Positions 1-64,000 of a DNA stretch of 64,000 nucleotides are shown here, piece after piece. Every line of letters starts with the position of its first letter. Position 1 is the stretch's first letter. The translations under genes and the position numbers were made by a program. The stretch comes from Candidatus Omnitrophota bacterium (GTDB taxonomy: Bacteria; Omnitrophota; Gorgyraeia; Zapsychrales; Fredricksoniimonadaceae). The notes under the pieces are model-generated. The model did no database searches. It was not told the origin of the DNA and saw only the letters and a program-made list of their open reading frames with translations. The stretch spans positions 75,364 through 139,363 of the forward strand of contig CAIOPG010000017.1 of NCBI GenBank assembly GCA_903860135.1, given 5' to 3'.

Positions 1-1476
1 TTTTCTGCAGGTCATTCAGAAAGACGGCGGTATCAAAAAAAACCTTGCGGTCAATGAAAGCCCCGCGGTAACCCAGCTCATAATTCATGACCGTTGTTGT
101 CTCCAGGTCAGGATTACCTGTCACCGCAAAAGGGATATTGACATGATATTCAAAAAAACCATGCGCGTGCGTGGCACGTGCGACGGTTGCCCGGATAAAA
201 TGCTCCTGGCCAAGATCATACATGGCGGTCTCGCGGAAAGAGTAGTCGGCACCGGTATAATTATTCTTTGCCCATTCGACACCGCTGTGCAGGGACAACA
301 GATCCGTTACATCCATGCTGTCCTGTAAAAACCCGCGCAAGATCACATCGCGATAGTCCCGGCTGGGATCAACAAAATAATTATCACGCCCTTCATTCCA
401 GCGATACCCCCCTCCCCAGACAATTTTATGATTGTAAAGAGGCTTGAAGTCATGCTGAAACTCCAGGTCATACTGCCGGTAGGCTACATCATGAACGGAA
501 GGCTTGACCTTGAACAGATCAATATTCCAGAATGTCCGGGACATCTGCACATTAAAACCCGCATCAGGATCAGGCCGGTGATTATACTTGAACATCTGAT
601 AGTCCATGTCCGTTGCCCCGGCGGTATTTGCCACATCCGGCTCTAGGCCGCGCGTCCCTGTCTTGGATCCCGCCAGCCATTCAATATCCCGACCTTCCGC
701 CAGATGATACGTCGTCCTGATATTGCAGGCATTCAGGCGGCTCCCGTCAATGTATTGCTTCCCGTCATCCCCCCCGAACCCCTGACTTCGGTCCGCCTGC
801 ACGCTGAGCCGGTAGTCAAGCTTTCCGACAGAATCGCCCACACGGGAATAATACTGCTGATCTTTACCCAAGCCGACCGTCGTGACCGCCTTGAACCCTT
901 TGGTCATCGACGGTGGTTTAGTCTTGATATTGATGACACCATTGAACGAATTATACCCGTACATCACGGCATTCGGGCCGCGCATCACCTCGATCCGCTC
1001 GATGTCCTCCAAAAAGATCGGCTGGTCAATCCACCAGACCCCCTGGGTGATAGGATTAAAAATAGAGCGGCCGTCCTGAAGGACCTGGACCATATTGGAA
1101 TATTTATCATTGAAGCCACGGATGGAAACACCGACCGTATTGGCGCTCAGCTGGGCCACATTCACACCAGGGACCTTGCGCAGGAGGTCCCAAACTTGCG
1201 TGTAGCCGCTGCGTTCAATGTCCTCGGCTGAAATGACCGTAACAGCCGCCGGCACGGATTCTAATTTCTCGGGTATACGTGAACTGATGGTGACCGGGGT
1301 GTCCAGAAGGCGCGTGATGTCCTCTTGCATGAGAGCCTCAATGCCCGACGGCGCGGCATGGAGATATCCCGCTGAAGAAAATACCCCCAGAGCGCAGAAA
1401 AGAATGCCCGAACCAAACTTCCGCCAGGTTAAGCTGTTTCTAAAGAAGCGCCCGATGAGCTTTCCAAAACCACCCA
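1..1476 (-). CDS. TonB-dependent outer-membrane receptor (partial; continues past window start)
   Basis: Minus-strand frame open from the window edge; plug-domain motif ...ESVPAAVTVISAEDIERSGY; candidate GTG start (~1476) followed by a typical signal peptide GGFGKLIGRFFRNSLTWRKFGSGILFCALGVFSSAGYLHA|AP; downstream beta-barrel-like Y/G-rich sequence. Not in the ORF track because no stop lies inside the window. Confidence 0.75.
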
Positions 1477-2187
1477 CCGTATTTTTCTCAAGGCACGCGG
1501 CTTTGGGCAACGGCACCGCCGCATGACCCTGAAAATTCTTCCAGACCGATATATGCGCCACGACCTCCCGGTCAAGGGCAATGCTGGCTCCTTCGCATTC
1601 AATGACATGGGCCGGATAATTCTGATGAAGTTTAACCACGATCCCCGGACGGATGCAAAGGCCCTCGAGTTTATGAACCTGCTGGTCATTCTTACAGTGA
1701 ATGTAGGCGATCCTGGCGCTTTCACCGAGCTTGAGATCCGCCAAAGGGATGATAAAGCTGAATTCGGCTTTCTTCGCCAATTTACAACAATCACCCTCGG
1801 GAATGGGCATCCCGTGAGGACACTCTTTAGGATGGCCCAGCAAGGTGCATATGCCGTTAACAAGTTCCAGCGACACCGTGTGCTCGAACTCGCACGCCAC
1901 CTGCTCGAGGTCGCCGCCGCCAAGAACATCCGCGATAAGGCGCTCGGCCAGGCGATGCGCCCGGATCAACTGACAAGCCCGGGCTTCTCCGTCAGCGGTC
2001 AACTTGATGACGGCAGGATCCACACTTTGCTCGATCAATCCGCGGCGGGCGAGCTCCTCGACAACCAGCGGATCAAAGTCATGCTTCATCGACTTCCTGA
2101 AGAAATCCAGGGATGTTTTCCCTTGCTCTTTCATGTACCATAACTGCTCGATATGTTCATCCTGCTGGACATTCTTTTCTATAGCCA
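1477..2187 (-). CDS. DtxR/IdeR-family metal-dependent transcriptional regulator (HTH + metal-binding + C-terminal SH3/FeoA-like domain); ORF lacks an in-frame stop and runs into the TonB receptor frame
   Basis: ATG at ~2185-2187 preceded by GGAG; translation MAIEKNVQQDEHIEQLWYMKEQGKTSLDFF...ACQLIRAHRLAERLIADVLGGGDLEQVACEFEHTVSLELVNGICTLLGHPKECPHGMPIPEGDCC...LADLKLGESARIAYIHCKN...VIECEGASIALDREVVAHISVWKN (DtxR signature RLAERL, HP..CPHG metal site, FeoA/SH3-like tail). No tta/cta/tca triplet in phase between 2187 and 1; upstream stop is the feoB stop. Confidence 0.7.
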
Positions 2188-2254
2188 TATAGGCTCCACG
2201 ATTTTTCGGGTTCCAAGGGCACTGGACGGCAACCAAAGTCATCTTAGTTATACG

Positions 2255-4186
2255 TCATCGCGCGCCAAGAATCAAAAACAAAATTCCATGTAGCGCGCCA
2301 GCCAGGGCAAAGGAAATGATAAAGATCAACGCTGTCATCGTACAGGCAACCTTCACCCCCATCTCCCTGCCGATAGCAATGACATTGGCCGCACACGGAA
2401 AAGAGATCGTTGTCACAACAACCGCCATGATGGACTGAACATAACCCAGCGTTCCGGTTTCAACCATTTTCAATATGAGCCCGGCGGCCGCTTCACGCCG
2501 CGCCAGGGCCAGCAGGAAAACATCCACGATGTCCCGGGGCAAGCCCATCCAGCCAACGACCACAGGGCTCAGCACCTGTTTGGTCAGCCCCAGAAGCCCC
2601 GTTTTTTCAAAAAAGAAAAGGCCGACAGCCGACAAGAGGAAGATCGGCACGGCTTCCTTGAGAAAATCCATGACCCGGTGCCAGGTCTTGCGGGCAACAG
2701 CCCCTAGGCCCGGAAGGCGCATGGCGGGGATCACCTGGATAAAAGAACTGGATGCCTTGCTTTTGATGATCCTGTTAAGGATAAGCCCGGCGCCCATCTC
2801 GCAAACAAGGAGCGTCCCCAGAACGATCAAGAAAGCCCCAAAGCCGACACGCGCCAGGATGGACATGGATATGCCCATCTGCGCGGAACACGGAATGGCA
2901 AAAGCGATCAGGAACACCGCGATGAATTTCTCTTTGGGCACCGTCAACCCGCGGGTGCTGAGCGTCGCCATGGTCTTGCAGCCAAAGCCCAGCACCAGCG
3001 CCGTGATGGCATTGCCCGGGATCCCGATCTTTTGAAAGATCCGGGTCGACATCACCGTAAAGTTCGTGATATACCCGCTGTCTTCAAAACAGCCAAAAAT
3101 AAAAAAGAACACCGTCAAGATCGGCAGAACGGTGCAGAGCGCATTGAAAAGCCCCAGCGTCAACAAGCCGTGATTGCCGATCAAAAAATCATGCCAGAAA
3201 AGCGGCAGGGATAATGCCGTGATCAAGCCTGTGACAGGCTGAACAACAATAAAATTAATGCTCTTGTCGATTGCGCCGGAAACAGTGACGAGGCTTAAAT
3301 AAACAATGGCCATAAGGACCAGGAAGATTGGTATGCCGGTGACGGGATGCCGGGTGGCCTGTGTCACCTGGTGTGCCAAGTCCGAATATGGTTCCTTTTG
3401 CTTATGGACAACCTGTGCCAGCTTGTCCACCCAGCGGTTACGCCTGTCATGGATCACCTGGCGAACACTCCCGATGATCTGCACCCGGCGCCGTCCGGCT
3501 TCTTCGCACACACGGACGGTCCGCTCCCTGCCCAGGCGCGTCTCGATCAACTTTTCAATAAAAGGATCCTTCATCAACAGCAGGGTCGCGATCTTGTACC
3601 TGCAGTCCAGTTCTACTGGCAAGGCTGCCGCCAGATCCGTGATCGCCGTTTCAAGGCGCATGCCATATTTAACACCCGGCGTGCCGCGGCGCGCCCTCAG
3701 GATCGCCTCCTCGAGCTCTTTCTTGCCCAGCCCGTGCAGACCTGTCGAGGCCACGACGGGCACACCAAGGCTCCGTTCAAGTTCCGTGGCATCGATCGCT
3801 GTCCCCGGGCGCGCAGTCCCGTCGATGGTGTTTAACACAACAACCATCGGTATATCCAGTTCCAGCAGTTCAGCCAGGAGCAGGAAGGATTGTTTATATT
3901 GCCCGGCATCAAGGCAATGCACAAGGATATCCGGCTTCTCGGCCAGGATCATATCGCGGACCGCAAGTTCTTCTTCGGAATGAATGAAAAGGCAATGCAG
4001 TCCGGGGGTATCGATGATCTCGTAAAATGTGTCCTTGATCCGCGTGACCGACCGCTTCATCTCGATGGTCGTTCCGGGATAATTGGCAACGATCGTGTAT
4101 TCGCCGGTGAGATTATTGAATATCTGGGACTTGCCGGTATTGGGAAGACCGACGAGCACTACTTTTTTGAAAGGACTGCTGGCCAT
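2255..4186 (-). CDS. feoB: ferrous iron transporter FeoB
   Basis: 643 aa; N-terminal G-domain GLPNTGKS...DTPG followed by polytopic membrane domain; RBS GGGAGAA before ATG. Confidence 0.9.
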   Translation of the reverse strand: MASSPFKKVVLVGLPNTGKSQIFNNLTGEYTIVANYPGTTIEMKRSVTRIKDTFYEIIDTPGLHCLFIHSEEELAVRDMILAEKPDILVHCLDAGQYKQSFLLLAELLELDIPMVVVLNTIDGTARPGTAIDATELERSLGVPVVASTGLHGLGKKELEEAILRARRGTPGVKYGMRLETAITDLAAALPVELDCRYKIATLLLMKDPFIEKLIETRLGRERTVRVCEEAGRRRVQIIGSVRQVIHDRRNRWVDKLAQVVHKQKEPYSDLAHQVTQATRHPVTGIPIFLVLMAIVYLSLVTVSGAIDKSINFIVVQPVTGLITALSLPLFWHDFLIGNHGLLTLGLFNALCTVLPILTVFFFIFGCFEDSGYITNFTVMSTRIFQKIGIPGNAITALVLGFGCKTMATLSTRGLTVPKEKFIAVFLIAFAIPCSAQMGISMSILARVGFGAFLIVLGTLLVCEMGAGLILNRIIKSKASSSFIQVIPAMRLPGLGAVARKTWHRVMDFLKEAVPIFLLSAVGLFFFEKTGLLGLTKQVLSPVVVGWMGLPRDIVDVFLLALARREAAAGLILKMVETGTLGYVQSIMAVVVTTISFPCAANVIAIGREMGVKVACTMTALIFIISFALAGALHGILFLILGAR

Positions 4187-4256
4187 TATTCTCCCAATAA
4201 GATTTTCGAAATTGAAAAACTGTTGGGCTCATGCTTGGTCATTATACCAGAACTTT

Positions 4257-5207
4257 TTAAGAACGCATCTTGCGCGCGACAACCTTCCTGACAGCAGCGG
4301 CAATATCCGCCGCTTTCAGATTGTAATGCTGCAGCAACTGTTCGGGCGTTCCCGTCTGGCCGAAGGCATCCTTGACGCCAACGATCTCGAGCGGCACAGG
4401 GTTCGTCTGCCCGAGAACCTCGGCGACAGCACCGCCCAAGCCGCCCACAGCCTGATGTTCTTCAGCCGTTACGATCGCCCCCGTCTCTTTGGCGCATGCC
4501 ACGATCACATCAACATCGAGCGGCTTGATCGTGTGCATATTGACAACGCGCACATTCAATCCTTCGTGCGCCAACATATCTGCCGCCACAACGGCCTCGG
4601 ACACCATGGCCCCGCAGGCAATGACCGCCGCATCCGTCCCCTGCCGGATCACATTGGCCTGCCCGACCACAAACGGCGTTGCTTCATCGGTCAAGACCGG
4701 CAACGGCGCACGTGAAAAGCGGACATAAAAAGCACCCTCTTCGGCCAGCATCGCGGCCGTGGCTTTCTTCGCCTCGATATAGTCCACCGGGCAAAGGACC
4801 TTGATGTTCGGAAGAACACGCATGATGGCAAAATCTTCCAGGCACTGGGCGCTGGCGCCATCTTCACCGACGGTAACACCGGCATGGGTCGCGGCCAGCT
4901 TGACGTTCAGATTATTGTAACAAATATCCATGCGGATCTGGTCATACGCGCGATTGGTCAAAAAGACCGCAAAAGAATTGGTCACCACCGTAAAGCCTTC
5001 GCTCGCCAGCCCGGCCGCCATCCCGATCATATCCTGTTCGGCGATACCGACCGAAAAGAAACGCTCCGGGCATACCTTCTTGAAATAGTCTGCGCGCGTG
5101 GCATCCTCGAGGTCCGCCGAAACAACCACGACTTTAGGATCCACCTTGCCGATCGCCGCCAATGCCTCGCCAAATCCGTCGCGTGTGGGGGTAGGTTTCA
5201 TAGCCAT
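4257..5207 (-). CDS. transketolase, C-terminal (pyrimidine-binding/C-terminal domain) subunit
   Basis: 316 aa, typical split-transketolase TktB-like sequence (…FSVGIAEQDMIGMAAGLA…). Confidence 0.85.
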   Translation of the reverse strand: MAMKPTPTRDGFGEALAAIGKVDPKVVVVSADLEDATRADYFKKVCPERFFSVGIAEQDMIGMAAGLASEGFTVVTNSFAVFLTNRAYDQIRMDICYNNLNVKLAATHAGVTVGEDGASAQCLEDFAIMRVLPNIKVLCPVDYIEAKKATAAMLAEEGAFYVRFSRAPLPVLTDEATPFVVGQANVIRQGTDAAVIACGAMVSEAVVAADMLAHEGLNVRVVNMHTIKPLDVDVIVACAKETGAIVTAEEHQAVGGLGGAVAEVLGQTNPVPLEIVGVKDAFGQTGTPEQLLQHYNLKAADIAAAVRKVVARKMRS

Positions 5208-5208
5208 A

Positions 5209-6030
5209 TCAATAGAGCACCTTTAGCGCATCCGCCAATTGTTCCTTGTTGGGCGCCTTCCCGTGCCAAGCGCTTTTAAGCTCCATGAACGGGACTCCCT
5301 TGCCCTTTAACGTCTGCGCAATGACGACCGTAGGCTTCCCCTTCATCCCCTTGAAATCATTGAAAGCCTTGATCAACAGATCAAGGTCATTGCCGTCAAT
5401 ATCGATGACATTCCAGCCAAAGCTCTTCCATTTATCCGCCAGCGGCTCAAGCCCCTTGATCTCGCTGACAAGGCCGTTCTCCTGCACCTTGTTATAGTCA
5501 ACAATGGCGCAAACATTATCCAGCTTGAAATGCGCCGCGGCCATGGCCGCTTCCCAGACCGACCCTTCCTGGATCTCGCCGTCACCCATCAGGCAATACG
5601 TCTTGAAATCCTTGTTCTTCAATTTCGCCGCCATGGCCACCCCGTTGGCATACGAAAGCCCGTGGCCGAGCGACCCGGTATTGAATTCAACCCCCGGCGT
5701 CTTTTTGGTCACATGCCCCTGCAGGCGACTGCCAAATTTGCGAAATGTCTTCAATTCTTCTTTGGGGAAATAACCAAAATTGGCCAGCGTCACATAGGTG
5801 ACCGGGGAAATATGCCCTTTGGAAATCACCAAACGGTCGCGCCCGTCCCACGCCGGATCAGCCGAACGGTGATTCATCACCACCGCGTAAAGGGCCACGA
5901 ATATCTCCACGGCGGACAATGACCCGCCAGGATGCCCCGAGCCTGCGGTCTCGAGGGTTTCAAGGATCTCACGACGCATCAACAAGGCCTGTGCTTTAAG
6001 GGCACTCAGATCGTATTTCTTGTCGGACAC
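5209..6030 (-). CDS. transketolase, N-terminal (TPP-binding) subunit; start refined to GTG at 6030
   Basis: GSGHPGGSLS…GDGE motifs; GAGGAG RBS 6 nt upstream of GTG (SDKKYDLS…); the longer track ORF (to 6096) would include the predicted promoter. Confidence 0.8.
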   Translation of the reverse strand: MSDKKYDLSALKAQALLMRREILETLETAGSGHPGGSLSAVEIFVALYAVVMNHRSADPAWDGRDRLVISKGHISPVTYVTLANFGYFPKEELKTFRKFGSRLQGHVTKKTPGVEFNTGSLGHGLSYANGVAMAAKLKNKDFKTYCLMGDGEIQEGSVWEAAMAAAHFKLDNVCAIVDYNKVQENGLVSEIKGLEPLADKWKSFGWNVIDIDGNDLDLLIKAFNDFKGMKGKPTVVIAQTLKGKGVPFMELKSAWHGKAPNKEQLADALKVLY

Positions 6031-6084
6031 AAATAACTCCTCGCGCAAAATCATTCCAGAGATTGACGGATAAAAAACGGGTTG

Positions 6085-6113
6085 AGTATAGGTCAATACC
6101 CGAAGCTAGTCAA
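6085..6113 (-). promoter_or_regulatory. sigma70-like promoter TTGACT-N17-TATACT upstream of the transketolase operon
   Basis: Read on minus strand: cTTGACTagcttcgggtattgaccTATACTcaacc. Confidence 0.45.
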
Positions 6114-6282
6114 GGCACTTTCTTGATTGCCGCCTTCAGATCGGCCATGAATGCCTGGGCCGGTGTCAGACGGGCCGTGCCATCGGGCCTCCCGCCCTTG
6201 ACCGTCCCATGGCGTGCCAGGGCCGAAGCCCCTGCCTGCTTTCCCTGTTTCTTGTGCCAGAACTGCACATGCCCTTTTTTGC

Positions 6283-6475
6283 TCACCGGACAGCACTCCG
6301 GCAGAAATTCGCGATGCTCCTGTCGTAAGTCTTCTCGGCATCCTTGGGGAAAAAACACCCCGGAATAGCCCCCTTGGCGCGGTGATACCGCACACATTCA
6401 CAGCACAACCCCTTGCGCGAACAGTCATACGTACACCCGCAGTCTTGCTTGTTCCGTTCTATCAGACATTCCATA
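6283..6475 (-). CDS. small cysteine-rich (probable metal-binding) protein, 63 aa from RBS-supported ATG
   Basis: AAAGAGGTG RBS then ATG; [43 protein letters not shown]… (C-x-C-x4-C-x5-CC-x-C pattern); overlapping alternative-frame ORFs in this GC-rich stretch look spurious. Confidence 0.5.
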
Positions 6476-6528
6476 AGCACCTCTTTGATTGGCAAGTCGT
6501 TCTGTCAAAAACTTTTGCTCCTAAAAAA

Positions 6529-6559
6529 CGGCTCATGCACGCTTCGGTTTATTGCCCTG
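6529..6559 (-). repeat. island core repeat, copy A (5'-truncated), immediately 3' of RhuM gene
   Basis: cggctcatgcacgcttcggtttattgccctg matches the cores at 8212, 11367, 14276, 14415. Confidence 0.6.
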
Positions 6560-6565
6560 TCTTCT

Positions 6566-7597
6566 TCACCCTTTCAACGCTTTCTTTTTATTTTCGAGAC
6601 GTTTTATTTCACGATCAAAATCATTCTCGAATAAACGATCCTGAACAATACGGTATTTTTCAAACTCGCTTTCCGCATGTTCTTTAGCAATCTGAGACGT
6701 TATCTTCCCGCTATTTTTCAAAATATCTCTGTCAGCAACTTGCAAAAACATATCCAAGCGCATTGACCAGTCTTCCATTGTCATTGGTATCCGTCGCTGC
6801 GCCCGGTCTTCGGCTAAATCCAAATAAGCGTTAACGATACGTCCTAAAGCCACAATTTCGTCTTTACTCAAATAGTTCTTCGCCACACTCACATCAGCCT
6901 TTAATATCTTTCCGTCGGGACTTCCCTCCCATGACGTCAATCCCATGTGTTTTTTCTGGCTATCTGCCCGTCTAACAATCAATTCCGCAGCCGTATATCC
7001 GTGAATGGCAAAATGCAATTTATTTTGTATCTTCGCAAAGAATGCCTGGGTGATAGCAGCTCGAGCGTCATAATCCATGCTGGTCGAATAAATATCCGTG
7101 ATTTTCTGATAGAAACGCCGCTCACTCATGCGTATTTCACGGATTTCCTCCAACACCCGTTCGTAATAATCCTCCCCAAGAAAAGCACCGTTCTCCAACC
7201 GCTTCTTATCCAGCACATACCCCTTGATGGCGAAGTCCTTCAAAATACGGGTTGCCCACTGCCGGAATTGCGTGGCTCTCAAAGAGTTCACCCGATATCC
7301 GACGGAGATAATCATGTCCAAGTTATAAAAATTAGTTTGGTATTTCTTGCCGTCCGCGGCAGTTATTAGGGATTTCCTAAGAACTGTCTTCTCATCGACT
7401 TCTTTGCTTGAAATGACATTCTTAAGATGCTCGTTGATTGTCGGGATAGCAACATCAAACAATTCAGCCATTAATTTCTGTGTCAGCCAGATCGTTTCGT
7501 CTTCATACCGCGCCTCAATACTTTTGTCACCCGATTGACTTGTAAAGATCAGAAATTCCGCCGTGCTATTGCGTATTTGAAGATTTCTTGCTTTCAT
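6566..7597 (-). CDS. RhuM-family virulence/DNA-binding protein
   Basis: …NLDMIISVGYRVNSLRATQFRQWATRILKD… classic RhuM core; start refined to MKARNLQI (AGGAA RBS). Confidence 0.85.
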   Translation of the reverse strand: MKARNLQIRNSTAEFLIFTSQSGDKSIEARYEDETIWLTQKLMAELFDVAIPTINEHLKNVISSKEVDEKTVLRKSLITAADGKKYQTNFYNLDMIISVGYRVNSLRATQFRQWATRILKDFAIKGYVLDKKRLENGAFLGEDYYERVLEEIREIRMSERRFYQKITDIYSTSMDYDARAAITQAFFAKIQNKLHFAIHGYTAAELIVRRADSQKKHMGLTSWEGSPDGKILKADVSVAKNYLSKDEIVALGRIVNAYLDLAEDRAQRRIPMTMEDWSMRLDMFLQVADRDILKNSGKITSQIAKEHAESEFEKYRIVQDRLFENDFDREIKRLENKKKALKG

Positions 7598-7645
7598 AAA
7601 TGTCATTTCCTGTTTAGCCCCATCTGATCCAGGCACGATCCAAGT

Positions 7646-8042
7646 TTATTGCACTGTTCTCTTTGCACCCTTGGCGAGCTTTTTCCCTTCCGCATTAAGC
7701 CGATGCGCCAGCTTATTGACATCTTCCTCGGCAGGCAACAATTCCGGTTTGATCCCGCTTTTCCCCAGTAATTCCCGAACTTCCCTATTATTTTTAACGT
7801 GCTCCCCCGTAATCGATGGCTCACCTTGCAAATTATTCCACCAGCACCATACGCTCCTCAAGCAACTCCACTGGCTTAAAACACGCCGTCTTAGCCTTGT
7901 CAACAACCAGCAGAAAATTCCGCTATTCGGTGTAATCCAGAAGCCTCTGAATATCCCGCGCCCTCCAGAACTCAACACCATCCTCAACACGCGCTGACCC
8001 TTCAAAATCCTTATTCAACTGCACGATGATCTCTTGTTTCAT
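7646..8042 (-). pseudogene. dinD-like remnant (N-terminal 39 codons, internal deletion, frameshift, C-terminal 60 codons)
   Basis: N-term MKQEIIVQLNKDFEGSARVEDGVEFWRARDIQRLLDYTE* and C-term NNLQGEPSITGEHVKNNREVRELLGK…KLAKGAKRTVQ* align with the intact copy at 11421-12263; central ~500 nt absent. Confidence 0.7.
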
Positions 8043-8084
8043 CAAACATTCCTTTGTTGGTAATTATTATCAAGGGGTAAGATA

Positions 8085-8113
8085 ATAATACCACTCACGT
8101 GTGTGGCTATCAA
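8085..8113 (-). promoter_or_regulatory. dinD-type promoter TTGATA-N17-TATTAT (copy upstream of the dinD remnant)
   Basis: Near-identical to the 12306-12334 promoter. Confidence 0.4.
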
Positions 8114-8142
8114 GTTGTTTTAGGACTTTCCGGTTCTTTGAG

Positions 8143-8285
8143 AACTTGTTCTCTTTTCTTATTCTACAACTCCTCCGGTGAAGCAAAACTACACGGGGAT
8201 ATTTAGGTCAAGGCATGCCAAGGGCGACTAATGCACGCTCTGGGGTTATTGCCCTGTCCCTAGACTGGGGACTGGGGACTGTCCC
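8143..8285 (-). repeat. island repeat, copy B (extended ~143-bp form; 45-bp core at 8212-8256)
   Basis: aacttgttctcttttcttattctacaactcctccggtgaagcaaaactacacggggatatttaggtcaaGGCATGCCAAGGGCGACTAATGCACGCTCTGGGGTTATTGCCCTGtccctagactggggactggggactgtccc; ~85% identical to 14205-14344. Confidence 0.65.
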
Positions 8286-8412
8286 ATTCGCGCACTCAAC
8301 TTCTGCCTCGACTTCTTACCCGAATTACCCATAATGCCTCCCTTGGTATCATGCGGTTCTGTCAAAAGTTCTAGCTTCCAACTCGCAAAGCCCTTGTATC
8401 TAAATAGCTTGC

Positions 8413-8580
8413 TTAACTTGAGACTCCCTCCCCCGCGTCTTTGGCGTGGGGAACATCATTATTCCAAAACCTTAAAACATCAAAGCCTTGACTCTTAAGC
8501 CATTCATCTCGCTTGAGATCCTTTTGATTCTGATTATGTTGACCACCATCAACCTCTATAACTAATTTCTTATCAAAACA
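8413..8580 (-). pseudogene. DUF559 (Vsr-like PD-(D/E)xK endonuclease domain) C-terminal fragment
   Basis: Stop-bounded frame encodes …KKLVIEVDGGQHNQNQKDLKRDEWLKSQGFDVLRFWNNDVPHAKDAGEGVSS*; N-terminal half of the domain missing. Confidence 0.6.
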
Positions 8581-8612
8581 TTACCTAAACCCCCGCCCTT
8601 CGCTTAAACAAC

Positions 8613-9941
8613 CTACCTCTTGACCAGACGGTCAACATCCTCAAGCCCTAGCGCCTGCCACTCGACCTTGTACTTTGGATAACTGGCGATCAATGTCTTA
8701 GACTTGACCTTTAGCCCCGCGAGATCAATTCGGTCCTTGTTCATCTTGATCTCGGCAATGACCATGGTCTTTTTCATATCGTTCATCGCCACCAGGTCGA
8801 TCTCGTTCTGGCCATCCTTCTCCCAATACGAGCCAATGCGGTTGTACTCACCGGTCTCGGCATACAACGTCTGAAAGAACCGTTCCAGGACGCGGCCGGC
8901 ATACGTGGAATAGTCACGCCTGATAATGTCCCGGATGTACTCAAAGTTCCCGGTCTCGACCGCGGACCGGTTGCGGTAAATGAACCGGAACCAGAAGGCC
9001 AAAAAGTTGTCCGCGATCCGGTACTTCTGCGCCCTGGAGTTCGGCTTGGCGTTCACCGGCTTGTACCTCTCGATAACAGCGTAATCACGCTCCAGCCGGT
9101 CGAGGAACCCGCCGACATCCGACTCCAGGATGGACTGGATCTCCGAGCGGCCCGTCTTCCCGACAGAAATCAGCTCAAGTATGGAGAAGTACGTCCCGTA
9201 CTCTTTGCCGAACTCCTCGATCAGGAGGTTCCTGCCTTCGTTCAGGGATGGCGAGTTGGCCTCAACCGCGAAGTTCAGGATCTTCTTAAACGTGAACGCC
9301 TGATTCTCCACCAGCTGATCAATGTACTTCGGGCTTCCGCCAGTAAAAAGATAATAGTCGAACAGCACGGACGCGTTCTTTATCTTGTAGTCCCGCAGAA
9401 TGCCGGCCATGGTGCCGATCGAGAACGGCTTGATCATGAACATCCGGTCTGCCCGGTTGAACAGCGGTTCCTTGGAGCCCTCAAAGATCTTGTGCATCAG
9501 GGAATACACTGACCCGACGCAAATGACGTTCAGCTTGCTCTTGGCCTTGTTCAGGTCCCAAAGCTTCTGTATCTCGGAATAAACGGACGGGTTGATATTA
9601 TAGAACTCCTGGAACTCATCAATGATGACCGTTAACGGTTCATCCTTGGCGATCTGGAGCAAAAGTTGAAAGACATCCGGGAAGGAGCGAATGTTCCCGA
9701 TCACGGGCGCGTCCGGATACAGCCGCTTGATCTCCGCGACGTATTCCTCACAAAGCAACGCCTCAGACTTCTTGGCCACGAAAAGGTACAGGTGCTTCTT
9801 GTCCTTGGCGAACTCCAGGGACAGCAGCGTCTTCCCCACGCGCCTGCGCCCGGTCAGGACGGCCATGCGGGAGCCACCCTTTGTCTGCCCCATCAACTTG
9901 TTTAACTCTGCCAGTTCCTGCTGCCGGTCATAGAATCTCAT
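8613..9941 (-). CDS. AAA+ ATPase of the Arch_ATPase/DUF234 family
   Basis: Walker A GRRRVGKT, Walker B VIIDEFQ; C-terminal DUF234-like region; start refined to MRFYDRQQ (GGAGG RBS). Confidence 0.8.
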   Translation of the reverse strand: MRFYDRQQELAELNKLMGQTKGGSRMAVLTGRRRVGKTLLSLEFAKDKKHLYLFVAKKSEALLCEEYVAEIKRLYPDAPVIGNIRSFPDVFQLLLQIAKDEPLTVIIDEFQEFYNINPSVYSEIQKLWDLNKAKSKLNVICVGSVYSLMHKIFEGSKEPLFNRADRMFMIKPFSIGTMAGILRDYKIKNASVLFDYYLFTGGSPKYIDQLVENQAFTFKKILNFAVEANSPSLNEGRNLLIEEFGKEYGTYFSILELISVGKTGRSEIQSILESDVGGFLDRLERDYAVIERYKPVNAKPNSRAQKYRIADNFLAFWFRFIYRNRSAVETGNFEYIRDIIRRDYSTYAGRVLERFFQTLYAETGEYNRIGSYWEKDGQNEIDLVAMNDMKKTMVIAEIKMNKDRIDLAGLKVKSKTLIASYPKYKVEWQALGLEDVDRLVKR

Positions 9942-10035
9942 AATTGTAACCTCCGTTACTGTAACCAAGGTTACTATATAAAGCGTGGTTTGTCAATGGC
10001 GGGATGAACATGTTTAGCGGGACCTCTGATTGACA

Positions 10036-10080
10036 CCCTCCTCCGCGAGCGAAGCGAGTGTGGGGGCATGGGAGGGGGCG
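10036..10080. repeat. 45-bp inverted repeat, left copy (pairs with 19944-19988)
   Basis: ccctcctccgcgagcgaagcgagtgtgggggcatgggagggggcg; reverse complement of the right copy at 42/45 positions. Confidence 0.65.
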
Positions 10081-10081
10081 T

Positions 10082-10187
10082 CAAAAAAACGTAGCGGGGA
10101 CACGTACACAACGCCCGGTTTCTCTACTTTTCTATACGCTCTTCGGTTCACGTGCGTTAAATACGCAAAAGTGGGTATTGTGTCCCC
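10082..10187 (-). terminator. long GC-clamped stem-loop (GGGGACACA…TGTGTCCCC, ~75-nt loop region) followed by T7 run, downstream of the 326-aa ORF
   Basis: Minus strand: cGGGGACACAatacccac…cgttgTGTACGTGTCCCCgctacgTTTTTTTga. Confidence 0.4.
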
Positions 10188-10200
10188 GAAACGGTTCCTC

Positions 10201-11181
10201 TTACCATTTGAAACTCCTTAACAGATCATCCAGCGCAGACTGCACGCGCTCATCATGGCTATCCTTCAAAGACAGGTACACCGAGATCTTGTCAGCGCAT
10301 CCGTTCTTAGAAAAGCGGCCCGGCGAATACTTCCAGATCTCGACCTCAACCGCACCGCGGTCAGGCACCGGGATGATATGACCACGATGTTCCTGTGCCA
10401 AATGCTTCCAATCATTGTACGACACAGCCACGGTCCTGGCCTCTGGTTCATTGATCATAGACCACTTGGCCAATGCCGTGTGGCCAGCTGGGAAGGCCCT
10501 CTTAAAATTCAGGTTTGTGACATAAACGCGTTTCTTAACCGGGGTCTTCAGGTACGGCTGGACCTGATTCCAAAGCTCTTTGCGATTCATGCTAAAACGC
10601 AGACAGCGATTCTTCCCCGCCATCGTATGTTCACCGATCCCGAGCGCCGCCAGCTCATCAAAGGCACGTGTCATGGTCATGGCAGAAACCTCAAGAAACA
10701 AAGCGACTTCGGCCGGCGTGAGCGTCAACTTCTCCCCCTGATAGAGCGCATAAAGGACAAGCATCTGCGTTGCCGGCCGCAAAACTGGTCTCTTGGTACG
10801 AAGGGTCTTTAGGCACTCCTTAAGATCAATGGCCAAAAACGGAAGATACATCTGATTCCCGGGTACAACAAATGGAACCTTTTGTTCAATGAGGCGCTTG
10901 CGTTCATAGAAGTTGATCGCCTCCGCAACATAGACAACATCCATGCCGCAACGACCACGGACCTGGTCAAGCTGCTTGGCGATGACAGCCGGCGTGAGCG
11001 CGACATCCTTTTCACCTGTCATGATCAGGCACGTCCCTTTAAGCCAGTTCAGGCTGAAAAAGCGATAGCCTTCCCTTAAATAAGCTGGATAATTGGCTGC
11101 ATCGGGAAAAGGACGCACCGCGGCCTCTATTCCAAGGTTCGCCAGCAGGTATTTCTGAAGCGCTTCTACTATCTTATCCAT
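10201..11181 (-). CDS. hypothetical protein with central winged-HTH (326 aa)
   Basis: AAGGA RBS; …QMLVLYALYQGEKLTLTPAEVALFLEVSAMTMTRAFDELAALGIGEH… wHTH-like segment; no confident family assignment. Confidence 0.6.
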   Translation of the reverse strand: MDKIVEALQKYLLANLGIEAAVRPFPDAANYPAYLREGYRFFSLNWLKGTCLIMTGEKDVALTPAVIAKQLDQVRGRCGMDVVYVAEAINFYERKRLIEQKVPFVVPGNQMYLPFLAIDLKECLKTLRTKRPVLRPATQMLVLYALYQGEKLTLTPAEVALFLEVSAMTMTRAFDELAALGIGEHTMAGKNRCLRFSMNRKELWNQVQPYLKTPVKKRVYVTNLNFKRAFPAGHTALAKWSMINEPEARTVAVSYNDWKHLAQEHRGHIIPVPDRGAVEVEIWKYSPGRFSKNGCADKISVYLSLKDSHDERVQSALDDLLRSFKW

Positions 11182-11294
11182 AAATAATCCTTAACATTAC
11201 AATACAACAATAACATATGATATGATATTGTGCAAATATGATGTTAGCATAACTGGCAGCGATTAGCCTTGTAAATTATTCCACCAGCAAGAAA

Positions 11295-11360
11295 TTACGC
11301 CTCAACACGCGCCGACCCTTCAAAATCTTTATTCAACTGCACGAGGACTTCTTGTTTCAT
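11295..11360 (-). pseudogene. dinD 5' fragment (21 codons) fused directly to core repeat C
   Basis: MKQEVLVQLNKDFEGSARVEA* identical to N-terminus of the intact dinD. Confidence 0.55.
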
Positions 11361-11366
11361 CAAACA

Positions 11367-11409
11367 GGCATGCCAAGGACGGCTCATGCACGCTCCGGTT
11401 TATTGCCCC
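11367..11409 (-). repeat. island core repeat, copy C (3' of intact dinD)
   Basis: GGCATGCCAAGGACGGCTCATGCACGCTCCGGTTTATTGCCCC. Confidence 0.6.
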
Positions 11410-11420
11410 TCGCATTGCTA

Positions 11421-12263
11421 TTAGCCCCGCACTCTCTTTACACCCTTGGCGAGCTTTTTCCCTTCCGCATTAAGACGACGCGTCAGCTGCTTGACATCTT
11501 CCTCGGCAGGCAACAATTCCGGTTTGATCCCGCGTTTCCCAAGCAATTCCCGAACTTCCCTATTATTTTTAACGTGCTCCCCCGTGATCGATGGCTCACC
11601 TTGCAAATTATTCTTCTTCGTATTAAAACCTGTGATCTCAGCCGCGAGATCCTTTGCCTTGATCGTGATCGTAGGCAAGAAATCCGCCAGAGGTTTCTGA
11701 ACGGGAACCCCCATTTTCTTCTTCATTTCTAATGTCGAATTCCCGCCAAACAGCGCCTGATCACCTTGACTGCGCAACCGCGCAAAACCATCTCCATCAA
11801 CACCGTGCTCATAAACAACACCAGATAACCTAGCCTCTGTATCAGCCAGTTTCTGACGAGCCTGCAAGCGCTCTACCAACGCAATACGTTCTTCGAGCAG
11901 TTCCTGTTTGCGGGTTTGAATAGCAAAATAACTTTGGGCAAACGCAATCTGTTCTTTCCGAGGATCACCGTTCTGCGCGATTAGATAACAGGCATACCGG
12001 GTAAGCTGCATGTCCTCGACAGACCGCTGGCTACCCGACCCAAGATCAACCATTTTGTTGACGTCAACAAAATGGTCTGAAACAATCTGCCTAGACTTCA
12101 AACACGCCGTCTTAGCCTTGTCAACAACCAGCAGAAAATTCCGCCATTCCGTATAATCTAGAAGCCGCTGAATATCCCGCGCCATCCAGAACTCAACACC
12201 ATTCTCAACACGCGCCGACCCTTCAAAATCTTTATTCAACTGCACAAGGACTTCTTGTTTCAT
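11421..12263 (-). CDS. dinD: DNA-damage-inducible protein D (DinD)-like protein
   Basis: AAAGGAA RBS + ATG; MKQEVLVQLNKDFEGSARVENGVEFWMARDIQRLLDYTEWRNFLLVVDKAKTACLKS… resembles E. coli DinD family. Confidence 0.75.
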   Translation of the reverse strand: MKQEVLVQLNKDFEGSARVENGVEFWMARDIQRLLDYTEWRNFLLVVDKAKTACLKSRQIVSDHFVDVNKMVDLGSGSQRSVEDMQLTRYACYLIAQNGDPRKEQIAFAQSYFAIQTRKQELLEERIALVERLQARQKLADTEARLSGVVYEHGVDGDGFARLRSQGDQALFGGNSTLEMKKKMGVPVQKPLADFLPTITIKAKDLAAEITGFNTKKNNLQGEPSITGEHVKNNREVRELLGKRGIKPELLPAEEDVKQLTRRLNAEGKKLAKGVKRVRG

Positions 12264-12305
12264 CAAACATTCCTTTGTTGGTAATTATTATCAAGGGGCA
12301 AGATA

Positions 12306-12334
12306 ATAATACCACTCATGCGTGTGGCTATCAA
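12306..12334 (-). promoter_or_regulatory. promoter TTGATA-N17-TATTAT upstream of dinD
   Basis: Minus strand: cTTGATAgccacacgcatgagtggTATTATtatct, ~45 nt upstream of ATG. Confidence 0.45.
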
Positions 12335-12356
12335 GTTGTTTTAGAACTTTCCGGCT

Positions 12357-13437
12357 CTATAACAATATGTTCTTTGTCTCATTTTTTACAACCGCAAGTG
12401 CCCAGTAAAAGTACGCCTCAGGAAGAGCCGCTCTCAATTTTTCAAGGATTTTGTACTTCTCAGGAAAAACACGATCCTTGACCATGCTCATATCGACCTG
12501 CTTAACCATCTTCCCCGCCTTTCCCTGACGCAGAATACTGATGACATAGGCTATTCTGGCAAATGAAATCTTGATCCTATCCGGACTTAACCTGGCACGC
12601 AGATGATTAGCAACTCTGGCGTTGCCGTCATTCAAAAGTCCAATCTCTTCAAAGGCAGTGTTACCTCCACGAAGAAGTGCCTGCGAATACCGGAAAGCGA
12701 TCTCCGTAATATCATCAAAGACATCATCACTTGAATGTGCGCTATTCCTGAATCCATTTTCGACCATGACCGTATTCACAAATGATCGGCGTAACTCTTC
12801 AACATCATCGGCGACTTTGAACAGTTCGCCAAGGTCAATGATCTGCTTCATAAACTCCATGGTCCGATCCGGCACCAGCGGGATTCCCATTGTCTTCGGC
12901 GATATGGCCGTCAATTTATCGCCAAGCAGTCCCTCAACCGTAGGAACATTGACTACGCCACGCGCTCCGGCGAACGCCATGGGATTGGTGGCAATATCCT
13001 TTTGAAGCAAGCTTCCATAAGGCGCTTCTGTGAAAACCACATCCAGCAAGACATACTGCTGGATCTTGGAGAAATGCGACGTGATCGGAAATTTGAAATG
13101 CGCCTTCGGGATCGTCTTATTCTTGCGATGGCTCTCTTCAATACCTTCAAACCAATCGGAATCCGCGGCCATCTGCGTCAGCCTTTCCGACAAACCTTCT
13201 TTTTCAGAAGGCGGCAAAAGAATGTCAATGTCGATCGAGAGCCTTGCCGGTGGGAAAATATGAAGCAACAGCGATGTCCCGCCCTTGAAAACAAGATCGG
13301 GATAACTCTTCACGACCTCGCTCAACAGATTGAACGCGTAAACAGACTTTTCAAATATACCCGGATCCTTAAACCCCAGCTCATTCCTCAAGGACTCCAT
13401 CCGGTCACGATCAATGATCCGCTTTGCCATGCCCATC
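12357..13437 (-). CDS. AbiEii/AbiGii-family nucleotidyltransferase toxin (type IV TA)
   Basis: …FKGGTSLLLHIFPPARLSIDIDILLP… NTase GG(T/S)…DxD motifs; overlaps upstream AbiEi gene. Confidence 0.8.
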
Positions 13438-14187
13438 CCTCTTTGAGGTAACTTTGTCGACATATTTCAGATATGTAGCGAACGTTACCCTATCAAGTCC
13501 TTCTTTTTCAACAAGTTGTGAATATATGTCACGAAAGTACCTCCGCGCTTTGGCATACCTGACAAAATCACTGACGTTAACCCTATAAAAGTCATCAACG
13601 CTTTCTAAAAGCTCCCAGTAATCGGCATTAGCCATAGTGGCATACCTATCCTTAATGACAAACAAGTCCACCAGCATCTTTTCAAGAGCAGCTGCATGCC
13701 TTTCCCGCGGGGATTCTTTATTCAGCAGTCTGACAACGATCGGATCCCGCGTAATATCAAAGCCTTTGGGTGCTACACGGCTTGTTTTCTCGATCAACAC
13801 AAATCGGTAATCGCGCGAAATCCTGTCAAACACGGTATGAATCGCATCAAATTCCACTTCGACAAAAGTGATGTTGTGGGTCTGCTGGTGATGATAATAC
13901 GGCTGGAAAGTCAACGTGTTCCAGATGATGAAATCCAGCTCAGGATATTCCCTGGTCAGCATCTGGCGGATCTCGGCCACACGGCTCTTTTCTTCTGTCA
14001 GGGGGAATGTTTTGGCAATGTTACTATAGATCCCGCGCCCGGCAGAAAAGACAACACCCGCCTCCTTGAGCTCATGAAGATACTTCTTGGCAAGCGGCCG
14101 GGTGATCCCGGCAATCTTCACGACCTCTTCAAGGCTGAAGTAACGATGATGCACCGCATGCTCTTTGACTAAAGTTTTTTTATCCAA
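13411..14187 (-). CDS. AbiEi-family antitoxin (N-terminal wHTH), TTG start
   Basis: …FSLEEVVKIAGITRPLAKKYLHELKEAGVVFSAGRGIY…; GAAGGTGG RBS before TTG. Confidence 0.75.
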   Translation of the reverse strand: MDKKTLVKEHAVHHRYFSLEEVVKIAGITRPLAKKYLHELKEAGVVFSAGRGIYSNIAKTFPLTEEKSRVAEIRQMLTREYPELDFIIWNTLTFQPYYHHQQTHNITFVEVEFDAIHTVFDRISRDYRFVLIEKTSRVAPKGFDITRDPIVVRLLNKESPRERHAAALEKMLVDLFVIKDRYATMANADYWELLESVDDFYRVNVSDFVRYAKARRYFRDIYSQLVEKEGLDRVTFATYLKYVDKVTSKRDGHGKADH

Positions 14188-14204
14188 GGGCCACCTTCGC
14201 TGAT

Positions 14205-14344
14205 AACTTGTTCTATTTTCTCATTTTCTACAACTCCGCCGGTGAAGCAAAACTACACGGAGATATTTAGGTCAAGGGTATGCCAAGGGCGGCTAATGCA
14301 CGCTCCAGTGTTATTGCCCTGATCCTAGACTGGGGACTGTCCCC
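14205..14344 (-). repeat. island repeat, copy D1 (extended ~140-bp form; core 14276-14321)
   Basis: aacttgttctattttctcattttctacaactccgccggtgaagcaaaactacacggagatatttaggtcaaGGGTATGCCAAGGGCGGCTAATGCACGCTCCAGTGTTATTGCCCTGatcctagactggggactgtcccc. Confidence 0.65.
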
Positions 14345-14414
14345 TTCGCCTTCGCTCCCTTCTACGGAATACCCGCCTCCACGATTGGTCGGGTATGGGT
14401 GGGGGGAAATAACA

Positions 14415-14459
14415 GGCATGCCAAGGGCGGCTCATGCACGCGCCGGGATTATTGCCCTG
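14415..14459 (-). repeat. island core repeat, copy D2
   Basis: GGCATGCCAAGGGCGGCTCATGCACGCGCCGGGATTATTGCCCTG; overlaps the 3' end of the membrane-protein ORF. Confidence 0.6.
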
Positions 14460-15150
14460 TTCCCGGCGGATGGACAGTTCCAAGCACTTCTACATTCTCA
14501 ATAAAAAGAGCGATCTTATTTATCTTTCTCCTAACAAAGTTTCGACACATCGCAGAAAAAACATTTTTAGTATGTTCTCTTATTTTCCATAAGAAAATTA
14601 TAACAAGACCCCAAATAATAAAAAGAATGCAGGGCATAAAACAACTTTTAAATTCGGGATGAGTATACCCTGTAAGAATTAATAAAAACGTGAATACATT
14701 TCCTAATAAGATTGAAAAGAGCACCGCACCAAATGAATGCACTCTAGAAACCAATTCATGACTTCTTTCACGGTACTCATTTTCATTCTCTAATATCAAA
14801 AACGTTTCTAAACACCAAGAAAGTTGACTGTTTTTTGACAATTTGTCAATATTAAGAAAATCTTTTTCCAAAAGATATTCTTTCTTAATTGTCTTTAATT
14901 CATTCCTTATGCAATATCCTTCTTTGCCATCCAAGTCTTCTAAATCTCTCAATACATGCCAAGCTAAATATACTGCTTGAATAATAAAACCAATCGGAAA
15001 ACCAGCTATTAAGATTGTCAATAAATTCTTCCAGTCGCCTAATACAGTGTTCCCCTGTAAATAAATCCAGTACACGCCTACAACAAGTAAGAAGATATAC
15101 CCTGGAACAGCAATCCTAAAAAAGTCATGGCGATCGTAATTGTCACTCAT
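14449..15150 (-). CDS. AT-rich hypothetical membrane protein (4 predicted TM helices)
   Basis: 233 aa; hydrophobic segments FFRIAVPGYIFLLVVGVYWIYL, LTILIAGFPIGFIIQAVYLAW, FGAVLFSILLGNVFTFLLILTGY, CILFIIWGLVIIFLW; local A+T content much higher than flanks; C-terminal 10 codons are encoded by repeat D2. Confidence 0.5.
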   Translation of the reverse strand: MSDNYDRHDFFRIAVPGYIFLLVVGVYWIYLQGNTVLGDWKNLLTILIAGFPIGFIIQAVYLAWHVLRDLEDLDGKEGYCIRNELKTIKKEYLLEKDFLNIDKLSKNSQLSWCLETFLILENENEYRERSHELVSRVHSFGAVLFSILLGNVFTFLLILTGYTHPEFKSCFMPCILFIIWGLVIIFLWKIREHTKNVFSAMCRNFVRRKINKIALFIENVEVLGTVHPPGTGQ

Positions 15151-15387
15151 TGTAATTTCTCCAAAGTAATACCCCGTGGCATCTACTAAATTACTTTAAA
15201 ACGAATTGTGCATTAGCCGTCTTTAAACGGCGATGCCGTTCTGCAAAAAAATACGTTGTAATTCCAATGGGCCCTTCACAAGCTTACCGCCAAGGAAAAA
15301 CCTTGGTTCACCCCGAATTACCATTTCTATTAAAGAATATGGAGATACATACGCCTACTTTCTCCACTTAAACACCGACCACCTTCA

Positions 15388-16518
15388 TCACTTCATTCCA
15401 TCTGCCGTGGTCTTCCAATGGCTTCCCGGACTAGGAAGATACTCAACTCCGTTCAACACGACCGGCTTGGCCCCAGCTTGAGAAGCGCCCGGCGAAACGA
15501 TGGTATCCGCGCGAAATCTCTTTCCTTGTGGAAGAGCCACTTCTCCTCGAATTTCTTTTGCCGTAAGTCGACGACAACTGCCATCGGGTAACTCTATCCA
15601 ACTGTATGTACCACCCTCCGTCTTCTCCTTCTTTTGCTGCCAAAGAGTTCTATACTTTACCTTTGCCTTATCGCGCGCATACCAAATAAGATAGTCATGC
15701 GTGCTGCTTAATATTTCCGAGGTAAAAGCAGATGTTTTTATAAACGCAATCTGTCCGCAAAACTGTTCCCCTCCAAAAACCTCATCCATTATTTCCCGGA
15801 CATGATGTAAATTCTCGTCGCTAATCTGAACAAAACAACTGCCACTTTCAGTAAGCAAATCTCTTGCCACAATTAGCCGATCTCGCAAATATGAAAGATA
15901 TGAATGAACGCCTAATTCCCAAGTATCTCGAAACGCCTTAATTTGTTCCGGCTGTCGAACAAAGTCCTCTACCTTGTTATCTTTCACATCGCGTTTCCGT
16001 GTGCTCGCCTGCCAGTTTGAGCCAAACTTAATGCCATAAGGTGGATCAACATAAACACACTGCACCTTACCGCGCATACCCTCTTTCTCAAGAAGACTGT
16101 TCATAACAAGCAAGCTATCCCCAAGAACCATGCGGTTCTGCCAATTATCTTCGTGTTTATAAAATTCAACCGTCTTATCAAACTGCTGCTGAGTTGTGTC
16201 TCCAAAAAGAGTTAACTGAGCCTCTTCTTTCCCTCCCTGCTTTAGTCGAGCAATGATCGCTTCAGGAGCAACTTTTTCTTGCACATAAATCGGCACCGTT
16301 GACACCGCCAGCTCAACTCCCGCTTCTTTCTTCCCCGCCCAAATTAACTGCGGATCTAAAGATGGGTCGAAGTCGTAGCGCTTTTTAGCGGGCTGCTTAT
16401 CACGGGCAGATAGCTTCTCAGACTCTTCCTGAGTAGGAATGCGCTTACGCTTGTCAGTGTGCTTGTAAGAATCCACAGCTGCAGCCTCAGTTGTACGAAC
16501 TTTAAATTTTCTTGCCAT
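15388..16518 (-). CDS. mod: type III R-M methyltransferase (Mod) N-terminal portion, C-terminally truncated (no FxGxG/AdoMet motif)
   Basis: DPPY (…VYVDPPYGIKFGSNWQ…) catalytic motif present; protein ends after 376 aa inside what would be the TRD; all three downstream frames lack MTase motif I. Confidence 0.7.
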   Translation of the reverse strand: MARKFKVRTTEAAAVDSYKHTDKRKRIPTQEESEKLSARDKQPAKKRYDFDPSLDPQLIWAGKKEAGVELAVSTVPIYVQEKVAPEAIIARLKQGGKEEAQLTLFGDTTQQQFDKTVEFYKHEDNWQNRMVLGDSLLVMNSLLEKEGMRGKVQCVYVDPPYGIKFGSNWQASTRKRDVKDNKVEDFVRQPEQIKAFRDTWELGVHSYLSYLRDRLIVARDLLTESGSCFVQISDENLHHVREIMDEVFGGEQFCGQIAFIKTSAFTSEILSSTHDYLIWYARDKAKVKYRTLWQQKKEKTEGGTYSWIELPDGSCRRLTAKEIRGEVALPQGKRFRADTIVSPGASQAGAKPVVLNGVEYLPSPGSHWKTTADGMK

Positions 16519-16521
16519 AAA

Positions 16522-19488
16522 TTATTTCCCAATATTAGTGAATCCGTTAGCGATACCTGCTCGAATGAGATTTTGAGTTTCATGAATATCCTGCACCTCA
16601 AGAAGCGCCCATTGTCCGAACCGCCCGTTGTTGTTAATCGCCGGAATCCAGTACTCACGAGCAGTCTTAACTTTTATTGTCTTCTTGTCATCCTTTTTAC
16701 CCGTAACTTCCAACAGTAAATTAAGAATACCCTTGTCAGGCATTTCAAGCTTCACTAGGAAGTCCGGAACGTATTGCCTTCCGACTCCTTGATATTCATA
16801 AGGTATCGAGAACCCAAGGTTCTGATTCTTTACATATGTTAAGACTTCATTCATCTGCTCCAACTTCTTGGCAACACCTTGCTCCCACTCCTCCGTATCA
16901 GCGACAACATAGTTCACATGGCTTTTAATTGTCTCCTGCACTGGGCGCGTCGTTAAAAAGTCTACATAACGTGTTGACCCAATGGTGTCATAAGGCGCTA
17001 AGATCGGCAGAATTTTACGATCTTTCTGGCTGGAGATATTATCTGCAACTATCGCCTGATGAATCTTGGTAAGAGCTCCACGATAATATTCGCCAATAGT
17101 TAAATAGCCGATGATCATACGGTCTTTCAGCACAACATGCTTCTTAACATACTCTTCCGCAATCCTCTTAAGCTGAGGCCCAAGCCAATACTTTTCTGAA
17201 CCATCTGCATCCTTGAAGTATGTCTTCAAAAGGCCTTCCATCAAACGGATGATGACCTCACCCTCACGACGATCTTTGATCTTCTGAAGATTCTCTGTCA
17301 CACCCTCGCCGATAATACCATCGAGTTCCACCTCAGTAGGCTCGTTCTCAATAATCGTCTTAGATTCTTCTGTAAAGTTAGCAGCCAGTTTCGTTTCGTT
17401 GAGTTCATAACGATAACCCTCAACTCGCGGATAAGTGATCTCATACTTCTCGCGCTCTGGTAAAGACTTAACGCGGTGAATGACTTTAGGTTCTTGTGGC
17501 CCGGCATCCCCTTCAACACGTAAGAAACTAAACGGCACACCATAAACTTCCGCGTACTCAGGGGCAAGTAATCCTGTTGCCTCATCGATATGATAGTCAA
17601 TCCTTCGCAAAGCACGACCAACAACTTGCTCACAAAGAAGCTGCGTCGAGAAAGCGCGTACGCCTAAAATATGCGTTACCGTGTTCACATCCCAACCTTC
17701 AGTAAGCATCGACACGCTAACAACACACTTGATGCTCTCTCCCAGCTTCTCAGGTTTGCCAACGGTGTTCATGACCTCACGCAGCAACTGCTCATCCGTT
17801 GGGTCTTCTCTGCCGGGGAATCTCTTTCGATATTCTTTATGAAAATCGTCGATCTCTTTAGTGAAGATCTTTTTAAAGTCGTCATTGATCTTCTCACCGC
17901 TTTCGATCTGCGCACTATCAATCAACAGCGTGTTAGGCCGCTCAAGAAACCTGACGCCATCTTCATTACGAAAGATATCTAAATGACCCTTTTCAATCAG
18001 CAGCTTCCCACTTGGCGTCTCATGCTCAAAGCCAGCAATCCAACGGTAAACCATTTCGGAAACAGTTGTGTTGTTACAGACCACGATCATCACGGGTGGC
18101 ATAACCGCCGGATTCGTTTTTCGGTGTTTTTCATACACCGCATGATATTTTTCATAACTACCGTAAAGAGATTCTAATGCCTCTTCGAGCGTCTTCGGCA
18201 AGGCAATGGATGTTAAATCATACTGACCTGTTCGCATTCCCCTTTTCGGCAAATCATCCCGAACATGCAACCAAAGGTTACGAAATTCAGGTTCATCATC
18301 TTTCGTGATGTTGTCCGACTTCACAGGCAAGCGAGGAATCTTGACCACGCCACATTCAAGAGCATCAAGTAATGAGAAATCAGAGATCACCCAAGGGAAA
18401 AGTGTTCCTTCCTGATACCCGGAACCACGCAAGAAATACGGTGTCGCTGACAAATCAATAACCGCATTAATATTAATCTTCTGCGCCAATGCCTCTATCC
18501 CGCTAATCCACACACGGGCAGCCTCATTGTTTTCATCTGCCTCTTTGCGATCCTCCCCGGAAAGCTTGTCTTCAGTAGCTTTCTCCCGATAACAATGATG
18601 CGCCTCGTCGTTGATAACAATGATTCTTGGTTTGCTCAAAAGCCCCTTAAAAACACGATTCACCATTGCCGCCGGTGTCTCTTTAATAGCAGACTCCTTG
18701 ATTAACCCCGTGGCCTTGATGACCGCGCCTAAAGAAAACCTTGAGTTTTGCCGTAGCTCCAACTGATGGTAATTTGTGATAAAAACATGGGCCGCTTGCA
18801 ATAGCTCAAGGTCTTGATGTGACACAATATCACGCTGAGTGTAATAATTTTGAGGGTCATTCGGCAATAACACATTCAAGCGATCTCTGATCGTGATGCC
18901 TGGGGTAATCAGAACGAAAGCATCTGTAAAGCGGGTATCCATTGGGTAACGGATCTTGTTCAAAGTATTGTACGCTATGATCATTCCCATAACAACGGTT
19001 TTACCTGAGCCGGTAGCCATCTTCAAAGCAATACGATAAAGACCGGGGTTGGATTCATGCCCAGCCTTCTTCAGCTCATTAATAATCCAACTCTCGCCAC
19101 TCTTCTCTGCAACCTCATTGACGTACATCAATGTTTCAAGTGCTTCGATCTGACAAAAAAACAACTTGTTATCGCGGTTCTCATCTTTCCAGTAATAAAG
19201 CAAATCGCGGGAAGTTTTGGTCAAGCCGGGATAATCCGCGTTTCGCCACGCGCTAACCTTCGCGCGCACCTTGTTAATGAATTCGTTCTCTTGCTGCAAT
19301 TCACTCCCGTACGCACCCTCAGCAACATTCTGTTCTTCACGCTTCTTTAATGTCTTAGCTCGGGGAACTGGAATAAAGAAACTGCTTGGACGACGGGATT
19401 CAACGATTTCATTTGAGATGCCCTTTTCATCAGACTTAAAGTGCAATGCAGACACTTTATACGGCGAATTGAGTATCGAAGATTTCAT
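16522..19488 (-). CDS. res: type III restriction enzyme Res subunit (SF2 helicase + PD-(D/E)xK nuclease)
   Basis: 988 aa; TGSGKT, VINDEAHH, SATP, EGWDV helicase motifs; C-terminal …YVPDFLVKLE…LLLEVTGK nuclease motif. Confidence 0.85.
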   Translation of the reverse strand: MKSSILNSPYKVSALHFKSDEKGISNEIVESRRPSSFFIPVPRAKTLKKREEQNVAEGAYGSELQQENEFINKVRAKVSAWRNADYPGLTKTSRDLLYYWKDENRDNKLFFCQIEALETLMYVNEVAEKSGESWIINELKKAGHESNPGLYRIALKMATGSGKTVVMGMIIAYNTLNKIRYPMDTRFTDAFVLITPGITIRDRLNVLLPNDPQNYYTQRDIVSHQDLELLQAAHVFITNYHQLELRQNSRFSLGAVIKATGLIKESAIKETPAAMVNRVFKGLLSKPRIIVINDEAHHCYREKATEDKLSGEDRKEADENNEAARVWISGIEALAQKININAVIDLSATPYFLRGSGYQEGTLFPWVISDFSLLDALECGVVKIPRLPVKSDNITKDDEPEFRNLWLHVRDDLPKRGMRTGQYDLTSIALPKTLEEALESLYGSYEKYHAVYEKHRKTNPAVMPPVMIVVCNNTTVSEMVYRWIAGFEHETPSGKLLIEKGHLDIFRNEDGVRFLERPNTLLIDSAQIESGEKINDDFKKIFTKEIDDFHKEYRKRFPGREDPTDEQLLREVMNTVGKPEKLGESIKCVVSVSMLTEGWDVNTVTHILGVRAFSTQLLCEQVVGRALRRIDYHIDEATGLLAPEYAEVYGVPFSFLRVEGDAGPQEPKVIHRVKSLPEREKYEITYPRVEGYRYELNETKLAANFTEESKTIIENEPTEVELDGIIGEGVTENLQKIKDRREGEVIIRLMEGLLKTYFKDADGSEKYWLGPQLKRIAEEYVKKHVVLKDRMIIGYLTIGEYYRGALTKIHQAIVADNISSQKDRKILPILAPYDTIGSTRYVDFLTTRPVQETIKSHVNYVVADTEEWEQGVAKKLEQMNEVLTYVKNQNLGFSIPYEYQGVGRQYVPDFLVKLEMPDKGILNLLLEVTGKKDDKKTIKVKTAREYWIPAINNNGRFGQWALLEVQDIHETQNLIRAGIANGFTNIGK

Positions 19489-19534
19489 CCGTTAACTCCC
19501 TTAAAGTTTAGAATCCCACTATTCAAGAATGTGC

Positions 19535-19888
19535 TCATTTTAAGCTCTTCTTTTTCATCTTTTTAATACTATTTTCAATTCTTTCACGTTCTCTCTCAAT
19601 CATTCTTCTCTTCTTGAACTCTGTAAACGTCATTTTCTCGTCGCCCATAAAGACTTCGATTCTTTTGTTGGGTATTTTGTTTATTAAATGAGCTTCAGTA
19701 ATTTTAGAAACTTCTTCGTCAAATACAGAAATCCTTTTTCTTAAATCTGCAAACTGAACCATAATTTCATCATTGCTATATATTGAAATTATATGCCCAA
19801 GTCCAAGTTTCTTAGAATAAACTTTATCCGTTACTTTTAGATCATCAAATACTCTTAATACTGGTAATGAATCAAACATATTCTCCAC
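19535..19888 (-). CDS. AT-rich hypothetical protein (117 aa) immediately upstream of res
   Basis: ORF with Lys/Glu-rich C-terminus; no recognisable family; strongly A+T-rich relative to window. Confidence 0.4.
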   Translation of the reverse strand: MENMFDSLPVLRVFDDLKVTDKVYSKKLGLGHIISIYSNDEIMVQFADLRKRISVFDEEVSKITEAHLINKIPNKRIEVFMGDEKMTFTEFKKRRMIERERERIENSIKKMKKKSLK

Positions 19889-19943
19889 ACATCTGCTCCT
19901 AGCTTAATTCATAAAAATCGAACTACTCTATTTTGCTATATAC

Positions 19944-19988
19944 CCCGCCCCCGCCCATTCCCCCACACTCGCGTCGCTCGCGGAGGAG
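19944..19988. repeat. 45-bp inverted repeat, right copy (pairs with 10036-10080)
   Basis: cgcccccgcccattcccccacactcgcgtcgctcgcggaggaggg. Confidence 0.65.
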
Positions 19989-20191
19989 GGTTTCATTTTC
20001 AGAAATTTTTATTTTTATCTTTCGTAATACCACAACCCCGCGCCAGCGTCATAAAAAACTATTCAAACCGGAGAAAGCGGGTATTCCAAACGTCCTTGAA
20101 ATACCCTAACACCATAAGCTTCTGGCATGGAATGGTCAATCGAAAAAATCATCGACGCTCACTCTCCCCACACCGGGAATGCCCCGTCGAG

Positions 20192-20230
20192 CAAAAACCC
20201 CGCGCTTCTCCTGACGGAAAAACGCGGGGC
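20192..20230 (-). terminator. rho-independent terminator downstream of fba
   Basis: Minus strand GCCCCGCGtttttccgtcaggagaagCGCGGGGtttttgc. Confidence 0.55.
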
Positions 20231-20252
20231 TTTAAAAACTTGGTCGGTTGAA

Positions 20253-21263
20253 TTACACCCGGCCGGCGGAACCCAGGACTTTTTCGTTCTTCTGCTTGTA
20301 CACCTTGACCAGCGCGTCGCGCGCGGGGCCCAGGTACTTGCGCGGGTCGAATTCGCCCGGGTTCTCGGCGAAAGTCTTGCGGATCAGCGCGGTCATGGCC
20401 AGACGCCCGTCGGAATCGATGTTGATCTTGCACACGGCAGATTTCGCGGCACGGCGAAGCTGTTCCTCGGGGATCCCCACCGCGGCTTCAAGCTTGCCGC
20501 CGAACTTATTGATCATCTCGACATATTCCGTCGCCACCGAACTGGCACCGTGCAGGACGATCGCAAACCCCGGGATGCGGCGTTCGATCTCTTCGAGGAT
20601 ATCAAAACGCAATGGCGGCGGTACCAGCACGCCGGTCACAGGATCTTTGGTGCACTGCGCCGGCTTGAACTTGTAGGCGCCATGCGAGGTACCGATGGAG
20701 ATCGCCAGGGAATCAACCCCGGTCTTCTTGACGAAATCTTCAACCTGGTCCGGCTGGGTATACACCGAATGCGCCGCAACCACATCATCTTCAATGCCCG
20801 AAAGCACCCCCAGCTCCCCTTCAACGGTCACGTCGTATTTGTGCGCGAAGTCAACCACCTGGCGGGTGAGCTCCACGTTCTTGTCATAGGGGTGATGCGA
20901 CCCGTCGATCATGACCGACGAAAACCCGGACTCGATGCAGGATTTGGCCAGCTCAAAGGTGTCGCCGTGATCCAGGTGCAATGCCACCGGGATCTCCCTG
21001 AGACCTTTGGCTTGTGCGATCTCTTTCATCATCTCAACCGCCCCCTGCCCCATCCAGCGCAAGAGCGTGGCATTGGCGTATTTGCGGGCGCCCGAAGAAA
21101 CCTGAAGGATGACCGGCGAACCCGTTTCAACGCAGGCGGTGATGATCGCCTGGATCTGTTCCATGTTGTTGAAATTGTAGGCCGGAACAGCATAGCCCCC
21201 TTCAAACGCCTTGCGGAACATGTCTTTGGTGTTCGATAAACCGAGCTCTTTATAAGAAACCAT
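20253..21263 (-). CDS. fba: class II fructose-bisphosphate aldolase
   Basis: …GVDSLAISIGTSHGAYKFK… and Zn-binding histidines; 336 aa. Confidence 0.9.
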   Translation of the reverse strand: MVSYKELGLSNTKDMFRKAFEGGYAVPAYNFNNMEQIQAIITACVETGSPVILQVSSGARKYANATLLRWMGQGAVEMMKEIAQAKGLREIPVALHLDHGDTFELAKSCIESGFSSVMIDGSHHPYDKNVELTRQVVDFAHKYDVTVEGELGVLSGIEDDVVAAHSVYTQPDQVEDFVKKTGVDSLAISIGTSHGAYKFKPAQCTKDPVTGVLVPPPLRFDILEEIERRIPGFAIVLHGASSVATEYVEMINKFGGKLEAAVGIPEEQLRRAAKSAVCKINIDSDGRLAMTALIRKTFAENPGEFDPRKYLGPARDALVKVYKQKNEKVLGSAGRV

Positions 21264-21364
21264 AATCTCTCCTGTTTTTTTAATTGATTCTGTTAACCGT
21301 AGGGGCGGTTCACGAACCGCCCGTACAATATACCCAGATTACAGATACCCGACAAGCAAAAATA

Positions 21365-22579
21365 TCAATTCATGCCGTACAACGCCAAAAGCCAGGCGAT
21401 CACACCATCGCCCCAATAAAGAGCCACGATGATCCCGACAGCCAGAAACGGCCCGTACGCGATCGCCGTATCCTGACGACGCATGATCTTGACAACCCCC
21501 GGCAGAATACCAAAGAACGGGGCAACAAAAAAAGCCACCAGCGCGGCCTGCCAGCCCAGAAAAGCACCGGCCATCGCCAGCAACTTGACATCCCCCCACC
21601 CCATCACCCCGCCGGTATCGACCGCCTTGAGGATCTCGAAAATATCCTTGCGTTGCGCTTCCACGCCTGCGGGCAACTTGAGATCACCGGCGGCAGGGAC
21701 ATCTCGGAACCCCTTCTGAAGGATCCCCTGGCCGTCCACATAACCGCTGGCCTGCAACGCTTTTAATAGTCCGTCCGGAGCCTCGACCACCCCTTTAAAA
21801 TCAAACCCGGTTACAACACGTTTGCTGATAATGACCTCGCCGATCAACCCCGTCAGCCATAATGAACAGCCGCCGATGACCGCGCCTTGCAAGGCATCCG
21901 CCAAAGCAGAAAGAGAGGCCGTAAAATACGGAAAGATCCCCGTCAAATAAATCGCCATGCCCTGCAACGCCAGAAGGGCACCGCCAAGCACGAATATCTG
22001 CAGGTCTTCCTTCTCAAAAGCAATGCGTAATTTCAACAACTTAAACACATGCAAGGCCATACACGCCACAGCCATGATCACGGCCGTCTTACTGCCTGCT
22101 GACAGGATGTTGGGCAACGGCCCCTTGTGCAGGGCCGGGAAAACAGCGCTCAGCACAAATCCGGCGAACATCCCGCCCACACTGATCTCGTCGGGGATGA
22201 TACGCCATTCCAGGTCAACGCCAGAGGCCACGATGAGCGCCCCCACCAGCGTCAAGGCCGGCACCAGCGCCCATGAGAGGCCGAACACCATATATGACCA
22301 CACAAAGAAGCAAGCCGTTATCAATTCAACCGCAAAATAACGCAACGGGATCTGCTGGCGGCAAGAACGGCAGCGCCTGCCCAGGATGCAAAAACTGATG
22401 AGCGGAATATTATCGAACCAGTGGATCGGCGCCTTGCACTGCGGGCAATGCGACGAAGGAAAAACAATCGATTCATTGCGCGGCATACGGACAATGCAGA
22501 CATTCAAAAAACTGCCCAGCATGGCCCCGAGCATGAAGAAAAAGACGCGAAAGAAAATATCCATATCTGATGGCATCAT
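21365..22579 (-). CDS. pilD: prepilin peptidase (A24 family) with ~100-aa internal insertion
   Basis: N-terminal CxxC…CxxC Zn motif (CPQCKAPI…CRSCRQQI), Asp-containing TM core; start set at MMPSDMD adjacent to aroE stop. Confidence 0.7.
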   Translation of the reverse strand: MMPSDMDIFFRVFFFMLGAMLGSFLNVCIVRMPRNESIVFPSSHCPQCKAPIHWFDNIPLISFCILGRRCRSCRQQIPLRYFAVELITACFFVWSYMVFGLSWALVPALTLVGALIVASGVDLEWRIIPDEISVGGMFAGFVLSAVFPALHKGPLPNILSAGSKTAVIMAVACMALHVFKLLKLRIAFEKEDLQIFVLGGALLALQGMAIYLTGIFPYFTASLSALADALQGAVIGGCSLWLTGLIGEVIISKRVVTGFDFKGVVEAPDGLLKALQASGYVDGQGILQKGFRDVPAAGDLKLPAGVEAQRKDIFEILKAVDTGGVMGWGDVKLLAMAGAFLGWQAALVAFFVAPFFGILPGVVKIMRRQDTAIAYGPFLAVGIIVALYWGDGVIAWLLALYGMN

Positions 22580-23454
22580 GAGAGAACCTTGGGCTGGCTG
22601 GCGGTTAAGAGGGCCTCCCACATTTTGGCCTTGATCTTTTCAGGCAGTTGTATCTCGGCCCAATGCTGGAACGCAAGGACCGCCTGAAAAAAAAGCATCC
22701 TGAGCCCGTTGACCGCCCTAGCGCCCCGGCGTCGGGCCATGGCCAACAGCTTCGTTTCGGCCGGATTGTAAACCAGGTCATAGACCATCATGCCCGCATG
22801 CAGCCATTCCTCCTTGACCAGGCAGGGATCATCAGCCTTCATGCCGATCGGCGTGGCATTGATCAACAGGTCAGCCGTTTCAATGTTCAGCGCCGCGACA
22901 CTGGCCACGATCTTGACACTTGAGGTATCCATGCGTGCGGAAAGATCCCGCACCAGGGCACCCGCCCGTTGCTGATCCACATCAAAAACCCTGATCTCGC
23001 GTGGCTTTTCCGGCAACAAGCAAAGCACGCTGATCAGCGCGCGCGAGGCCCCGCCAGCGCCAAGGATCGCCACCGCACGGCCTGCAGGATTAAACCCTTC
23101 CTCAGTCAGATGGGTCATAAAGCCCGGGCCGTCGGTATTGCGTCCGATCAGCTTGCGGTCAGCGGTAATAACAACCGTATTCACAGCCCCGACCTTGGTC
23201 GCAAAAGGATCGAGCGCATCGAGGAAAGGGATCACATTTTCCTTGTGGGGAACAGTCACATTGAGCCCGAAAATATGGCTTTCTTTTGCCTTTAACGCCG
23301 TGAAGAAGTCAGCCAACGCTTCCTGTTCCATGGGAAAAAGTTCATACACCGCATCCACCTCGAGCGCGGCCAACGCCGTGTTATGGATCACCGGCGATAA
23401 ACTGTGCCCCAAGGGATACCCCACCAGACCGTATGTTGTTCTCATCATTGTCAT
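22576..23454 (-). CDS. aroE: shikimate dehydrogenase
   Basis: …LVGYPLGHSLSPVIHN… AroE N-terminal signature; 292 aa. Confidence 0.85.
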   Translation of the reverse strand: MTMMRTTYGLVGYPLGHSLSPVIHNTALAALEVDAVYELFPMEQEALADFFTALKAKESHIFGLNVTVPHKENVIPFLDALDPFATKVGAVNTVVITADRKLIGRNTDGPGFMTHLTEEGFNPAGRAVAILGAGGASRALISVLCLLPEKPREIRVFDVDQQRAGALVRDLSARMDTSSVKIVASVAALNIETADLLINATPIGMKADDPCLVKEEWLHAGMMVYDLVYNPAETKLLAMARRRGARAVNGLRMLFFQAVLAFQHWAEIQLPEKIKAKMWEALLTASQPKVLS

Positions 23455-23463
23455 CCTTACATC

Positions 23464-25032
23464 CTATGGCTGAAGGCCAAAATCGATTTTACTTGCCCCT
23501 GATTTCTTGCCCGTAACAGCCAGGCAAGCTTTATTGACCGCATTAAGGTACGCCTTGACCGAAGCCTCGATCACATCCGTCGACGCGCCAAGCCCTGTAA
23601 CTTTATTCCCGTCAAAATTGACCCGCACACGGACCTCGCCCAGGGCATCCTGCCCCTCGGTAACAGACTGAATACTATAATTGAGCAGGTTACCTTTCAT
23701 CCGGGTGATCGCGTCAATGGCCACATAACAGGCATCGATCGGGCCATCACCGGTCGCCTTCTCTTCATGGACTTTACCCGCGGCTTTCAAGCGCACGGTC
23801 ACATCGGGTTTGATGTGCGTCCCGCTGGTCACGGCCAGGGAATCCAGGATCCATATTTCTTTGGCTTCCTGGACTTCATCCTGGACGATCGCCACCAGGT
23901 CCTCGTCGAACACTTCTTTCTTCTTGTCGCACAGGTCCTTGAAGCGCTCAAACGCACGCACCAGTTCTTCGTCCGACAATTCCATGCCCAACTGCTTCAA
24001 CCGGGATTTGAGCGCATGCCGCCCGGAATGTTTGCCCAATACCAGCCCCGTGCCCGAGCACCCGACATCTTCCGGGCGCATGATCTCGTAGGTCGTCGGC
24101 TCTTTCAGCATCCCGTCCTGATGGATCCCTGATTCATGACGGAACGCATTGCCGCCAACGATCGCCTTGTTGGGGGACACCACAAACCCGGTGAATTTAC
24201 TGACCAGGCGCGACACCCGTGTGATCTCGGCAGTATGGATCGCCGTCGCAACGCCAAAATAATCACTGCGCGTGCGCAAGGCCATCACCACCTCTTCCAT
24301 GGCCGCATTGCCCGCGCGCTCGCCGATCCCGTTGATGGTGCATTCCACCTGACGCGCCCCGGCCTTGACCGCCGCCAATGAATTGGCCACCGCCAGTCCG
24401 AGGTCATTATGGCAATGAACAGAAATAACCGCCTTATTAATATTGGGCACATGCGCACGGATATCCGTGATCAATTGGCCATACGGCTCGGGCATCGCAT
24501 ACCCGACCGTATCCGGGATATTGACCGTCCTGGCACCGGCTTTAATGACCGCTTCGAGGACACGGTATAAAAAAACCTTGTCACTGCGCGACGCATCTTC
24601 GGGCGAGAACTCGACATCATCAGTTTTCTGACGCGCATACTTGACCGCGTCAACCGCCATCTGCACGATCTCGTCGGGCGTCTTTTTGAGCTTATACTCC
24701 AGATGGATCTTCGAGGTAGCCAAGAAAATATGGATACGCGGCCGCTTGGCCGTCTTCAAGGCTTCGGCCGCGGCCTCAATATCCTTCTTCACCGCGCGCG
24801 CCAGGCCAGCCACGGCCGATGACCGTATCTTTTTAGCCACCATCTGCACCGATTCAAAGTCCCCTTTGGAAATAACAGGGAACCCGGCCTCGATGATATC
24901 GACCCCCAAACGTTCAAGCGCCAGCGCCACTTCCAGCTTTTCGCGCTGGTTCATGCTGGCCCCCGGCGCCTGCTCCCCGTCGCGCAACGTGGTGTCGAAT
25001 ATCAATACCTTATCTTGTTTGTTCATACCCAT
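23464..25032 (-). CDS. 2-isopropylmalate synthase / (R)-citramalate synthase family enzyme
   Basis: …IFDTTLRDGEQAPG… HMGL-like domain plus LeuA dimerisation C-terminus; 522 aa. Confidence 0.85.
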   Translation of the reverse strand: MGMNKQDKVLIFDTTLRDGEQAPGASMNQREKLEVALALERLGVDIIEAGFPVISKGDFESVQMVAKKIRSSAVAGLARAVKKDIEAAAEALKTAKRPRIHIFLATSKIHLEYKLKKTPDEIVQMAVDAVKYARQKTDDVEFSPEDASRSDKVFLYRVLEAVIKAGARTVNIPDTVGYAMPEPYGQLITDIRAHVPNINKAVISVHCHNDLGLAVANSLAAVKAGARQVECTINGIGERAGNAAMEEVVMALRTRSDYFGVATAIHTAEITRVSRLVSKFTGFVVSPNKAIVGGNAFRHESGIHQDGMLKEPTTYEIMRPEDVGCSGTGLVLGKHSGRHALKSRLKQLGMELSDEELVRAFERFKDLCDKKKEVFDEDLVAIVQDEVQEAKEIWILDSLAVTSGTHIKPDVTVRLKAAGKVHEEKATGDGPIDACYVAIDAITRMKGNLLNYSIQSVTEGQDALGEVRVRVNFDGNKVTGLGASTDVIEASVKAYLNAVNKACLAVTGKKSGASKIDFGLQP

Positions 25033-25108
25033 CGTCTTTCTTCATCAAATTAAAAGGACGCATGCTTGGCGGCATGCGTCCTTTGGTTATAAGCATCAAT
25101 GGCACGCC

Positions 25109-26101
25109 TTATTTTTTGATCCAGGACATCATCCCTCTAAGTCGCTTTCCTACCTCTTCGATCTGGTGCTTGTCCTGGTCTTCACGCATCTTTAAGAAGC
25201 CGGCACGGCCTTTCTTGTTCGCTTTCATCCATTCACGGGCGAACTTCCCGCTCTGGATCTCGGCGAGGATCTTCTTCATTTCCTTGCGGGTACGGTCCGT
25301 AACCACGCGCGGCCCGCGGGTATAATCCCCGTATTCCGCAGTATCAGAAACGCGCTTGCGCATCCCGGCAATACCTTCTTCAAAAATAATATCCACAATG
25401 AGCTTCAGCTCATGCAGGCACTCGAAATACGCCATTTCAGGCGCATAGCCCGCTTCAACCAAGGTATCAAAACCCGCCTTGATGAGTTCACTCGTGCCGC
25501 CGCAAAGGACAGCCTGCTCGCCAAAAAGATCCGTCTCGGTCTCTTCTTTGAACGTGGTCTCAAAAACACCCGCGCGTGTCCCGCCCAAACCTTTGGCATA
25601 CGCCAAGGCCTGCTCCAGCGCATGGCCGGACGCATCCTGATGAATGGCCACCAGGCACGGCACGCCCTTGCCCTCTTCATACTGACGACGGACAAAAGAA
25701 CCAGGCCCCTTGGGCGCGATCATCCACACATCGACCTCGGCCGACGGCTTGATGAACCCAAAATGCACATTAAACCCATGCGAGAAAACCAGCGCCTTAC
25801 CGGGCTTCAAATGACGGCGCACCTGCTTCTTGTAAATTTCTGCCTGCAAATGATCCTGGGTCAGGATCACGATGATATCCGCCTTCTGCGCGGCTTTGCC
25901 CGCATCCACAGGTTTGAACCCGTCTTCAACCGCCTTCTGATAGTTAGGCCCGCCTTCACGCTGGCCGATGATCACGTTCAACCCGCTGTCGCGCAGGTTA
26001 AGCGCCTGCCCGCGGCCTTGAATGCCATAACCGATGATCGCAATGGTCTTATCCTTAAGAACGTTCAGGTCCGCGTCCTTCTCATAATAAATCTTGGGCA
26101 T
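25109..26101 (-). CDS. ilvC: ketol-acid reductoisomerase
   Basis: …[21 protein letters not shown]… NADP-binding motif; 330 aa. Confidence 0.9.
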
Positions 26102-26127
26102 TTCAGTTTCCTTTTTTTATTTTTGCA

Positions 26128-27108
26128 CTAACGGAGCATCTGGATTAAACGCAGACGTTCCTGATAAATATTGTTATCCCTTTTCTTTGCTTCGGACAAA
26201 GGAATGACGTTTAATTTATCACGAATCACGCCTAAAGCAACTCCAAAATTACCCTTGAGGATCTCCTCAACCGCCGCAACGCCCAGCCTCGTCGACAGAA
26301 GCCGATCCGCGCCGCACGGCGTGCCGCCGCGCATCACATGCCCCAGCACCACCGAACGCGTCTCTAAGCCTGTCATCTGGGTGATCGTTTGCGCCACAAC
26401 ATCCGCCTTGGCGCCGCCTTCAGCCGATACGATCATCCAGTTGACCTTGCCTTTTTTATTGCCCGCCCTGATATTGTCGCACATCAACTGATAGTCAGGC
26501 TTGAACTCGGGGACGATCACATCCTCGGCGCCTGCCGCCAGGGCCACTTCCATGGCGATATAACCCGAACGGTTCCCCATGACCTCGATGACAAAGATAC
26601 GTTCCATACTGCTGGCCGTATCACGCACCTTGTCAATGGCATCGAGCGCCGTATTGATCGCCGTATGACAGCCGATCGTCTGATCGGTGCCGTAAAGGTC
26701 ATTGTCGATGGTGCCAGGTATGCCCACCGCCGGAATATTCCATTTATGGAACAGGTCGCTGGCGCCCAGATACGAACCATCGCCGCCGATAACAACCAGG
26801 GCATCGATCTTGTGCTTCTTCAAAACCGCCACGGCTTTCGCCTGGCCTTTCTCGGTGCGAAAATCCTTCGAACGCGCCGTCTTTAAGATCGTGCCGCCGC
26901 GATTGATGATGTTCGATACCGACCGCGGCCCCATATCCACAAGGTCATTGTCGATAAGCCCCTGGTACCCGCGCATGATCCCTTCGACCTGCAACCCGTA
27001 GTTGATCCCCGAACGCACCACCGCCCGCAACGCCGCATTCATCCCCGGGCCATCGCCGCCGGAACAAAGCACGCCGATCTTCTTGAGCAATGACTGTTTC
27101 TTCTTCAT
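26128..27108 (-). CDS. pfkA: ATP-dependent 6-phosphofructokinase
   Basis: …GVLCSGGDGPGMNAA…, …GGDGSY…; 326 aa. Confidence 0.85.
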   Translation of the reverse strand: MKKKQSLLKKIGVLCSGGDGPGMNAALRAVVRSGINYGLQVEGIMRGYQGLIDNDLVDMGPRSVSNIINRGGTILKTARSKDFRTEKGQAKAVAVLKKHKIDALVVIGGDGSYLGASDLFHKWNIPAVGIPGTIDNDLYGTDQTIGCHTAINTALDAIDKVRDTASSMERIFVIEVMGNRSGYIAMEVALAAGAEDVIVPEFKPDYQLMCDNIRAGNKKGKVNWMIVSAEGGAKADVVAQTITQMTGLETRSVVLGHVMRGGTPCGADRLLSTRLGVAAVEEILKGNFGVALGVIRDKLNVIPLSEAKKRDNNIYQERLRLIQMLR

Positions 27109-27109
27109 A

Positions 27110-28801
27110 TTAGAAATCTCCGACGTTCATCTCGCGCGGATACACCACGCTGAGAGAATAAATAATTTCCTTCTTTTCATTCGGGCCAAGTTCAAATTCC
27201 CAGCGCCAGACCCCCTTGCGCTCTTTCCATTCTTTTTCATTCGGCTCAACATTAACGCTGTTGATCCTGACCTTGATCCGGTCATTTTGAGAAACCGGCA
27301 TGGCTTCAAAAAGGATAACCCTGGATTTTTGCGCTTTATTATTTTGAACCGTTAATTTCCGTTCGAGCTTGATCTCGATATTCGGCGACGCGATCCCCAT
27401 GACCAAAACATCATCTATCTTGCGCGATAACTGTTCACGCTTCACCTTAACATTCTCATCGACGCCCAGATAAAGGTCAAATTCTTCGCCGGGGCCGACC
27501 GCGTCGATGGTCGACTTGCCGATATAATCACCTTCGAGAAAAAGATTCACTTCTCCCGCCAGGAGCTGTATTTCCTTGTCATTGGTCACACGACTGCCAA
27601 GGAACGCATTGGTCACAGCCCTGGGATACGCCGAATACTTGAAATCTGCTTTCAGATTCTGGGAAATAACAGGGAACTTCGCCTCAACACCATCGGACTT
27701 GATGGAAACAGGACGCGCGATGGTATAAACAACAGATATCCCTTTCTGTGCCACATTGGCTGTTTGCACGACGGCTTCAGAAAGACTCGCCGGTGCTCCC
27801 TGCCCCAGCTCGGCAGAATCAAAAGCTTCCGCTTTAAAAAGCATCGCTTTGCGTGCGACCTTCTTATCTACGTTGGCATTGGAGGAATAATATGGTTCAT
27901 ACTGAAGCCCGTTGAGCAGTAAAGATTCCACCTGCGGCATGCGTCCGCCAAGGGCCGGATCAACCGTTGACAGCGCCAGCGTCACATTTTCCCAGTCTTC
28001 GCCCGTAACATTGCGGATCACCCCAAACAGCGTGAGGCCGATCTCGGACTGTTCATACTGCGTCCTGGCATCGTACACCGGGCGCCAGGAGGCTCCGCCG
28101 ACAAGATAAGAAACCTCGAGGACAAAATCCCCCGGCTGATCGCAGGCCACCTCCACCACGATGGAACGCTTCACTTTGGCTGCAGGTGAATTCTGAAGCT
28201 CCGCCAGCTGGCGTTGCAACACATTCTTTTCCTTCAGGAGCTCACGTTCTTTCAGCCGCAGCTCTTCCCGCCGCGCTTCGATCTGCACCGCACTGACCGA
28301 CAAAAAATCATAAATACCGGCAAGGTATTCACGGGCCGGCATCTGCGACACCAGCTCTTTGGGCAATTCATTGCCGGCATAAAGATTGATCGACGCCAGA
28401 TATTTGTCTTTGCGTTCGATCACCTTACCTTCATTGTGCAACACAGCGATCGCATCATCGAGCGCCACGAGCTGCTCCTGCACCTCCGCAACCCGGGGAT
28501 CTGCCGCCTGTTGAAGGTATTCACGCTTGAGGCTGGCCCCGTAGATACGGACCCTGGCCTCGCCCTGCCCCGCCACTGTCAGCGAATTCTCATCAAATTC
28601 AGAAAGGATATCCGTTAGGACAATGCTCTGTTCCCCCGCCTTGAGCCGCACCGCCGCCTGCCGCGTGATGCGCGCCGATTGCTGATAGATCATCACCGAA
28701 GAAACCTTCGATACCCCGGCCACACTTAACGCGTAGGCATCGCCCAAAGGCAAACATACCAGCGCCGCGAGCAAACATACTGACTTAAGGATAAATTTCA
28801 T
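27110..28801 (-). CDS. secreted DUF4139/DUF4140 (MuiA-like) protein
   Basis: Signal peptide MKFILKSVCLLAALVCLPLGDAYA; long coiled-coil then beta-rich C-terminus typical of the family. Confidence 0.6.
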   Translation of the reverse strand: MKFILKSVCLLAALVCLPLGDAYALSVAGVSKVSSVMIYQQSARITRQAAVRLKAGEQSIVLTDILSEFDENSLTVAGQGEARVRIYGASLKREYLQQAADPRVAEVQEQLVALDDAIAVLHNEGKVIERKDKYLASINLYAGNELPKELVSQMPAREYLAGIYDFLSVSAVQIEARREELRLKERELLKEKNVLQRQLAELQNSPAAKVKRSIVVEVACDQPGDFVLEVSYLVGGASWRPVYDARTQYEQSEIGLTLFGVIRNVTGEDWENVTLALSTVDPALGGRMPQVESLLLNGLQYEPYYSSNANVDKKVARKAMLFKAEAFDSAELGQGAPASLSEAVVQTANVAQKGISVVYTIARPVSIKSDGVEAKFPVISQNLKADFKYSAYPRAVTNAFLGSRVTNDKEIQLLAGEVNLFLEGDYIGKSTIDAVGPGEEFDLYLGVDENVKVKREQLSRKIDDVLVMGIASPNIEIKLERKLTVQNNKAQKSRVILFEAMPVSQNDRIKVRINSVNVEPNEKEWKERKGVWRWEFELGPNEKKEIIYSLSVVYPREMNVGDF

Positions 28802-28828
28802 AACAAAGATCCTTTCTGAATTATTGGA

Positions 28829-30232
28829 TCAATAACGATAATGCTCTGGCTTATACGGCCCATTCACATTCAACCCCAGATACTTCGCCTGTTTCGGTGT
28901 CAGGCGTGTCAGTTTGACCCCTACATTTTCCAAATGCAAGCGCGCCACTTCCTCATCGAGATGTTTCGGCAAACGGTAAACCCCGACCGCATATTCTTTC
29001 GTCCACAGCTCAAGCTGGGCGAGTGTCTGGTTGGTGAAAGAATTCGACATGACAAAAGACGGATGGCCTGTCGCACAGCCCAGGTTCACCAAACGGCCTT
29101 CGGCCAGAAGAATAATGGCATGGCCATCAGGGAAAATGTACTTGTCGACCTGGGGCTTGATATTGATATGTTCGATACCCTTAAACTTCACCAGGTCGCC
29201 GACGGCGATCTCATTGTCAAAATGGCCGATGTTGCACACAATCGCCTGATCACGCATCTGCTTCATGTGTTCCAGCGTGATAATCTCACAATTACCAGTT
29301 GTCGTTACATAAATATTCGCCTCGGGCAGGGCATCCTCGACGGTCTTGACTTCAAAGCCTTCCATGGCCGCCTGCAACGCACAGATCGGGTCGATCTCGG
29401 TCACGATCACGCGTGCCCCGTAATACCGCAGGGAATGCGCACAGCCCTTGCCCACATCGCCATAACCGCAAACAACCGCCACTTTACCGGCGATCATGAT
29501 ATCCGTCGCGCGCTTGATCCCGTCGGCCAAAGACTCGCGGCAACCGTACAGATTGTCAAACTTGGATTTGGTGACCGAATCATTGACATTGAACGCCGGG
29601 AACAGGAGCTTCTTATCCTGCATCATCTGATACAAACGGTGCACGCCCGTTGTCGTCTCCTCGGAAACGCCCTTGATCTTGGGCGTGATGCGATGCCAAA
29701 GCTTCGGGTCTTCCTTGAGCGCCTTCTTCAGGCACAACAATAACTGCTTTTCATCATCCCCCTCGACCTTGCGATCGAGGACCTTGGGATTCTTTTCCGC
29801 TTCGAGCCCCAAATGCACCATCATGGTCGCGTCCCCGCCGTCATCAACGATCAGGTCCGGCCCGTTACCATCAGGGAATACCAGGGCCTTCTGCGTGCAC
29901 CACCAGTATTCTTCGAGCGTTTCCCCTTTCCACGCAAAAACCGGGATCCCCAGATCCGCGACCGCGGCCGCCGCCTGATCCTGCGTCGAGAAAATGTTAC
30001 AGCTCGCCCAGCGCACATCCGCCCCCAGCGCCACCAGCGTCTTGATCAACACGGCGGTTTCGATGGTCATGTGCAACGAGCCCATGATGCGCGCCCCCTT
30101 GAGCGGCTTTTTCTTGCCGTACTTGCGGCGCAAGGACATCAGCCCCGGCATTTCTTTCTCGGCCATGTCGATCTGTTTATGACCAAGCTCGGCGAGTGTT
30201 ATATCTTTGACTTTGTATTCATTGGCTGACAT
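28829..30232 (-). CDS. ahcY: adenosylhomocysteinase
   Basis: 467 aa; NAD-binding …[13 protein letters not shown]… signature. Confidence 0.9.
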
Positions 30233-30264
30233 GAGAGGGTATCCCTTGATGTTAGAAATGAAGA

Positions 30265-30291
30265 CGCCTGCCCGTTCTTCACAGGCAGGCG
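30265..30291 (-). terminator. stem-loop (CGCCTGCC…GGCAGGCG) followed by T-rich tract downstream of metK
   Basis: Minus strand CGCCTGCCtgtgaagaacGGGCAGGCGtcttcatttct. Confidence 0.35.
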
Positions 30292-30307
30292 AACCTCATC
30301 GATTGAT

Positions 30308-31465
30308 TTAGATCTTGGCGTCTTTGCTCAACTTGGCCGACATGTCTGTCTTTTCCCAGGTGAACGCCGGATTGCCAAAATGCCCGTACGCCGCTGTCTG
30401 ACGGAACACCGGCTTGCGCAGATCAAGCTTCTTGATAATGCCCGCCGGTGTCAGGTCGAAATTCTTGCGGATAAGCTCAACGATCTTTTCTTCGGTGATC
30501 TTGCCTGTGCCCATGGTATCCACAAAAACACTCAATGGCTCGGCCTTGCCAATAACATAGCTCAGCTGAATGAGGCACTTGTCCGCAATGCCTGCCGCGA
30601 CAATGTTCTTGGTGATATACCGCGCCATATAGGCCGCCGAACGGTCCACCTTCGTCGGATCTTTGCCGGAGAACGCGCCGCCGCCGTGCGGCACGATCCC
30701 GCCGTAGGTATCCACAATGATCTTGCGCCCGGTAACACCCGTATCAGACTGCGGTCCGCCGACCACGAACTTGCCCGTCTGATTGATATAGAACTTTGTA
30801 TTCTTGTCGATCAGCTTCCCGACGATCGGCATGGCCACGACCTTGATGATCTCCGCGCGCGCCTTGTCCGTGATCTTCTTGCCGGTCTTGTCGAGTATCT
30901 TCTCCGTATGCTGGCAGGCTAGGACAACCGTATCAATACGCTTGGGGTGCCCGTCAACATATTCAACCGTAACCTGGCTCTTGCAATCCGGGCCGAGGTA
31001 ATCAAGGGTCTTGTCCTTACGCACCTTCTCGACACGCTTGACCAGCGCATGCGCCAGCGTGATCGGCAACGGCATCAGTTCTTTGGTTTCATTGGTCGCA
31101 TACCCATACATGATCCCCTGGTCGCCGGCACCGCCCGCGTCAACCCCCTGGGAAATGTCCGGTGACTGACGGTTGATCGCGTTCAGGATCGCGCAGGTCG
31201 CCCCGTCAAACCCGTAAGCCTGGCTGGTATACCCTATATCCTTTAACACATCGCGCACAAGTTTATGCACGTCCACATAGGTCGTGGTCGTGATCTCACC
31301 GCCGACAATCACAAGCCCGGCGCTGACAAAGGTCTCGCACGCCACACGACCCTTGGGGTCATCTTTGAGCACCGCATCAAGCACCGCATCCGAAATCTGG
31401 TCGCAAACCTTGTCCGGATGCCCATTACCCACTGATTCCGAAGTGATAAAATAATTGCCTTTCAC
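30308..31465 (-). CDS. metK: S-adenosylmethionine synthetase
   Basis: …[21 protein letters not shown]…; start refined to GTG with AAAGGA RBS. Confidence 0.9.
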
Positions 31466-31507
31466 GTGTCGATCCTTTCTTCTATGGTTTACAAAATGAC
31501 ACTGCAA

Positions 31508-32248
31508 CTAATCTCTATAATCCCGCTGGGCATGGTCGTATGCCTCAAGACTGCCGATATCATACCATTTTCCATTAAATTTAAAACCATAAACAATATT
31601 TTTTTTATAAAGCCACTGCAAGAACCCACCGGTCGTATCCGTAGCGTTCGTCTCGGTCACATACTGCCGGATCATGGCCTGCATTTCTTTTGGAAAATAA
31701 TAAAGGCACATGGAAATAAGGCTTGTGCGCGGTGCCTTGGGTTTTTCTTCCAAAGAAAGGATCCGCCCGTCATCGGCAAACTCAAGAACCCCGTAAATGG
31801 ATGCCGCAGCTGTATCGCGGATATCATACGCGCCCACCGAAGCATAACCGCCCCGGCTTTGCGCAGAGCGCACAAAAGCCTCAACCCCGGCATCAAATAA
31901 ATTGTCACTGCCCGCCACCAGCCAGTCAACCGGTTCCTTTTCCTTATCGAGGACAAAAAGAATATCTCCCACGGCACCGAGGCGTTCGTGCGGCGATTTT
32001 GTACCGTCATTGATCACACGCACAGGAAATGGCAGGACTGTCTTTTGTGATGCCCACGACTCGATCTGCGAGGCAAACTTGTCATTGGTCACCACACAAA
32101 CCTCGTCGATCCCCTCAACCTTGATGAATTTCTCAAGCACATGGTCAATGAGGGTTTTGCCGCACACCTCTAATAGCGCTTTGGGAATATCTTTGACAAC
32201 AGGATAGAGGCGCGTGCCATACCCTCCGGCGAGAATCAGGACTTTCAC
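31508..32248 (-). CDS. sugar-phosphate nucleotidyltransferase (NTP_transferase fold)
   Basis: MKVLILAGGYGTRLYP… G-x-G-T-R motif. Confidence 0.7.
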   Translation of the reverse strand: MKVLILAGGYGTRLYPVVKDIPKALLEVCGKTLIDHVLEKFIKVEGIDEVCVVTNDKFASQIESWASQKTVLPFPVRVINDGTKSPHERLGAVGDILFVLDKEKEPVDWLVAGSDNLFDAGVEAFVRSAQSRGGYASVGAYDIRDTAAASIYGVLEFADDGRILSLEEKPKAPRTSLISMCLYYFPKEMQAMIRQYVTETNATDTTGGFLQWLYKKNIVYGFKFNGKWYDIGSLEAYDHAQRDYRD

Positions 32249-34030
32249 TGAATTTCCCCGTTATAATTGTAAAGCTCGGGAACAAGCCGGGTCAACTCCG
32301 TGACCATAAACTCTTCCACTTCCGCTCCGGTGCTAAGCCTTAAGGCTTGCCGCGCCAGCTCCTGCGCGTCAGAAAAACGAATACGGGATAGAGCACGCTT
32401 GATCACGGGAATACTCGATGGCGACATGCTGAAAGAATCAAGCCCGAGCCCCAAAAGGATAACCGCCAACGTCGGATCACTGGCCATCTCACCGCAGACG
32501 CTGACTTTGATATTGGCATCATGCGCCGCACTGATCGTACGCCGGATCAGCCGCAGTACCGCCGGATGCCCGGGCTCATAAAACTGCGCCATTTTTTCAT
32601 TGGCACGATCAACCGCCAGTGTGTACTGAATAAGGTCATTGGTGCCGATACTGAAGAAGTTGCATTCCTTGGCCAAAAGGTCGGCTGTCATCGCGGCCGA
32701 AGGCACTTCAATCATCACCCCTACCGGCATATTCTCATTAAAAGGGATGCCCTTTTCACGCAACCGCTGCTTGACACCCAGCAAAATACTGTTGGCCGCG
32801 CGGAGCTCTCCCGGTCCGGCAATCATCGGATACATCATGGCAACGTTCCCATGGGCTGAAGCCCTGAGGATCGCCCGCAACTGAGTGCGAAATATTTCCG
32901 GCTCTTCCAAACAAAGCCTGATCGCGCGCGATCCCAAAAATGGCACCATTTCCCTGGGCAACTGAATGCTGGAAATAAATTTATCACCGCCGAGGTCAAG
33001 GGTGCGGATCACCACAGAATGCGGTGCAATTCCCTCAGCAATTTTCCGATAAGCCCGGTATTGTTCTTCTTCCGTCGGAAGATCAAGGCGGTTCATGTAA
33101 AAGAATTCGGTGCGGTAAAGGCCGATCCCCTCAGCCCTGTATTTCTTGACAGCAGGCATCTCGCCATCCATCTCAAAATTAGCTGTAAGCACAATACGCC
33201 GGCCGTCTTTGGTCTCCGACGGCATATCCTGCGTATTGGCCAGGGACCCCTCATACAAGGCGATCTTTGCCTGTTCGCTGATATAAAGAGCCAGTGTCGC
33301 TTCCGTAGGGTTAATGATCACAACCCCTTTACGCCCGTCGATAATAATATTATCCTGATTACTGATGCGCAACGTCGCATCTTTCAACCCTAAGACAGCA
33401 GGCACGCCCAACGACTTGGCAATGATCGCCGTATGCGCTGTCCGACCGCCGATGTCGGTGACAAACCCCCTGATCCTCTTGTTGTACATGGTAACCGCAT
33501 CCGACGGCGAAATATCATGCGCGACAATAACGATCTCACCGGAAAGCTGCTCAAAATCATGGATCCGTGTCTCTCCCATAAGGTGCTTCAAAACCCTGCG
33601 CCCGACATCTTCCACGTCGGCCGAACGTTCCTTGATATAGGCATCCTCGATCTTTTTAAAGACGCCCACATAATGTTTCAGGATTTTGGAAAAAACACTC
33701 TCGGCACTGCATTTATCGGACTTGATCCGCTTCTTGACCTCGTCAATGAGCATGCAATCCTCAAGGACAAGCAGGTGCGCATCAAATATCTGGGCATCGA
33801 TCGCCCCCACCTGCGCGGTGATCTTTTCCTTGATACCCTGGATTTCACGGCGTGTATCACTGACCGCTTCCTCAAAACGTGCGATCTCGACCAACACCTC
33901 TCCCTCGGTAATGGCACGTTCAGGAACAATAAAATCCTGCTGATCCATGAGAAACGCAGAACCGATGGCGATGCCTGGAGCCGCAGGTATTCCTTTGAGG
34001 ACAAATTCTGTCTTAATCTTCTTTACCAAG
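32245..34030 (-). CDS. ptsI: phosphoenolpyruvate-protein phosphotransferase (enzyme I); probable TTG start overlapping ptsH 3' end
   Basis: …VLKGIPAAPGIAIGSAF…, …GGRTAHTAI(I)AK…; GGAGG RBS 7 nt before TTG. Confidence 0.85.
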
Positions 34031-34276
34031 ATAGGCCTCCAGCTCCGCCAACATCTTTTCCGCGTCATCCCCGTCAGCGATCATGGTCAATTCACTGCCG
34101 CAATCAGCGCCGATCATGAGGATGCCCATAATGGATTTGCCGTTGACCTCTTCACCACTTTTACGGATCGTCACATCCGATGTGTATTTGTTGGCCAGCT
34201 GGACAAACATGGCGGCAGGGCGCGCGTGCAGACCCTGTTTACTCTTGACAATAATGGTTTTTTCAATTTTGGGCAT
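34013..34276 (-). CDS. ptsH: phosphocarrier protein HPr
   Basis: 87 aa; …KSKQGLHARPAAMFVQ… His-15 region. Confidence 0.85.
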   Translation of the reverse strand: MPKIEKTIIVKSKQGLHARPAAMFVQLANKYTSDVTIRKSGEEVNGKSIMGILMIGADCGSELTMIADGDDAEKMLAELEAYLGKED

Positions 34277-34282
34277 AATTTA

Positions 34283-35527
34283 TTAACGCCTGATGACCCG
34301 GTTACGTTCAATCGCGCTGATAAGCACGCGTGTTAATTTATGTGAATCATGCCGGACAAAATCCCTGACGCCGACAATGTCTTCACTGAAAACCTTGTAC
34401 CCCATGGCACGGATCTCGTCGGCATCAGCTTCGACAGGGATGGACTGCTCCTGGCGATACCGTGAAAGCGTGGCAGGATCACTGATGACGCTCGCATTGA
34501 TGACCACCGCATCAAGGATGCCGCGCTGGGTATGATCGATGAGCGCGCGCACATGAGCACTGGCCGTATACCCCTCGGTCTCGCCGCGCTGGGTCATCAC
34601 ATTACAAACATAAATGCGCAACGCTGATGCCTGCGCAATAGCCTCAGGGATCCCCGGAATAACCAGATTGGGCAAGACGCTGGTATAAAGACTGCCGGGG
34701 CCAAGGATAATAACATCTGCCTCACGGATAGCCTCGAGCGCGTCCTTGTTAGGCTCGGCGTTCGACGGATTCAAAAAAACACGCTCAATGGGAACCCCCG
34801 AACGCGGGATCCTTGCTTCACCCTCGGTGATCTTGCCGTCTTTATATCTGGCAACAAGATGCACATTTGTTACCGTTGACGGCACAACCTTGCCGCGGAT
34901 AGCCAAAACCTTGCTCGTCAGCTCTACCGCCTGACGAAAATCACGATTGCCCACCTCATAAAGCGCCGTCAAAAAAAGATTCCCGAAATTATGGCCTTTA
35001 AGTTCCGATTTTTCGGGAAAACGATATTGAAAAAGATCCCCCATGATGCCCGGCGCATCGGCCAGCGCCACAAGGCAATTACGGATATCTCCGGGTGCTA
35101 CTATATCAAATTGTTCACGCAAACGCCCCGACGATCCGCCGCTATCAGCCACCGTCACAATCGCCGTGATATTCCCGGTATATTCCTTGAGCGCCAACAG
35201 CAAATTGGAAAGGCCATGACCGCCCCCGATCGCCACGATCTTCGGCCCCCGCTCGAGAAACCGCCGTTGATAAAGAATATTGACCAGATCCTGTTCCCGG
35301 CGTGGAAGAAAAATCGTGATCAATGATGTTGTCATCTTGCCAATGCCCAGTGTCGTAAAGACAATCCCGCAAAGGAAAATGAAAACACCCAATGAACTGA
35401 CATACGGATGAGGATAAGCAGAAAAATACGCGCCAAAGGCGACGATACAAACACCAAGAAGCGAGGTCAGCGCCCACCGCTTGACCTGCATGCCGGGATA
35501 CAGCCACTTAAAAAGATTGTTGGCCAT
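34283..35527 (-). CDS. YvcK/UPF0052 (CofD-like) family protein with N-terminal TM segments
   Basis: …KIVAIGGGHGLSNLLLAL… family signature. Confidence 0.75.
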   Translation of the reverse strand: MANNLFKWLYPGMQVKRWALTSLLGVCIVAFGAYFSAYPHPYVSSLGVFIFLCGIVFTTLGIGKMTTSLITIFLPRREQDLVNILYQRRFLERGPKIVAIGGGHGLSNLLLALKEYTGNITAIVTVADSGGSSGRLREQFDIVAPGDIRNCLVALADAPGIMGDLFQYRFPEKSELKGHNFGNLFLTALYEVGNRDFRQAVELTSKVLAIRGKVVPSTVTNVHLVARYKDGKITEGEARIPRSGVPIERVFLNPSNAEPNKDALEAIREADVIILGPGSLYTSVLPNLVIPGIPEAIAQASALRIYVCNVMTQRGETEGYTASAHVRALIDHTQRGILDAVVINASVISDPATLSRYRQEQSIPVEADADEIRAMGYKVFSEDIVGVRDFVRHDSHKLTRVLISAIERNRVIRR

Positions 35528-35533
35528 TAACCT

Positions 35534-36004
35534 TTAACTGAGCTGGGCGTCTTCGCGGGCGACAAGCTCAAGAATCCCATTCTTGTCTTTAACAGCCTTC
35601 AAACTTTCACGAAAATATTTATCCTTGAGAAGCCGTGCCACACGCGCTAAAGCTTTTAAATGAGGACCTGCTGAATCAATGGGCGCTGCCAAAAGAAAAA
35701 ATATATGGGCAGGTTCACCATCCAGGGCATCAAAATCGATCCCCTTCTTACTGATAGCCAAACCAGCAACCAGCTTATCGACACAATCCGTCTTACCGTG
35801 AGGAATAGCGATCCCCTGGCCAATGGCCGTTGACCCCAGTGCTTCGCGCGCCAAAAGCACATCAATGATCTTTAACTTGTGCTTCTTTTCGAAGGCTCCA
35901 CAATCAACCATCATGGTGGCCATTTCTTCAATAAGCTCTTTTTTGGTTGTTGCTTTTAAATCGGCGGTCACGGCGTCGGGACAAAGGAAATCAAGGATCT
36001 TCAT
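35534..36004 (-). CDS. ptsN: PTS EIIA (PtsN/fructose-type)
   Basis: …GQGIAIPHGK… phosphorylatable His motif; 156 aa. Confidence 0.75.
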   Translation of the reverse strand: MKILDFLCPDAVTADLKATTKKELIEEMATMMVDCGAFEKKHKLKIIDVLLAREALGSTAIGQGIAIPHGKTDCVDKLVAGLAISKKGIDFDALDGEPAHIFFLLAAPIDSAGPHLKALARVARLLKDKYFRESLKAVKDKNGILELVAREDAQLS

Positions 36005-36091
36005 AAGCGGGGAAAGCCTCCTGACTGGTGAAATATCCGTACCAGCATAGAACGATCTATGCTGGCGACGATCGGGATATTAAATTAAAAA

Positions 36092-36165
36092 GCGGCGGAA
36101 GGGATTCGAACCCTCGACATCCACCTTGGCAAGGTGGCATTCTAGCCAACTGAATTACCGCCGCA
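36092..36165 (-). tRNA. tRNA-Gly (GCC)
   Basis: gcggcggtaattcagttggctagaatgccaccttGCCaaggtggatgtcgagggttcgaatcccttccgccgct cloverleaf. Confidence 0.85.
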
Positions 36166-36262
36166 TATGAACCAACTTTTAAAGATCTGAACGAAAAACT
36201 GAAAAAAGATTATTCTATAATATCATCGTCGAAACGATAGTCAACACCAAAAAAAGAAAAAC

Positions 36263-36345
36263 AAGTCCTCTTTTCTAAAACATGGGCGGAAGAGGACTTG
36301 GCACCCCTTCGGGGTTGGCCACCCGCCCCGACCAGATCATCCTCC
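36263..36345 (-). repeat. degenerate tRNA-Leu 3'-half copy including a 38-bp perfect direct repeat of the tRNA-Leu 3' end/downstream region
   Basis: aagtcctcttttctaaaacatgggcggaagaggacttg occurs at 36263-36300 and 36374-36411; 36283-36345 retains anticodon-stem, variant variable arm, T-arm and acceptor 3' strand. Confidence 0.5.
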
Positions 36346-36393
36346 TTTTGTCGGATGAATCGGGGCTCCTTTCAAGTCCTCTTTTCTAAAACA

Positions 36394-36475
36394 TGGGCGG
36401 AAGAGGACTTGAACCTCCATCCCTTGCGGGACCAGATCCTAAGTCTGGCGCGTCTGCCAATTTCGCCATCCGCCC
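36394..36475 (-). tRNA. tRNA-Leu (TAG)
   Basis: Long variable arm, anticodon loop cuUAGga. Confidence 0.85.
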
Positions 36476-36504
36476 GTAATATGTGTAATACAAAAAATAA
36501 AAAA

Positions 36505-36577
36505 TGACCCACCCGCGACTCGAACGCGGCACACCAGCCTTAAAAGGGCTGTGCTCTACCAGATGAGCTAGTGGGTC
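36505..36577 (-). tRNA. tRNA-Lys (TTT)
   Basis: gacccactagctcatctggtagagcacagcccTTTTaaggctg… cloverleaf. Confidence 0.85.
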
Positions 36578-36629
36578 AAAAATATTCAAAGAGCAAAAAA
36601 CACACACCCGCTGTGTAAAGAAATGCGGG

Positions 36630-37190
36630 CTAAATACTCAACAATTCCTTATTCTTCTTTTCAAGCACCGCATCGACTTCTTTAATATATTTATCGGTCA
36701 ACTTCTGAACTTCTTCCTGACCTTTGAATTCATCATCCTGAGAAACAACATTATCTTTCTTTAACTTCGAAATTCTTTCATTCTCATCCCTGCGGATCGC
36801 TCTCAGGGCAATCCTGCCCTTTTCGGCAATCTCTTTGGCGACCTTGGCCATTTCCTTACGGCGCTCCTCGGATAAAGGCGGCACCACCAAACGGATAACC
36901 TTGCCGTCATTGTTCGGCGTGATCCCAAGCTTTGAACCCAGAATGGCTCTTTCTATCTCGGCCAAAGCACTGGGATCCCAAGGCTGAATGATCAAGCAAC
37001 TCGCATCTGGCGTTGAAACAGCCGCTATTTGTTTGACGGGTGTTGGTGTGCCATAATAATCAACATATAATTCTTCGACCAAAGCCGGGTGTGCCCGACC
37101 TGTTCTCACCTCACCAAATTCCCGGACAACAGACTCGACCGCCTTCTTCATCCGCGCTTCAGTTTCATGAATCGTTTCACGTAAGCCCAT
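36630..37190 (-). CDS. frr: ribosome recycling factor
   Basis: 186 aa, conserved RRF sequence. Confidence 0.9.
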   Translation of the reverse strand: MGLRETIHETEARMKKAVESVVREFGEVRTGRAHPALVEELYVDYYGTPTPVKQIAAVSTPDASCLIIQPWDPSALAEIERAILGSKLGITPNNDGKVIRLVVPPLSEERRKEMAKVAKEIAEKGRIALRAIRRDENERISKLKKDNVVSQDDEFKGQEEVQKLTDKYIKEVDAVLEKKNKELLSI

Positions 37191-37202
37191 ACAAGCCCCC
37201 TT

Positions 37203-37934
37203 TCAACCCACCAACGTTCCGATATTTTCACCAAGAACAGCCTTCTTGATGTTGCCTTCGTGCATCAGGTTGAACACATGGATCGGGAGTTCATTATCCA
37301 TGCACATGCTGATCGCGGTAGAATCCATGACTTTCAGATTTTGCTTGAGCACATCCATGAATTTCAGGCGATCATATTTCTTGGCCGCAGGATCTTTCAT
37401 CGGATCGGCCGAATATATCCCGTCGACCTTGGTCGCTTTCATGATAACCTCGGCCTTGATCTCGCTGGCCCTCAGCGCGGCGGCTGTATCCGTCGTAAAG
37501 AAAGGATTGCCTGTGCCCGCAACAAAGATGACAATACGGCCTTTTTCCAAATGACGCACAGCCCGGCGAACAATATACGGCTCGGCAACAGCATGCATTT
37601 CAATGGCTGTCATGACCCGGCAAGCAAGGCCAAGCTGTTCGAGCGCATTCTGCAACGCGAGGCCGTTGAGCACCGTCGCCAGCATCCCCATGTAATCTGC
37701 CACAGAACGGTCAAGGCCAAAACGCTTCGATTCAAACTGGCCGCGAAAAATATTTCCAGCCCCCACCACCAGAGCCACCTGAACACCCAAGGTATGCACT
37801 TCCTTGATCTGCGCCGCAAACCCGGCGCAAACATCCGCATCAATGCCATGCCCCTGCTTGCCCTGAAGGGCTTCGCCGCTGAGCTTGAGCAAAATTCTTT
37901 TATAAACAGGTTTTTTGTTTGGCAAAACGCCCAC
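37203..37934 (-). CDS. pyrH: UMP kinase
   Basis: …[11 protein letters not shown]… and amino-acid-kinase fold. Confidence 0.9.
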
Positions 37935-37946
37935 CTATATTAATGA

Positions 37947-38453
37947 TCATTCACCGATCTTGTAACGCGTGAATCGACCGATCAGGATATTTTCACCTGT
38001 CTTGGCAATAAGTTCGTTCAAAAGATCCTGAATGCTCTTCGATGAATCCTTAACAAAAGGCTGTTCGAGCAGGCAAACAGCCGACAACTCAACACCGCCT
38101 TCTAAAACAGCCGCCGGCACATCCTCTTTCTTGATGTACTTGGGTGCCATGGCCGCAATGTGCATGGCGATATCCCTGGAAAACTGGACGAAGAAATCAT
38201 TGCGCGCCACAAAATCCGTTTCACAATTAACCTCAACGAGAACGCCGATCCTGTTTCCGTTGTGCACATAGGCCTCGACACGGCCTTCATTGGCCGCACG
38301 TGACGCTTTCTTGAGGGCCATCTGGAGCCCTTTCTCACGCAATATATCCTTGGCTTTGGCAATATTCCCGCCAGCCTGCTCCAGCGCCTTCTTGCAATCT
38401 ATAATACCGCAATTAGTCAGTTCACGTAATTCTTTAATGGCATCGAGCGACAT
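37947..38453 (-). CDS. tsf: elongation factor Ts (short form)
   Basis: N-terminal UBA-like …[29 protein letters not shown]…; 168 aa. Confidence 0.8.
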
Positions 38454-38459
38454 GATGTA

Positions 38460-39359
38460 TTACTCCTTTTCCGCAACAGTCTTCTTGACAACCTTCTTCT
38501 TGGTCGCTTCCTTGGCGCGTTCGACCTTTTCATCGTATTCCACAAGGCCTTCAACCAGGCTTTCCACAATAACCTGGGGAACAACGCCCTCGGCCACAGC
38601 CAACGGAACGGCCGTTTCGACCACCGCTACTTCAACCGCTGCAACTTCTGGCAAAGGAGCTTTTTCTTCGCCGGAAAACTCTTTGCGGCCTTCGATGATA
38701 CTATCGGTCACCAGCCCCGCGATCAAGCGGATAGACTTCACCGCATCATCGTTGGCCGGAATGGGGCAATCGATCATATCCGGATCGCTATTGGTATCGA
38801 TCATGGCAATGATCGGGATGTTAAGCCTTCGGCATTCCTTGACCGCGATATCTTCCTTCTTGACGTCAACAAGAAAAATGGCATCGGGAAGGCGAACCAT
38901 ATCACGGATACCGCCAAGGTCGTTCATCAGGCGCCCACGCTCCTTGTTGAGCAGCGCGATCTCTTTCTTGGTGAGGCGGTCAAAAACGCCGTCTTTTTCC
39001 ATGCGCTCAATATCCAGAAGCTTGCGGATGGATTTCTTGACAGTTTCAAAGTTAGTAAGCAGGCCACCCATCCAGCGGCTGTTCACGTAAAACATACCCG
39101 AACGCTGAGCCTCCTGGAGAACAACTTCCTGGGCCTGTTTCTTGGTACCTACAAATAAAAAACGCCCGCCTTTCGCCGAAATGTTACGCGCGAATTCCCG
39201 GGCCTGTGTGAGGCAATCAACCGTCTTCTCGAGATCAATAACGTAAATGCCACTGCGCTCGCCAAAAATGTACTTCTTCATCTTGGGATTCCACCGGCGC
39301 GTCTGGTGGCCGAAATGAACACCCGCATCAAGTAACTGCCTGATCAACTCCATCGCCAT
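38460..39359 (-). CDS. rpsB: 30S ribosomal protein S2 with acidic/Val-rich C-terminal extension
   Basis: …LLDAGVHFGHQTRRWNPKM…; ~60-aa low-complexity tail. Confidence 0.9.
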   Translation of the reverse strand: MAMELIRQLLDAGVHFGHQTRRWNPKMKKYIFGERSGIYVIDLEKTVDCLTQAREFARNISAKGGRFLFVGTKKQAQEVVLQEAQRSGMFYVNSRWMGGLLTNFETVKKSIRKLLDIERMEKDGVFDRLTKKEIALLNKERGRLMNDLGGIRDMVRLPDAIFLVDVKKEDIAVKECRRLNIPIIAMIDTNSDPDMIDCPIPANDDAVKSIRLIAGLVTDSIIEGRKEFSGEEKAPLPEVAAVEVAVVETAVPLAVAEGVVPQVIVESLVEGLVEYDEKVERAKEATKKKVVKKTVAEKE

Positions 39360-39507
39360 ACATGCTCCTTTTATTACTGCTCCGTCGTGTAAAGATCAGA
39401 AGTGAAGACGGAAACGATTTGCCCCGGAGTTACCCCCGGTTGAAGCCTGCGGCCATTTCACTTCATTCCAAGCCGCACACCCCGTTAGTAAAATTTAATT
39501 GCCCGTT

Positions 39508-39536
39508 AGTATATCCAAAGGTAAAAAGGAATGCAA
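39508..39536 (-). promoter_or_regulatory. promoter TTGCAT-N17-TATACT upstream of the rpsB-tsf-pyrH-frr operon (~150-nt leader)
   Basis: Minus strand gTTGCATtcctttttacctttggaTATACTaacg. Confidence 0.45.
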
Positions 39537-39571
39537 CCATTTCTTTTTCAGATTTTGCAATAGACTATTTC

Positions 39572-39600
39572 TTTACGATTACCCAAAAGTCTGGTATAAC
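39572..39600 (+). promoter_or_regulatory. candidate promoter TTTACG-N17-TATAAC for tRNA-Ser
   Basis: ctTTTACGattacccaaaagtctggTATAAC ~45 nt upstream of tRNA. Confidence 0.3.
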
Positions 39601-39645
39601 GTATTCCTGAGTTCCACGCTAATTGTTCGCTTTGATATTATTTCT

Positions 39646-39730
39646 GGAGAGGTGGCAGAGTGGCCGAATGCGGCGGTCTTGAAAACCGTTGACCCAAAAG
39701 GTCCGTGAGTTCGAATCTCACCTTCTCCGT
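39646..39730 (+). tRNA. tRNA-Ser (TGA)
   Basis: GGAGAGGTGGCAGAGTGGCCGAATGCGGCGGTCTTGAAAACCG… long variable arm; T-run follows. Confidence 0.85.
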
Positions 39731-39737
39731 TTTTTCT

Positions 39738-42700
39738 TTACCCTTTGGCCGATTGTTTATCAGCCGGATTTGCCTCTAGCCCGAGCAAAAGCAAGGGATT
39801 GGCGATCGGGACAATGTTCAGGATAACCCCCTCGACCCCCGTAAAATCCCAACGCTTGAACTCCGCCACCATCGCCGGATCAAACGTCATCTCCACGCCC
39901 CGCCCGTCTTTGGTAACGTCCATATCCATCTTCTTGGCGTTTAAGTCAATACCACCCTGTCGCTTAACAACCGGCGGAGCGTTCTGTCCGCTATCCGCTA
40001 CATGAGCCCATTCTTTAATGGTTGCAATATCATCTACCGTATCCGGTCCCATAGCTGCCTTAATGCCATCAGGAAACGTTGTTCGATTTTTGCTATTTAT
40101 ACCACTTGCCACCGTAATGGGAACTGTAGGATATTCCTCATTAATCCTTGTTATCAATGCCAACGCTTCGTTTGTATTATCTGCTCCACCCTTAACCATT
40201 GGTTTTAATTTCAACGCATCTGAGCCGTTAGCTGTGGCCAGTTTAACCTCCCCCGAAACATCCTGAGCAAGCATATTAATGCCGGCAACTACAACAATGT
40301 CTTTCCCATCGTTACTCGCCGCTTGACGTGCTGCACTTATTTCATCTTTTTCCAAAACTGTGTTTGCTATTAAAACATCGGCCCCTGCGTTCACAGCCTC
40401 CACCAAACCTCCCGATTTAACCGTTTGCGCCAGAAACGCATTCGGATACAAACTTCTTGCTAAGCGCATACTTTTGGCATTTGGCAATTCTGGAATTAAG
40501 CCTGCCTCAATCGTGGCCTTGAGGCCTGCGGCCATTTTATTGGGTTTTTTGGCATAAATATCATGCAGGCCAAGAACATCTCCACCCTGAATGAACTTAC
40601 GCACAGCAGGTGCTTTTGATACCTGCAAACCCAAATCCGCAAATATACGAATTACTACTTTTTTACTATTATATAAAAAGATTCTAGCATTTTCTCCAAG
40701 AAGAACGTTAAGTACTAAACCATCGCCCTCCTGCGAAACACTGACTGTATCACCAATTCGAGGATGCACAGGGTATTCATTCCCATACTCATGTGCCCAC
40801 TTGTTATTGGTAGCGTTATCTTGCGTCTCAGCATCCATTAACTCCTCCACAGAATATTCTTGCTCTTTTGACTCCAATAAAATTTTTTGTGTAGCTACAG
40901 CCAAATTTTTCATCTTTTGTGAAACTTCAGCCAAATTAGCTCCTTTATTCATTAATAAAGACAATCGGACTCCCGCCTTTGTAGTAGTCGAACCTTCAAA
41001 CCAGTCATTACCCCGATAATTAATCACGTCATAGACAAATTTAATGCCCATCATTTTGGACATCGTTTTCAATAAAGGAATAGCGACCTCGTATTGGCGA
41101 TTTTCTGACTTATACAACTCTAAATATTTTCGTGAAAAGAAACCAGAACGCTGCACAGGAAATTGATCGAGTGCTGAAATAATCACTCCCAAAGCACCAT
41201 AAACTTCCTCGCCAGAAAACTTTCCAATGAGGGAGGTAATGCTCTTTTTTTTAAGTAGTGCTATTTGTTCATCAGAAAGAGCCTCTCCCGCACCTTTCGC
41301 CGCCGGGTCGATTGTCCCTGTGGAAAGGGTATTACTGACTTCTTCCAAATTAATATACCTAGGAAATGTTTCATTCGTTAATTTGAAATCTATAGTTTTA
41401 CCATTAATCAGTGGCATTTCCTTTAGATCAATATATTTCTTTCCCGCTGGAAAGTTATCTCCCAACAAATCGCGACCATCTCTGGCTACAAGCTTCCCAT
41501 CTGGCGTCGCCATATAAAGACTCAACCCGCGATTACTACGCCCACCTGTAGTTTCAACGATGAACAACCCGTTAAAATATATAATTTCAAAAACTTTTCC
41601 GCCCCCCTCGATATCGAAAGAATGGAAATCACGCTCGCGATAAGATTTCCAATACAATCTTTTGCCCTTTGGATCAACTTTTACAGACATGTTGTCTTTA
41701 TATGCAAAATTAATCTGTATTTCTTTTCCAAAATCATCCTTGCCAAACTCGATCGGTACATACGTTTGATTATCGTTAATATTTATTAACGAACCCTGTT
41801 CTTCCGCCATCTTCGTTGAATTATCCCTTACTTCCGCCGCCGCGTCGACGTATGCTATAAGTACATCTGTAATCGATCTCAGCGCATTTTTTAGACTTGA
41901 TAAATCATCTATATTAAAATTTCTTGTTAAATCAGGTAAATATCTACGAATGGTAGTAACAACAGGATTCATTGTATCCTGAAAACGATCTTTAATATCT
42001 TTTTTAATAAAAAGGGCGTTTAATGAATTAAGTTCCGTTATATCTTGATTTAACGTTTGTAATTTAGTTATTAGTCCTGGCGCAGTAGGATTGATATTCA
42101 CATTCATCGGTGGATGTTCAAAAAAATGTATGAAATTCCGAATCTTAGTTTGCATTCTTCGAAGTATTCTTATGCCAGCAAGCACCTCTTTTTCATTCAC
42201 CGCCGCGTCGGTTACCTTTTGAGAATTGTTAACATTATTTTCTCTCTTGAAGGCAACACTAACACTACCCGATGTTGATTGAGCATTCGAAATCAAAGTC
42301 CGTTCTTCCCCAGTTACATCCCTATTCGCATGTACAACCTCGGCATTTTCAGGACGAACATTCAGCCCACCCGAAAAATACTTCCGGGGCAAGGGGTCGC
42401 GGGTTAGGGCGTCCACATCTTCCTTGATATAGTTGAACACGCCTTTCTTGTAGGCCTGCAGGTACTGGTCGTATATCTTGGTCGACACGGCCGGGTCATC
42501 GGAGAGGACGCCGCTGGTTTTATCTTTATTGCTGTAGACCTGATTCAAGAGGGCATCTTTCAAGGCGAGCTTGTACCAGGAGGCGAGGATCATCGAATAG
42601 AACATCTGGCGCAACAAAGCGAAGTTCTGGCCTTCATTGACTTCTTTTTCGATCTCGGGAATCACAATGTCGCGGATGACTTGCTTGGCGAGTTCCTGCG

Positions 42701-43433
42701 TCCCCCTCCCATCCCCTCCCCGCGCTGAGGCGGGGGCGGGTGCGATATCCGAAACGGCATCGCCAGTGCGCACGCCGGCAAGCTGTGCGGCCTGATAGTC
42801 GGATTCGAGCATGACTTTCAGGTGCGCGCCGACGACATAGGCGATATTGTTGCGTTCGAAGATCTTTGACTTCTCGGAGGTGATCCAGACTTTATTGAAC
42901 GTATCAACCGGGATATCCGTTGTGCCAAATTGCTCCTTGGCCTTGGTGTAGATCCGGTTCCAGAACGCCTTGCCCAGGTCCTTCTCGGGATATATAAGGG
43001 AAGCGGTCAACTGCTTGAGGATATAATCCTGCGCCAGCATGTCGCGCCCCATCTCGGTCTTGCCGAGTTCCTGCGGGATGATGCGGTCTTTTTCGTAGGG
43101 ACTCAAATTAACCCAAAGATCCTCTTCCTTGATCGTCAGCGACGCCAGGAAATACTTGATCAGCTTCTGCGCTTCAACCTTAAACGCCGGGTCATCGATC
43201 TTGAGGTCTTTCCTGCCGCTATCAACTATAAAGTCAAATAACAGCGGGTTCTCCGGATGCACCCTGACCCCCTTCATCAAGACCGGCATAAACGCCGGCG
43301 TCAACCCCACCATCGTGCCCGGCACCGGCAAGTTCAGCGTCTGCGCATAGGCCCTGGGCGGGATCACGGTAGTTGCCAGAAAACTGACCAGCACCCAGGC
43401 TGACATCAGGCGAAAAGTTAATGTTTTTTTCAT
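39738..43433 (-). CDS. giant secreted protein (~1230 aa) of unknown function with TIM-barrel-like C-terminal region
   Basis: GGGGG RBS + ATG; signal peptide MKKTLTFRLMSAWVLVSFLATTVIPPRAYA; GC-rich N- and C-terminal thirds flank an AT-rich central third; C-terminal …GADVLIANTV…IVVVAGINM…ITVASGIN… alternating beta/alpha pattern. Confidence 0.7.
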   Translation of the reverse strand: MKKTLTFRLMSAWVLVSFLATTVIPPRAYAQTLNLPVPGTMVGLTPAFMPVLMKGVRVHPENPLLFDFIVDSGRKDLKIDDPAFKVEAQKLIKYFLASLTIKEEDLWVNLSPYEKDRIIPQELGKTEMGRDMLAQDYILKQLTASLIYPEKDLGKAFWNRIYTKAKEQFGTTDIPVDTFNKVWITSEKSKIFERNNIAYVVGAHLKVMLESDYQAAQLAGVRTGDAVSDIAPAPASARGGDGRGTQELAKQVIRDIVIPEIEKEVNEGQNFALLRQMFYSMILASWYKLALKDALLNQVYSNKDKTSGVLSDDPAVSTKIYDQYLQAYKKGVFNYIKEDVDALTRDPLPRKYFSGGLNVRPENAEVVHANRDVTGEERTLISNAQSTSGSVSVAFKRENNVNNSQKVTDAAVNEKEVLAGIRILRRMQTKIRNFIHFFEHPPMNVNINPTAPGLITKLQTLNQDITELNSLNALFIKKDIKDRFQDTMNPVVTTIRRYLPDLTRNFNIDDLSSLKNALRSITDVLIAYVDAAAEVRDNSTKMAEEQGSLININDNQTYVPIEFGKDDFGKEIQINFAYKDNMSVKVDPKGKRLYWKSYRERDFHSFDIEGGGKVFEIIYFNGLFIVETTGGRSNRGLSLYMATPDGKLVARDGRDLLGDNFPAGKKYIDLKEMPLINGKTIDFKLTNETFPRYINLEEVSNTLSTGTIDPAAKGAGEALSDEQIALLKKKSITSLIGKFSGEEVYGALGVIISALDQFPVQRSGFFSRKYLELYKSENRQYEVAIPLLKTMSKMMGIKFVYDVINYRGNDWFEGSTTTKAGVRLSLLMNKGANLAEVSQKMKNLAVATQKILLESKEQEYSVEELMDAETQDNATNNKWAHEYGNEYPVHPRIGDTVSVSQEGDGLVLNVLLGENARIFLYNSKKVVIRIFADLGLQVSKAPAVRKFIQGGDVLGLHDIYAKKPNKMAAGLKATIEAGLIPELPNAKSMRLARSLYPNAFLAQTVKSGGLVEAVNAGADVLIANTVLEKDEISAARQAASNDGKDIVVVAGINMLAQDVSGEVKLATANGSDALKLKPMVKGGADNTNEALALITRINEEYPTVPITVASGINSKNRTTFPDGIKAAMGPDTVDDIATIKEWAHVADSGQNAPPVVKRQGGIDLNAKKMDMDVTKDGRGVEMTFDPAMVAEFKRWDFTGVEGVILNIVPIANPLLLLGLEANPADKQSAKG

Positions 43434-43523
43434 AGACGCCCCCTTAGGCACTAAAACTATATTTAATGGAATAATGACAAAAGAAAGATAGCATATATTC
43501 TTGTAAAATGCAAAATTAAAACG

Positions 43524-43558
43524 CAAAAAATCCGCTTCAGTCTTGCGACCAAAGCGGA
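43524..43558 (-). terminator. rho-independent terminator at the end of the rRNA operon (downstream of 5S)
   Basis: Minus strand TCCGCTTtggtcgcaagactgAAGCGGAttttttgcgtttt. Confidence 0.5.
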
Positions 43559-43573
43559 TCAGTTGAAATAAAA

Positions 43574-43688
43574 CCGGTAACTATCTACTCTCCCACACCC
43601 AAAGGGTGAAGTACCATTGACCTTGAAGGGCTTAACTTCCGTATTCGGAATGGGAACGGGTGTTGCCCCTTCAGCAAAGCTACCGGAA
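43574..43688 (-). rRNA. rrf: 5S ribosomal RNA
   Basis: uuccgguagcuuugcugaagggg…cccguucccauuccgaauacggaaguuaagccc…gggagaguagauaguuaccgg. Confidence 0.8.
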
Positions 43689-43750
43689 AATATTTAACAA
43701 TTATGTAATGTAGGATAGAAATACAACGTCATCTGTAGATGAAAAATAAA

Positions 43751-46685
<2,935 letters not shown>

Positions 46686-46821
46686 CTTTATAACTTGATC
46701 AAATATTGCGCAAACTACAGATTAAATTGTAGTTTTATCCTACATTACATAATTGTCAAAGAACAAGCCCCAATAAAAAATTGGGGCAAAATATCTTGCA
46801 ATCTTATTGCCATTCATGCTC

Positions 46822-46898
46822 TGGTGGAGCTGAGGAGGATTGAACTCCTGACCCCCTGCTTGCAAAGCAGGTGCTCTCCCAAACTGAGCTACAGCCCC
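46822..46898 (-). tRNA. tRNA-Ala (TGC), CCA encoded
   Basis: ggggctgtagctcagtttgggagagcacctgctTTGCAagcaggg…ctccacca in the 16S-23S spacer. Confidence 0.85.
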
Positions 46899-46938
46899 AA
46901 AAAGAAAAGAAAGAATAATGCTATTCTAAGTTTCTAAA

Positions 46939-47012
46939 TGGGCCCGAGTGGGATCGAACCACTGACCCTCGCCTTATCAAGACGATGCTCTAACCAGCTG
47001 AGCTACGGGCCC
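46939..47012 (-). tRNA. tRNA-Ile (GAT)
   Basis: gggcccgtagctcagctggttagagcatcgtcttGATaaggcgagg…. Confidence 0.85.
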
Positions 47013-47263
47013 GAAATGTGCTCGAGGTCAATGATTTAATCTCCGATCAGTCTTTACACCATGCACTGACCATTAATCAAAATATATGCTGTCCATCCCA
47101 TCATCACGATGGGATGGACAGACTGAAATATTTTAGCCAAGTCATTCCGGGAGAATTATCCCCTGAATGACACATGTTTTCTTTGGAAAAAACATGCTTG
47201 AATATTCTGCTTGTCTTTCGACAAACAATGTTTTTCCTACCGACATTCCTTCGAATGAAGAAT

Positions 47264-48806
<1,543 letters not shown>

Positions 48807-48901
48807 AAAAATGAACTTGGCTAAATAAAAAAAATACTAATGGGCAATAAGATTGTCAAAGAACGATTGCTGCTCGAAAATCTCTTCTTCTGAGGTTTTC
48901 A

Positions 48902-48929
48902 ATTGTAACAGGCAATAAAATTATGTCAA
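48902..48929 (-). promoter_or_regulatory. rRNA operon promoter P2, TTGACA-N16-TACAAT
   Basis: Minus strand cTTGACAtaattttattgcctgtTACAATtg. Confidence 0.45.
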
Positions 48930-49080
48930 GAAGTTTTTTGCTTCTTTTAAAAATGTTTTCAGCAGTAATTACTTATTACGGCTTCGGGCATTTTTGTTTA
49001 TCTTCTGTAGAGCGATCCGATCCGGTAAAACTCTTGCTGCAGAACACTTGCAGTAAAACCACTGGAAACGAATGAAGAGA

Positions 49081-49109
49081 ACTATACACTTCGGATTATA
49101 GAATGTCAA
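49081..49109 (-). promoter_or_regulatory. rRNA operon promoter P1, TTGACA-N17-TATAGT
   Basis: Minus strand cTTGACAttctataatccgaagtgTATAGTtc. Confidence 0.45.
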
Positions 49110-49176
49110 GTAAAGAGTTTGTTTTTGTTATGATAAAATACATATCCCGTCGATGTAACGGCATTCACGCCCGAGA

Positions 49177-49587
49177 TTATTCTTTTTTAAAACGGGCCGC
49201 CAGAGCGGTAAAAAGGGCTTTCGCTACCGTTTTTTTGGCAAGCAAACTACGCGAAGACAGCTCCACAAGGATGCCTTCGCCGTGCAATGATTCCGACAAA
49301 AACACGCCCACCTCAGTCGTATCGACGCACCCGGGTATTTTCATCAAAACAACAAGCCCCCGGACACGATCTTTCGAAAAGATATAATACCCTTTCTCGC
49401 CCGCGACATTCATGATAGCGTCAAAACAGGCGTTGATCGCGCACGGATAGCTCTGATAGATCGCATCAACCCGCGCATCTTCCAGGGCTCTAACCGAAAC
49501 GCCAGCGACGCTGGCCGGCATATCCGACAACGCCGAACAGCCGGATAACCCAACAAGGCAACAAATCACAGTTAATGTTTTTATCAT
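49177..49587 (-). CDS. hypothetical lipoprotein
   Basis: Signal peptide + lipobox MIKTLTVICCLVGLSGC; 136 aa. Confidence 0.55.
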   Translation of the reverse strand: MIKTLTVICCLVGLSGCSALSDMPASVAGVSVRALEDARVDAIYQSYPCAINACFDAIMNVAGEKGYYIFSKDRVRGLVVLMKIPGCVDTTEVGVFLSESLHGEGILVELSSRSLLAKKTVAKALFTALAARFKKE

Positions 49588-49643
49588 AAGACCCGTATTA
49601 TATTAATGAAGAAACAAGCCCTTTAAAGACATCGCGCGTCAAT

Positions 49644-50459
49644 TTAACCCGCCCTCTGTTGATCCACAACCGACGTTAACGATGGTTGAGCGGCATTTTC
49701 ACGCAAACGCTCCAAACCAGCCGTATACGCACGCATCTTCGTCAATTCATTCTGTAAATACTCGTTTTTCTGTAGCTGAACGCTATTCACCGTCTCGAGC
49801 TCTTGGATCTTCTCCAAAGACGCCACTGCCTCTTGCTTCACAGGTGCGGCATCAGAAGCTGGCACTGCAAGCTCTTTAAACTTCGCATTATCTATTTGCA
49901 ACTGCTCCATCTCAATACTCATTATATGCATCTTGCGCAAACCGTCATCCCTGGAAGTCTCTAACGCACCCTGCAAAACACCCGCTGCTGACAAATCCGC
50001 CTTCAAACGACCAACCTCCGCTGTAAGCGATTCAATGGCTTCCATTTTTTGACTCAGTTCAACGGAGGACGACTCCATCTTCACCCTGAAGGACTCATTC
50101 TCCGCACGACAACGGATCAAGGCCGTGTCATCCGGTACAGCCGACAATTCATCCAGCTTGAGCCTTAAACCCTGATTCTCCCGTCTCAAATCAATCATTT
50201 CATTTGTCTCGGACTCTCCCCGCGACTGGCCCTGCATCTGTGCGAGCAAAAGCTCTTCTTTGAGCCGGCAAACCTGTTCCTGCAACACCACCCGTTCGCC
50301 TTTAGTTTCCTGGTCAGACGGCAAAGAACCTGAATCCACACCATGGGTAACCGGCTGTTGCGGCACAAGCAATGAATCATTTTTTAGCTCCGTCCAAAGC
50401 CAAAAACAAACCCCCATCGCCACGCAAAGAATCCCGATCAGAAGTATTAGCACAAACAT
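49644..50459 (-). CDS. membrane-anchored coiled-coil protein
   Basis: N-terminal TM MFVLILLIGILCVAMGVCFWLW followed by heptad-rich Q/E/L sequence. Confidence 0.55.
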   Translation of the reverse strand: MFVLILLIGILCVAMGVCFWLWTELKNDSLLVPQQPVTHGVDSGSLPSDQETKGERVVLQEQVCRLKEELLLAQMQGQSRGESETNEMIDLRRENQGLRLKLDELSAVPDDTALIRCRAENESFRVKMESSSVELSQKMEAIESLTAEVGRLKADLSAAGVLQGALETSRDDGLRKMHIMSIEMEQLQIDNAKFKELAVPASDAAPVKQEAVASLEKIQELETVNSVQLQKNEYLQNELTKMRAYTAGLERLRENAAQPSLTSVVDQQRAG

Positions 50460-50466
50460 CCCCCTC

Positions 50467-51435
50467 TCATAAGTAGGATTTTTCCTTTAAATAGTGCGCA
50501 TAATCATGCACGGCCGCCTCGAGTGACGTAAACGGTCGATCATACCCGGCTTTTCGCAAACGCCCCATATCCGCCTCGGTAAAATACTGGTATTTATCAC
50601 GCAAAACTTCTGGCATGGGAACATACTCGATCTTCCCCGGAGATCCGACTGCCGCAAACAAGGCCGCGGCCACCGCGTTCCATGTACGGGCATGGCCCGT
50701 GCCAACATTGTAAATACCGTTAACTTTGGGATTGCCCATCAAATAAAAGACAACATCAACAACGTCTTTAACGTAAATGAAATCACGCATCTGTTCACCG
50801 TCAGAAAATCCGTCCCGGTGAGACTTAAAGAGCGTCATCTTATCTTCAGATACAACTTTGGCATACGCCTTGGCTATAACACTCTTCATATCCCCTTTAT
50901 GATATTCATTGGGGCCAAATACATTAAAGAATTTCAAGCCGACAACTTTATCATAAAGATTCTGATCAAGCACCCAGGTATCAAACATCTGCTTTGACTC
51001 ACCATAATAATTTAACGGACGACACTGGCGGATAAGCTCCGGGGCATCCGAATAGCCACCTTCACCACTGCCATAAGTGGCGGCAGAACTGGCATAGATC
51101 AGACGGGCATTCTTGCGCAATGACCAGCGGGCCATATGACACGAATATTCAAAATTATTCCGACGGTAATATTCACGATCCTGTCCGGTTGTTGACGAGC
51201 AGGCCCCCATATGCAAGACAGCCGTTATATGATCCCTGATCCCGTCAGAAAGCATGAGCTGAAGAAAATCACACTTGTCATAAAAAGCCTTATATTTCTT
51301 TCCGGCAAGATTACGCTGCTTGAGGCCGTCGGCATCCCAGCGGTCAACAACCAGAATATCCGCCACGCCACGTTTGTTCAGCTCGGCAATAAGACAACTC
51401 CCGATAAATCCCGCCCCACCAGTTACGACAATCAC
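50467..51435 (-). CDS. hldD: ADP-L-glycero-D-manno-heptose-6-epimerase
   Basis: MIVVTGGAGFIGS… NAD-binding Rossmann + SDR-like core; 322 aa. Confidence 0.8.
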   Translation of the reverse strand: MIVVTGGAGFIGSCLIAELNKRGVADILVVDRWDADGLKQRNLAGKKYKAFYDKCDFLQLMLSDGIRDHITAVLHMGACSSTTGQDREYYRRNNFEYSCHMARWSLRKNARLIYASSAATYGSGEGGYSDAPELIRQCRPLNYYGESKQMFDTWVLDQNLYDKVVGLKFFNVFGPNEYHKGDMKSVIAKAYAKVVSEDKMTLFKSHRDGFSDGEQMRDFIYVKDVVDVVFYLMGNPKVNGIYNVGTGHARTWNAVAAALFAAVGSPGKIEYVPMPEVLRDKYQYFTEADMGRLRKAGYDRPFTSLEAAVHDYAHYLKEKSYL

Positions 51436-51595
51436 AGCATCAACCCCCTTCTTACCTGAACACTATAAATCCAATAACTTCCCTCCAACGGCACAACCTA
51501 TAGGCATACACCGCCTGATCCGCAGGATCATTCATAAGAAATGATAACATACCGCAAAGAACAGCTCAAGAATTTCACCCTCATTTAACCCGTGT

Positions 51596-53113
51596 TTACC
51601 GCCCGGCCTCAACAGTCGCCGCCCCCAAGCGAGACGCTAGCGCTGGCGTGAAACTTCCCGGCAGGCATCGCCACAGCCAATTCCCATCCGTCGTGGACGG
51701 AGTATTCATGCGCCCCTCTTCCCCGATACCTAAAACATCCTGTAACGGGATCACGGCGAGCCGTGCCGGTGATCGCAGGGCCAGTCCTATCATGACGTCA
51801 TTGATCTCCTGCCAAGGCACCTCACGGCCGCAATAAGCCAGCATATGTTTTTTCTCAATCAACGAAATATCACGCGCATACCACCCGCGAATAGTGTTAT
51901 TGTCGTGCGTTCCCGTATAAACTACGCTAAGCGGTAAATAATTTTCGGGAATATCACGGCTTTTAGCCGGCTCTGTATGAAAAGCAAACAAAAGAACCTT
52001 CATGCCCGGCAGACCAAAACGCTCTTTAAGGGCATCCACATCCGGGGTAATAATACCCAGATCTTCCGCGATGATCGGAAGATCTGGAAACTCGCGTTGG
52101 AAAGCAGTAAAAAGCCCGACACCAGGAACATCGCACCAACTGCCGCGCACCGCCGTCGGCTCTGAAGCCGGTATTTCCCAACACTGGGCAAAGGCTCTGA
52201 AATGATCAATACGCACGAGATTGAAAAACGCAAGGTTATGCCGCAAACGCTTGATCCACCAGGCAAACCCGGTCTCGATATGATGCTCCCAGGCATATAC
52301 AGGATTCCCCCAGCGCTGGCCATCCCGGCTGAAATAATCCGGAGGAACACCAGCCACAAACGTCAATCGCCTGTTTTCATCAAGCTTGAACAATCCCGGT
52401 TCACGCCAGACATCAACACTGTCATAATTAACATAGATCGGGATGTCTCCAATTAGCCCGACACCACGCAGAGAAGCATACGCCTGAAGTGCCGTCCACT
52501 GGCGATAAAATAAAAACTGGTAGAACTTTTCCTGCCGTAACGCATCAGCCCCATCTGCAATCGCCGCTTTCAAATCCTTAGGGCAACGATCACGCAAGCC
52601 AACAGGCCAATCCGTCCAGCTAACATGACCAAAACGGCGTTTGAGTACAACGAAGAGCGCGTGATCATCCAGCCAATACGCCTGACTGTCACAAAAACCC
52701 GCGAACGCACGCCATAAAAACGATTGGTCGTTCAGTGCTTGATAGGCTAAAGACAGCATCTGCGCCTTTCGGGCATAGACCTCATCAAAAGCAACCGCCG
52801 CACTGCTAGGAACGCGGCAAGCACTCAACTCGGCAGAGGTAAGCAAGCCATCCTTGTGTAAATGATCAGGACTAATAAACAGCGGATTAAAAGCAAAAGC
52901 CGAGTATGTGCTGTACGGTGAATTCCCGAGCGCGGTATCGGTTGGATTGAGCGGTAGCACCTGCCAGTAGTGCTGATGCGCCTGATGCAACAAATCAACA
53001 AAAAGAAAAGCCTCTGGACCAAGGTCACCAATCCCGTACGGTGATGGCAAGGAGGATATATGGCATAACAACCCCGACGACCGATGATCCATCATGGTGG
53101 ATAAACCTCTCAT
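51596..53113 (-). CDS. malQ: 4-alpha-glucanotransferase (amylomaltase)
   Basis: …RSSGLLCHISSLPSPYGIGDLG… GH77 N-terminal signature; 505 aa. Confidence 0.85.
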   Translation of the reverse strand: MRGLSTMMDHRSSGLLCHISSLPSPYGIGDLGPEAFLFVDLLHQAHQHYWQVLPLNPTDTALGNSPYSTYSAFAFNPLFISPDHLHKDGLLTSAELSACRVPSSAAVAFDEVYARKAQMLSLAYQALNDQSFLWRAFAGFCDSQAYWLDDHALFVVLKRRFGHVSWTDWPVGLRDRCPKDLKAAIADGADALRQEKFYQFLFYRQWTALQAYASLRGVGLIGDIPIYVNYDSVDVWREPGLFKLDENRRLTFVAGVPPDYFSRDGQRWGNPVYAWEHHIETGFAWWIKRLRHNLAFFNLVRIDHFRAFAQCWEIPASEPTAVRGSWCDVPGVGLFTAFQREFPDLPIIAEDLGIITPDVDALKERFGLPGMKVLLFAFHTEPAKSRDIPENYLPLSVVYTGTHDNNTIRGWYARDISLIEKKHMLAYCGREVPWQEINDVMIGLALRSPARLAVIPLQDVLGIGEEGRMNTPSTTDGNWLWRCLPGSFTPALASRLGAATVEAGR

Positions 53114-54285
53114 TAAAAGAAATCAACGCAAAGATCTTTCATCTGCCGAATATTAAGTATATCCGTCGGACGGGAAAGATAATACCCCTGCACCGCATCG
53201 ATCCCCAAAGCGACGAGCATATCCATTTCTTCCTTGCACTCAACCTTTTCAGCGATCATCACACTATTGCTTCCCCTGCAAAAAGTAACGATAAATTTGA
53301 TCAAATCCTGCTTCAACGGCTCCAGATGCACATTGCGGACAATCGCAGCTGAGATTTTAATAACCTCAGGTTTCATGAGAGCTATGGATTTTAAACTTTC
53401 ATAACCGCCACCAGCGTCATCGACGGAAAGACTGAACCCAAGATTACGGTATTGACTCAAATGGCGTACAAAAACATGGTAATCACTGATGGCCGTGCGC
53501 CCTTTTATCTCTAGGATGATCTTGTTAAAAGGAATTTTATTCCGCGAAAAAACATCCATAATGGATTGAAACTTGGGATGTTGAATAAGATAAGGACTGC
53601 AATTGAAAAGGAACTGTTCATTCTTGGCGGCAACGGCTACAACATCAAGGGCCTTTTGCAGACAGATCATCTCCAGAGAATAATACATATCGTGATTGAT
53701 CGCGGCCTTAAACATTTCTTCCGTATTACTGAAGAACGACCCCGCCACTGGGCGGCTTAATATCTCAACCCCAAAAAAACGGAAAGGATTGAGATAATAT
53801 ACCGGCTGAAAATACGGCTTAATAAGCCCCTCATCGATGATCTTTGAAATCTCCCGGGCAACTTCACGCTGAGGATCTTTCTGAACACTCTTTGCCGAAC
53901 TGTTCCCGCGCCGCCACAGCACATCCATGCGCCCCAGCAACTCTTCTTTATCAACTTCTTGATGCAAGCAATCATCGGCACCGACACGATACCCCTTAAG
54001 GAACAAGGCAGACTGGGCATCTCCGGTCAGCATGATAATGGGGATATGTTGTGTCCGCGGATTTTTTCTTAGGCGACTGCATATCTCAGCCCCGCTACTG
54101 TCTGAAACCTCATCACCTACTAGGATCATATCCAATTCAAGAGCTTCAGCCTTCTGAATAACACCGTCAGAAGACACGGCCGTCAGCACATCTATCCCAT
54201 ATTCTTCCAAGACAAGACTTAGTTTTTTGATTTTTTCCACATCACCATCAACAAGAAGAACTTGTTTTTTTCCTATTTCAACCAT
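53113..54285 (-). CDS. response regulator with REC and EAL (c-di-GMP phosphodiesterase) domains
   Basis: REC Asp pocket (…LLVDGD…, …MILVGDE…), EAL domain with …EIL… and conserved D/E residues. Confidence 0.8.
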   Translation of the reverse strand: MVEIGKKQVLLVDGDVEKIKKLSLVLEEYGIDVLTAVSSDGVIQKAEALELDMILVGDEVSDSSGAEICSRLRKNPRTQHIPIIMLTGDAQSALFLKGYRVGADDCLHQEVDKEELLGRMDVLWRRGNSSAKSVQKDPQREVAREISKIIDEGLIKPYFQPVYYLNPFRFFGVEILSRPVAGSFFSNTEEMFKAAINHDMYYSLEMICLQKALDVVAVAAKNEQFLFNCSPYLIQHPKFQSIMDVFSRNKIPFNKIILEIKGRTAISDYHVFVRHLSQYRNLGFSLSVDDAGGGYESLKSIALMKPEVIKISAAIVRNVHLEPLKQDLIKFIVTFCRGSNSVMIAEKVECKEEMDMLVALGIDAVQGYYLSRPTDILNIRQMKDLCVDFF

Positions 54286-54430
54286 AACAATACCTGCTCC
54301 TGAAGAAATGAACTCGGGTTCATCCCAAAATATCTTGCTTATCGAAAAATGCGGATTAAACGCTTAATATTATAATACTCTACTCCGTATTCCTAAATAA
54401 GAAAACAACTCTGAACGTTTTCTTTCCTAA

Positions 54431-54961
54431 TCAACTTTTTGCGCAATAGCTAAAATACAAGGATACGCCATTATCATTAGATCGTTCAGACCGCGACAAT
54501 TCCAAGAAACAGGATGGAATATGCGGGAAAAAAACATCACAATCAAAAACACCGTCAATATGTGTTAAATAAAGGCTCTGGCAAGCCGCGTGATGAACAG
54601 CCTCGGTGAAAACACGCGCACCTCCGATAACAAATACCCTGCCGAGATCACCCCTTGAAGCATCACAACAAATATCCAAGGCTTCCTGAAAAGAACCCGC
54701 CCTGTTAACACCCGGCGGCAAAATATAATGCGCATGGCTTGTTATGACAATATTGGTTCTGCCTGGCAGTGGCCGGAATTTTTCAGGAATAGACTCCCAG
54801 GTCTTGCGTCCCATGATTACGGCATTCGTCTTTCCAGGCACAGCATCCATCGTGACATCCCTGAAATGCCTGAGGTCCGCCGGAAGATGCCACGGCATAA
54901 CTCCGTCCTTGCCGATACCCTGCTCCCTGTCAAAAGCCACAATAATGGAGAAATCTTTCAT
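54431..54961 (-). CDS. folA: dihydrofolate reductase
   Basis: 176 aa; …AVIMGRKTWESIP… motif. Confidence 0.85.
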   Translation of the reverse strand: MKDFSIIVAFDREQGIGKDGVMPWHLPADLRHFRDVTMDAVPGKTNAVIMGRKTWESIPEKFRPLPGRTNIVITSHAHYILPPGVNRAGSFQEALDICCDASRGDLGRVFVIGGARVFTEAVHHAACQSLYLTHIDGVFDCDVFFPHIPSCFLELSRSERSNDNGVSLYFSYCAKS

Positions 54962-54964
54962 GCC

Positions 54965-55801
54965 TCACACCGCGATAGGAAATTTAATGAACGCATCATG
55001 CGCATAGCCTGACAACGTGATATCCTCAAAACCATATTCCAGAACTTTCTTGTCTGCCAATTCAAGGCTGGGCAATCGCTTGGGCACCCTGGTTAATTGT
55101 AACCTGAGTCCGTCGACATGATTAAGATAAATATGCGCGTCTCCGAGCGTATGCACGAAGAAACCTGGCGTAAGATGGCATTCCCGCGCAACCATACTTA
55201 ACAAGAGGGCGTAACTGGCAATATTAAAAGGCACCCCCAGGGCAATATCGGCAGAGCGTTGATATAACTGACAGTCCAGCCGGCCATTAACAACGTAAAA
55301 CTGAAAGAACGCATGGCACGGCGGCAGGGCCATACGTTCAACATCTGCCGGATTCCAAGCGGTAACGATCAAGCGGCGGGAATCCGGTGAATGCTTGATC
55401 ATTTCGATAACCTGGGTGATCTGGTCCAGGTGAGACTTGGCGTACCCTCCATGGCCATCCCCAACAAACTTCTCCCACTTGCGCCACTGATAGCCGTACA
55501 CAGGTCCAAGCTCACCGTGCGTATCCGCCCAGGCATTCCAGATAGGTGTGTGCGCCTTAAGACCGTCGTTTATATTTGTCGCCCCGCGTAAAAACCACAA
55601 CAGTTCATGGACAATGGCGTCAAAAAGGATCTTTTTGGTCGTGACAAGAGGGAAACCCTGCCGCAAATCATACCGTGACTGGTAGCCAAACACCGATAAA
55701 GTACCTGTTCCAGTACGGTCGGTCTTTTCTTCACCATGATCAAGAACATCCCGCACAAGGTCAAGATATTGCCGCATATAAAACCTCATCGATGTTGACA
55801 A
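54965..55801 (-). CDS. thyA: thymidylate synthase
   Basis: …[12 protein letters not shown]… active-site Cys motif; 278 aa. Confidence 0.9.
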
Positions 55802-55836
55802 TATTAGTTGATCTTACAATCTATAAAAGAATTACC

Positions 55837-56730
55837 TTATAACGACCCATCATCGCGCCCTGAAGTCAAAGAACGCCTGAAAAGAAAAGCGCACCATTCC
55901 TTCCCTTTGATAATCTTGACACATTCCAGCCCCGCAGACAAGCCATAAGCCTTTTTTACCAGCGGCATATTTTTCAACGCAATACCTGAAATGATCAGAT
56001 GCCCGCCAGGAGCAACACTGGCAACGATCTTCTGTCGAAATGCCACAAGATCATGGGTGATCAAATTGGCCGCCACAAGGTCGAATGTGCGTTGGAGCCC
56101 ATACTCTCCGACATCGCCTGCCTTAAGGACATCACAACGCAGGCTGTTGGCTTTCAAGTTCACACGGGCGGCCTTCACGGCACCCGCATCAATATCAAAG
56201 GCTTCCACATAACGGGCACCTGATCTAAAAGCCACGATGCTCAGGATGCCGGTACCTGTGCCAATATCAAGAAAACTTTTAAAAGTATCTGTCAACCCCT
56301 CGATAAGCCCTGCCGAGAATCGTGTGGTTTCGTGCAGACCTGTCCCAAAGGCTGACGTCGTTTCAAGATAAAGCGGCGTTTTCCCGGACGGACATTGGGC
56401 TTCGCTTAAAAAAAGAGGGATCACATAAATCCGGGGCGTCAACATGAAAGGTTTCCAGCCTTTTTTCCAGCGCGTTTCCCAATCAACTTGCCGGTGCATA
56501 CGGATGGAGATCGCGACCCCCTTTAATTTTAAAGCCCGTAAAGATCGTGCAAGCCGGCGGGCTGATGCGACCAAGGGAAAGAACACGGACATCTTCCGCC
56601 CCGCCCTCCCTTCTTCCGCGATAATATTTTCAGGCAGAACACCCAACAGGACAAGGCAGGCCTGTATCATTTCACGCGATGAGCCATCGTGTCCCGAGCG
56701 CAAACATACTTCATGGAGTATTTTCATCAT
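55837..56730 (-). CDS. prmA: ribosomal protein L11 methyltransferase
   Basis: …FLDIGTGTGILSIVA… SAM-binding motif; 297 aa. Confidence 0.8.
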   Translation of the reverse strand: MMKILHEVCLRSGHDGSSREMIQACLVLLGVLPENIIAEEGRAGRKMSVFFPLVASARRLARSLRALKLKGVAISIRMHRQVDWETRWKKGWKPFMLTPRIYVIPLFLSEAQCPSGKTPLYLETTSAFGTGLHETTRFSAGLIEGLTDTFKSFLDIGTGTGILSIVAFRSGARYVEAFDIDAGAVKAARVNLKANSLRCDVLKAGDVGEYGLQRTFDLVAANLITHDLVAFRQKIVASVAPGGHLIISGIALKNMPLVKKAYGLSAGLECVKIIKGKEWCAFLFRRSLTSGRDDGSL

Positions 56731-56841
56731 GCCCTTTTATTGAGAAAATAAAGATTACGGCTGTGGCTCCGACAACAAGAAAACCGCCGAAGATATTCTC
56801 CAACGGTTTTCTTAAAAACGATCCGAAATATTCTTCCTGAT

Positions 56842-57612
56842 TCAGGCCTTCTTGCCCTGATTGGCAACCCCTGCAATTTTGGCCTGAATTTTCGCCTGAT
56901 CACCCAAATAATAATCCCTCACAAAGCCAAGATCCTTGTCCAGCTCAATGACCAGCGGGATCGCGGTCGGAATATTGACCTCAGCGATATCCGCATCACT
57001 GATACCTTTAATGTGTTTAACAAGTGCTCTCAAGGAATTACCGTGCGCGGCAATAATAACCTTACGCCCCTGGAGTATCTGCGGAACAATTTCAACAAAC
57101 CAGTAAGGCAACGCGCGCGCCACGCAATCTTTCAGGCACTCGGTCAATGGCAACTCTTCCGGAGCTATATCGGCATAGCGGGGATCCTTGCCGGGATACA
57201 TGGCATCATCGCGTGAAAGCGGCGGCGGCGGGACATCGTAACTGCGGCGCCACTGCTTGAATTTTTCTTCACCGTATTTCTTCAAGGTATCCGCCTTGTC
57301 AAGCCCTTGTAAAGCACCATAATGCCGCTCATTCAAACGCCAGTTCTTTCTGACGGGTATCCAGAGCAGGTCCATTTTATCAAGCGCAACGTTAAGTGTA
57401 TTGTTGGCACGGCGCAGCAGCGATGTGTAGGCAAGGTCAAAGGCATAGCCTTCTTTCTTCAGGACCGCCCCCGCTTCCTCGGCTTCAACGATGCCATTAG
57501 GGGCAAGGTCAACATCAACCCATCCGGTAAAGCGATTCTCTTTGTTCCATGTGCTTTCTCCATGACGCAACAAAACGATCTTATACGACGACATGCGAAC
57601 GGTTCCTTTCAT
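56842..57612 (-). CDS. gpmA: 2,3-bisphosphoglycerate-dependent phosphoglycerate mutase
   Basis: …[10 protein letters not shown]… phosphohistidine motif. Confidence 0.9.
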
Positions 57613-57663
57613 TAAAATTCAAAAATAATATTGGCACGGGAAAATAAAAACCAGGAAGGTCAA

Positions 57664-57858
57664 TCATTTTTTCGGCTTCAGCTTGCCATTCTTTGTCTGG
57701 TGATGATCGATCCACGCCGAAGCGTAATGATCAAACCAATCATTGGCCGCCGCCTCAAAACCGATGTCATACCCCATCATCTCGCTTTGAAGCCATTTAT
57801 GACGGTCGATCTCCTCAATCACCTCTTTATCCTGAAGCATCTTTTCGCGATCCATCAA
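57664..57858 (-). CDS. small hypothetical protein (64 aa)
   Basis: ORF in otherwise non-coding 385-nt gap; …DRHKWLQSEMMGYDIGFEAAANDWFDHYASAW…; no family assigned. Confidence 0.35.
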   Translation of the reverse strand: MMDREKMLQDKEVIEEIDRHKWLQSEMMGYDIGFEAAANDWFDHYASAWIDHHQTKNGKLKPKK

Positions 57859-57997
57859 GGAGTTTCCTTTCAGTTATGTAACTAAAATTATTTTAAGACT
57901 GATAAGCCATACCGTCAAACAAAATCTTTTTCAATTTAATCCGCAAAACTATGCGACTTTTAAAGTTATAACCCGACACCATTAGAATGAAGAATGC

Positions 57998-59020
57998 CTA
58001 GATAACGATCATGGCATCTCCGTAACTGTAAAACCTGTACTTTTCACGGATAGCTTCCTGGTAAGCCCGGCGGACAAGGTCATACCCGCCAAAGGCCGCG
58101 ACGAGCATCAAAAGGGTACTGCAAGGAAGATGGAAATTGGTGATCAGAGCATCTGTCATTTTAAATGCTGAACCGGGATAAAGAAAAATAGCCGTCGACC
58201 CCTGCGCCTTCGCTGTACGCGCCAAAGTCTCGAGCGTGCGGCAACTGGTCGTCCCAACAGCCACAATCTTGCGCCCGCAGGCCTTAGCTTCCAAACAAGC
58301 ACTCACAGCCCTGGCGCTGATCGCATACTCTTCAGCATGCATGCGATGACGCGCGATATCCTGCGTCTCGACCGGTTTAAATGTCCCGTAGTTGACATGC
58401 AGTGTAACCTCATCAAAAAGATGCCCTTCGTTGATAAGAGAAGCCATAAGATCTTTCGTGAAATGAAGGCCCGCCGTCGGCGCGGCCACTGAACCGGAAT
58501 GTTTGGCATAAACCGTCTGATAATTGATCCGGTCAACAGCCTCATCCGGACGCTTGATATATGGCGGCAAAGGAATATGTCCAATCTTTTCGAGCTCAGC
58601 CAGCACATCATCCCGGTCAAACTCGACCACCCGCTCCGCCCGGTTCACTAATCTAGCCGTTATACCACCCGCAAAGACAAGAGTTTCGCCATCACGGATC
58701 TTCTTGAGAGGCCTCAACATGGCTTCAAAGCGACGCCCTCCGATAGCGCGCAACAAAAACACTTCCACCGCGCCGCCAGATGACTGCCGGTGCCCATTCA
58801 GCCTTGCTGGGATCACGCGTGTATTATTAACAATAATAAGACTTGACGGCGGGAGGTAACGTCCGACTTGACGGAACACATCATGGACAAAGGTCCCTTG
58901 TTGACGATCAACAACAAGCAACCGCGCATCATCGCGACACGAAGAAGGATGCTGGGCAACAAGCGCATCAGGAAGAAAATAATCAAAATCACTCAGTTGC
59001 ATACCGGGCGGACACCCCAT
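57998..59020 (-). CDS. queA: S-adenosylmethionine:tRNA ribosyltransferase-isomerase
   Basis: …DFDYFLPDALVAQHP…, …TAGLHFT… motifs; 340 aa. Confidence 0.9.
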   Translation of the reverse strand: MGCPPGMQLSDFDYFLPDALVAQHPSSCRDDARLLVVDRQQGTFVHDVFRQVGRYLPPSSLIIVNNTRVIPARLNGHRQSSGGAVEVFLLRAIGGRRFEAMLRPLKKIRDGETLVFAGGITARLVNRAERVVEFDRDDVLAELEKIGHIPLPPYIKRPDEAVDRINYQTVYAKHSGSVAAPTAGLHFTKDLMASLINEGHLFDEVTLHVNYGTFKPVETQDIARHRMHAEEYAISARAVSACLEAKACGRKIVAVGTTSCRTLETLARTAKAQGSTAIFLYPGSAFKMTDALITNFHLPCSTLLMLVAAFGGYDLVRRAYQEAIREKYRFYSYGDAMIVI

Positions 59021-59092
59021 ACGGATTGGTTACAAAGAAAACCCTTGCGACTTTCTCTCTTCGTCATAAAATATACATAGAAAGGCACTACT

Positions 59093-59449
59093 ATGCTATT
59101 GAATGATATCCTCAATAAATTGCGTCAATGGGACAAACGGTCAAATCAGTGGTTTTCAAAGAATTTCTCTGTTCTTCTTTTTGAAATTGTCCTGGTGGTA
59201 ATTTTTGTATTTTTCATTGATTATATGATGAATATTATCACTATCAGCGACCAAGTCAAAAAAGAAAGTGTTACTGAGCAAATCCTCATGTCACAAGCGG
59301 GACTGATGCTTCTCGTTGTGCTTCTTCTGCTATTCAACTCGTTCCTGATGCTGTATTTATTTAACAACATCCTGAGGATCAGCGGACTGCTCAAGAACCT
59401 TGATTACAATCTGGGGCGTCGCCAGGCACCGCGCGAAAGCGACATATAG
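59093..59449 (+). CDS. small AT-rich 2-TM membrane protein (only plus-strand ORF in window)
   Basis: 118 aa; hydrophobic helices VLLFEIVLVVIFVFFIDYMM and GLMLLVVLLLLFNSFLMLYLF. Confidence 0.45.
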   Translation: MLLNDILNKLRQWDKRSNQWFSKNFSVLLFEIVLVVIFVFFIDYMMNIITISDQVKKESVTEQILMSQAGLMLLVVLLLLFNSFLMLYLFNNILRISGLLKNLDYNLGRRQAPRESDI

Positions 59450-59481
59450 CGCGCATCTTTCAATAGATAGTATAATGCGGG

Positions 59482-60747
59482 TTAAAAATATTCATTGCTG
59501 ATCTCTATGGCTTTGTTGCGGGCGGCTGTCCACAGATCTTTGGGTTTTTGTGAATCAAGACGATAACGAAACATTTTTTTATACCCGGCCTCGGCGATGC
59601 TCGTTGATACACAGTAAACAGCTGCCGTATTTAATCCCGGAATATTGCGTCCGAGCGTCACAGGCATGCGCATTTCAAATTCCACGCGTTCCATCACCCC
59701 GGCCAGAAGAGCTCCGCCACCCACGACAACAATGCCCCCCTTGAGCTGTCCTTCATAACCAGATTCAGTGACTGCCGCACGCATATGCCCGATCAGCGTG
59801 TTGATGTCTGGTTCTACGGCCCTGGTGATCCTTGCCCGCTTCACAGGAACAAACACCTGTTCTTTCTTGACCAATATCTCTTCGCCTGCCCCGCGCCCCG
59901 CCTCTGGGGAAGTATCAGGTAATTCAACATAGCCGTAAGATTTTTTTATATCTTCCGCAAGAACAAACGGAATGTTAAGTTCTGCCGCAATGCGTTGCGT
60001 CAACAGTTCTCCGCCGACGGCAACCTTGCGAAAATGCTTCAAAAGCCCCTCTTTGAACACCAGGATCATCGTTGTCCGCGCACCAAAGTCAATGAACACA
60101 CACCCCTCGGTCCGGCGGCGTTTATCGAGCATGGCATCACTGGCAGCGACTCCATTGAAATGAATATCATTCACCTCAAAACCAGCCTGCTGAACCGCCT
60201 TGGTCAAATTCCGTAAACGTGTGATATTGGCCAAAACCAGCAGTGTCTCAACCTCCAGTTTGCGGCCATAAAGCCCGGCAGGATTAAAAGCAATATTCAC
60301 ATCGTCGATTTTGTACTGCTGGACAATATCTGTCAGAACTTCCTCTTCAAGCCTGACCCCCAGCATCCTGGCCTGGCCGCGGGCATAACGCAGATCTTTC
60401 TCGCTGACGATCTTGTTGCCGCGCTCGACCAAGGGAACCAAGGCCCGGCTTAAACGCATATCGACAAATTCACCGCCAAGCCCCAGATGAATGTCGCGCA
60501 CCTTTCGCTTGGTTCGGCGCGCGATCCCGTCAATGACGGCGCTAACGCACGATGAAAACTCACCGATATCATTGATCGAGGCTCCCGCAAGCCCCCGCGT
60601 TTCCACTTCATTGACAGCCTGCAACTCAAGCGTATCGGCATCCGCGACACGGCTTAAGCTTGCCTTGAGTTTATGGGTGCCGATATCCAGCCCGCAGTAA
60701 AACTGGTCGCCCAAAAACTGTGTCAAAAATCTACGTATGCCTTTCAT
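59482..60747 (-). CDS. ftsA: cell division protein FtsA
   Basis: Actin-fold motifs GLDIGTHKLK, IDFGARTT, VVVGGGALLAG; 421 aa. Confidence 0.9.
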   Translation of the reverse strand: MKGIRRFLTQFLGDQFYCGLDIGTHKLKASLSRVADADTLELQAVNEVETRGLAGASINDIGEFSSCVSAVIDGIARRTKRKVRDIHLGLGGEFVDMRLSRALVPLVERGNKIVSEKDLRYARGQARMLGVRLEEEVLTDIVQQYKIDDVNIAFNPAGLYGRKLEVETLLVLANITRLRNLTKAVQQAGFEVNDIHFNGVAASDAMLDKRRRTEGCVFIDFGARTTMILVFKEGLLKHFRKVAVGGELLTQRIAAELNIPFVLAEDIKKSYGYVELPDTSPEAGRGAGEEILVKKEQVFVPVKRARITRAVEPDINTLIGHMRAAVTESGYEGQLKGGIVVVGGGALLAGVMERVEFEMRMPVTLGRNIPGLNTAAVYCVSTSIAEAGYKKMFRYRLDSQKPKDLWTAARNKAIEISNEYF

Positions 60748-61520
60748 TTCTTTACCTTCTTCTGCCCGATGACGGGCGCTCCAAAACGAAGATCAATGTA
60801 TTTCACCAGCGCAAGATCAAGCCCTCCCCGGACCATGACACCCGCCAACATCCTGAGCCCAGGCATGGCATTATCCTTGTCGATGATCACGTCAAAAAAT
60901 ATCGTTTCATCACGGCCGAGAAGGCACACAATACGCGCCGGATCATCGATCACAATAGAAACCAGCGCTATTGAAGAAAGTGCCTTGTCCGAATGAAACC
61001 GCTCGACTATGTCGAGGGCCGTATGCACGCGCTCATCCTCAAGCGGATTACCGGTAATAACTTTTTGCCGTGTCAGGCCCTTGATAACAGGCAAAGATCG
61101 CTGGTCTTCCTGGGGCGGCCCAATGATATAGCCCGCACGGTCAATGACACACGGATGACCGTCCATGGAAACCAAGGCAAACGGCTCCCTTTTGATCGCG
61201 CTCACAACCAGCTGATCCGGACAGCGGCGCATGACACGCAGGCGCGCCAGCTGGGGATATTTTACCCTTAGCCTCTCCTCAGCTTTCAGAAGGTCAACCG
61301 TAAAAATATTCTGCCCTTTTAATCTTGCCAGATCAGAGATCCCCAGCGGCTGGGCCTGCTCGTCAACAACAATATCCTTCACCGCAAAGAAAGACGATGT
61401 CATCAGAAGTGACCCCGCCGACATCACCACAAGAGCAACCCCCAGCAAAAAAATCAGGACCAGCCCCCCGAGACGAAGAAATTTGGGATCAAAGGGAGGT
61501 GTTTGTTTTTTTCTTGCCAT
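60744..61520 (-). CDS. ftsQ: cell division protein FtsQ/DivIB
   Basis: N-terminal TM then POTRA-like region; overlaps ftsA and murC-ddl. Confidence 0.75.
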   Translation of the reverse strand: MARKKQTPPFDPKFLRLGGLVLIFLLGVALVVMSAGSLLMTSSFFAVKDIVVDEQAQPLGISDLARLKGQNIFTVDLLKAEERLRVKYPQLARLRVMRRCPDQLVVSAIKREPFALVSMDGHPCVIDRAGYIIGPPQEDQRSLPVIKGLTRQKVITGNPLEDERVHTALDIVERFHSDKALSSIALVSIVIDDPARIVCLLGRDETIFFDVIIDKDNAMPGLRMLAGVMVRGGLDLALVKYIDLRFGAPVIGQKKVKK

Positions 61521-63843
61521 ACGCTAAATCCAATAATGTTAAACAAAGCCGGACAAAATCCAACCCTGCCGCACGCGCGGCCTTGGGAAGAAGGCTCGTC
61601 GCCGTGAACCCAGGGATGGTATTTATTTCAAGAACATACGGTTGCCCGTCTTCGCCTAAAAGGACATCCACACGGCCAAAACCATCACACCCGACGGCAC
61701 GATACGCCTTCAGCGCTTCGGCCTGCACCAGCAAAGCTGTTTCCGAAGAAAGGTCAGCTGGCACGGTGTAACGGGTATCCTGACTCTTGTACTTGGCCTG
61801 AAAATCAAAAAAACCGTGTGTGTCGCTCGCGCAGATCTCAACCACAGGAAGCACCTGTTCCCCAACAAACCCGACCGTCAACTCCCGGCCTTTCACATAT
61901 TGCTGAACAACAACCTCCTGGCCGTATTCACGCGCCTTCCTCAGCGCGGCCATCAACCCTTCATGATCAACAGCGAGGTTGACGCCAATACTTGACCCTT
62001 CACAGGCCGGCTTGACAACCAGGGGGAATCCGCCAAACGCTTGCGGTGCCCATCCTTTTTCAGGTATGCCGGAACCGCTCAATAATAACGTTTTAGGTGT
62101 AATAATATCATGCGCTTCAAAGATTTGCTGGGTTGCCCCCTTGTGAAAAGCCGCCGCGCTTGCAACCGGGTCACAACCATTATAAGGGATATCGAGTTCT
62201 TCCAGAACTTTCTGTATCCCTCCGTCTTCACCGAACCTGCCATGCAGGGCAATGAAGGCCGTATCAATCTTCTGGTCCCTGATCCATTCCCTGACCTCAT
62301 CATGATTTTCACTGGCAAGGTCAAGCCGCTTCACGTCACAACCTGCCTGGGACAACGCCTCAAAGACAGCGGCTCCCGATCGGAGAGAAACCTCCCGTTC
62401 AGATGAGCACCCGCCCATGATCACGCCCACACAGCCAAACTCCCGCACCTGTGACTGACGTGCCGCCAGACGCTTGGCCAGTTCATCTGAAATATGGGTC
62501 ACATCCCCGGCACCGAGCGTAAGGACAACATCACCCGGACGGACAATCCCAAGCAAATGATCAACGATCCGCCCTTTTTCAAGATGAAGAATATCCAGCG
62601 GCTGTTTTTGACGGATCTTTTCCATCAGCACAGCGGTCGTAATACCCTCGATCGGCTTTTCACTGGCCGCATAGATATCCATAAGGATCAAGTGATCCAC
62701 CCCTCCGAAACAACCGGCAAACCCATCCATCAAGAACTTGGTACGGCTGTAGCGGTGTGGCTGAAAAACGACAATGATACGGCGACGATCTAGCGTAACC
62801 GCCGTCTGCAAAGTCGCCGCGATCTCGGTAGGATGATGCCCGTAATCGTCGATGACAAGGACGCCTCCCGCCTCGCCCTTGTGTTCAAAACGCCGCCGAA
62901 CCCCCCTGAAAGTCTTCAAGGTATCCTCAATGACAGCAAGGTCGATCTTTAAAGCATGACCGAGGGCGATCACCGCGAGCGAATTCTGAACATTATGTTC
63001 CCCGGGAATGCCCAGCTCAAAGCGCTTGATCAATTCTCCTTGATAATGACAATCAAAAGACGAACCAGAAGCTTCCAGACTGATCTTCGAGGCCACCCAC
63101 GCGTTATGCCGGCCGAAGCCATACGTAGTAAAGCGACGGGAACTCGCGGCGACAATGCCGGGAAGATGCTTGTCATCACCGCAAATGATCAGCAGCCCGT
63201 TGGCTACTGTACGATTAACAAACTTCGTATAGGCATCAAAAATATTATCCCAGGTATGATAAAAATCAACATGCTCAAAATCCATGTTAGTAATAATGGA
63301 AAAATGTGGCGAAAAATATAAAAAAGATCCGTCGCTCTCATCCACCTCGGCAACCATGTGCCGGCCGATGCCCAGCGTGGCATTATAATCCCCCTGATGG
63401 ACGATCCCGCCGACAGCCGTCGTCGGCTTCAATCCCGCGTTGATCAACAAATAGGATGCCAGCGAAGAGGTTGTGGTCTTGCCGTGCGCTCCGGCTACGG
63501 TAATGCCAACTTCTTTGTTGACCAGCTGGGCAAGCAGTTCAGCGCGACGCAGGACAGGTATGTGACGGCTGAAAGACTGGAACATCTCAGGATTATCCGC
63601 CTTGACGGCCGAAGAATAAACAACATAATCCGCGCCTTCAATATGGCGGACATCATGCCCGATAAATACGGTGGCTCCATTTTGCCGCAGGCGGCGCGTC
63701 AGCTCACCTTCTTTCTGATCCGACCCACTAACGGTATAACCTTTGGCCAGCATGAGCAGGGCAAGATTCCCCATCCCCATCCCGCCGATACCGATGAAAT
63801 GATAATGTTTTGAATCTTTCCTGTTTTTAACGGCGCGCTTCAT
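61489..63843 (-). CDS. murC: bifunctional UDP-N-acetylmuramate--L-alanine ligase / D-alanine--D-alanine ligase (MurC-Ddl fusion)
   Basis: 784 aa; N-terminal MurC (…HFIGIGGMGM…, …GAHGKTTTSS…), C-terminal ATP-grasp Ddl (…GCVGVIMGGCSSEREVSLRSG…, …EINTIPGFTATS…). Confidence 0.85.
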   Translation of the reverse strand: MKRAVKNRKDSKHYHFIGIGGMGMGNLALLMLAKGYTVSGSDQKEGELTRRLRQNGATVFIGHDVRHIEGADYVVYSSAVKADNPEMFQSFSRHIPVLRRAELLAQLVNKEVGITVAGAHGKTTTSSLASYLLINAGLKPTTAVGGIVHQGDYNATLGIGRHMVAEVDESDGSFLYFSPHFSIITNMDFEHVDFYHTWDNIFDAYTKFVNRTVANGLLIICGDDKHLPGIVAASSRRFTTYGFGRHNAWVASKISLEASGSSFDCHYQGELIKRFELGIPGEHNVQNSLAVIALGHALKIDLAVIEDTLKTFRGVRRRFEHKGEAGGVLVIDDYGHHPTEIAATLQTAVTLDRRRIIVVFQPHRYSRTKFLMDGFAGCFGGVDHLILMDIYAASEKPIEGITTAVLMEKIRQKQPLDILHLEKGRIVDHLLGIVRPGDVVLTLGAGDVTHISDELAKRLAARQSQVREFGCVGVIMGGCSSEREVSLRSGAAVFEALSQAGCDVKRLDLASENHDEVREWIRDQKIDTAFIALHGRFGEDGGIQKVLEELDIPYNGCDPVASAAAFHKGATQQIFEAHDIITPKTLLLSGSGIPEKGWAPQAFGGFPLVVKPACEGSSIGVNLAVDHEGLMAALRKAREYGQEVVVQQYVKGRELTVGFVGEQVLPVVEICASDTHGFFDFQAKYKSQDTRYTVPADLSSETALLVQAEALKAYRAVGCDGFGRVDVLLGEDGQPYVLEINTIPGFTATSLLPKAARAAGLDFVRLCLTLLDLAYGKKKTNTSL

Positions 63844-63897
63844 TCAGACATCTCCCCATTATTTCCTAGACCGGACAACAGCTCCTGTCATCCGCAC

Positions 63898-64000
63898 ATT
63901 ATCGTACAATTCCCGCATCGGCCACCCGCAGTAATTCCTCGGCGAGACGTAACGCACCGTCGTTAACAAAGTCATTCTGAAGTATTCTGCGATTTTTATT
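63898..64000 (-). CDS. C-terminal fragment of upstream gene (position consistent with murG), partial
   Basis: Open minus-strand frame …ILQNDFVNDGALRLAEELLRVADAGIVR* entering from window end. Confidence 0.3.

Follow-up and report, generated by a model that had tools for sequence, protein, structure and literature searches.

A DtxR/IdeR-type metalloregulator read in frame with a TonB-dependent receptor beside feoB in a lake bacterium, probably of the Omnitrophota

How does one open reading frame come to encode both a cytoplasmic metalloregulator and an outer-membrane receptor, and what could become of its product? The question is raised by one end of the window, the 64,000-nucleotide stretch of DNA analysed here, whose host is an uncultured lake bacterium, probably belonging to the Omnitrophota. 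The first-pass annotation described a DtxR gene that lacks a stop codon and runs on in frame into a TonB-dependent receptor. This description is accurate: the minus-strand frame is open down to base 1, with zero stops in 729 codons, a run whose chance is about 1e-14 given the base composition here. The start had been placed at about 2187 and an ATG is indeed found there, its exact position being 2188-2186. The anti-Shine-Dalgarno duplex energy is -5.6 kcal/mol for this ATG versus -1.6 kcal/mol for the in-frame upstream ATG 2242, and the N-termini of the regulator homologues, which bear on the same choice, read MAIE(K/R)N. The full fused product (P0001) was read in a longer scaffold (L001) and has 885 aa, with the end of the reading frame lying 468 nt past base 1. 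It is solely because the frame crosses the window edge that it is absent from the list of open reading frames. The Pfam domains follow one another in the order Fe_dep_repr_C (aa 64-131), FeoA (147-215), Plug (309-418) and TonB barrel (461-727). The precursor is thus laid out as a regulator (1-251), a 4-residue junction, a former signal peptide (255-278) and a receptor (279-885). Both halves are alike in composition, and like their neighbours (GC 0.54 and 0.53, GC3 0.64 and 0.62). The features are collected in Table 1.

Table 1. Positions in the window of the fused reading frame, its parts and the adjoining genes.
Feature	Window positions	Strand	Evidence or remark
feoB, 643 aa	2255..4186	-	upstream, same orientation, 66 nt before fused ORF
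Spacer feoB/regulator	2189..2254	-	GGAG Shine-Dalgarno 5 nt before ATG 2188
Fused ORF	1..2188	-	729 codons in window; P0001 885 aa in full
Winged-helix DNA-binding domain, aa 1-63	2000..2188	-	AlphaFold and Foldseek
Dimerisation and metal-binding domain, aa 64-131	1796..1999	-	PF02742, 70.8 bits, cut-off 27
FeoA/SH3-like domain, aa 147-215	1544..1750	-	PF04023, 31.1 bits, cut-off 23; strands in AlphaFold model
Regulator tail, aa 218-251	1436..1537	-	spacer, then basic/aromatic motif GGFGKLIGRFFRN; matches homologue tails
Fusion junction, S252 L253 T254 W255	1424..1435	-	AGC TTA ACC TGG; no stop, no start
Former signal peptide, now internal, W255-A278	1355..1426	-	WRKFGSGILFCALGVFSSAGYLHA; residue-for-residue match to P0002
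Plug domain, aa 309-418	935..1264	-	PF07715, 90.6 bits, cut-off 23.9
Beta-barrel, aa 461 onward, cut by window edge	1..808	-	PF00593, 42.0 bits, cut-off 27

The regulator part was confirmed to be a complete protein of the DtxR/IdeR type, with a winged helix, a dimerisation and metal-binding domain and a FeoA/SH3-like domain. The motifs on which this had originally been claimed, AHRLAERL, GHPKECPHG and ...VVAHISVWKN, are all present. The prediction that five profiles would match held for PF02742, PF04023, PF07715 and PF00593. The fifth, the HTH model PF01325, has no match in the regulator, even at E<=1, and the winged helix is visible in the structure model only. There the N-terminus forms a three-helix bundle and a beta wing, with helices at H2-21, H27-37 and H40-48 and strands at 52-55 and 60-63 (aa 1-63, pLDDT >90). 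Foldseek superposes residues 1-130 on two-domain IdeR/DtxR chains with an rmsd of 2.3-2.6 A and a TM of 0.75-0.78, and full-length IdeR/DtxR chains align with the regulator model over 220-230 columns. Residues H78, E82, C99, E102 and H103 are invariant across the 81 family sequences of alignment A3, and we take them to correspond to the DtxR ligands H79, E83, C102, E105 and H106. The equivalog cut-offs of the NCBIfam models for DtxR and MntR are missed (NF053665, 60.9 against 290 bits; NF047407, 62.1 against 350 bits). Judged by these scores, the protein is a member of the DtxR/IdeR family and not an ortholog of characterised DtxR or MntR. Its pN is 0.12-0.18 and its pS about 0.8. In the nearest regulator relative (L016) a TGA interrupts the reading frame, possibly a mark of relaxed selection on the regulator within the clade. 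The best 120 database homologues have 168-297 aa, mostly 216-261; the fused regulator departs from the free-standing soluble polypeptide of about 215-260 aa expected of the family, having no stop codon of its own.

The 22-aa stretch that had been called a linker is part of the regulator's own C-terminal tail, which is conserved in its family and directly abuts the signal peptide. The tail aligns with the C-termini of homologues of 250-254 aa, whose stops fall within a few residues of ...FFRNSLTW and W255, that is, at about 1440-1420 and not at 1480-1560, where a stop had been expected. Homology to the related L010 regulator, as found by tblastn, reaches base 1436. If helical, the tail would be amphipathic (muH 0.91). 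The feoB-adjacent position of this DtxR-FeoA subfamily and the resemblance of its conserved tail to a membrane-targeting sequence are observations in their own right. Because the tail is amphipathic, basic and aromatic and FeoB is adjacent, the regulator family may normally work at the membrane beside FeoB, and if it does a fusion of this kind would be tolerable. Against this, the confidence of the AlphaFold model is low in the tail (pLDDT <50), and amphipathicity is a reading of the hydrophobic moment alone.

In the receptor half, the signal peptide and plug motifs that had been quoted (RFFRNSLTWRKFGSGILFCALGVFSSAGYLHA, followed by AP, and VTVISAEDIERSGY) are present. Closest to this half is P0002, the product of a stand-alone 631-aa gene, which is 81% identical. 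Its 24-aa signal peptide, MRTFCAGIFLFFMGLAVLSRPAHA followed by E, aligns with W255-A278, and a signal peptidase site is predicted after A278, between LHA and AP. The segment has Kyte-Doolittle 15-residue means of 1.6-1.9, which together with LHA before A is typical for a signal peptide; its hydrophobic core is just moderately hydrophobic, which counts against export. It does not begin at an initiator codon of the receptor but occupies residues 255-278 of the reading frame. The barrel runs on in L001 to the terminal ...LTLKVEF of P0001, so that the C-terminal Phe is kept. The model NF053590 aligns to the full protein over profile positions 6-603/604, with scores (266.3 bits for P0001, 281.3 for P0002) that miss its equivalog cut-off of 645. 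The dN/dS of the receptor against its counterpart in L002 is 0.09.

Where the two proteins meet, neither a stop nor a start is left. Homology of the regulator stops at 1436 and that of the receptor starts at 1423 with residue 2 of P0002, whose initiating Met1 (ATG) aligns to W255 (TGG). Both other frames also close here, one at TAG 1442-1440, immediately 5' of the junction, and one at TAA 1431-1429, within it. From GTG 1477 to the hydrophobic core, the codon table and three-frame translation contain no in-frame ATG, GTG or TTG, and no promoter-like or terminator-like site was found at the junction. Ribosomes that start at ATG 2188 terminate only at the receptor end; since no stop lies before that end, the primary product is the 885-aa precursor.

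Relatives do not share this architecture. When related neighbourhoods were compared for the stop, as had been suggested, it was found in 84 of 86 regulator loci, the remaining 2 being cut by the locus end. No other regulator-receptor fusion was found in these 86 loci or in the 5.8 billion and 1.84 billion proteins searched. The feoB gene, on whose identical copy in L001 Pfam finds FeoB_N, Gate and FeoB_C, is 68-69% identical to the feoB genes adjoining regulator homologues. No separate feoA lies beside it, and the FecR-domain gene found between feoB and dtxR in regulator relatives is absent from the window. The receptor shares its downstream neighbours, a 196-aa protein and a HAMP histidine kinase, with P0002.

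The account that we prefer, and to which as a whole we give an even chance, is a real in-frame fusion, seen in this lineage only, whose precursor is processed in a ToxR-like manner. Its parts differ in strength. That the fusion is real and present in the DNA is highly probable, and a recent event confined to the lineage is the likeliest history. The 3' end of a feoB-adjacent DtxR/IdeR-type gene would have become continuous with codon 2 of a TonB-dependent receptor gene, with loss of the regulator stop, any intergenic spacer and the receptor start. Either one deletion or rearrangement would account for this, or a pair of substitutions such as TAA to TTA at 1432-1430 plus TTG or ATG to TGG at 1426-1424. 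The predicted precursor would be bitopic, with the DNA-binding part in the cytoplasm. Charges and hydrophobicity suggest that the former signal peptide, behind R250, R256 and K257, would insert N-in/C-out via Sec. The receptor part would then be translocated, and signal peptidase I would probably cleave after LHA278. Once cut, the mature receptor would be normal and free to insert into the outer membrane, and the regulator would stay anchored in the inner membrane. Both halves look intact, with no frameshift or premature stop and with conserved motifs kept; that both still work through this internal-export route, a reading made from sequence, is close to evenly balanced and leans slightly towards doubt. 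Several points count against it. The internal signal peptide would follow a folded 250-aa domain, with export and cleavage both predicted steps, and the two halves would, unusually, be locked into 1:1 expression. The fusion is limited to one clonal population with 0 SNPs between assemblies, a sample that shows no sign of survival under selection over time, and its absence from relatives is the pattern expected of a recent accident. The in-frame TGA of L016 also counts on this side.

Could the junction be a product of assembly, or could the cell bypass it during translation? All of the data are short-read metagenomes of one project, and the stops at TAG 1442-1440 and TAA 1431-1429 mean that a one-base indel would give a regulator of normal length, so an assembly error, one option of the first-pass annotation, had to be considered, in the form of a chimeric join or consensus indel between genes that are separate in the true genome. 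We regard it as very improbable. Four assemblies agree letter for letter at the junction, namely the contig of the window, ENA scaffold_1 (399.5 kb), a 7.7-kb contig of a further ENA analysis (ERZ1426828) and the Logan contig of ERR4195066. The window matches the ENA scaffold L001 without difference over 8188 nt and the Logan contig over 5944 nt, junction included, and gene calling gives this 885-aa gene on 6 contigs. An artefact is unlikely because these four assemblies agree and one of them is a separate single-run assembly. Composition is equal on both sides of the junction. Moreover, as the regulator stop and the receptor start are both lost, no single-base error gives back two genes; any such correction leaves the receptor with none of ATG, GTG and TTG ahead of the hydrophobic core. 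The out-of-frame TAA would also allow a programmed +1 frameshift at UUU-AGA (1444-1439), in which shifted ribosomes would make a regulator of normal length ending ...GRFF-ETA at TAA 1431-1429 and unshifted ones the fusion. Reading in the +1 frame meets no stop until the position where homologues end, and AGA, at 3.5 per 1000 codons, is the rarest of the six Arg codons. Re-pairing from UUU to UUA is poor for tRNA-Phe, however, neither a stimulatory RNA structure (z -0.23) nor a Shine-Dalgarno-like stimulator at the right distance was found, and the arrangement is unique, so the shift site has no conservation; we consider such a frameshift extremely improbable. Quite unlikely, though less remote, is internal initiation within the regulator tail, which would make the receptor separately and reduce the fusion to a minor by-product. 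In-frame candidates are available at GTG 1516, TTG 1510 and GTG 1477, and the rare ATC 1456 is preceded by GGGTGG at 12 nt. Anti-Shine-Dalgarno pairing is -8.7 kcal/mol upstream of TTG 1510 and -9.4 kcal/mol upstream of ATC 1456, and a start at GTG 1477 would yield a positively charged 41-aa signal peptide. However, this last codon, the restart proposed originally at about 1476, has an energy of just -2.7 kcal/mol, weaker than both gene starts (median -5.7) and the coding background (mean -5.1), and the closest receptor starts 22 codons further 3', at the W255 position. Every candidate lies within conserved regulator-tail sequence, the signal peptides of homologous receptors have 20-30 aa and start at the W255 position, the junction has no promoter-like or terminator-like site, and ribosomes from ATG 2188 read through regardless. 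Of the three options first offered, a genuine stop-loss or translational fusion is thus favoured.

A fusion that is real in the DNA may still be a lesion made by a recent deletion or mutation, an early-stage pseudogene too young to have gathered further damage, in which export or assembly of the receptor is faulty and the regulator may be impaired. This is possible, if on balance rather unlikely. In its favour, the architecture is confined to one clonal population, the receptor lacks an initiation codon of its own, the gene order flanking both halves is unlike that of all relatives, which shows that there was recent rearrangement, and the nearest regulator relative carries its in-frame TGA. 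On the other hand, neither half has been frameshifted or prematurely stopped; motifs, signal-peptide features and the C-terminal Phe are retained, the join is precisely in frame and precisely at the boundaries of both proteins, and this is the sole allele in every assembly. A functional fusion, in which Sec and signal peptidase would split one precursor into a DtxR-type repressor tethered to the inner membrane by the retained signal peptide and a mature TonB-dependent receptor, a bacterial 'polyprotein' of cytoplasmic transcription factor and outer-membrane protein with 1:1 synthesis, is unlikely.

ToxR and CadC regulators are bitopic, with a cytoplasmic winged helix, one membrane span and a periplasmic domain. 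The predicted uncleaved fusion would resemble them in its cytoplasmic DNA-binding N-terminus, single hydrophobic segment and outside C-terminal part. It is unrelated to them in sequence, its outside part is the complete precursor of an outer-membrane barrel behind a cleavable signal peptide, and its arrangement lacks conservation; the resemblance is one of possible mode of working, by analogy, and not of family membership. In FecA-FecR-FecI a TonB-dependent transducer is coupled to transcription by separate proteins, through a periplasmic signalling domain of the receptor, an anti-sigma factor and an ECF sigma factor. The fusion, too, ties a TonB-dependent receptor to a regulator of metal-uptake transcription, both physically and genetically, but it does so by a covalent link with a DtxR-type repressor, and its receptor lacks an N-terminal signalling domain. 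Among the DtxR/IdeR repressors, DtxR, IdeR and SloR/ScaR/MtsR have the same three-domain order of winged helix (seen here in the structure model), dimerisation and metal site, and FeoA/SH3 domain, and IdeR and DtxR are the best structural matches. The MntR of P. gingivalis is also a repressor of this family with a C-terminal SH3-like (FeoA) domain (PMC4805248). The regulator described here differs in belonging to an Omnitrophota-centred subfamily with several extra invariant cysteines and a basic/aromatic tail of about 35 aa, and in running on, with no stop, into a receptor. For the receptor, NF053590 (the TOL_0244 family) is the nearest curated model, sharing the plug and the 22-strand-type barrel in an end-to-end alignment; the receptor is not an equivalog, and its precursor has no start of its own and carries the signal peptide 254 residues inside a longer protein. 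A precedent for joining a Feo-associated SH3-like domain to a membrane partner is the natural FeoA-FeoB fusion of Bacteroides fragilis, which, unlike the fusion described here, is conserved, has both partners facing the cytoplasm and involves no signal peptide (PMC8980893).

If the fusion is a recent accident, its value is practical: gene callers give one 885-aa protein with an impossible-looking mixture of domains, and a well-documented fusion by double loss of stop and start is one that annotators can learn to recognise. If the fused protein works, it would mean that a cytoplasmic metalloregulator tolerates membrane tethering and that a signal peptide lying 254 residues inside a protein can still direct the export of an outer-membrane barrel. 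This would bear on the origin of ToxR-like membrane-bound regulators and on how far Sec targeting extends. A corollary of the functional reading would be that the whole DtxR-FeoA subfamily is held at the membrane beside FeoB by its tail. This feoB-adjacent subfamily, with its membrane-targeting-like tail, may be of wider interest than the fusion itself.

The minus-strand frame that the first-pass annotation described as open from ~2187 to the window edge was confirmed, with 0 stops between the ATG at 2188-2186 and base 1. The minus-strand translation from 2260 reads R*RITKMTLVAVQCPWNPKNRGAY-MAIEKN... and is stop-free thereafter. The frame has 729 codons within the window, and the chance of such a run at the local base composition is ~1e-14. 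The ATG at 2188-2186 is the start that matches the homologue N-termini, MAIE[K/R]N, and a GGAG lies 5 nt before it; no Shine-Dalgarno sequence precedes the in-frame ATG at 2242. As the stop codon is absent, translation from ATG 2188 gives an 885-aa product, P0001, in which residues are counted from this ATG. The ORF is missing from the mechanical ORF list solely because it crosses the window edge. The profile search proposed for the 1-2187 translation recovered four of the expected domains (see the table), but the DtxR domain PF01325 was not detected by Pfam in the regulator half.

Domains of the fused product and coordinates of other features in the window
Feature	Coordinates	Strand	Remark
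Fe_dep_repr_C	aa 64-131		Pfam
FeoA	aa 147-215		Pfam
Plug	aa 309-418		Pfam
TonB barrel	aa 461-727		Pfam
206-aa ORF	1523-2143	+	shadow frame over the regulator gene
166-aa ORF	1429-1929	-	shadow frame over the regulator gene; +1 frame, terminates at the junction TAA
Transketolase, split	4257-6096	-	two adjacent genes directly upstream of feoB; N-terminal half 295 aa, C-terminal half 316 aa
rRNA operon, complete	43572-48811	-
16S	47266-48811	-	rRNA operon; 3' end with canonical anti-SD CACCTCCTT
tRNA-Ile, tRNA-Ala	between 16S and 23S in the operon listing	-
23S	43749-46700	-	rRNA operon
5S	43572-43687	-	rRNA operon

The regulator half was modelled with AlphaFold (81 sequences, mean pLDDT 79.7). 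The model contains a winged helix (helices 2-21, 27-37 and 40-48, strands 52-55 and 60-63), a helical dimerisation domain and an SH3-like domain, and the tail at 220-255 is of low confidence. The best PDB matches found by Foldseek are IdeR and DtxR (E = 1e-12), and the two-domain IdeR/DtxR chains superpose at 2.3-2.6 A. H78, E82, C99, E102 and H103 are invariant and correspond to the DtxR ligands H79, E83, C102, E105 and H106. The regulator falls short of both the DtxR and the MntR equivalog cut-offs of NCBIfam, and it is a divergent member of the DtxR family and no ortholog of DtxR. The closest regulator, P0147 (locus L016), is 85% identical. It was rejected as a guide to the ancestral C-terminus because its contig ends within the tail and the gene is broken by a TGA. 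This in-frame TGA (L016:763-765; ENA BUCK21 SAMEA6873001 scaffold_149345) falls exactly at the family-invariant Cys165, which is TGT in the window, and the frame past it is open and conserved. The TGA is either a selenocysteine codon or a nonsense mutation; a SECIS-like structure 3' of it was not significant (z -1.47).

The two halves meet with very little between them. The closest database homologues of the regulator, from Omnitrophota MAGs, are 248-255 aa long and 67-78% identical, with a coverage of 97-100% when the query is the 255-aa stretch ending ...RNSLTW. Their tails, KAxxKKxxGGLxKFxxxFFKxxx-stop, align with KAACLEKNTVGGFGKLIGRFFRNSLTW of the window, with the stop a few residues from W255. 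What had been read as a 22-aa linker is therefore the conserved tail of the regulator family itself. Homology to the regulator of locus L010 extends to base 1436, which is N251 (tblastn), and receptor homology begins at base 1423, which corresponds to residue 2 of P0002. P0002 is the closest receptor, a stand-alone gene of 631 aa that is 81% identical, and its signal peptide MRTFCAGIFLFFMGLAVLSRPAHA followed by E aligns residue for residue with WRKFGSGILFCALGVFSSAGYLHA followed by A in the window. The gap between the two homologies is 4 codons, AGC TTA ACC TGG (1435-1424), the ATG of P0002 is replaced by TGG, and the stretch from GTG 1477 to the hydrophobic core has no further in-frame ATG, GTG or TTG; the regulator stop and the receptor start have thus both been lost. 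The origin of the fusion requires either one deletion or rearrangement or a minimum of two substitutions, such as TAA to TTA plus TTG or ATG to TGG. Both other frames stop at the join, at TAG 1442-1440 and TAA 1431-1429. A single-base indel could restore a regulator of normal length, yet the receptor would stay without a start codon. A promoter and terminator scan found no such site at the junction. The 6-mer AAACAG occurs at the junction and also upstream of the receptor in locus L002, a match put down to chance.

The assembly error suggested in the first-pass annotation was not borne out. P0001 is 100% identical to the window translation and is called on 6 contigs in NCBI and ENA. The longer ENA scaffold L001 (399.5 kb, BUCK21, SAMEA6872998) shares 8188 nt with the window without a difference. 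A second ENA analysis, ERZ1426828, also has the 885-aa gene, on a contig of 7.7 kb. In the separate Logan assembly of the single run ERR4195066, one contig is identical across 5944 nt, junction included. Composition is the same on both sides of the join (GC 0.54 in the regulator half and 0.53 in the receptor half, GC3 0.64 and 0.62), and the neighbours are likewise. An assembly or consensus artefact is thus highly improbable, with the evidence on the junction sequence consisting of short reads from one clonal population. The matching assemblies exclude an assembler artefact, but they give no sign of the age of the allele.

It is unlikely that a separate receptor is made by internal initiation. 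GTG 1477, which had been put forward as a restart site, sits inside the conserved regulator tail and pairs weakly with the canonical anti-SD taken from the 16S 3' end, ...GATCACCTCCTTTCT. The energy is -2.7 kcal/mol, against a gene-start median of -5.7 and a coding-background mean of -5.1, values so close that the score separates internal starts poorly and weighs weakly against this codon. A +1 frameshift at UUU-AGA would draw on the rarest Arg codon (AGA, 3.5 per 1000) and would end at the TAA in the +1 frame, but the RNA structure at the junction is nothing unusual as a frameshift stimulator (z -0.23), and this route is scarcely credible. A recent loss-of-function lesion is possible but less likely than a working fusion. 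Neither half shows signs of decay: the regulator has a pN of 0.12-0.18 against a saturated pS and the receptor a pairwise dN/dS of 0.09 with locus L002, in comparisons that span long divergences and give no date for the fusion.

The locus is best filed as a real single-lineage fusion of known components with a putative function. The former signal peptide is preceded by positive residues and has Kyte-Doolittle means of 1.6-1.9. In the fusion it would serve as an internal signal for N-in/C-out export, and the precursor would take a topology resembling that of ToxR and CadC. Signal peptidase I would probably cleave after LHA278, releasing a normal mature receptor while the regulator stays tethered to the membrane.

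This subfamily of DtxR-FeoA regulators (tails of L010-L057; window 1436-1537, minus strand) has a conserved extension at the C-terminus, roughly 20-39 aa long. At its end is a basic/aromatic motif such as GGLKRFFKAFFKS, KRWRFRKGKG or LWRWRFGPRDRG, and the last two also exemplify the recurrence of the motif in more distant homologues. If helical, the tail would be strongly amphipathic (muH 0.5-0.9), similar to the MinD and FtsA membrane-targeting sequences and at or above the values computed for them. The tail may dock the regulator to the membrane or to FeoB. Given this tail, the adjoining feoB and the lack of a separate feoA, the regulator may act at the membrane to begin with, so that tethering would be tolerated; this role is speculative, since AlphaFold predicts no helix in the tail.

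Whether a stop is normal in related loci had been posed as a check, and it is: a stop codon is present at the regulator end in 84 of 86 loci, the remaining 2 being cut by the locus end. In this survey the tail beyond residue 217 is mostly 0-14 aa or 20-39 aa long, with 4 longer outliers. A conserved DtxR-receptor neighbourhood was rejected, as close relatives have another gene order and a receptor homologue lies within 4 kb of the regulator in 0/86 loci; the adjacency is not ancestral. In 5 close loci, feoB is followed by a FecR-domain gene and dtxR, after which come HEAT-repeat and other genes. When this conserved block in L010, L011, L014, L015 and L017-L020 was compared with window 2189-4256, the window was found to keep only feoB and dtxR and to lack the FecR-like and HEAT genes. 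A 14-nt spacer separates the P0002 gene from the DUF2062/DUF748 gene that precedes it.

No other protein spanning both halves was found by a word-index search of 5.8 billion proteins or an exhaustive HMMER search of 1.84 billion representatives. Regulator-type HMMER matches are 215-322 aa and cover only the first ~230 query residues (5-229); receptor-type matches are 441-752 aa, save one 243-aa fragment, and cover only 248-885. A fused relative would rank near the top of this search, although fused proteins might be concealed in clusters with unfused representatives, the clustering being at 50% identity. P0001 as a single query found no relatives among the GTDB representative genomes, which do not include its own species. 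The closest homologues are from Omnitrophota/Omnitrophica MAGs. Several related loci carry isolate labels (nDJH..., MBPbin, MYbin) styled like the magnetotactic-bacteria MAGs of PMC7602337, a paper which states that magnetosome gene clusters usually contain feoB. No magnetosome-protein name came up when the genes beside the L010 regulator were scanned with NCBIfam.

The receptor, which ends ...LKVEF, aligns end to end with NF053590, scoring 266 bits where the cut-off is 645. Just past window base 1 (L001:8660-10770) it is followed, after a 1-nt gap, by a 196-aa protein with weak resemblance to YfiR/HmsC (DUF4154, E 0.009) and then, overlapping by 4 nt, by a HAMP histidine kinase. P0002 has this three-gene module too, and the two downstream genes are all that the flanks of the two receptors have in common. 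The shared arrangement favours a sensing module over a receptor that serves siderophore uptake alone.

Each part is an ordinary member of a well-known family. As far as our searches go, a DtxR-type repressor fused to an outer-membrane receptor precursor is undescribed, in the literature as well, and unique to this population.

Follow-up and report, generated by a model that had tools for sequence, protein, structure and literature searches.

An ordinary defence island of probably mosaic origin between two housekeeping genes of a Candidatus Omnitrophota bacterium

In AbiE systems an antitoxin restrains a nucleotidyltransferase toxin, and in type III restriction-modification (R-M) systems target recognition by the Res subunit would need Mod; RhuM-family proteins often occur beside R-M systems. 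AbiE has been described as a type IV TA/Abi system (PMC3985639), and a role as a toxin linked to R-M loci has been suggested for RhuM (PMC3710099). Genes of these kinds were found side by side in a metagenome-assembled genome (MAG) of a Candidatus Omnitrophota bacterium, within a 64-kb stretch of DNA referred to below as the window. With a probability of about 80 %, they form an accessory island put together from independent anti-phage/TA modules, which came from donors of differing base composition and were later reshaped by duplication and deletion.

The island extends from approximately 6.51 to 20.2 kb (~6511-20190), with fba, encoding class II fructose-bisphosphate aldolase (20253-21263; PF01116, G+C 0.58, GC3 0.75), on one side and DUF6485-tkt on the other. 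All its genes and fragments are co-oriented on the minus strand, as are both flanking genes, and coordinates below refer to that strand unless indicated, the arms of a 52-nt inverted repeat being given without strand. A sequence-only reading had listed 13 items between the transketolase operon and fba; all were found on the minus strand in the places assigned to them. The island measures 13.7 kb, close to the ~14 kb proposed, but the gene for the Cys-rich DUF6485 protein (6283-6474; Pfam DUF6485 9.4e-07, G+C 0.55) belongs to the conserved flank. The reference to many decayed genes was overstated, since nine genes are intact (those for AbiEi, AbiEii, DinD, RhuM, the DUF234 ATPase, Res, a membrane protein, orf117 and a 326-aa wHTH protein), next to four visible fragments (Mod, two dinD copies and the DUF559 gene) and one inferred deletion, that of the gene for the wHTH protein's partner.

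The G+C content of the island is 0.46 versus ~0.55 in the flanks. The A+T-rich blocks reported near 14.45-15.2 and 19.5-19.9 kb are real by windowed G+C, which was 0.30-0.34 at 14.5-15.25 kb and 0.34-0.38 at 19.25-20.0 kb versus 0.54-0.60 in the flanks. The patchy composition was also borne out gene by gene, as the genes form five GC3 classes between 0.28 and 0.79: 0.785 for the DUF234 gene, 0.60 for the wHTH gene, 0.51-0.55 for dinD/abiE, 0.43-0.48 for rhuM/mod/res and 0.28-0.30 for orf117 and the membrane-protein gene, with 0.66-0.75 in core genes. Composition, the PADLOC matches and the comparison with relatives all support the earlier suggestion of a mosaic accessory/defence island with repeated insertion and deletion.

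In the closest genome found, a Candidatus Omnitrophota MAG (L004) with a 90 % identical fba, the DUF6485 gene (76 % identical to the window copy) is located 80 nt after fba with no gene between them; because it adjoins fba there, it was assigned to the core and not to the island. No tkt follows DUF6485 in L004, in L030 a single membrane-protein gene separates fba from tkt, and the direct adjacency of fba and tkt, expected in some relatives, was not found in any relative examined. A strain of 98 % identity (L085) lacks 1,845 nt of the window (6511-8355), i.e. the ~1.85-kb dinD-remnant/rhuM module, and its junction falls within the 12-nt direct repeat TTTTGACAGAAC, whose left copy at 8356-8367 and right copy at 6499-6510 enclose the missing DNA. 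The presence/absence record comprises L004 as the only relative and, for the strain L085, 41 nt of sequence, and the L085 difference is a module-level indel for which two states were compared, so both insertion and deletion are allowed. The contrary pattern, a uniform composition and a gene order shared with distant relatives, was not observed. In other samples, short contigs (L002, L003, L084) end close to the edges of the island.

The AbiE pair consists of an AbiEi-type antitoxin/regulator (DUF6577, 13411-14187; Pfam DUF6577 2.8e-40, PADLOC AbiEi 4.2e-34, with residues 6-225 covering model positions 7-234 of 240) and an AbiEii nucleotidyltransferase toxin (12357-13463; Pfam AbiEii 8.5e-19, PADLOC AbiEii 8.7e-79, with residues 14-358 covering model positions 4-341 of 344), whose translation carries a KGGTSL...DIDIL motif. 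abiEii overlaps the end of abiEi, and an 89-nt leader (14188-14276) separates abiEi from one of the border repeats described below (c2). The 233-aa AT-rich membrane protein (14449-15150; gene G+C 0.33) has four hydrophobic segments and was matched to the BA5345 family (NCBIfam NF052507, 2.6e-10, right at the family cut-off) and to PADLOC Csx27 (3.9e-07); its relatives amounted to 55 cluster representatives at E<=1e-3 among 1.8 billion.

dinD is present in triplicate, with nested deletions. The intact copy (11421-12266) encodes a DinD-like protein with a Bro-N domain (NCBIfam DinD equivalog 4.7e-104, PADLOC PDC-S13 2.6e-111) and has its own promoter-like site, TTGATA-17-TATTAT, at 12334-12306. 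The pseudogene at 7646-8045 carries a W-to-stop change, giving a premature stop, and a ~480-nt internal deletion, on either side of which it is 90-94 % identical to the intact copy at the nucleotide level. The third copy (11267-11366) comprises a 5' fragment (11301-11366; 21 codons followed by a stop, 98.5 % identical to 12204-12269) and a 23-nt piece (11267-11289; 96 % identical to 7824-7846), which has the deletion junction of the pseudogene. The intact RhuM-family protein (6566-7636; Pfam 3.6e-108) matches PADLOC PDC-S05 at 6.7e-152, with residues 21-352 on positions 5-339 of 342. A rhuM gene is found near dinD in 5 of 80 other dinD loci and a Mod-like gene in 3 of the 80. PADLOC model PDLC04871 looks like a DinD-RhuM fusion, because DinD and RhuM match successive parts of it (positions 1-128 and 124-460, respectively).

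The module borders are marked by a direct repeat of 44-48 nt, termed 'c', of which five clear and two weak copies were detected, and none elsewhere in the 64-kb window. c1 (14415-14462; nhmmer 2.7e-16) overlaps the 3' end of the membrane-protein gene and stands in tandem with c2 (14277-14324; nhmmer match), upstream of the abiEi leader, at a start-to-start distance of 138 nt. c3 (11367-11413; 1.1e-14) lies immediately 3' of the intact dinD, and the c2-type leader that follows c4 (8212-8259; nhmmer match) runs directly into dinD without abiE. c5 (6527-6560; 4.1e-08), 97 % identical to c3 over 30 nt, is the final feature of the island and, being truncated, breaks off precisely at the return to core DNA. 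The weak copies are a degenerate c6 (7631-7659; E = 0.087) at the dinD-remnant/rhuM junction and an inverted partial copy on the plus strand (15197-15236; E = 0.075), upstream of the membrane-protein gene, with the 12-nt exact core GTGCATTAGCCG. The c2 region (14201-14339) is 89 % identical to the c4 region (8139-8274), and abiE is flanked by a 32-nt repeat which occurs once in the second unit. Repeat pairs within the island number 14 (1,124 nt), whereas three equally long stretches of core DNA gave 0, 1 and 0.

Gain and loss of modules could have proceeded by recombination at short direct repeats, the proposed exchange sites being 'c', the 32-nt repeat around abiE and the 12-nt repeat around the dinD-remnant/rhuM unit, and the conserved flanks may have served for exchange as well; in the order of events that we infer, the reshaping would follow the arrival of the modules. 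A resident recombinase is an unlikely agent, since the genes called up to 10 kb to each side showed no recombinase or transposase Pfam family.

The same repeats could be read as recombination sites separating the co-oriented cassettes of an integron-like array, in which cassettes come and go through a site-specific recombinase whose gene lies elsewhere, or through Campbell-type single crossovers at 'c'. Their confinement to module borders, the bracketing of rhuM by c6 and c5 and of abiE-dinD by c2 and c3, the c1/c2 tandem, the truncation of c5 at the restart of core DNA and the single gene orientation would all suit such an array. Nevertheless, we consider it unlikely: neither IntI nor another recombinase family is encoded within 10 kb, the 'c' copies show no consistent hairpin (z-scores of -0.2 to -2.2, with predicted structures varying between copies), and no R''/R' boxes (RYYYAAC/GTTRRRY) can be read in them. 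Moreover, the 'cassettes' are multigene (1.7-3.1 kb) with promoter-like sites, c2 and c4 are accounted for if a unit of at least 139 nt plus dinD was duplicated as a whole, the only strain indel observed joins at the separate 12-nt repeat, and 'c' was not found in the 80 other dinD loci, viral contigs or JGI metagenome contigs.

The 326-aa protein (10201-11181) has three domains with a central wHTH (weak MarR-type match); its AF2 model has a pLDDT of 85 and a PDB match for the wHTH domain only. It has 982 homologues, with lengths of 326-328 aa among the matches listed, and in every homologue context read a gene for a 253-aa NTase-like partner then follows with a 7-nt overlap. In the window, nucleotide homology to L167 (91 %) stops at 10197, 10 nt inside the partner gene, and the wHTH protein was regarded as an orphan because this usual partner appears to have been deleted. 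The wHTH/NTase pair would therefore be disabled, the putative toxin gene being gone and the regulator left alone. This additional loss was invisible to the sequence-only reading. The neighbouring DUF234/ATPase_2 P-loop ATPase is intact (8613-9968; Pfam DUF234 2.4e-16, ATPase_2 9.5e-14, PDC-S27 1.3e-42), and both genes may be long-standing residents instead of recent imports, since their G+C is host-like. The adjacent DUF559 gene, for a Vsr-like endonuclease, is a C-terminal fragment of 55 codons (8416-8580), which matches PF04480 positions 50-98 of 109 (2.6e-16).

The DNA replacing the lost partner gene contains one arm (arm B, 10029-10080) of a 52-nt inverted repeat; the other (arm A, 19946-19997), 92 % complementary to 10031-10080, lies close to the island edge that faces fba; the sequence occurs nowhere else in the 64-kb window and showed no significant fold. 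If these arms were former ends, the island could derive from a single arrival of one integrative element (a genomic island, transposon or prophage) that then decayed, its integrase or transposase gene being lost. Both arms read TGA(A/C)ACCC... from outside to inside and enclose a 9.9-kb segment that runs from orf117 to the wHTH gene, and arm B adjoins the deletion, as expected if a transposon end mediated it. orf117 itself (19535-19888; G+C 0.30, GC3 0.28), for which family searches gave nothing above threshold, has only three homologues, one of them (P0124) in another defence island carrying a Tn3 transposase and an integrase. This origin seems slightly less probable still than a cassette array, as the five GC3 classes speak against one donor, no target-site duplication was found beside the arms, which span only part of the island, and a sub-module varies independently between strains. 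At the island no transposase, integrase, tRNA target, phage or conjugation gene was found, PHROGs matches are confined to DinD, Mod and Res, and megablast against plasmids and phages gave no match. A conserved native cluster of odd composition or a mis-assembly of unrelated metagenome fragments, to which the host-like G+C of the DUF234 and wHTH genes, the MAG source and the contig breaks close to the island edges might point, is highly improbable, since L004 lacks the island and L085 part of it. Contigs of 0.2-1 Mb show the arrangement too, as do ENA and Logan assemblies made independently (L001/L086; a contig of ERZ1426828 with an unchanged gene order; Logan contig L084, 100 % identical across the rhuM-DUF6485 junction), and this recurrence speaks against a chimera.

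For the mosaic accessory island, a full-length profile match was taken as the sign of apparent function, and AbiEi/AbiEii, DinD, RhuM, the DUF234 ATPase and the BA5345/Csx27-like membrane protein look functional by this measure. To judge from homology, each module would serve in defence; PDC-S05 (RhuM), PDC-S13 (DinD) and PDC-S27 (DUF234 ATPase) are candidate defence families only. The PADLOC run suggested earlier matched these three as well as AbiEi and AbiEii, together with the N-terminal 40 % only of Mod and, weakly, Res. The modules that appear disabled are the type III-like R-M system, the wHTH/NTase pair, DUF559 and two of the three dinD copies.

The Res subunit of the R-M system, a full-length BPTD_3080-family (type III-like) restriction endonuclease (16522-19488; NCBIfam NF046055, Pfam ResIII), matches NF046055 at 1114 bits (residues 2-976 on model positions 2-967 of 970) and is 43-50 % identical to plasmid-borne homologues adjoining Mod. 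The truncated Mod (15388-16518; PADLOC type III Mod match) corresponds to the N-terminal ~40 %, its residues 15-376 aligning with 13-385 of the 937-aa pAQ5 Mod at 50 % identity; no further Mod fragments were found in the 64-kb window. Motif IV (DPPY) is retained at residue 158, and motif I (SAM binding) is missing, as the CGSGTT of full-length relatives falls past the break. The system is probably disabled: Res is intact, yet there can be no methylation, since Mod is truncated and its SAM-binding motif lost, and, going by known type III systems, Res would also be left with no target recognition. As the sole canonical restriction system appears broken, present-day 'defence' would rest mainly on AbiE. 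In related systems res is followed by a mod encoding 937-986 aa, whereas here an intact res is followed by a Mod cut at approximately residue 385 of ~940. The 13.7-kb region is a genuine but ordinary bacterial defence island of a well-documented type.

The DNA that separates fba (20253-21263) from the split transketolase genes (4257-6054) is a variable, compositionally mosaic locus with defence and toxin-antitoxin (TA) content, specific gene truncations, repeats at module borders and one module-level indel between strains. These features support the sequence-only reading, which had described a mosaic accessory and defence island shaped by repeated insertion and deletion. Transcription runs in one direction, as that reading had it: every sizeable ORF in this interval lies on the minus strand, as does every island gene described below. 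Profile searches recovered the listed genes item by item, and the fragments among them (a dinD remnant, a DUF559 fragment, a dinD 5' fragment and a truncated mod) are real. PADLOC, which had been proposed as a check, matched AbiEi and AbiEii (a complete pair), MTase_III, REase_III (weakly), the candidate families PDC-S05, PDC-S13 and PDC-S27 and, weakly, Csx27. By these matches and the NCBIfam assignments of a BPTD_3080 Res and DinD, several known or candidate defence systems lie within a few kb.

The G+C content of the flanks is 0.54-0.60 and that of the island approximately 0.46. The A+T-rich blocks noticed earlier are present, with G+C of 0.30-0.34 at 14.5-15.25 kb and 0.34-0.38 at 19.25-20.0 kb, and the patchiness amounts to at least five GC3 classes: 0.785 for the DUF234 gene, 0.60 for the gene of a 326-aa winged-helix protein (wHTH326), 0.51-0.55 for dinD, abiEi and abiEii, 0.43-0.48 for rhuM, mod and res, and 0.30 and 0.28 for a membrane-protein gene and the AT-rich orf117, respectively. 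Core genes have GC3 of 0.66-0.75, so most island genes (0.28-0.60, the DUF234 gene excepted) differ in composition from the host. The GC3 classes therefore fit several donors better than one acquisition.

A 52-nt inverted repeat (arm A, 19946-19997; arm B, 10029-10080) with arms 92 % identical brackets 9.9 kb, from orf117 to wHTH326. Both arms read TGA(A/C)ACCCTCC... from outside to inside, and arm B lies within DNA that replaces the lost partner gene of wHTH326. Neither the window nor viral contigs contain a further copy of the repeat, which also lacks a fold signal and a target-site duplication. No recombinase, integrase or transposase was found among the island proteins, nor among the Pfam families precomputed for genes up to 10 kb away on each side, and there is no tRNA in the island or within 10 kb, nor any nearer than 36 kb. 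The marks of an integrative element, i.e. mobility genes and either tRNA/tmRNA insertion or terminal repeats with a target-site duplication, are not found here, and the 52-nt repeat encloses the island only in part. With its five GC3 classes and no mobility genes, the whole locus is unlikely to derive from one degraded transposon or genomic island. An origin from a plasmid or phage was rejected separately, as megablast found no match to the island in either.

The restriction genes illustrate the truncations. Res (16522-19488) is full length, matching NF046055 (BPTD_3080 family) with 1114 bits over residues 2-976 against positions 2-967 of the 970 in the model; it comprises helicase and endonuclease regions, and the motifs GSGKT and DEAH were read from its translation. 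The full-length match and the order res then mod are shared with BPTD_3080 type III-like restriction-modification (R-M) systems such as those of the Picosynechococcus plasmid pAQ5 and Methylomagnum pRS11DPr6, and the plasmid homologues have a Mod of 937-986 aa. The island Mod (15388-16518; PADLOC match) resembles the 937-aa pAQ5 Mod in its N-terminal 385 residues: it ends at residue 376 and aligns only to residues 13-385, with 50 % identity. It keeps DPPY (motif IV) but lacks the SAM-binding motif CGSGTT, found near residue 460 in full-length relatives, and hence is not a complete Mod with motif IV, target-recognition domain and motif I. In contrast to the BPTD_3080 systems, the C-terminal ~550 residues including CGSGTT are missing from the whole window, no further Mod fragment being present in its 64 kb, and an AT-rich membrane-protein gene, approximately 240 nt past the break, stands in place of the remainder of Mod. 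In type III systems Mod provides methylation and target recognition. Since the truncated Mod would have to supply both, we infer that the type III-like system is dead, with Res still uneroded.

The abiEi (13411-14187; PADLOC 4.2e-34) and abiEii (12357-13463; PADLOC 8.7e-79, Pfam AbiEii 8.5e-19) ORFs overlap by 53 nt (13411-13463), or by 20 nt with the called start of AbiEii (357 aa). They form a two-gene operon of a wHTH protein, the predicted antitoxin, and a DUF1814 nucleotidyltransferase, the predicted toxin. AbiE is an established type IV toxin-antitoxin and abortive-infection system (PMC3985639), which the island pair resembles in the overlapping gene order abiEi then abiEii, in PADLOC matches extending nearly end to end and in the NTase motif GG..DxD. 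It differs in that its AbiEi is of the DUF6577 type with a weak AbiEi_4 wHTH match, and in that the region upstream of the operon is common to a second, abiE-less copy of the unit. Judged from its genes, AbiE looks to be the sole canonical system in the island that is intact.

The dinD gene occurs in three copies, one intact (11421-12266; NCBIfam equivalog 4.7e-104; PDC-S13) and two decayed. The remnant (7646-8045), a pseudogene, has a W-to-stop change and has lost ~480 nt by deletion, and the third copy, with a 21-codon 5' fragment at 11301-11366, is a 100-nt stump with the same deletion junction. The promoter-like site TTGATA-17-TATTAT of the intact gene is a strong sigma-70-like site preceded by TG and is found at two dinD copies (12306-12334 and 8085-8113, minus strand). 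Its spacer contains an imperfect palindrome, perhaps a repressor operator, that reads GCCACACGCATGAGTGGT in one copy and GCCACACACGTGAGTGGT in the other. In E. coli dinD is SOS-regulated.

The rhuM gene (6566-7636; Pfam 3.6e-108; PADLOC PDC-S05 6.7e-152) is intact, and the dinD copy next to it is the pseudogene. RhuM has been proposed to be a toxin accompanying R-M loci (PMC3710099). DinD matches positions 1-128 and RhuM positions 124-460 of the PDC-S05 model PDLC04871, which looks like a DinD-RhuM fusion model because the two proteins match adjacent parts of it. DinD also matches the HsdS-fused model PDLC03083 (1.3e-45). At other dinD loci rhuM lies at most 4 kb away in 5 of 80 and a Mod-like gene in 3 of 80. 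Like the accessory genes of the DinD/RhuM kind (PDC-S13 and PDC-S05) that lie inside R-M loci, the island dinD and rhuM adjoin one another; unlike in those loci, dinD is triplicated here and its rhuM-adjoining copy has decayed.

A further loss was seen at wHTH326 (10201-11181), for which model searches gave only a weak MarR-type wHTH match. It has 982 homologues, with a length of 326-328 aa among those listed, and one relative in viral contigs. In every context read (loci L167-L174) its gene is followed, with a 7-nt overlap, by a 253-aa gene (6137-6898 in L167, 8975-9736 in L168 and 3098-3859 in L171), whose product has the NTase-like motif GGAACDL...GTKDLDIVL and no model in Pfam, PADLOC or NCBIfam. 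The window shows 91 % nucleotide homology to L167, ending 10 nt into the partner gene, of which the codons MVRG alone are left. Because the homology breaks off at this point, the partner gene, encoding a putative toxin, is read as deleted and the presumed regulator wHTH326 as orphaned. The AlphaFold model of wHTH326 (pLDDT 85) has three domains, and only the central wHTH domain matches solved structures in a Foldseek search against the PDB; by sequence, no PDB entry scored below E = 0.3. Kinship of wHTH326 with AbiEi was rejected at an hhalign probability of 2 %. The wHTH326/NTase-like pair adjoins AbiE-type genes in L168 and L169 and SLFN-like helicase genes in L167 and L172. It is a candidate for a new, uncharacterised AbiE-like toxin-antitoxin pair and, with only half of it in the window, is, like the border repeats described below, perhaps worth more than the island itself.

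The DUF234/ATPase_2 gene (8613-9968; PDC-S27) is intact, with the Walker A motif GRRRVGKT read from its translation. The DUF559 gene that follows it retains its C-terminal half only, a fragment of 55 codons (8416-8580) matching PF04480 positions 50-98 of 109. The AT-rich membrane protein (14449-15150) matches NCBIfam BA5345 at threshold and PADLOC Csx27 weakly, and has 55 cluster representatives among 1.8 billion proteins; the genomic context of its one close homologue, a 1.6-kb contig, held nothing informative. For orf117 (19535-19888), identified by ORF reading, three homologues were found. One of them (53 % identical) is flanked by a SIR2 + DUF87 (HerA-like) pair on one side and an Mrr_cat gene on the other, in an island (L177 1-17646; GCA_964348765.1, CAYGEE010000031.1) that also carries a type III R-M system, a DUF4391/SNF2 pair, a Tn3 transposase, RelB/YafQ and an integrase. 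The setting hints that orf117 travels with defence islands.

The borders of the modules carry a direct repeat of 44-48 nt, 'c', reading CAGGGCAATAA..AGCGTGCATKAGCCGCCCTTGGCATGCC on the minus strand. Copies lie at the end of the membrane-protein gene (c1, 14415-14462), ahead of the abiE leader (c2, 14277-14324), past dinD (c3, 11367-11413) and ahead of a second leader (c4, 8212-8259). A truncated copy past rhuM (c5, 6527-6560) is the final feature ahead of core DNA, and there are a weak copy at the junction of the dinD remnant and rhuM (c6, 7631-7659) and a weak, inverted one (c', ~15197-15236). Two homologous units can be recognised, c2-leader-abiEi-abiEii-dinD-c3 and c4-leader-dinD remnant-c6-rhuM-c5, with 89-94 % identity where aligned. 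The abiE operon of the former is placed between 32-nt imperfect repeats (14201-14232 and 12361-12392), and this repeat is single in the latter. In total 14 internal repeat pairs (1,124 aligned nt) were counted in the island, as against 0, 1 and 0 in three core segments of equal size.

The 'c' repeat could be a real recombination site of a cassette exchange without a local recombinase, loading and unloading defence and TA modules at this locus in Omnitrophota. Such a system would depend on a trans-acting enzyme or on Campbell-type crossovers on portable homology, and would be the functional counterpart, for multi-gene defence units, of integron cassette arrays. Copies stand at every module border, direct copies bracket rhuM and, separately, abiE-dinD, the terminal copy breaks off precisely where core DNA begins, and within the 64 kb examined 'c' is confined to the island. 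As in integron cassette arrays, the genes are co-oriented and parted by a recurring short site, and chromosomal integrons typically carry TA and defence cargo. Nevertheless this integron-like reading is quite improbable. No Phage_integrase family, and so no IntI, occurs among the precomputed Pfam families within 10 kb on either side, and neither intI with attI nor attC hairpins with R''/L'' and L'/R' boxes were found. Four copies of 'c', examined as a structured RNA or attC-like hairpin, fold no better than shuffled sequences (z -0.2 to -2.2) and into differing structures. Scanning the island against Rfam at E<=1 gave nothing, and no conserved GTTRRRY or RYYYAAC box is readable in the 'c' alignment. 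No copy was found in viral contigs, JGI metagenome contigs, the 80 dinD loci, other loci fetched or the rest of the window. The units, unlike integron cassettes, are multi-gene and have promoter-like sites, and the sole strain indel observed joins at another repeat, of 12 nt, rather than at 'c'. By eye, a dif/Xer site, a sigma-54 promoter and a Tn402-like end were considered as well, and none fits consistently across the copies.

The limits of the island were drawn from relatives. The best relatives of fba and wHTH326 are in Candidatus Omnitrophota MAGs, which makes the host probably an Omnitrophota bacterium. The same sequence as in the window is carried by an ENA metagenome scaffold of 399 kb (BUCK21-1) and by several further assemblies. 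In the closest genome found (L004, fba 90 % identical), the gene for the Cys-rich DUF6485 protein (76 % identical) starts 80 nt past the fba stop, and window ~6.51-20.2 kb is entirely absent. The DUF6485 gene (6283-6474; profile match), at first counted as an island member, is rather conserved flank, since it directly follows fba in L004, in agreement with its G+C of 0.55. The expectation that fba and tkt would adjoin in some relatives failed literally, as no tkt follows DUF6485 in L004, but the empty site exists there. In L030, a genome more distantly related, one membrane-protein gene stands between fba and tktN/tktC. A Logan assembly (SRR26280456, L085), 98 % identical across DUF6485-tkt, has upstream of DUF6485 41 nt matching window 8408-8368, just after the DUF559 fragment, then TTTTGACAGAAC and then window 6498 downwards. 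Since the 8408-8368 match is joined via TTTTGACAGAAC to 6498, L085 lacks 6511-8355, the segment holding c4, the leader, the dinD remnant, rhuM and c5; in the window TTTTGACAGAAC, 12 nt long, stands at both of its ends (8356-8367 and 6499-6510). Presence thus varies between conserved flanks in two comparators. The L085 variant came from the exact-protein look-up of DUF6485 only; look-ups with fba, tktN and rhuM led either to the arrangement seen in the window or to short contigs ending near the island edges. The absence in L004, the part absence in L085 and the same arrangement in independent assemblies contradict the alternatives of a conserved native cluster and of an assembly artefact.

Several further observations concern the surroundings. 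A short contig from another BUCK21 sample (L003) agrees fully with the window over the 200 nt that follow fba, and the last 3-4 nt before its end (within 1385-1395, window ~20057) differ, owing either to an error at the assembly end or to a different junction at the fba-side island edge. A G+C-rich ORF of 58 aa (6110-6286, minus; 95 aa in another frame choice) overlaps the DUF6485 stop ahead of tktN; it is called in several assemblies with no family match on record, and in L004 its place is taken by an unrelated 281-aa ORF. The prepilin peptidase (A24) ORF (21365-22621, minus) has 418 aa as listed and 404 aa as called in L001, and its counterpart in L004 has 270 aa. As homology between them falls in two blocks, an insertion of ~135-150 aa between the A24_N and Peptidase_A24 domains is suggested. 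A complete rRNA operon (16S, tRNA-Ile, tRNA-Ala, 23S, 5S) lies at 43572-48811, minus, 24 kb from the island.

The locus would be a stack of independent defence and addiction modules, comprising AbiE abortive infection and possibly DinD, RhuM, the ATPase and the membrane protein. Its turnover would proceed via recombination at short direct repeats and conserved flanks, not via resident mobile-element machinery. It offers a clean, well-bounded case of how a defence island turns over in an uncultured lineage, probably of Omnitrophota, displaying in one place the gain of differently sourced modules, a restriction system apparently inactivated via loss of its methylase and targeting half, a putative toxin lost with its regulator left behind, and a module-level indel between 98 %-identical strains. 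The island is useful for annotating such genomes and changes no concept. Its most interesting loose ends are the uncharacterised wHTH/NTase pair and the border repeats, which, if shown to be recombination sites, would represent cassette exchange without a local recombinase.

Compared with known defence islands and hotspots, the locus differs in having neither mobility gene nor tRNA at the site, in its uncultured host lineage, in its lineage-specific border repeat of 44-48 nt and in the apparent inactivation of its sole restriction system. It is like them in its clustered R-M, AbiE and PADLOC candidate genes, patchy atypical composition, variable presence and fragments among intact systems. It is a defence island in the usual sense, from a poorly studied lineage, with components from described families: BPTD_3080 type III-like R-M, AbiE, DinD and RhuM, the DUF234 ATPase and a BA5345/Csx27-like membrane protein.

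Follow-up and report, generated by a model that had tools for sequence, protein, structure and literature searches.

We describe a 45-nt sequence, the core, that occurs within 8 kb of a defence island as four full copies, one truncated copy and one degenerate copy, all in a single orientation corresponding to the sense of the minus-strand genes. Most of these copies spread via the duplication and deletion of larger DNA segments. The reading that we tentatively prefer is that the core is a lineage-specific junction sequence, which was amplified passively and could now provide portable homology for the duplication, deletion and reshuffling of modules; under the same reading it may well be no dedicated part of any machine.

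The repeats are carried by an Omnitrophota metagenome scaffold from an uncultured bacterium. The inspected portion of the genome comprised 81.5 kb, namely the window (the whole stretch of DNA that was analysed, 64 kb) and extra flanks of 7.7 kb and 9.8 kb. The insertion site of the island is bounded on one side by the fructose-bisphosphate aldolase (FBA) gene together with its terminator, and on the other by a DUF6485 gene, which forms the right-hand island edge. Its cargo consists of orf117, type III-like restriction-modification genes and a Csx27/BA5345-like membrane protein, followed by AbiEi/AbiEii, dinD (PDC-S13), a MarR-like protein and a DUF234 ATPase (PDC-S27), as well as a DUF559 relic, a dinD remnant and RhuM (PDC-S05). 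The modules are AbiEi-AbiEii-dinD, MarR-like-ATPase-DUF559 relic, and the restriction-modification genes with the membrane protein; RhuM, the dinD remnant, the ATPase, the DUF559 remnant, the intact dinD and the membrane protein had been named correctly in a preliminary description of this DNA. Since independent assemblies from other samples were collinear at 98.8-100%, with the same gene order in all, the island layout is not an assembly artefact. A strain variant differed by two clustered patches of AbiE substitutions (9 in 100 nt and 8 in 140 nt) and was otherwise identical, which is the pattern of homologous-recombination tracts. The features, all on the minus strand, are:

6500 to 20170, minus strand: defence island of ~13.7 kb (GC 0.42-0.50 vs 0.52-0.56 outside).
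14415 to 14459, minus strand: core copy, subtype C (repeat finding, pattern, blastn, nhmmer).
14277 to 14321, minus strand: core copy, subtype B, within extended element 1 (repeat finding, pattern, blastn, nhmmer).
11367 to 11409, minus strand: core copy, subtype A (repeat finding, pattern, blastn, nhmmer).
8212 to 8256, minus strand: core copy, subtype B, within extended element 2 (repeat finding, pattern, blastn, nhmmer).
7618 to 7659, minus strand: degenerate core, subtype A-like (nhmmer E=0.012; ACAGTGCAATAA at 7646-7657).
6528 to 6559, minus strand: truncated core, subtype A (96.7% to 11379-11408 by blastn; nhmmer E=5e-8).
14196 to 14360, minus strand: extended element 1 (blastn; shuffle test of distal part).
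8134 to 8296, minus strand: extended element 2, of the same composite structure as element 1 (blastn, 84% identity).
12356 to 12418, minus strand: genuine AbiEii 3' end, with EAYFYW-motif codons and the locus-specific tail VKNETKNILL-stop (both extended elements have a homologue of it as their distal part).
11421 to 12358, minus strand: intact dinD unit, an ORF preceded by a leader that has its own promoter (sequence comparison).
11275 to 11366, minus strand: third dinD fragment, I (repeat finding, blastn).
7646 to 8137, minus strand: dinD remnant N, leader followed by dinD with two internal deletions (repeat finding, blastn).

A 27-nt degenerate pattern (up to 3 mismatches) matched exactly the four full cores, with 0.00 matches expected from 100 shuffles, and pairwise identity among them was 85.7-91.5% by repeat finding and blastn self-comparison. 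Full cores had been claimed at these same sites (with 14276 given for 14277), and pattern and blastn confirmed them; the copies do align computationally (85.7-91.5% pairwise), and the truncated copy was likewise borne out. The degenerate trace proved real but weak, and its place is ~7618-7659 and not 7605-7640. Core 14415-14459 contains the TAA stop (14449-14451) of the upstream membrane-protein gene (GGGCAATAA) and, read in gene orientation, is followed by TGTTATTT. Core 11367-11409 begins 12 nt past the dinD stop (11421-11423), and its 3' edge is joined to position -6 of a dinD start via the common bases TGTT. The degenerate core is read into by the dinD remnant, to which it supplies TAA as a stop, with the RhuM start next, at 7597, while the truncated core, located 7 nt past the RhuM stop and 55 nt ahead of the DUF6485 gene, has retained its first 31 nt in gene orientation, the remainder being degenerate or replaced. 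Four core copies begin 0-12 nt from stop codons of unrelated genes. The sharp edges, (A)CAGGGC...GGCAT(G/A)CC then T, were identical in three contexts with unrelated flanks (downstream of the membrane gene, downstream of dinD, and within the extended composite). The core also includes an 8-bp palindrome (GGCATGCC), broken in copy 14277, and subtype A has a 1-nt indel.

Profile HMM, covariance model and two half-motifs revealed no other core copy in the 64-kb window or the 7.7 kb and 9.8 kb of flank. As had been proposed, the repeat lies between gene modules and is confined to the island, with no copy in the ~73 kb of surrounding genome, and the 81.5 kb inspected did not show hundreds of dispersed copies. 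When 185,579 species genomes, JGI metagenomes and IMG/VR were scanned by pattern, no relatives emerged; the only outside matches were phage terminase genes sharing just the searched 21 nt, and the claim that the repeat has no counterpart held for the collections searched.

Homology between the two extended elements far exceeds the core, reaching 84% over 166 nt (blastn), and the extended form that had been described is real, if slightly longer, at roughly 160 bp, than the ~140 bp claimed. Element 1 is composed of a pre-core (14322-14360), the core, a 22-nt linker and a distal part (14196-14262), and its end lies 9 nt ahead of the AbiEi start codon (14187). Element 2 has the DUF559 relic before it and the leader of the dinD remnant directly after. 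When the distal part was compared with the AbiEii tail, the score was reached in 0 of 2000 shuffles. The distal part is a degenerate relic of the AbiEii gene 3' end, with the conserved EAYFYW codons included, and the two extended copies are one duplicated composite. As the core (89%) is no better conserved than the duplicated distal block (92%), and two copies have decayed, there is no evident selection on the core itself. A second palindrome, GAGAAC-TT-GTTCTC, was seen in the distal part.

Both dinD units have a common layout, flanked upstream by an extended B-type copy and downstream by a short one of A-type, and the paired copies are therefore parts of a ~1.3-kb segmental duplication, in which the duplicated 3' flank of dinD includes the copies at 11367 and ~7631. 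That the repeats abut truncated dinD copies was correctly seen before, but the six copies are not independent boundary markers, since the extended pair is one duplicated composite and the pair at 11367 and ~7631 a duplicated flank. Similarly, the position immediately 3' of a module was upheld, but the copies are equally immediately 5' of the next module, and the modules are larger than had been listed. In its first 66 nt, fragment I matches the intact copy at 98.5% identity, but it shows the deletion joint of remnant N (a 17-nt exact match, aaattattccaccagca, with 7831-7847), which makes it a mosaic or a product of gene conversion; the 4-nt microhomology TGTT, which also follows core 14415, joins it to the core edge. 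The intact dinD unit was found at 87.7% DNA identity in another Omnitrophota-type contig, exactly from 12358 to the stop codon, with no core adjoining, and dinD and RhuM occur at 86-88% DNA identity, again with no adjoining core, in other Omnitrophota contigs.

In the tentatively preferred reading, a few founder cores would have been located at the 3' ends of resident genes and multiplied passively by duplication of larger segments, the main one being approximately pre-core-core-AbiE-dinD-core. Deletions with microhomology joints would later have shortened the duplicated segments, gene conversion would have patched them, and the surviving cores would be short direct repeats, at which general homologous recombination of the host could duplicate, delete or swap whole defence modules. 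Duplications, deletions and a mosaic fragment are present in the island, and attC, REP and RNA features are absent; we infer that crossovers take place at the cores themselves, without a specific recombinase. The duplicated composite, the common dinD layout, the mosaic fragment, the lack of evident selection on the core and the AbiE substitution patches count for the junction-sequence reading, as do the absence of recombinases among the genes screened, the core-free dinD and RhuM elsewhere and the lack of a structural signal. Random duplication and deletion end-points are not expected to reproduce sharp edges, and the identical edges in three unrelated contexts therefore count against it, as does the stop-codon proximity of four copies in unrelated genes. 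Furthermore, 45 nt is short for efficient RecA-dependent exchange, and no crossover product between two cores was observed; the inspected portion, moreover, spans only 81.5 kb.

It is rather improbable that the core is a REP/MITE-like element or a 3'-UTR hairpin, that is, a discrete ~50-nt imperfect palindrome inserted downstream of genes or island-borne from a donor; that it would act on the RNA level, stabilising or insulating transcripts, with later copies made by segmental duplication, is similarly doubtful. The core is indeed a discrete unit whose ends are sharp and, over a short stretch, complementary (ACAGGGCA...TGCCTGT), copies lie just past stop codons, and the island GC content is foreign. 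RNAalifold proposed a 14-pair hairpin across the whole core, in which, read in the mRNA sense, each of the 5 one-sided substitutions is still paired as G-U, while the antisense strand would lose ~10 of 56 cells, but the hairpin was predicted from the same four sequences and contains no compensatory changes. As DNA and RNA, and on both strands, the core folded no better than shuffled sequence (z -1.6 to +0.7), it had no match in Rfam, and neither a terminator nor a terminator-like T run was found at it, results that speak against the sRNA or hairpin that had been suggested. The REP-like element suggested alongside it gained no positive support either: target-site duplication is absent, the ~73 kb of surrounding genome and the collections scanned hold no copy or relative, and no transposase, RAYT included, was detected in the Pfam screen. 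For recombinases and transposases alike, this screen covered 44 window ORFs (the 11 long ORFs of the island, all of them, plus 33 of ~39 other long ORFs), and the extra flanks were screened via the Pfam annotations of their called genes.

Slightly less probable still, and kept alive by edges of identical sharpness in three unrelated contexts, each time by a stop codon, is a cassette-type site of site-specific recombination, with integron-like logic but no attC, at which a recombinase encoded elsewhere would cut GGCATGCC^T and move or capture defence modules; that the array would be analogous to a CALIN (a cluster of attC sites lacking integrase) is as questionable. The sites are co-oriented, 0.1-3.1 kb apart, each at a module 3' end 0-12 nt from a stop codon, with the same 3' edge, then T, in all full copies, and at two cores the TGTT falls where a secondary TGTT site, lying upstream of dinD, was joined. 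One 93-nt "empty" interval separates two cores, the same genes are found elsewhere without the site, as with integron cassettes, and the duplicated cargo of toxin-antitoxin or defence type resembles chromosomal integron arrays, in which duplicated cassettes and such cargo are typical. In another assembly the contig breaks on both sides of core 14277, with no shared 31-mer inside the window, and these breaks could reflect alternative junctions. Against this, the 81.5 kb, as far as the Pfam screen covered it, showed neither an integrase nor any other recombinase, a stable hairpin is lacking, and in place of inverted binding arms around a 6-8 bp spacer there is only the 8-bp palindrome broken in 14277. 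The truncated copies stop at differing positions (~31 nt and ~33 nt), unlike precise recombination, two "cassettes" begin with the AbiEii relic, which points to deletion and not capture, and the order is the same in all assemblies seen, with no evidence of excision. The cassette recombination site that had been proposed keeps a low probability, and none of the three functions offered in the preliminary description gained positive support. An integron attC as such is unsupported: the RYYYAAC...GTTRRRY pair is absent throughout the island and folding is at shuffled level, and the earlier remark that the repeats lack attC boxes was correct, as was that on the missing integrase, for the 81.5 kb.

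It is very unlikely that the core is an operator, bound by an island protein (MarR-like wHTH, AbiEi or the DinD Bro-N domain) that co-regulates or silences the modules. The island does encode several DNA-binding proteins, and the palindromes in the core and in the distal part of the extended form would suit it, but the cores are at gene 3' ends and not at mapped promoter-like sites (that of dinD lies downstream of the whole extended element), copy 14277 does not preserve the core palindrome, two copies have decayed, and there is no comparative support. Slightly less likely still is a coding relic, the core being a fragment of an ancestral gene end and copied along with that end, for although 6 of 9 variable sites are at third and 0 at second codon positions (binomial p ~0.04 before frame correction), in a frame that continues into that of the AbiEii relic, and two ORFs end in GTGQ with the TAA of the core, the 1-nt indel of subtype A, stop codons two codons upstream that close the frame in B copies, the lack of similarity to the AbiEii C-terminal region or any family, and outside matches limited to the 21 searched nt of terminase genes all oppose it.

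Among known systems, direct att repeats between tandem islands (e.g. stacked at tRNA genes) likewise comprise ~45-nt direct repeats separating accessory modules, and here one partial copy (6528-6559) sits at the joint of island and core genome; unlike them, the island has no integrase, no copy within a tRNA or other target gene, no copy at its other edge (~20170), and internal flanks that are gene relics and not att arms. Like REP/BIME elements, the core is short (~45 nt), GC-rich, intergenic, just past stop codons and possibly an imperfect hairpin, but it differs in having 6 copies within 8 kb but not one in the 73 kb of intergenic space around them, a single orientation, a hairpin without statistical support, no conserved GTAG-type head and no RAYT transposase seen. 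The cluster of short co-oriented repeats, each at a module 3' end and near or overlapping a stop codon, with partly duplicated toxin-antitoxin and anti-phage cargo, and a lineage-specific repeat missing from the same genes elsewhere, recalls integron attC/CALIN arrays. Unlike attC sites, however, the core has no R''/R' (RYYYAAC/GTTRRRY) boxes, a folding energy the same as shuffled, and a length of 45 nt, under the usual range of 57-141 nt; IntI was not found in the 81.5 kb, truncation points vary, and the modules are multi-gene units of 0.5-3 kb that have promoters of their own and begin with gene relics. Finally, although simple duplication does not predict the same 45 nt with identical edges in three unrelated contexts, the island resembles the segmental duplication and deletion scars of defence islands and immigration control regions in its dinD paralogues with flanks, internal deletions and microhomology joints, and in its gene-conversion mosaics and relics of neighbouring genes (AbiEii, DUF559).

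The family of short repeats that had been proposed from the sequence alone does exist as it was described: four full copies of the core, a truncated copy and the extended form were all recovered. The copies, with their core subtypes, are as follows.

6528-6557, plus strand: truncated core, subtype A
about 7631-7659, same strand: degenerate core, subtype A
8212, plus strand: full core, subtype B
11367, plus strand: full core, subtype A
14277, plus strand: full core, subtype B
14415, plus strand: full core, subtype C
8134-8296 and 14196-14360: the two extended elements, around cores 8212 and 14277

A degenerate 27-nt pattern with at most three mismatches found full cores at these four places only, all on the plus strand as written, where shuffled sequences are expected to yield 0.00. 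Copies that fail to align, or hundreds of dispersed copies, had been named as the outcomes that would tell against the family; instead, pairwise identity among the cores was 85.7-91.5% across 43-50 nt (repeat search and sensitive blastn self-comparison), and there are no copies outside an 8-kb cluster within 81.5 kb of scaffold. By the same two methods the truncated copy was 96.7% identical to 11379-11408, and the two extended forms are 84% identical across 166 nt. The degenerate trace is also present (profile HMM, E=0.012), but its true site lies about 15 nt to the right of the position first assigned to it. All copies are intergenic and on one strand, spaced 138, 2910, 3155, ~560 and ~1100 nt from start to start, with six inside 8 kb and zero in the ~73 kb around. 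Profile HMM, covariance model and half-motif searches detected no further copy in the 64-kb window, the 7.7 kb to its left or the 9.8 kb to its right. The core is a real, local and lineage-specific repeat.

An exact pattern of 21 specified bases had no match in either 185,579 species genomes or the JGI metagenomes, the 163-nt extended form had no plasmid or phage BLAST match, and the covariance model found no core in 0.5 Mb that included 20-odd loci of Omnitrophota type. Three JGI matches to a second pattern were chance-like, one of them in a hexapeptide transferase gene and another in an ORF-poor contig. A phage origin was also rejected, as the five IMG/VR matches to the 21-nt pattern all fell in terminase large-subunit genes, in codons for YACMSRPW, and are attributed to chance because nothing was common beyond the searched bases. 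An assembly artefact was dismissed as the source of the repeats since independent assemblies agree. One 12-mer from the middle of the core (CGGCTAATGCAC) recurs in inverted form at 15206-15219 (plus strand), in the spacer that precedes the membrane-protein gene (covariance model E=3), probably by chance.

An exact protein match located the window on a metagenome scaffold of 399.5 kb (ENA ERZ18667937), with window base 1 at record base 74630. In a relative (L009) a small Cys-rich DUF6485 gene lies 83 nt past the class II fructose-bisphosphate aldolase (FBA) gene, and its empty FBA-DUF6485 spacer holds no core-like sequence. In the window the two genes are separated by 13.7 kb, with FBA and its terminator ending near 20170 and DUF6485 starting at 6473, and the GC content of this interval is 0.42-0.50 vs 0.52-0.56 outside. 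The interval is a defence island, composed in order of orf117, a BPTD_3080-family restriction enzyme with a type III-like methylase, a Csx27/BA5345-like membrane protein, AbiEi/AbiEii, DinD (PDC-S13), a MarR-like protein, a DUF234 ATPase (PDC-S27), a DUF559 relic, a dinD remnant and RhuM (PDC-S05). Among species representatives the closest FBA, at 90% amino-acid identity, is that of the relative L009, a Candidatus Omnitrophota MAG; relatives of DinD, RhuM and AbiEii likewise carry Omnitrophota or Omnitrophica names. The long ORFs of the window are on the minus strand with five exceptions, two of them close to the left end, a third overlapping FBA, a fourth within the 23S gene and the last at 59093-59449; thus a shared orientation is not peculiar to the island.

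The island also holds a second repeat family, unrelated to the core, in the form of a 50-nt inverted pair (10031-10080 and 19946-19995, 92% complementary) that brackets 9.9 kb from the MarR-like gene to orf117. This pair is G-rich and resembles a leader often preceding DUF559 genes, and it could mark an invertible or transposed segment. Just past the FBA terminator, at 20162-20191, two contigs of another sample's k=31 assembly overlap by exactly 30 nt. The assembly graph branches here, at the island's left edge, which suggests the coexistence of strains with a different or absent island.

The cargo genes were found elsewhere without the core. The closest dinD relative (87.7% DNA match, L097 1305-2241), carried by a different contig from the same lake data set, shows homology that begins exactly at 12358 and runs as far as the stop codon; its flanks are unrelated and no core adjoins it. 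Likewise, the closest RhuM relative examined, in an Omnitrophica MAG (L105 9998-11012, 86.5% DNA identity), matches only the ORF (7600-6586), is located between CNNM and CrcB genes, and has no core beside it. The core therefore belongs to the locus and not to the cargo. Both genes occur as ORF-sized units, at 86-88% DNA identity, in unrelated contexts of other Omnitrophota, and the two protein families are ~75% identical across bacterial phyla and archaea.

Much of the family can be traced to segmental duplication, positions here being given in gene orientation (minus strand read). The extended form consists of a pre-core, the core, a 22-nt linker and a distal block of ~65 nt, the last of which is homologous to the true 3' end of AbiEii (12356-12418), including the codons of the family-wide EAYFYW motif. 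The two distal blocks scored 24 and 16 in local alignment with the AbiEii tail, against a shuffle mean of 7.6, and 0/2000 shuffles reached either score. Given this homology, the two extended copies, one of which stands before AbiEi and the other before a dinD unit, are a single deletion product that was duplicated later.

The dinD gene is present in triplicate, as an intact gene (12358-11421), a remnant (7646-8137) with two internal deletions when mapped against the lake relative, and a fragment (11366-11275). Intact gene and remnant are alike in being preceded by an AbiEii-tail block with a B-type extended core and followed by an A-type core, so that the pairs 8212/14277 and 11367/~7631 belong to one duplicated segment of ~1.3 kb; at the intact gene a complete AbiE operon stands between the extended core and the dinD unit. 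The first 66 nt of the fragment are 98.5% identical to intact dinD and 92.5% to the remnant, and the fragment carries the deletion joint of the remnant as a 17-nt exact match, aaattattccaccagca (11274-11290 = 7831-7847); it is a mosaic. At dinD position -6 it meets the 3' edge of core 11367 in a common TGTT, which is also found directly after core 14415, and this fusion is a microhomology deletion joint. A derivation of the RhuM 3' tail from that of dinD was rejected, as 112-257 of 2000 shuffles reached the alignment score. Between the extended copies the core is 89% identical and the distal block 92%, so the core is conserved no better than its duplicated flanks, and two core copies have decayed.

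We tentatively favor a reading of the core as a passively amplified junction sequence that may act as portable homology. Segmental duplication, deletion and gene conversion within the defence island would have multiplied it, and the copies now present might provide homology for more reshuffling. A contig from another sample (L108, a strain variant) differs by 17 substitutions, all of them in two AbiEi/AbiEii patches, 13169-13307 and 13939-14035, which look like recombination tracts; the rest of it, cores included, is identical. In another sample's k=31 assembly there are contig breaks to either side of core 14277 as well as at the island's left edge, with no 31-mer shared inside the window; this hints at population heterogeneity or unseen copies and proves neither. 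In a 2,540-nt contig of ENA ERZ1426525 the MarR-like gene starts 272 nt past the upstream gene vs 239 nt in the window (11181-11421 equivalent), which may reflect a 33-nt structural variant in the joint of core 11367 and the dinD fragment.

Passive amplification does not account for everything that was seen. The three core subtypes occupy three contexts with unrelated flanks, and in all of them homology begins at an identical base, (A)CAGGGC, and stops at an identical base, GGCAT(G/A)CC, with a T following. Furthermore, a stop codon lies 0-12 nt from where the copies start: the membrane-protein gene, which is not shortened relative to its homologues, terminates at the TAA within core 14415, the dinD remnant likewise uses the TAA of its core, and the stops of RhuM and dinD lie 7 nt ahead of core 6528 and 12 nt ahead of core 11367. 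An uncalled 28-codon ORF (8246-8332, minus strand), with a TTGACA-type promoter and an AGGGAGG ribosome-binding site, ends in SLGTGQ at the TAA in core 8212, and the membrane protein has the same final residues, GTGQ, at core 14415. Such cassette-like regularity of edges and stops is not predicted by random duplication and deletion, and it keeps two rivals alive, an inserted REP/MITE-like element and a site recombined in trans.

The first of these, in which the core is a REP/MITE-like inserted element or a 3'-UTR hairpin, is possible but unlikely. RNAalifold gave a consensus hairpin of 14 pairs across the whole core with 98% of cells paired, and 5/5 one-sided substitutions keep pairing via G-U in the mRNA sense; this is a weak hint that the core might be a structured RNA, the model being derived from the same four sequences that it describes and holding zero compensatory changes. 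The regulatory or sRNA element offered as an option in the preliminary description fared poorly in structure analysis, since folding was no better than shuffled (single cores, both strands, z -1.6 to +0.7) and compensatory changes were absent. Rfam at the gathering threshold found rRNA and tRNA only in the whole window, and a permissive scan of 6000-20300 gave three chance-level matches, none at a core. No intrinsic terminator overlaps any core (16 sites in the region vs 15.4 expected), and the 81.5 kb read showed no RAYT (IS200/IS605-like) transposase.

That the core is a non-attC cassette recombination site served in trans, for which the identical edges and stop-codon proximity also speak, is distinctly unlikely. 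More doubtful again is the specific proposal of an undescribed, non-integron cassette system of Omnitrophota whose in-trans recombinase would cut at GGCATGCC^T(GTT). In such a system single anti-phage genes or small operons would be inserted or excised immediately upstream of a resident core, and defence islands would be assembled module by module without an element-borne integrase. Pfam was scanned directly with 44 ORFs (11/11 long island ORFs and 33 of the ~39 other long window ORFs, about six near the window ends lying outside the scan), and precomputed Pfam annotations were relied on for three right-end window ORFs and the genes called in the extra flanks. The earlier statement that no integrase is present held in both sets, and no transposase or other recombinase family was found in them either. 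The MarR-like protein (326 aa) was rejected as a hidden recombinase, with no Pfam, NCBIfam, PADLOC, PHROG or PDB match and no recognition by integrase models. No dif-like XerCD architecture of 11-6-11 half-sites was seen by eye, and CRISPR, type III antitoxin and DGR were discarded on spacing and partner genes. Elsewhere in the window a 39-nt stretch occurs twice without mismatch in direct orientation (36262-36300 and 36373-36411). One copy covers the 3' end of tRNA-Leu(tag), a minus-strand gene at 36394-36475, together with a hairpin, and the other lies 111 nt downstream; the pair resembles an att scar left by an integrative element since lost, or else a local duplication. A 1262-aa ORF (39738-43526, minus strand), in a stretch of GC 0.40 between tRNA-Ser and a 5S rRNA gene, has no Pfam or PHROG match.

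A role of the core as an operator is very unlikely. The dinD promoter (TTGATA-17-TATTAT) lies downstream of the entire extended element, no sigma-70 promoter was found inside the core, and a candidate sigma-54 promoter (TGGCAT...TTGA) has the wrong spacing, judged by eye only. A coding relic is scarcely plausible: 6/9 variable sites are at third codon positions in a frame running into the AbiEii relic, a marginal signal, but an indel and flanking stop codons speak against it. A small plus-strand ORF (MPRAAHARxG..., called as a 74-aa gene) was rejected, since its variable sites occupy first codon positions and its frame is broken by an indel.

The capture and shuffling of single-gene systems, among them RhuM (PDC-S05), DinD (PDC-S13) and AbiE, in defence islands is poorly understood outside integrons and mobile elements, and true recombination sites would amount to a new gene-capture mechanism in a phylum without cultured genetics. 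On present evidence the cores mainly record a more ordinary, though useful, history, in which an island took shape through repeated rounds of segmental duplication, deletion and gene conversion, and their significance is modest unless read-level or whole-genome data show precise core-to-core recombination.

Compared with known systems, and in the 81.5 kb read, the core does not qualify as an integron attC, REP element, known RNA or terminator. REP and BIME elements occur as many dispersed extragenic copies, whereas the core has zero outside its cluster in 81.5 kb of the same scaffold. MITEs have terminal inverted repeats and target-site duplications and are larger than the core unit (45-50 nt), which shows 7-11 nt of imperfect terminal complementarity and no flank duplication. 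The att repeats of tandem integrative elements come with an integrase gene and a copy in the target gene; here no integrase was found in the ORFs scanned, the window tRNAs are at 36-47 kb, distant from the island, and nothing indicated a tRNA- or tmRNA-derived att site. Unlike attC, the core lacks mutually complementary R''(RYYYAAC) and R'(GTTRRRY) boxes and a stable imperfect hairpin with R box, L box and extrahelical bases. The absence of attC boxes, noted already in the preliminary description, was borne out by a regex scan with no RYYYAAC...GTTRRRY pair in 6000-20300 on either strand (4 per strand in 64 kb), and the nearest candidates, CAATAAC with GTTTTGC or GTTATTT, vary by copy and close no hairpin. 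DNA folding of 66-150-nt windows on both strands gave -8 to -17.5 kcal/mol (z -1.55 to +0.55, 200 dinucleotide shuffles), with minimum-energy structures inconsistent between copies, and an integron attC was rejected on boxes and folding. What the core does share with attC and CALIN arrays is the layout, with two or more same-orientation sites spaced below 4 kb, all at module 3' ends. Short junction repeats can mimic a cassette array, which calls for caution in attC/CALIN-style readings based on layout only.
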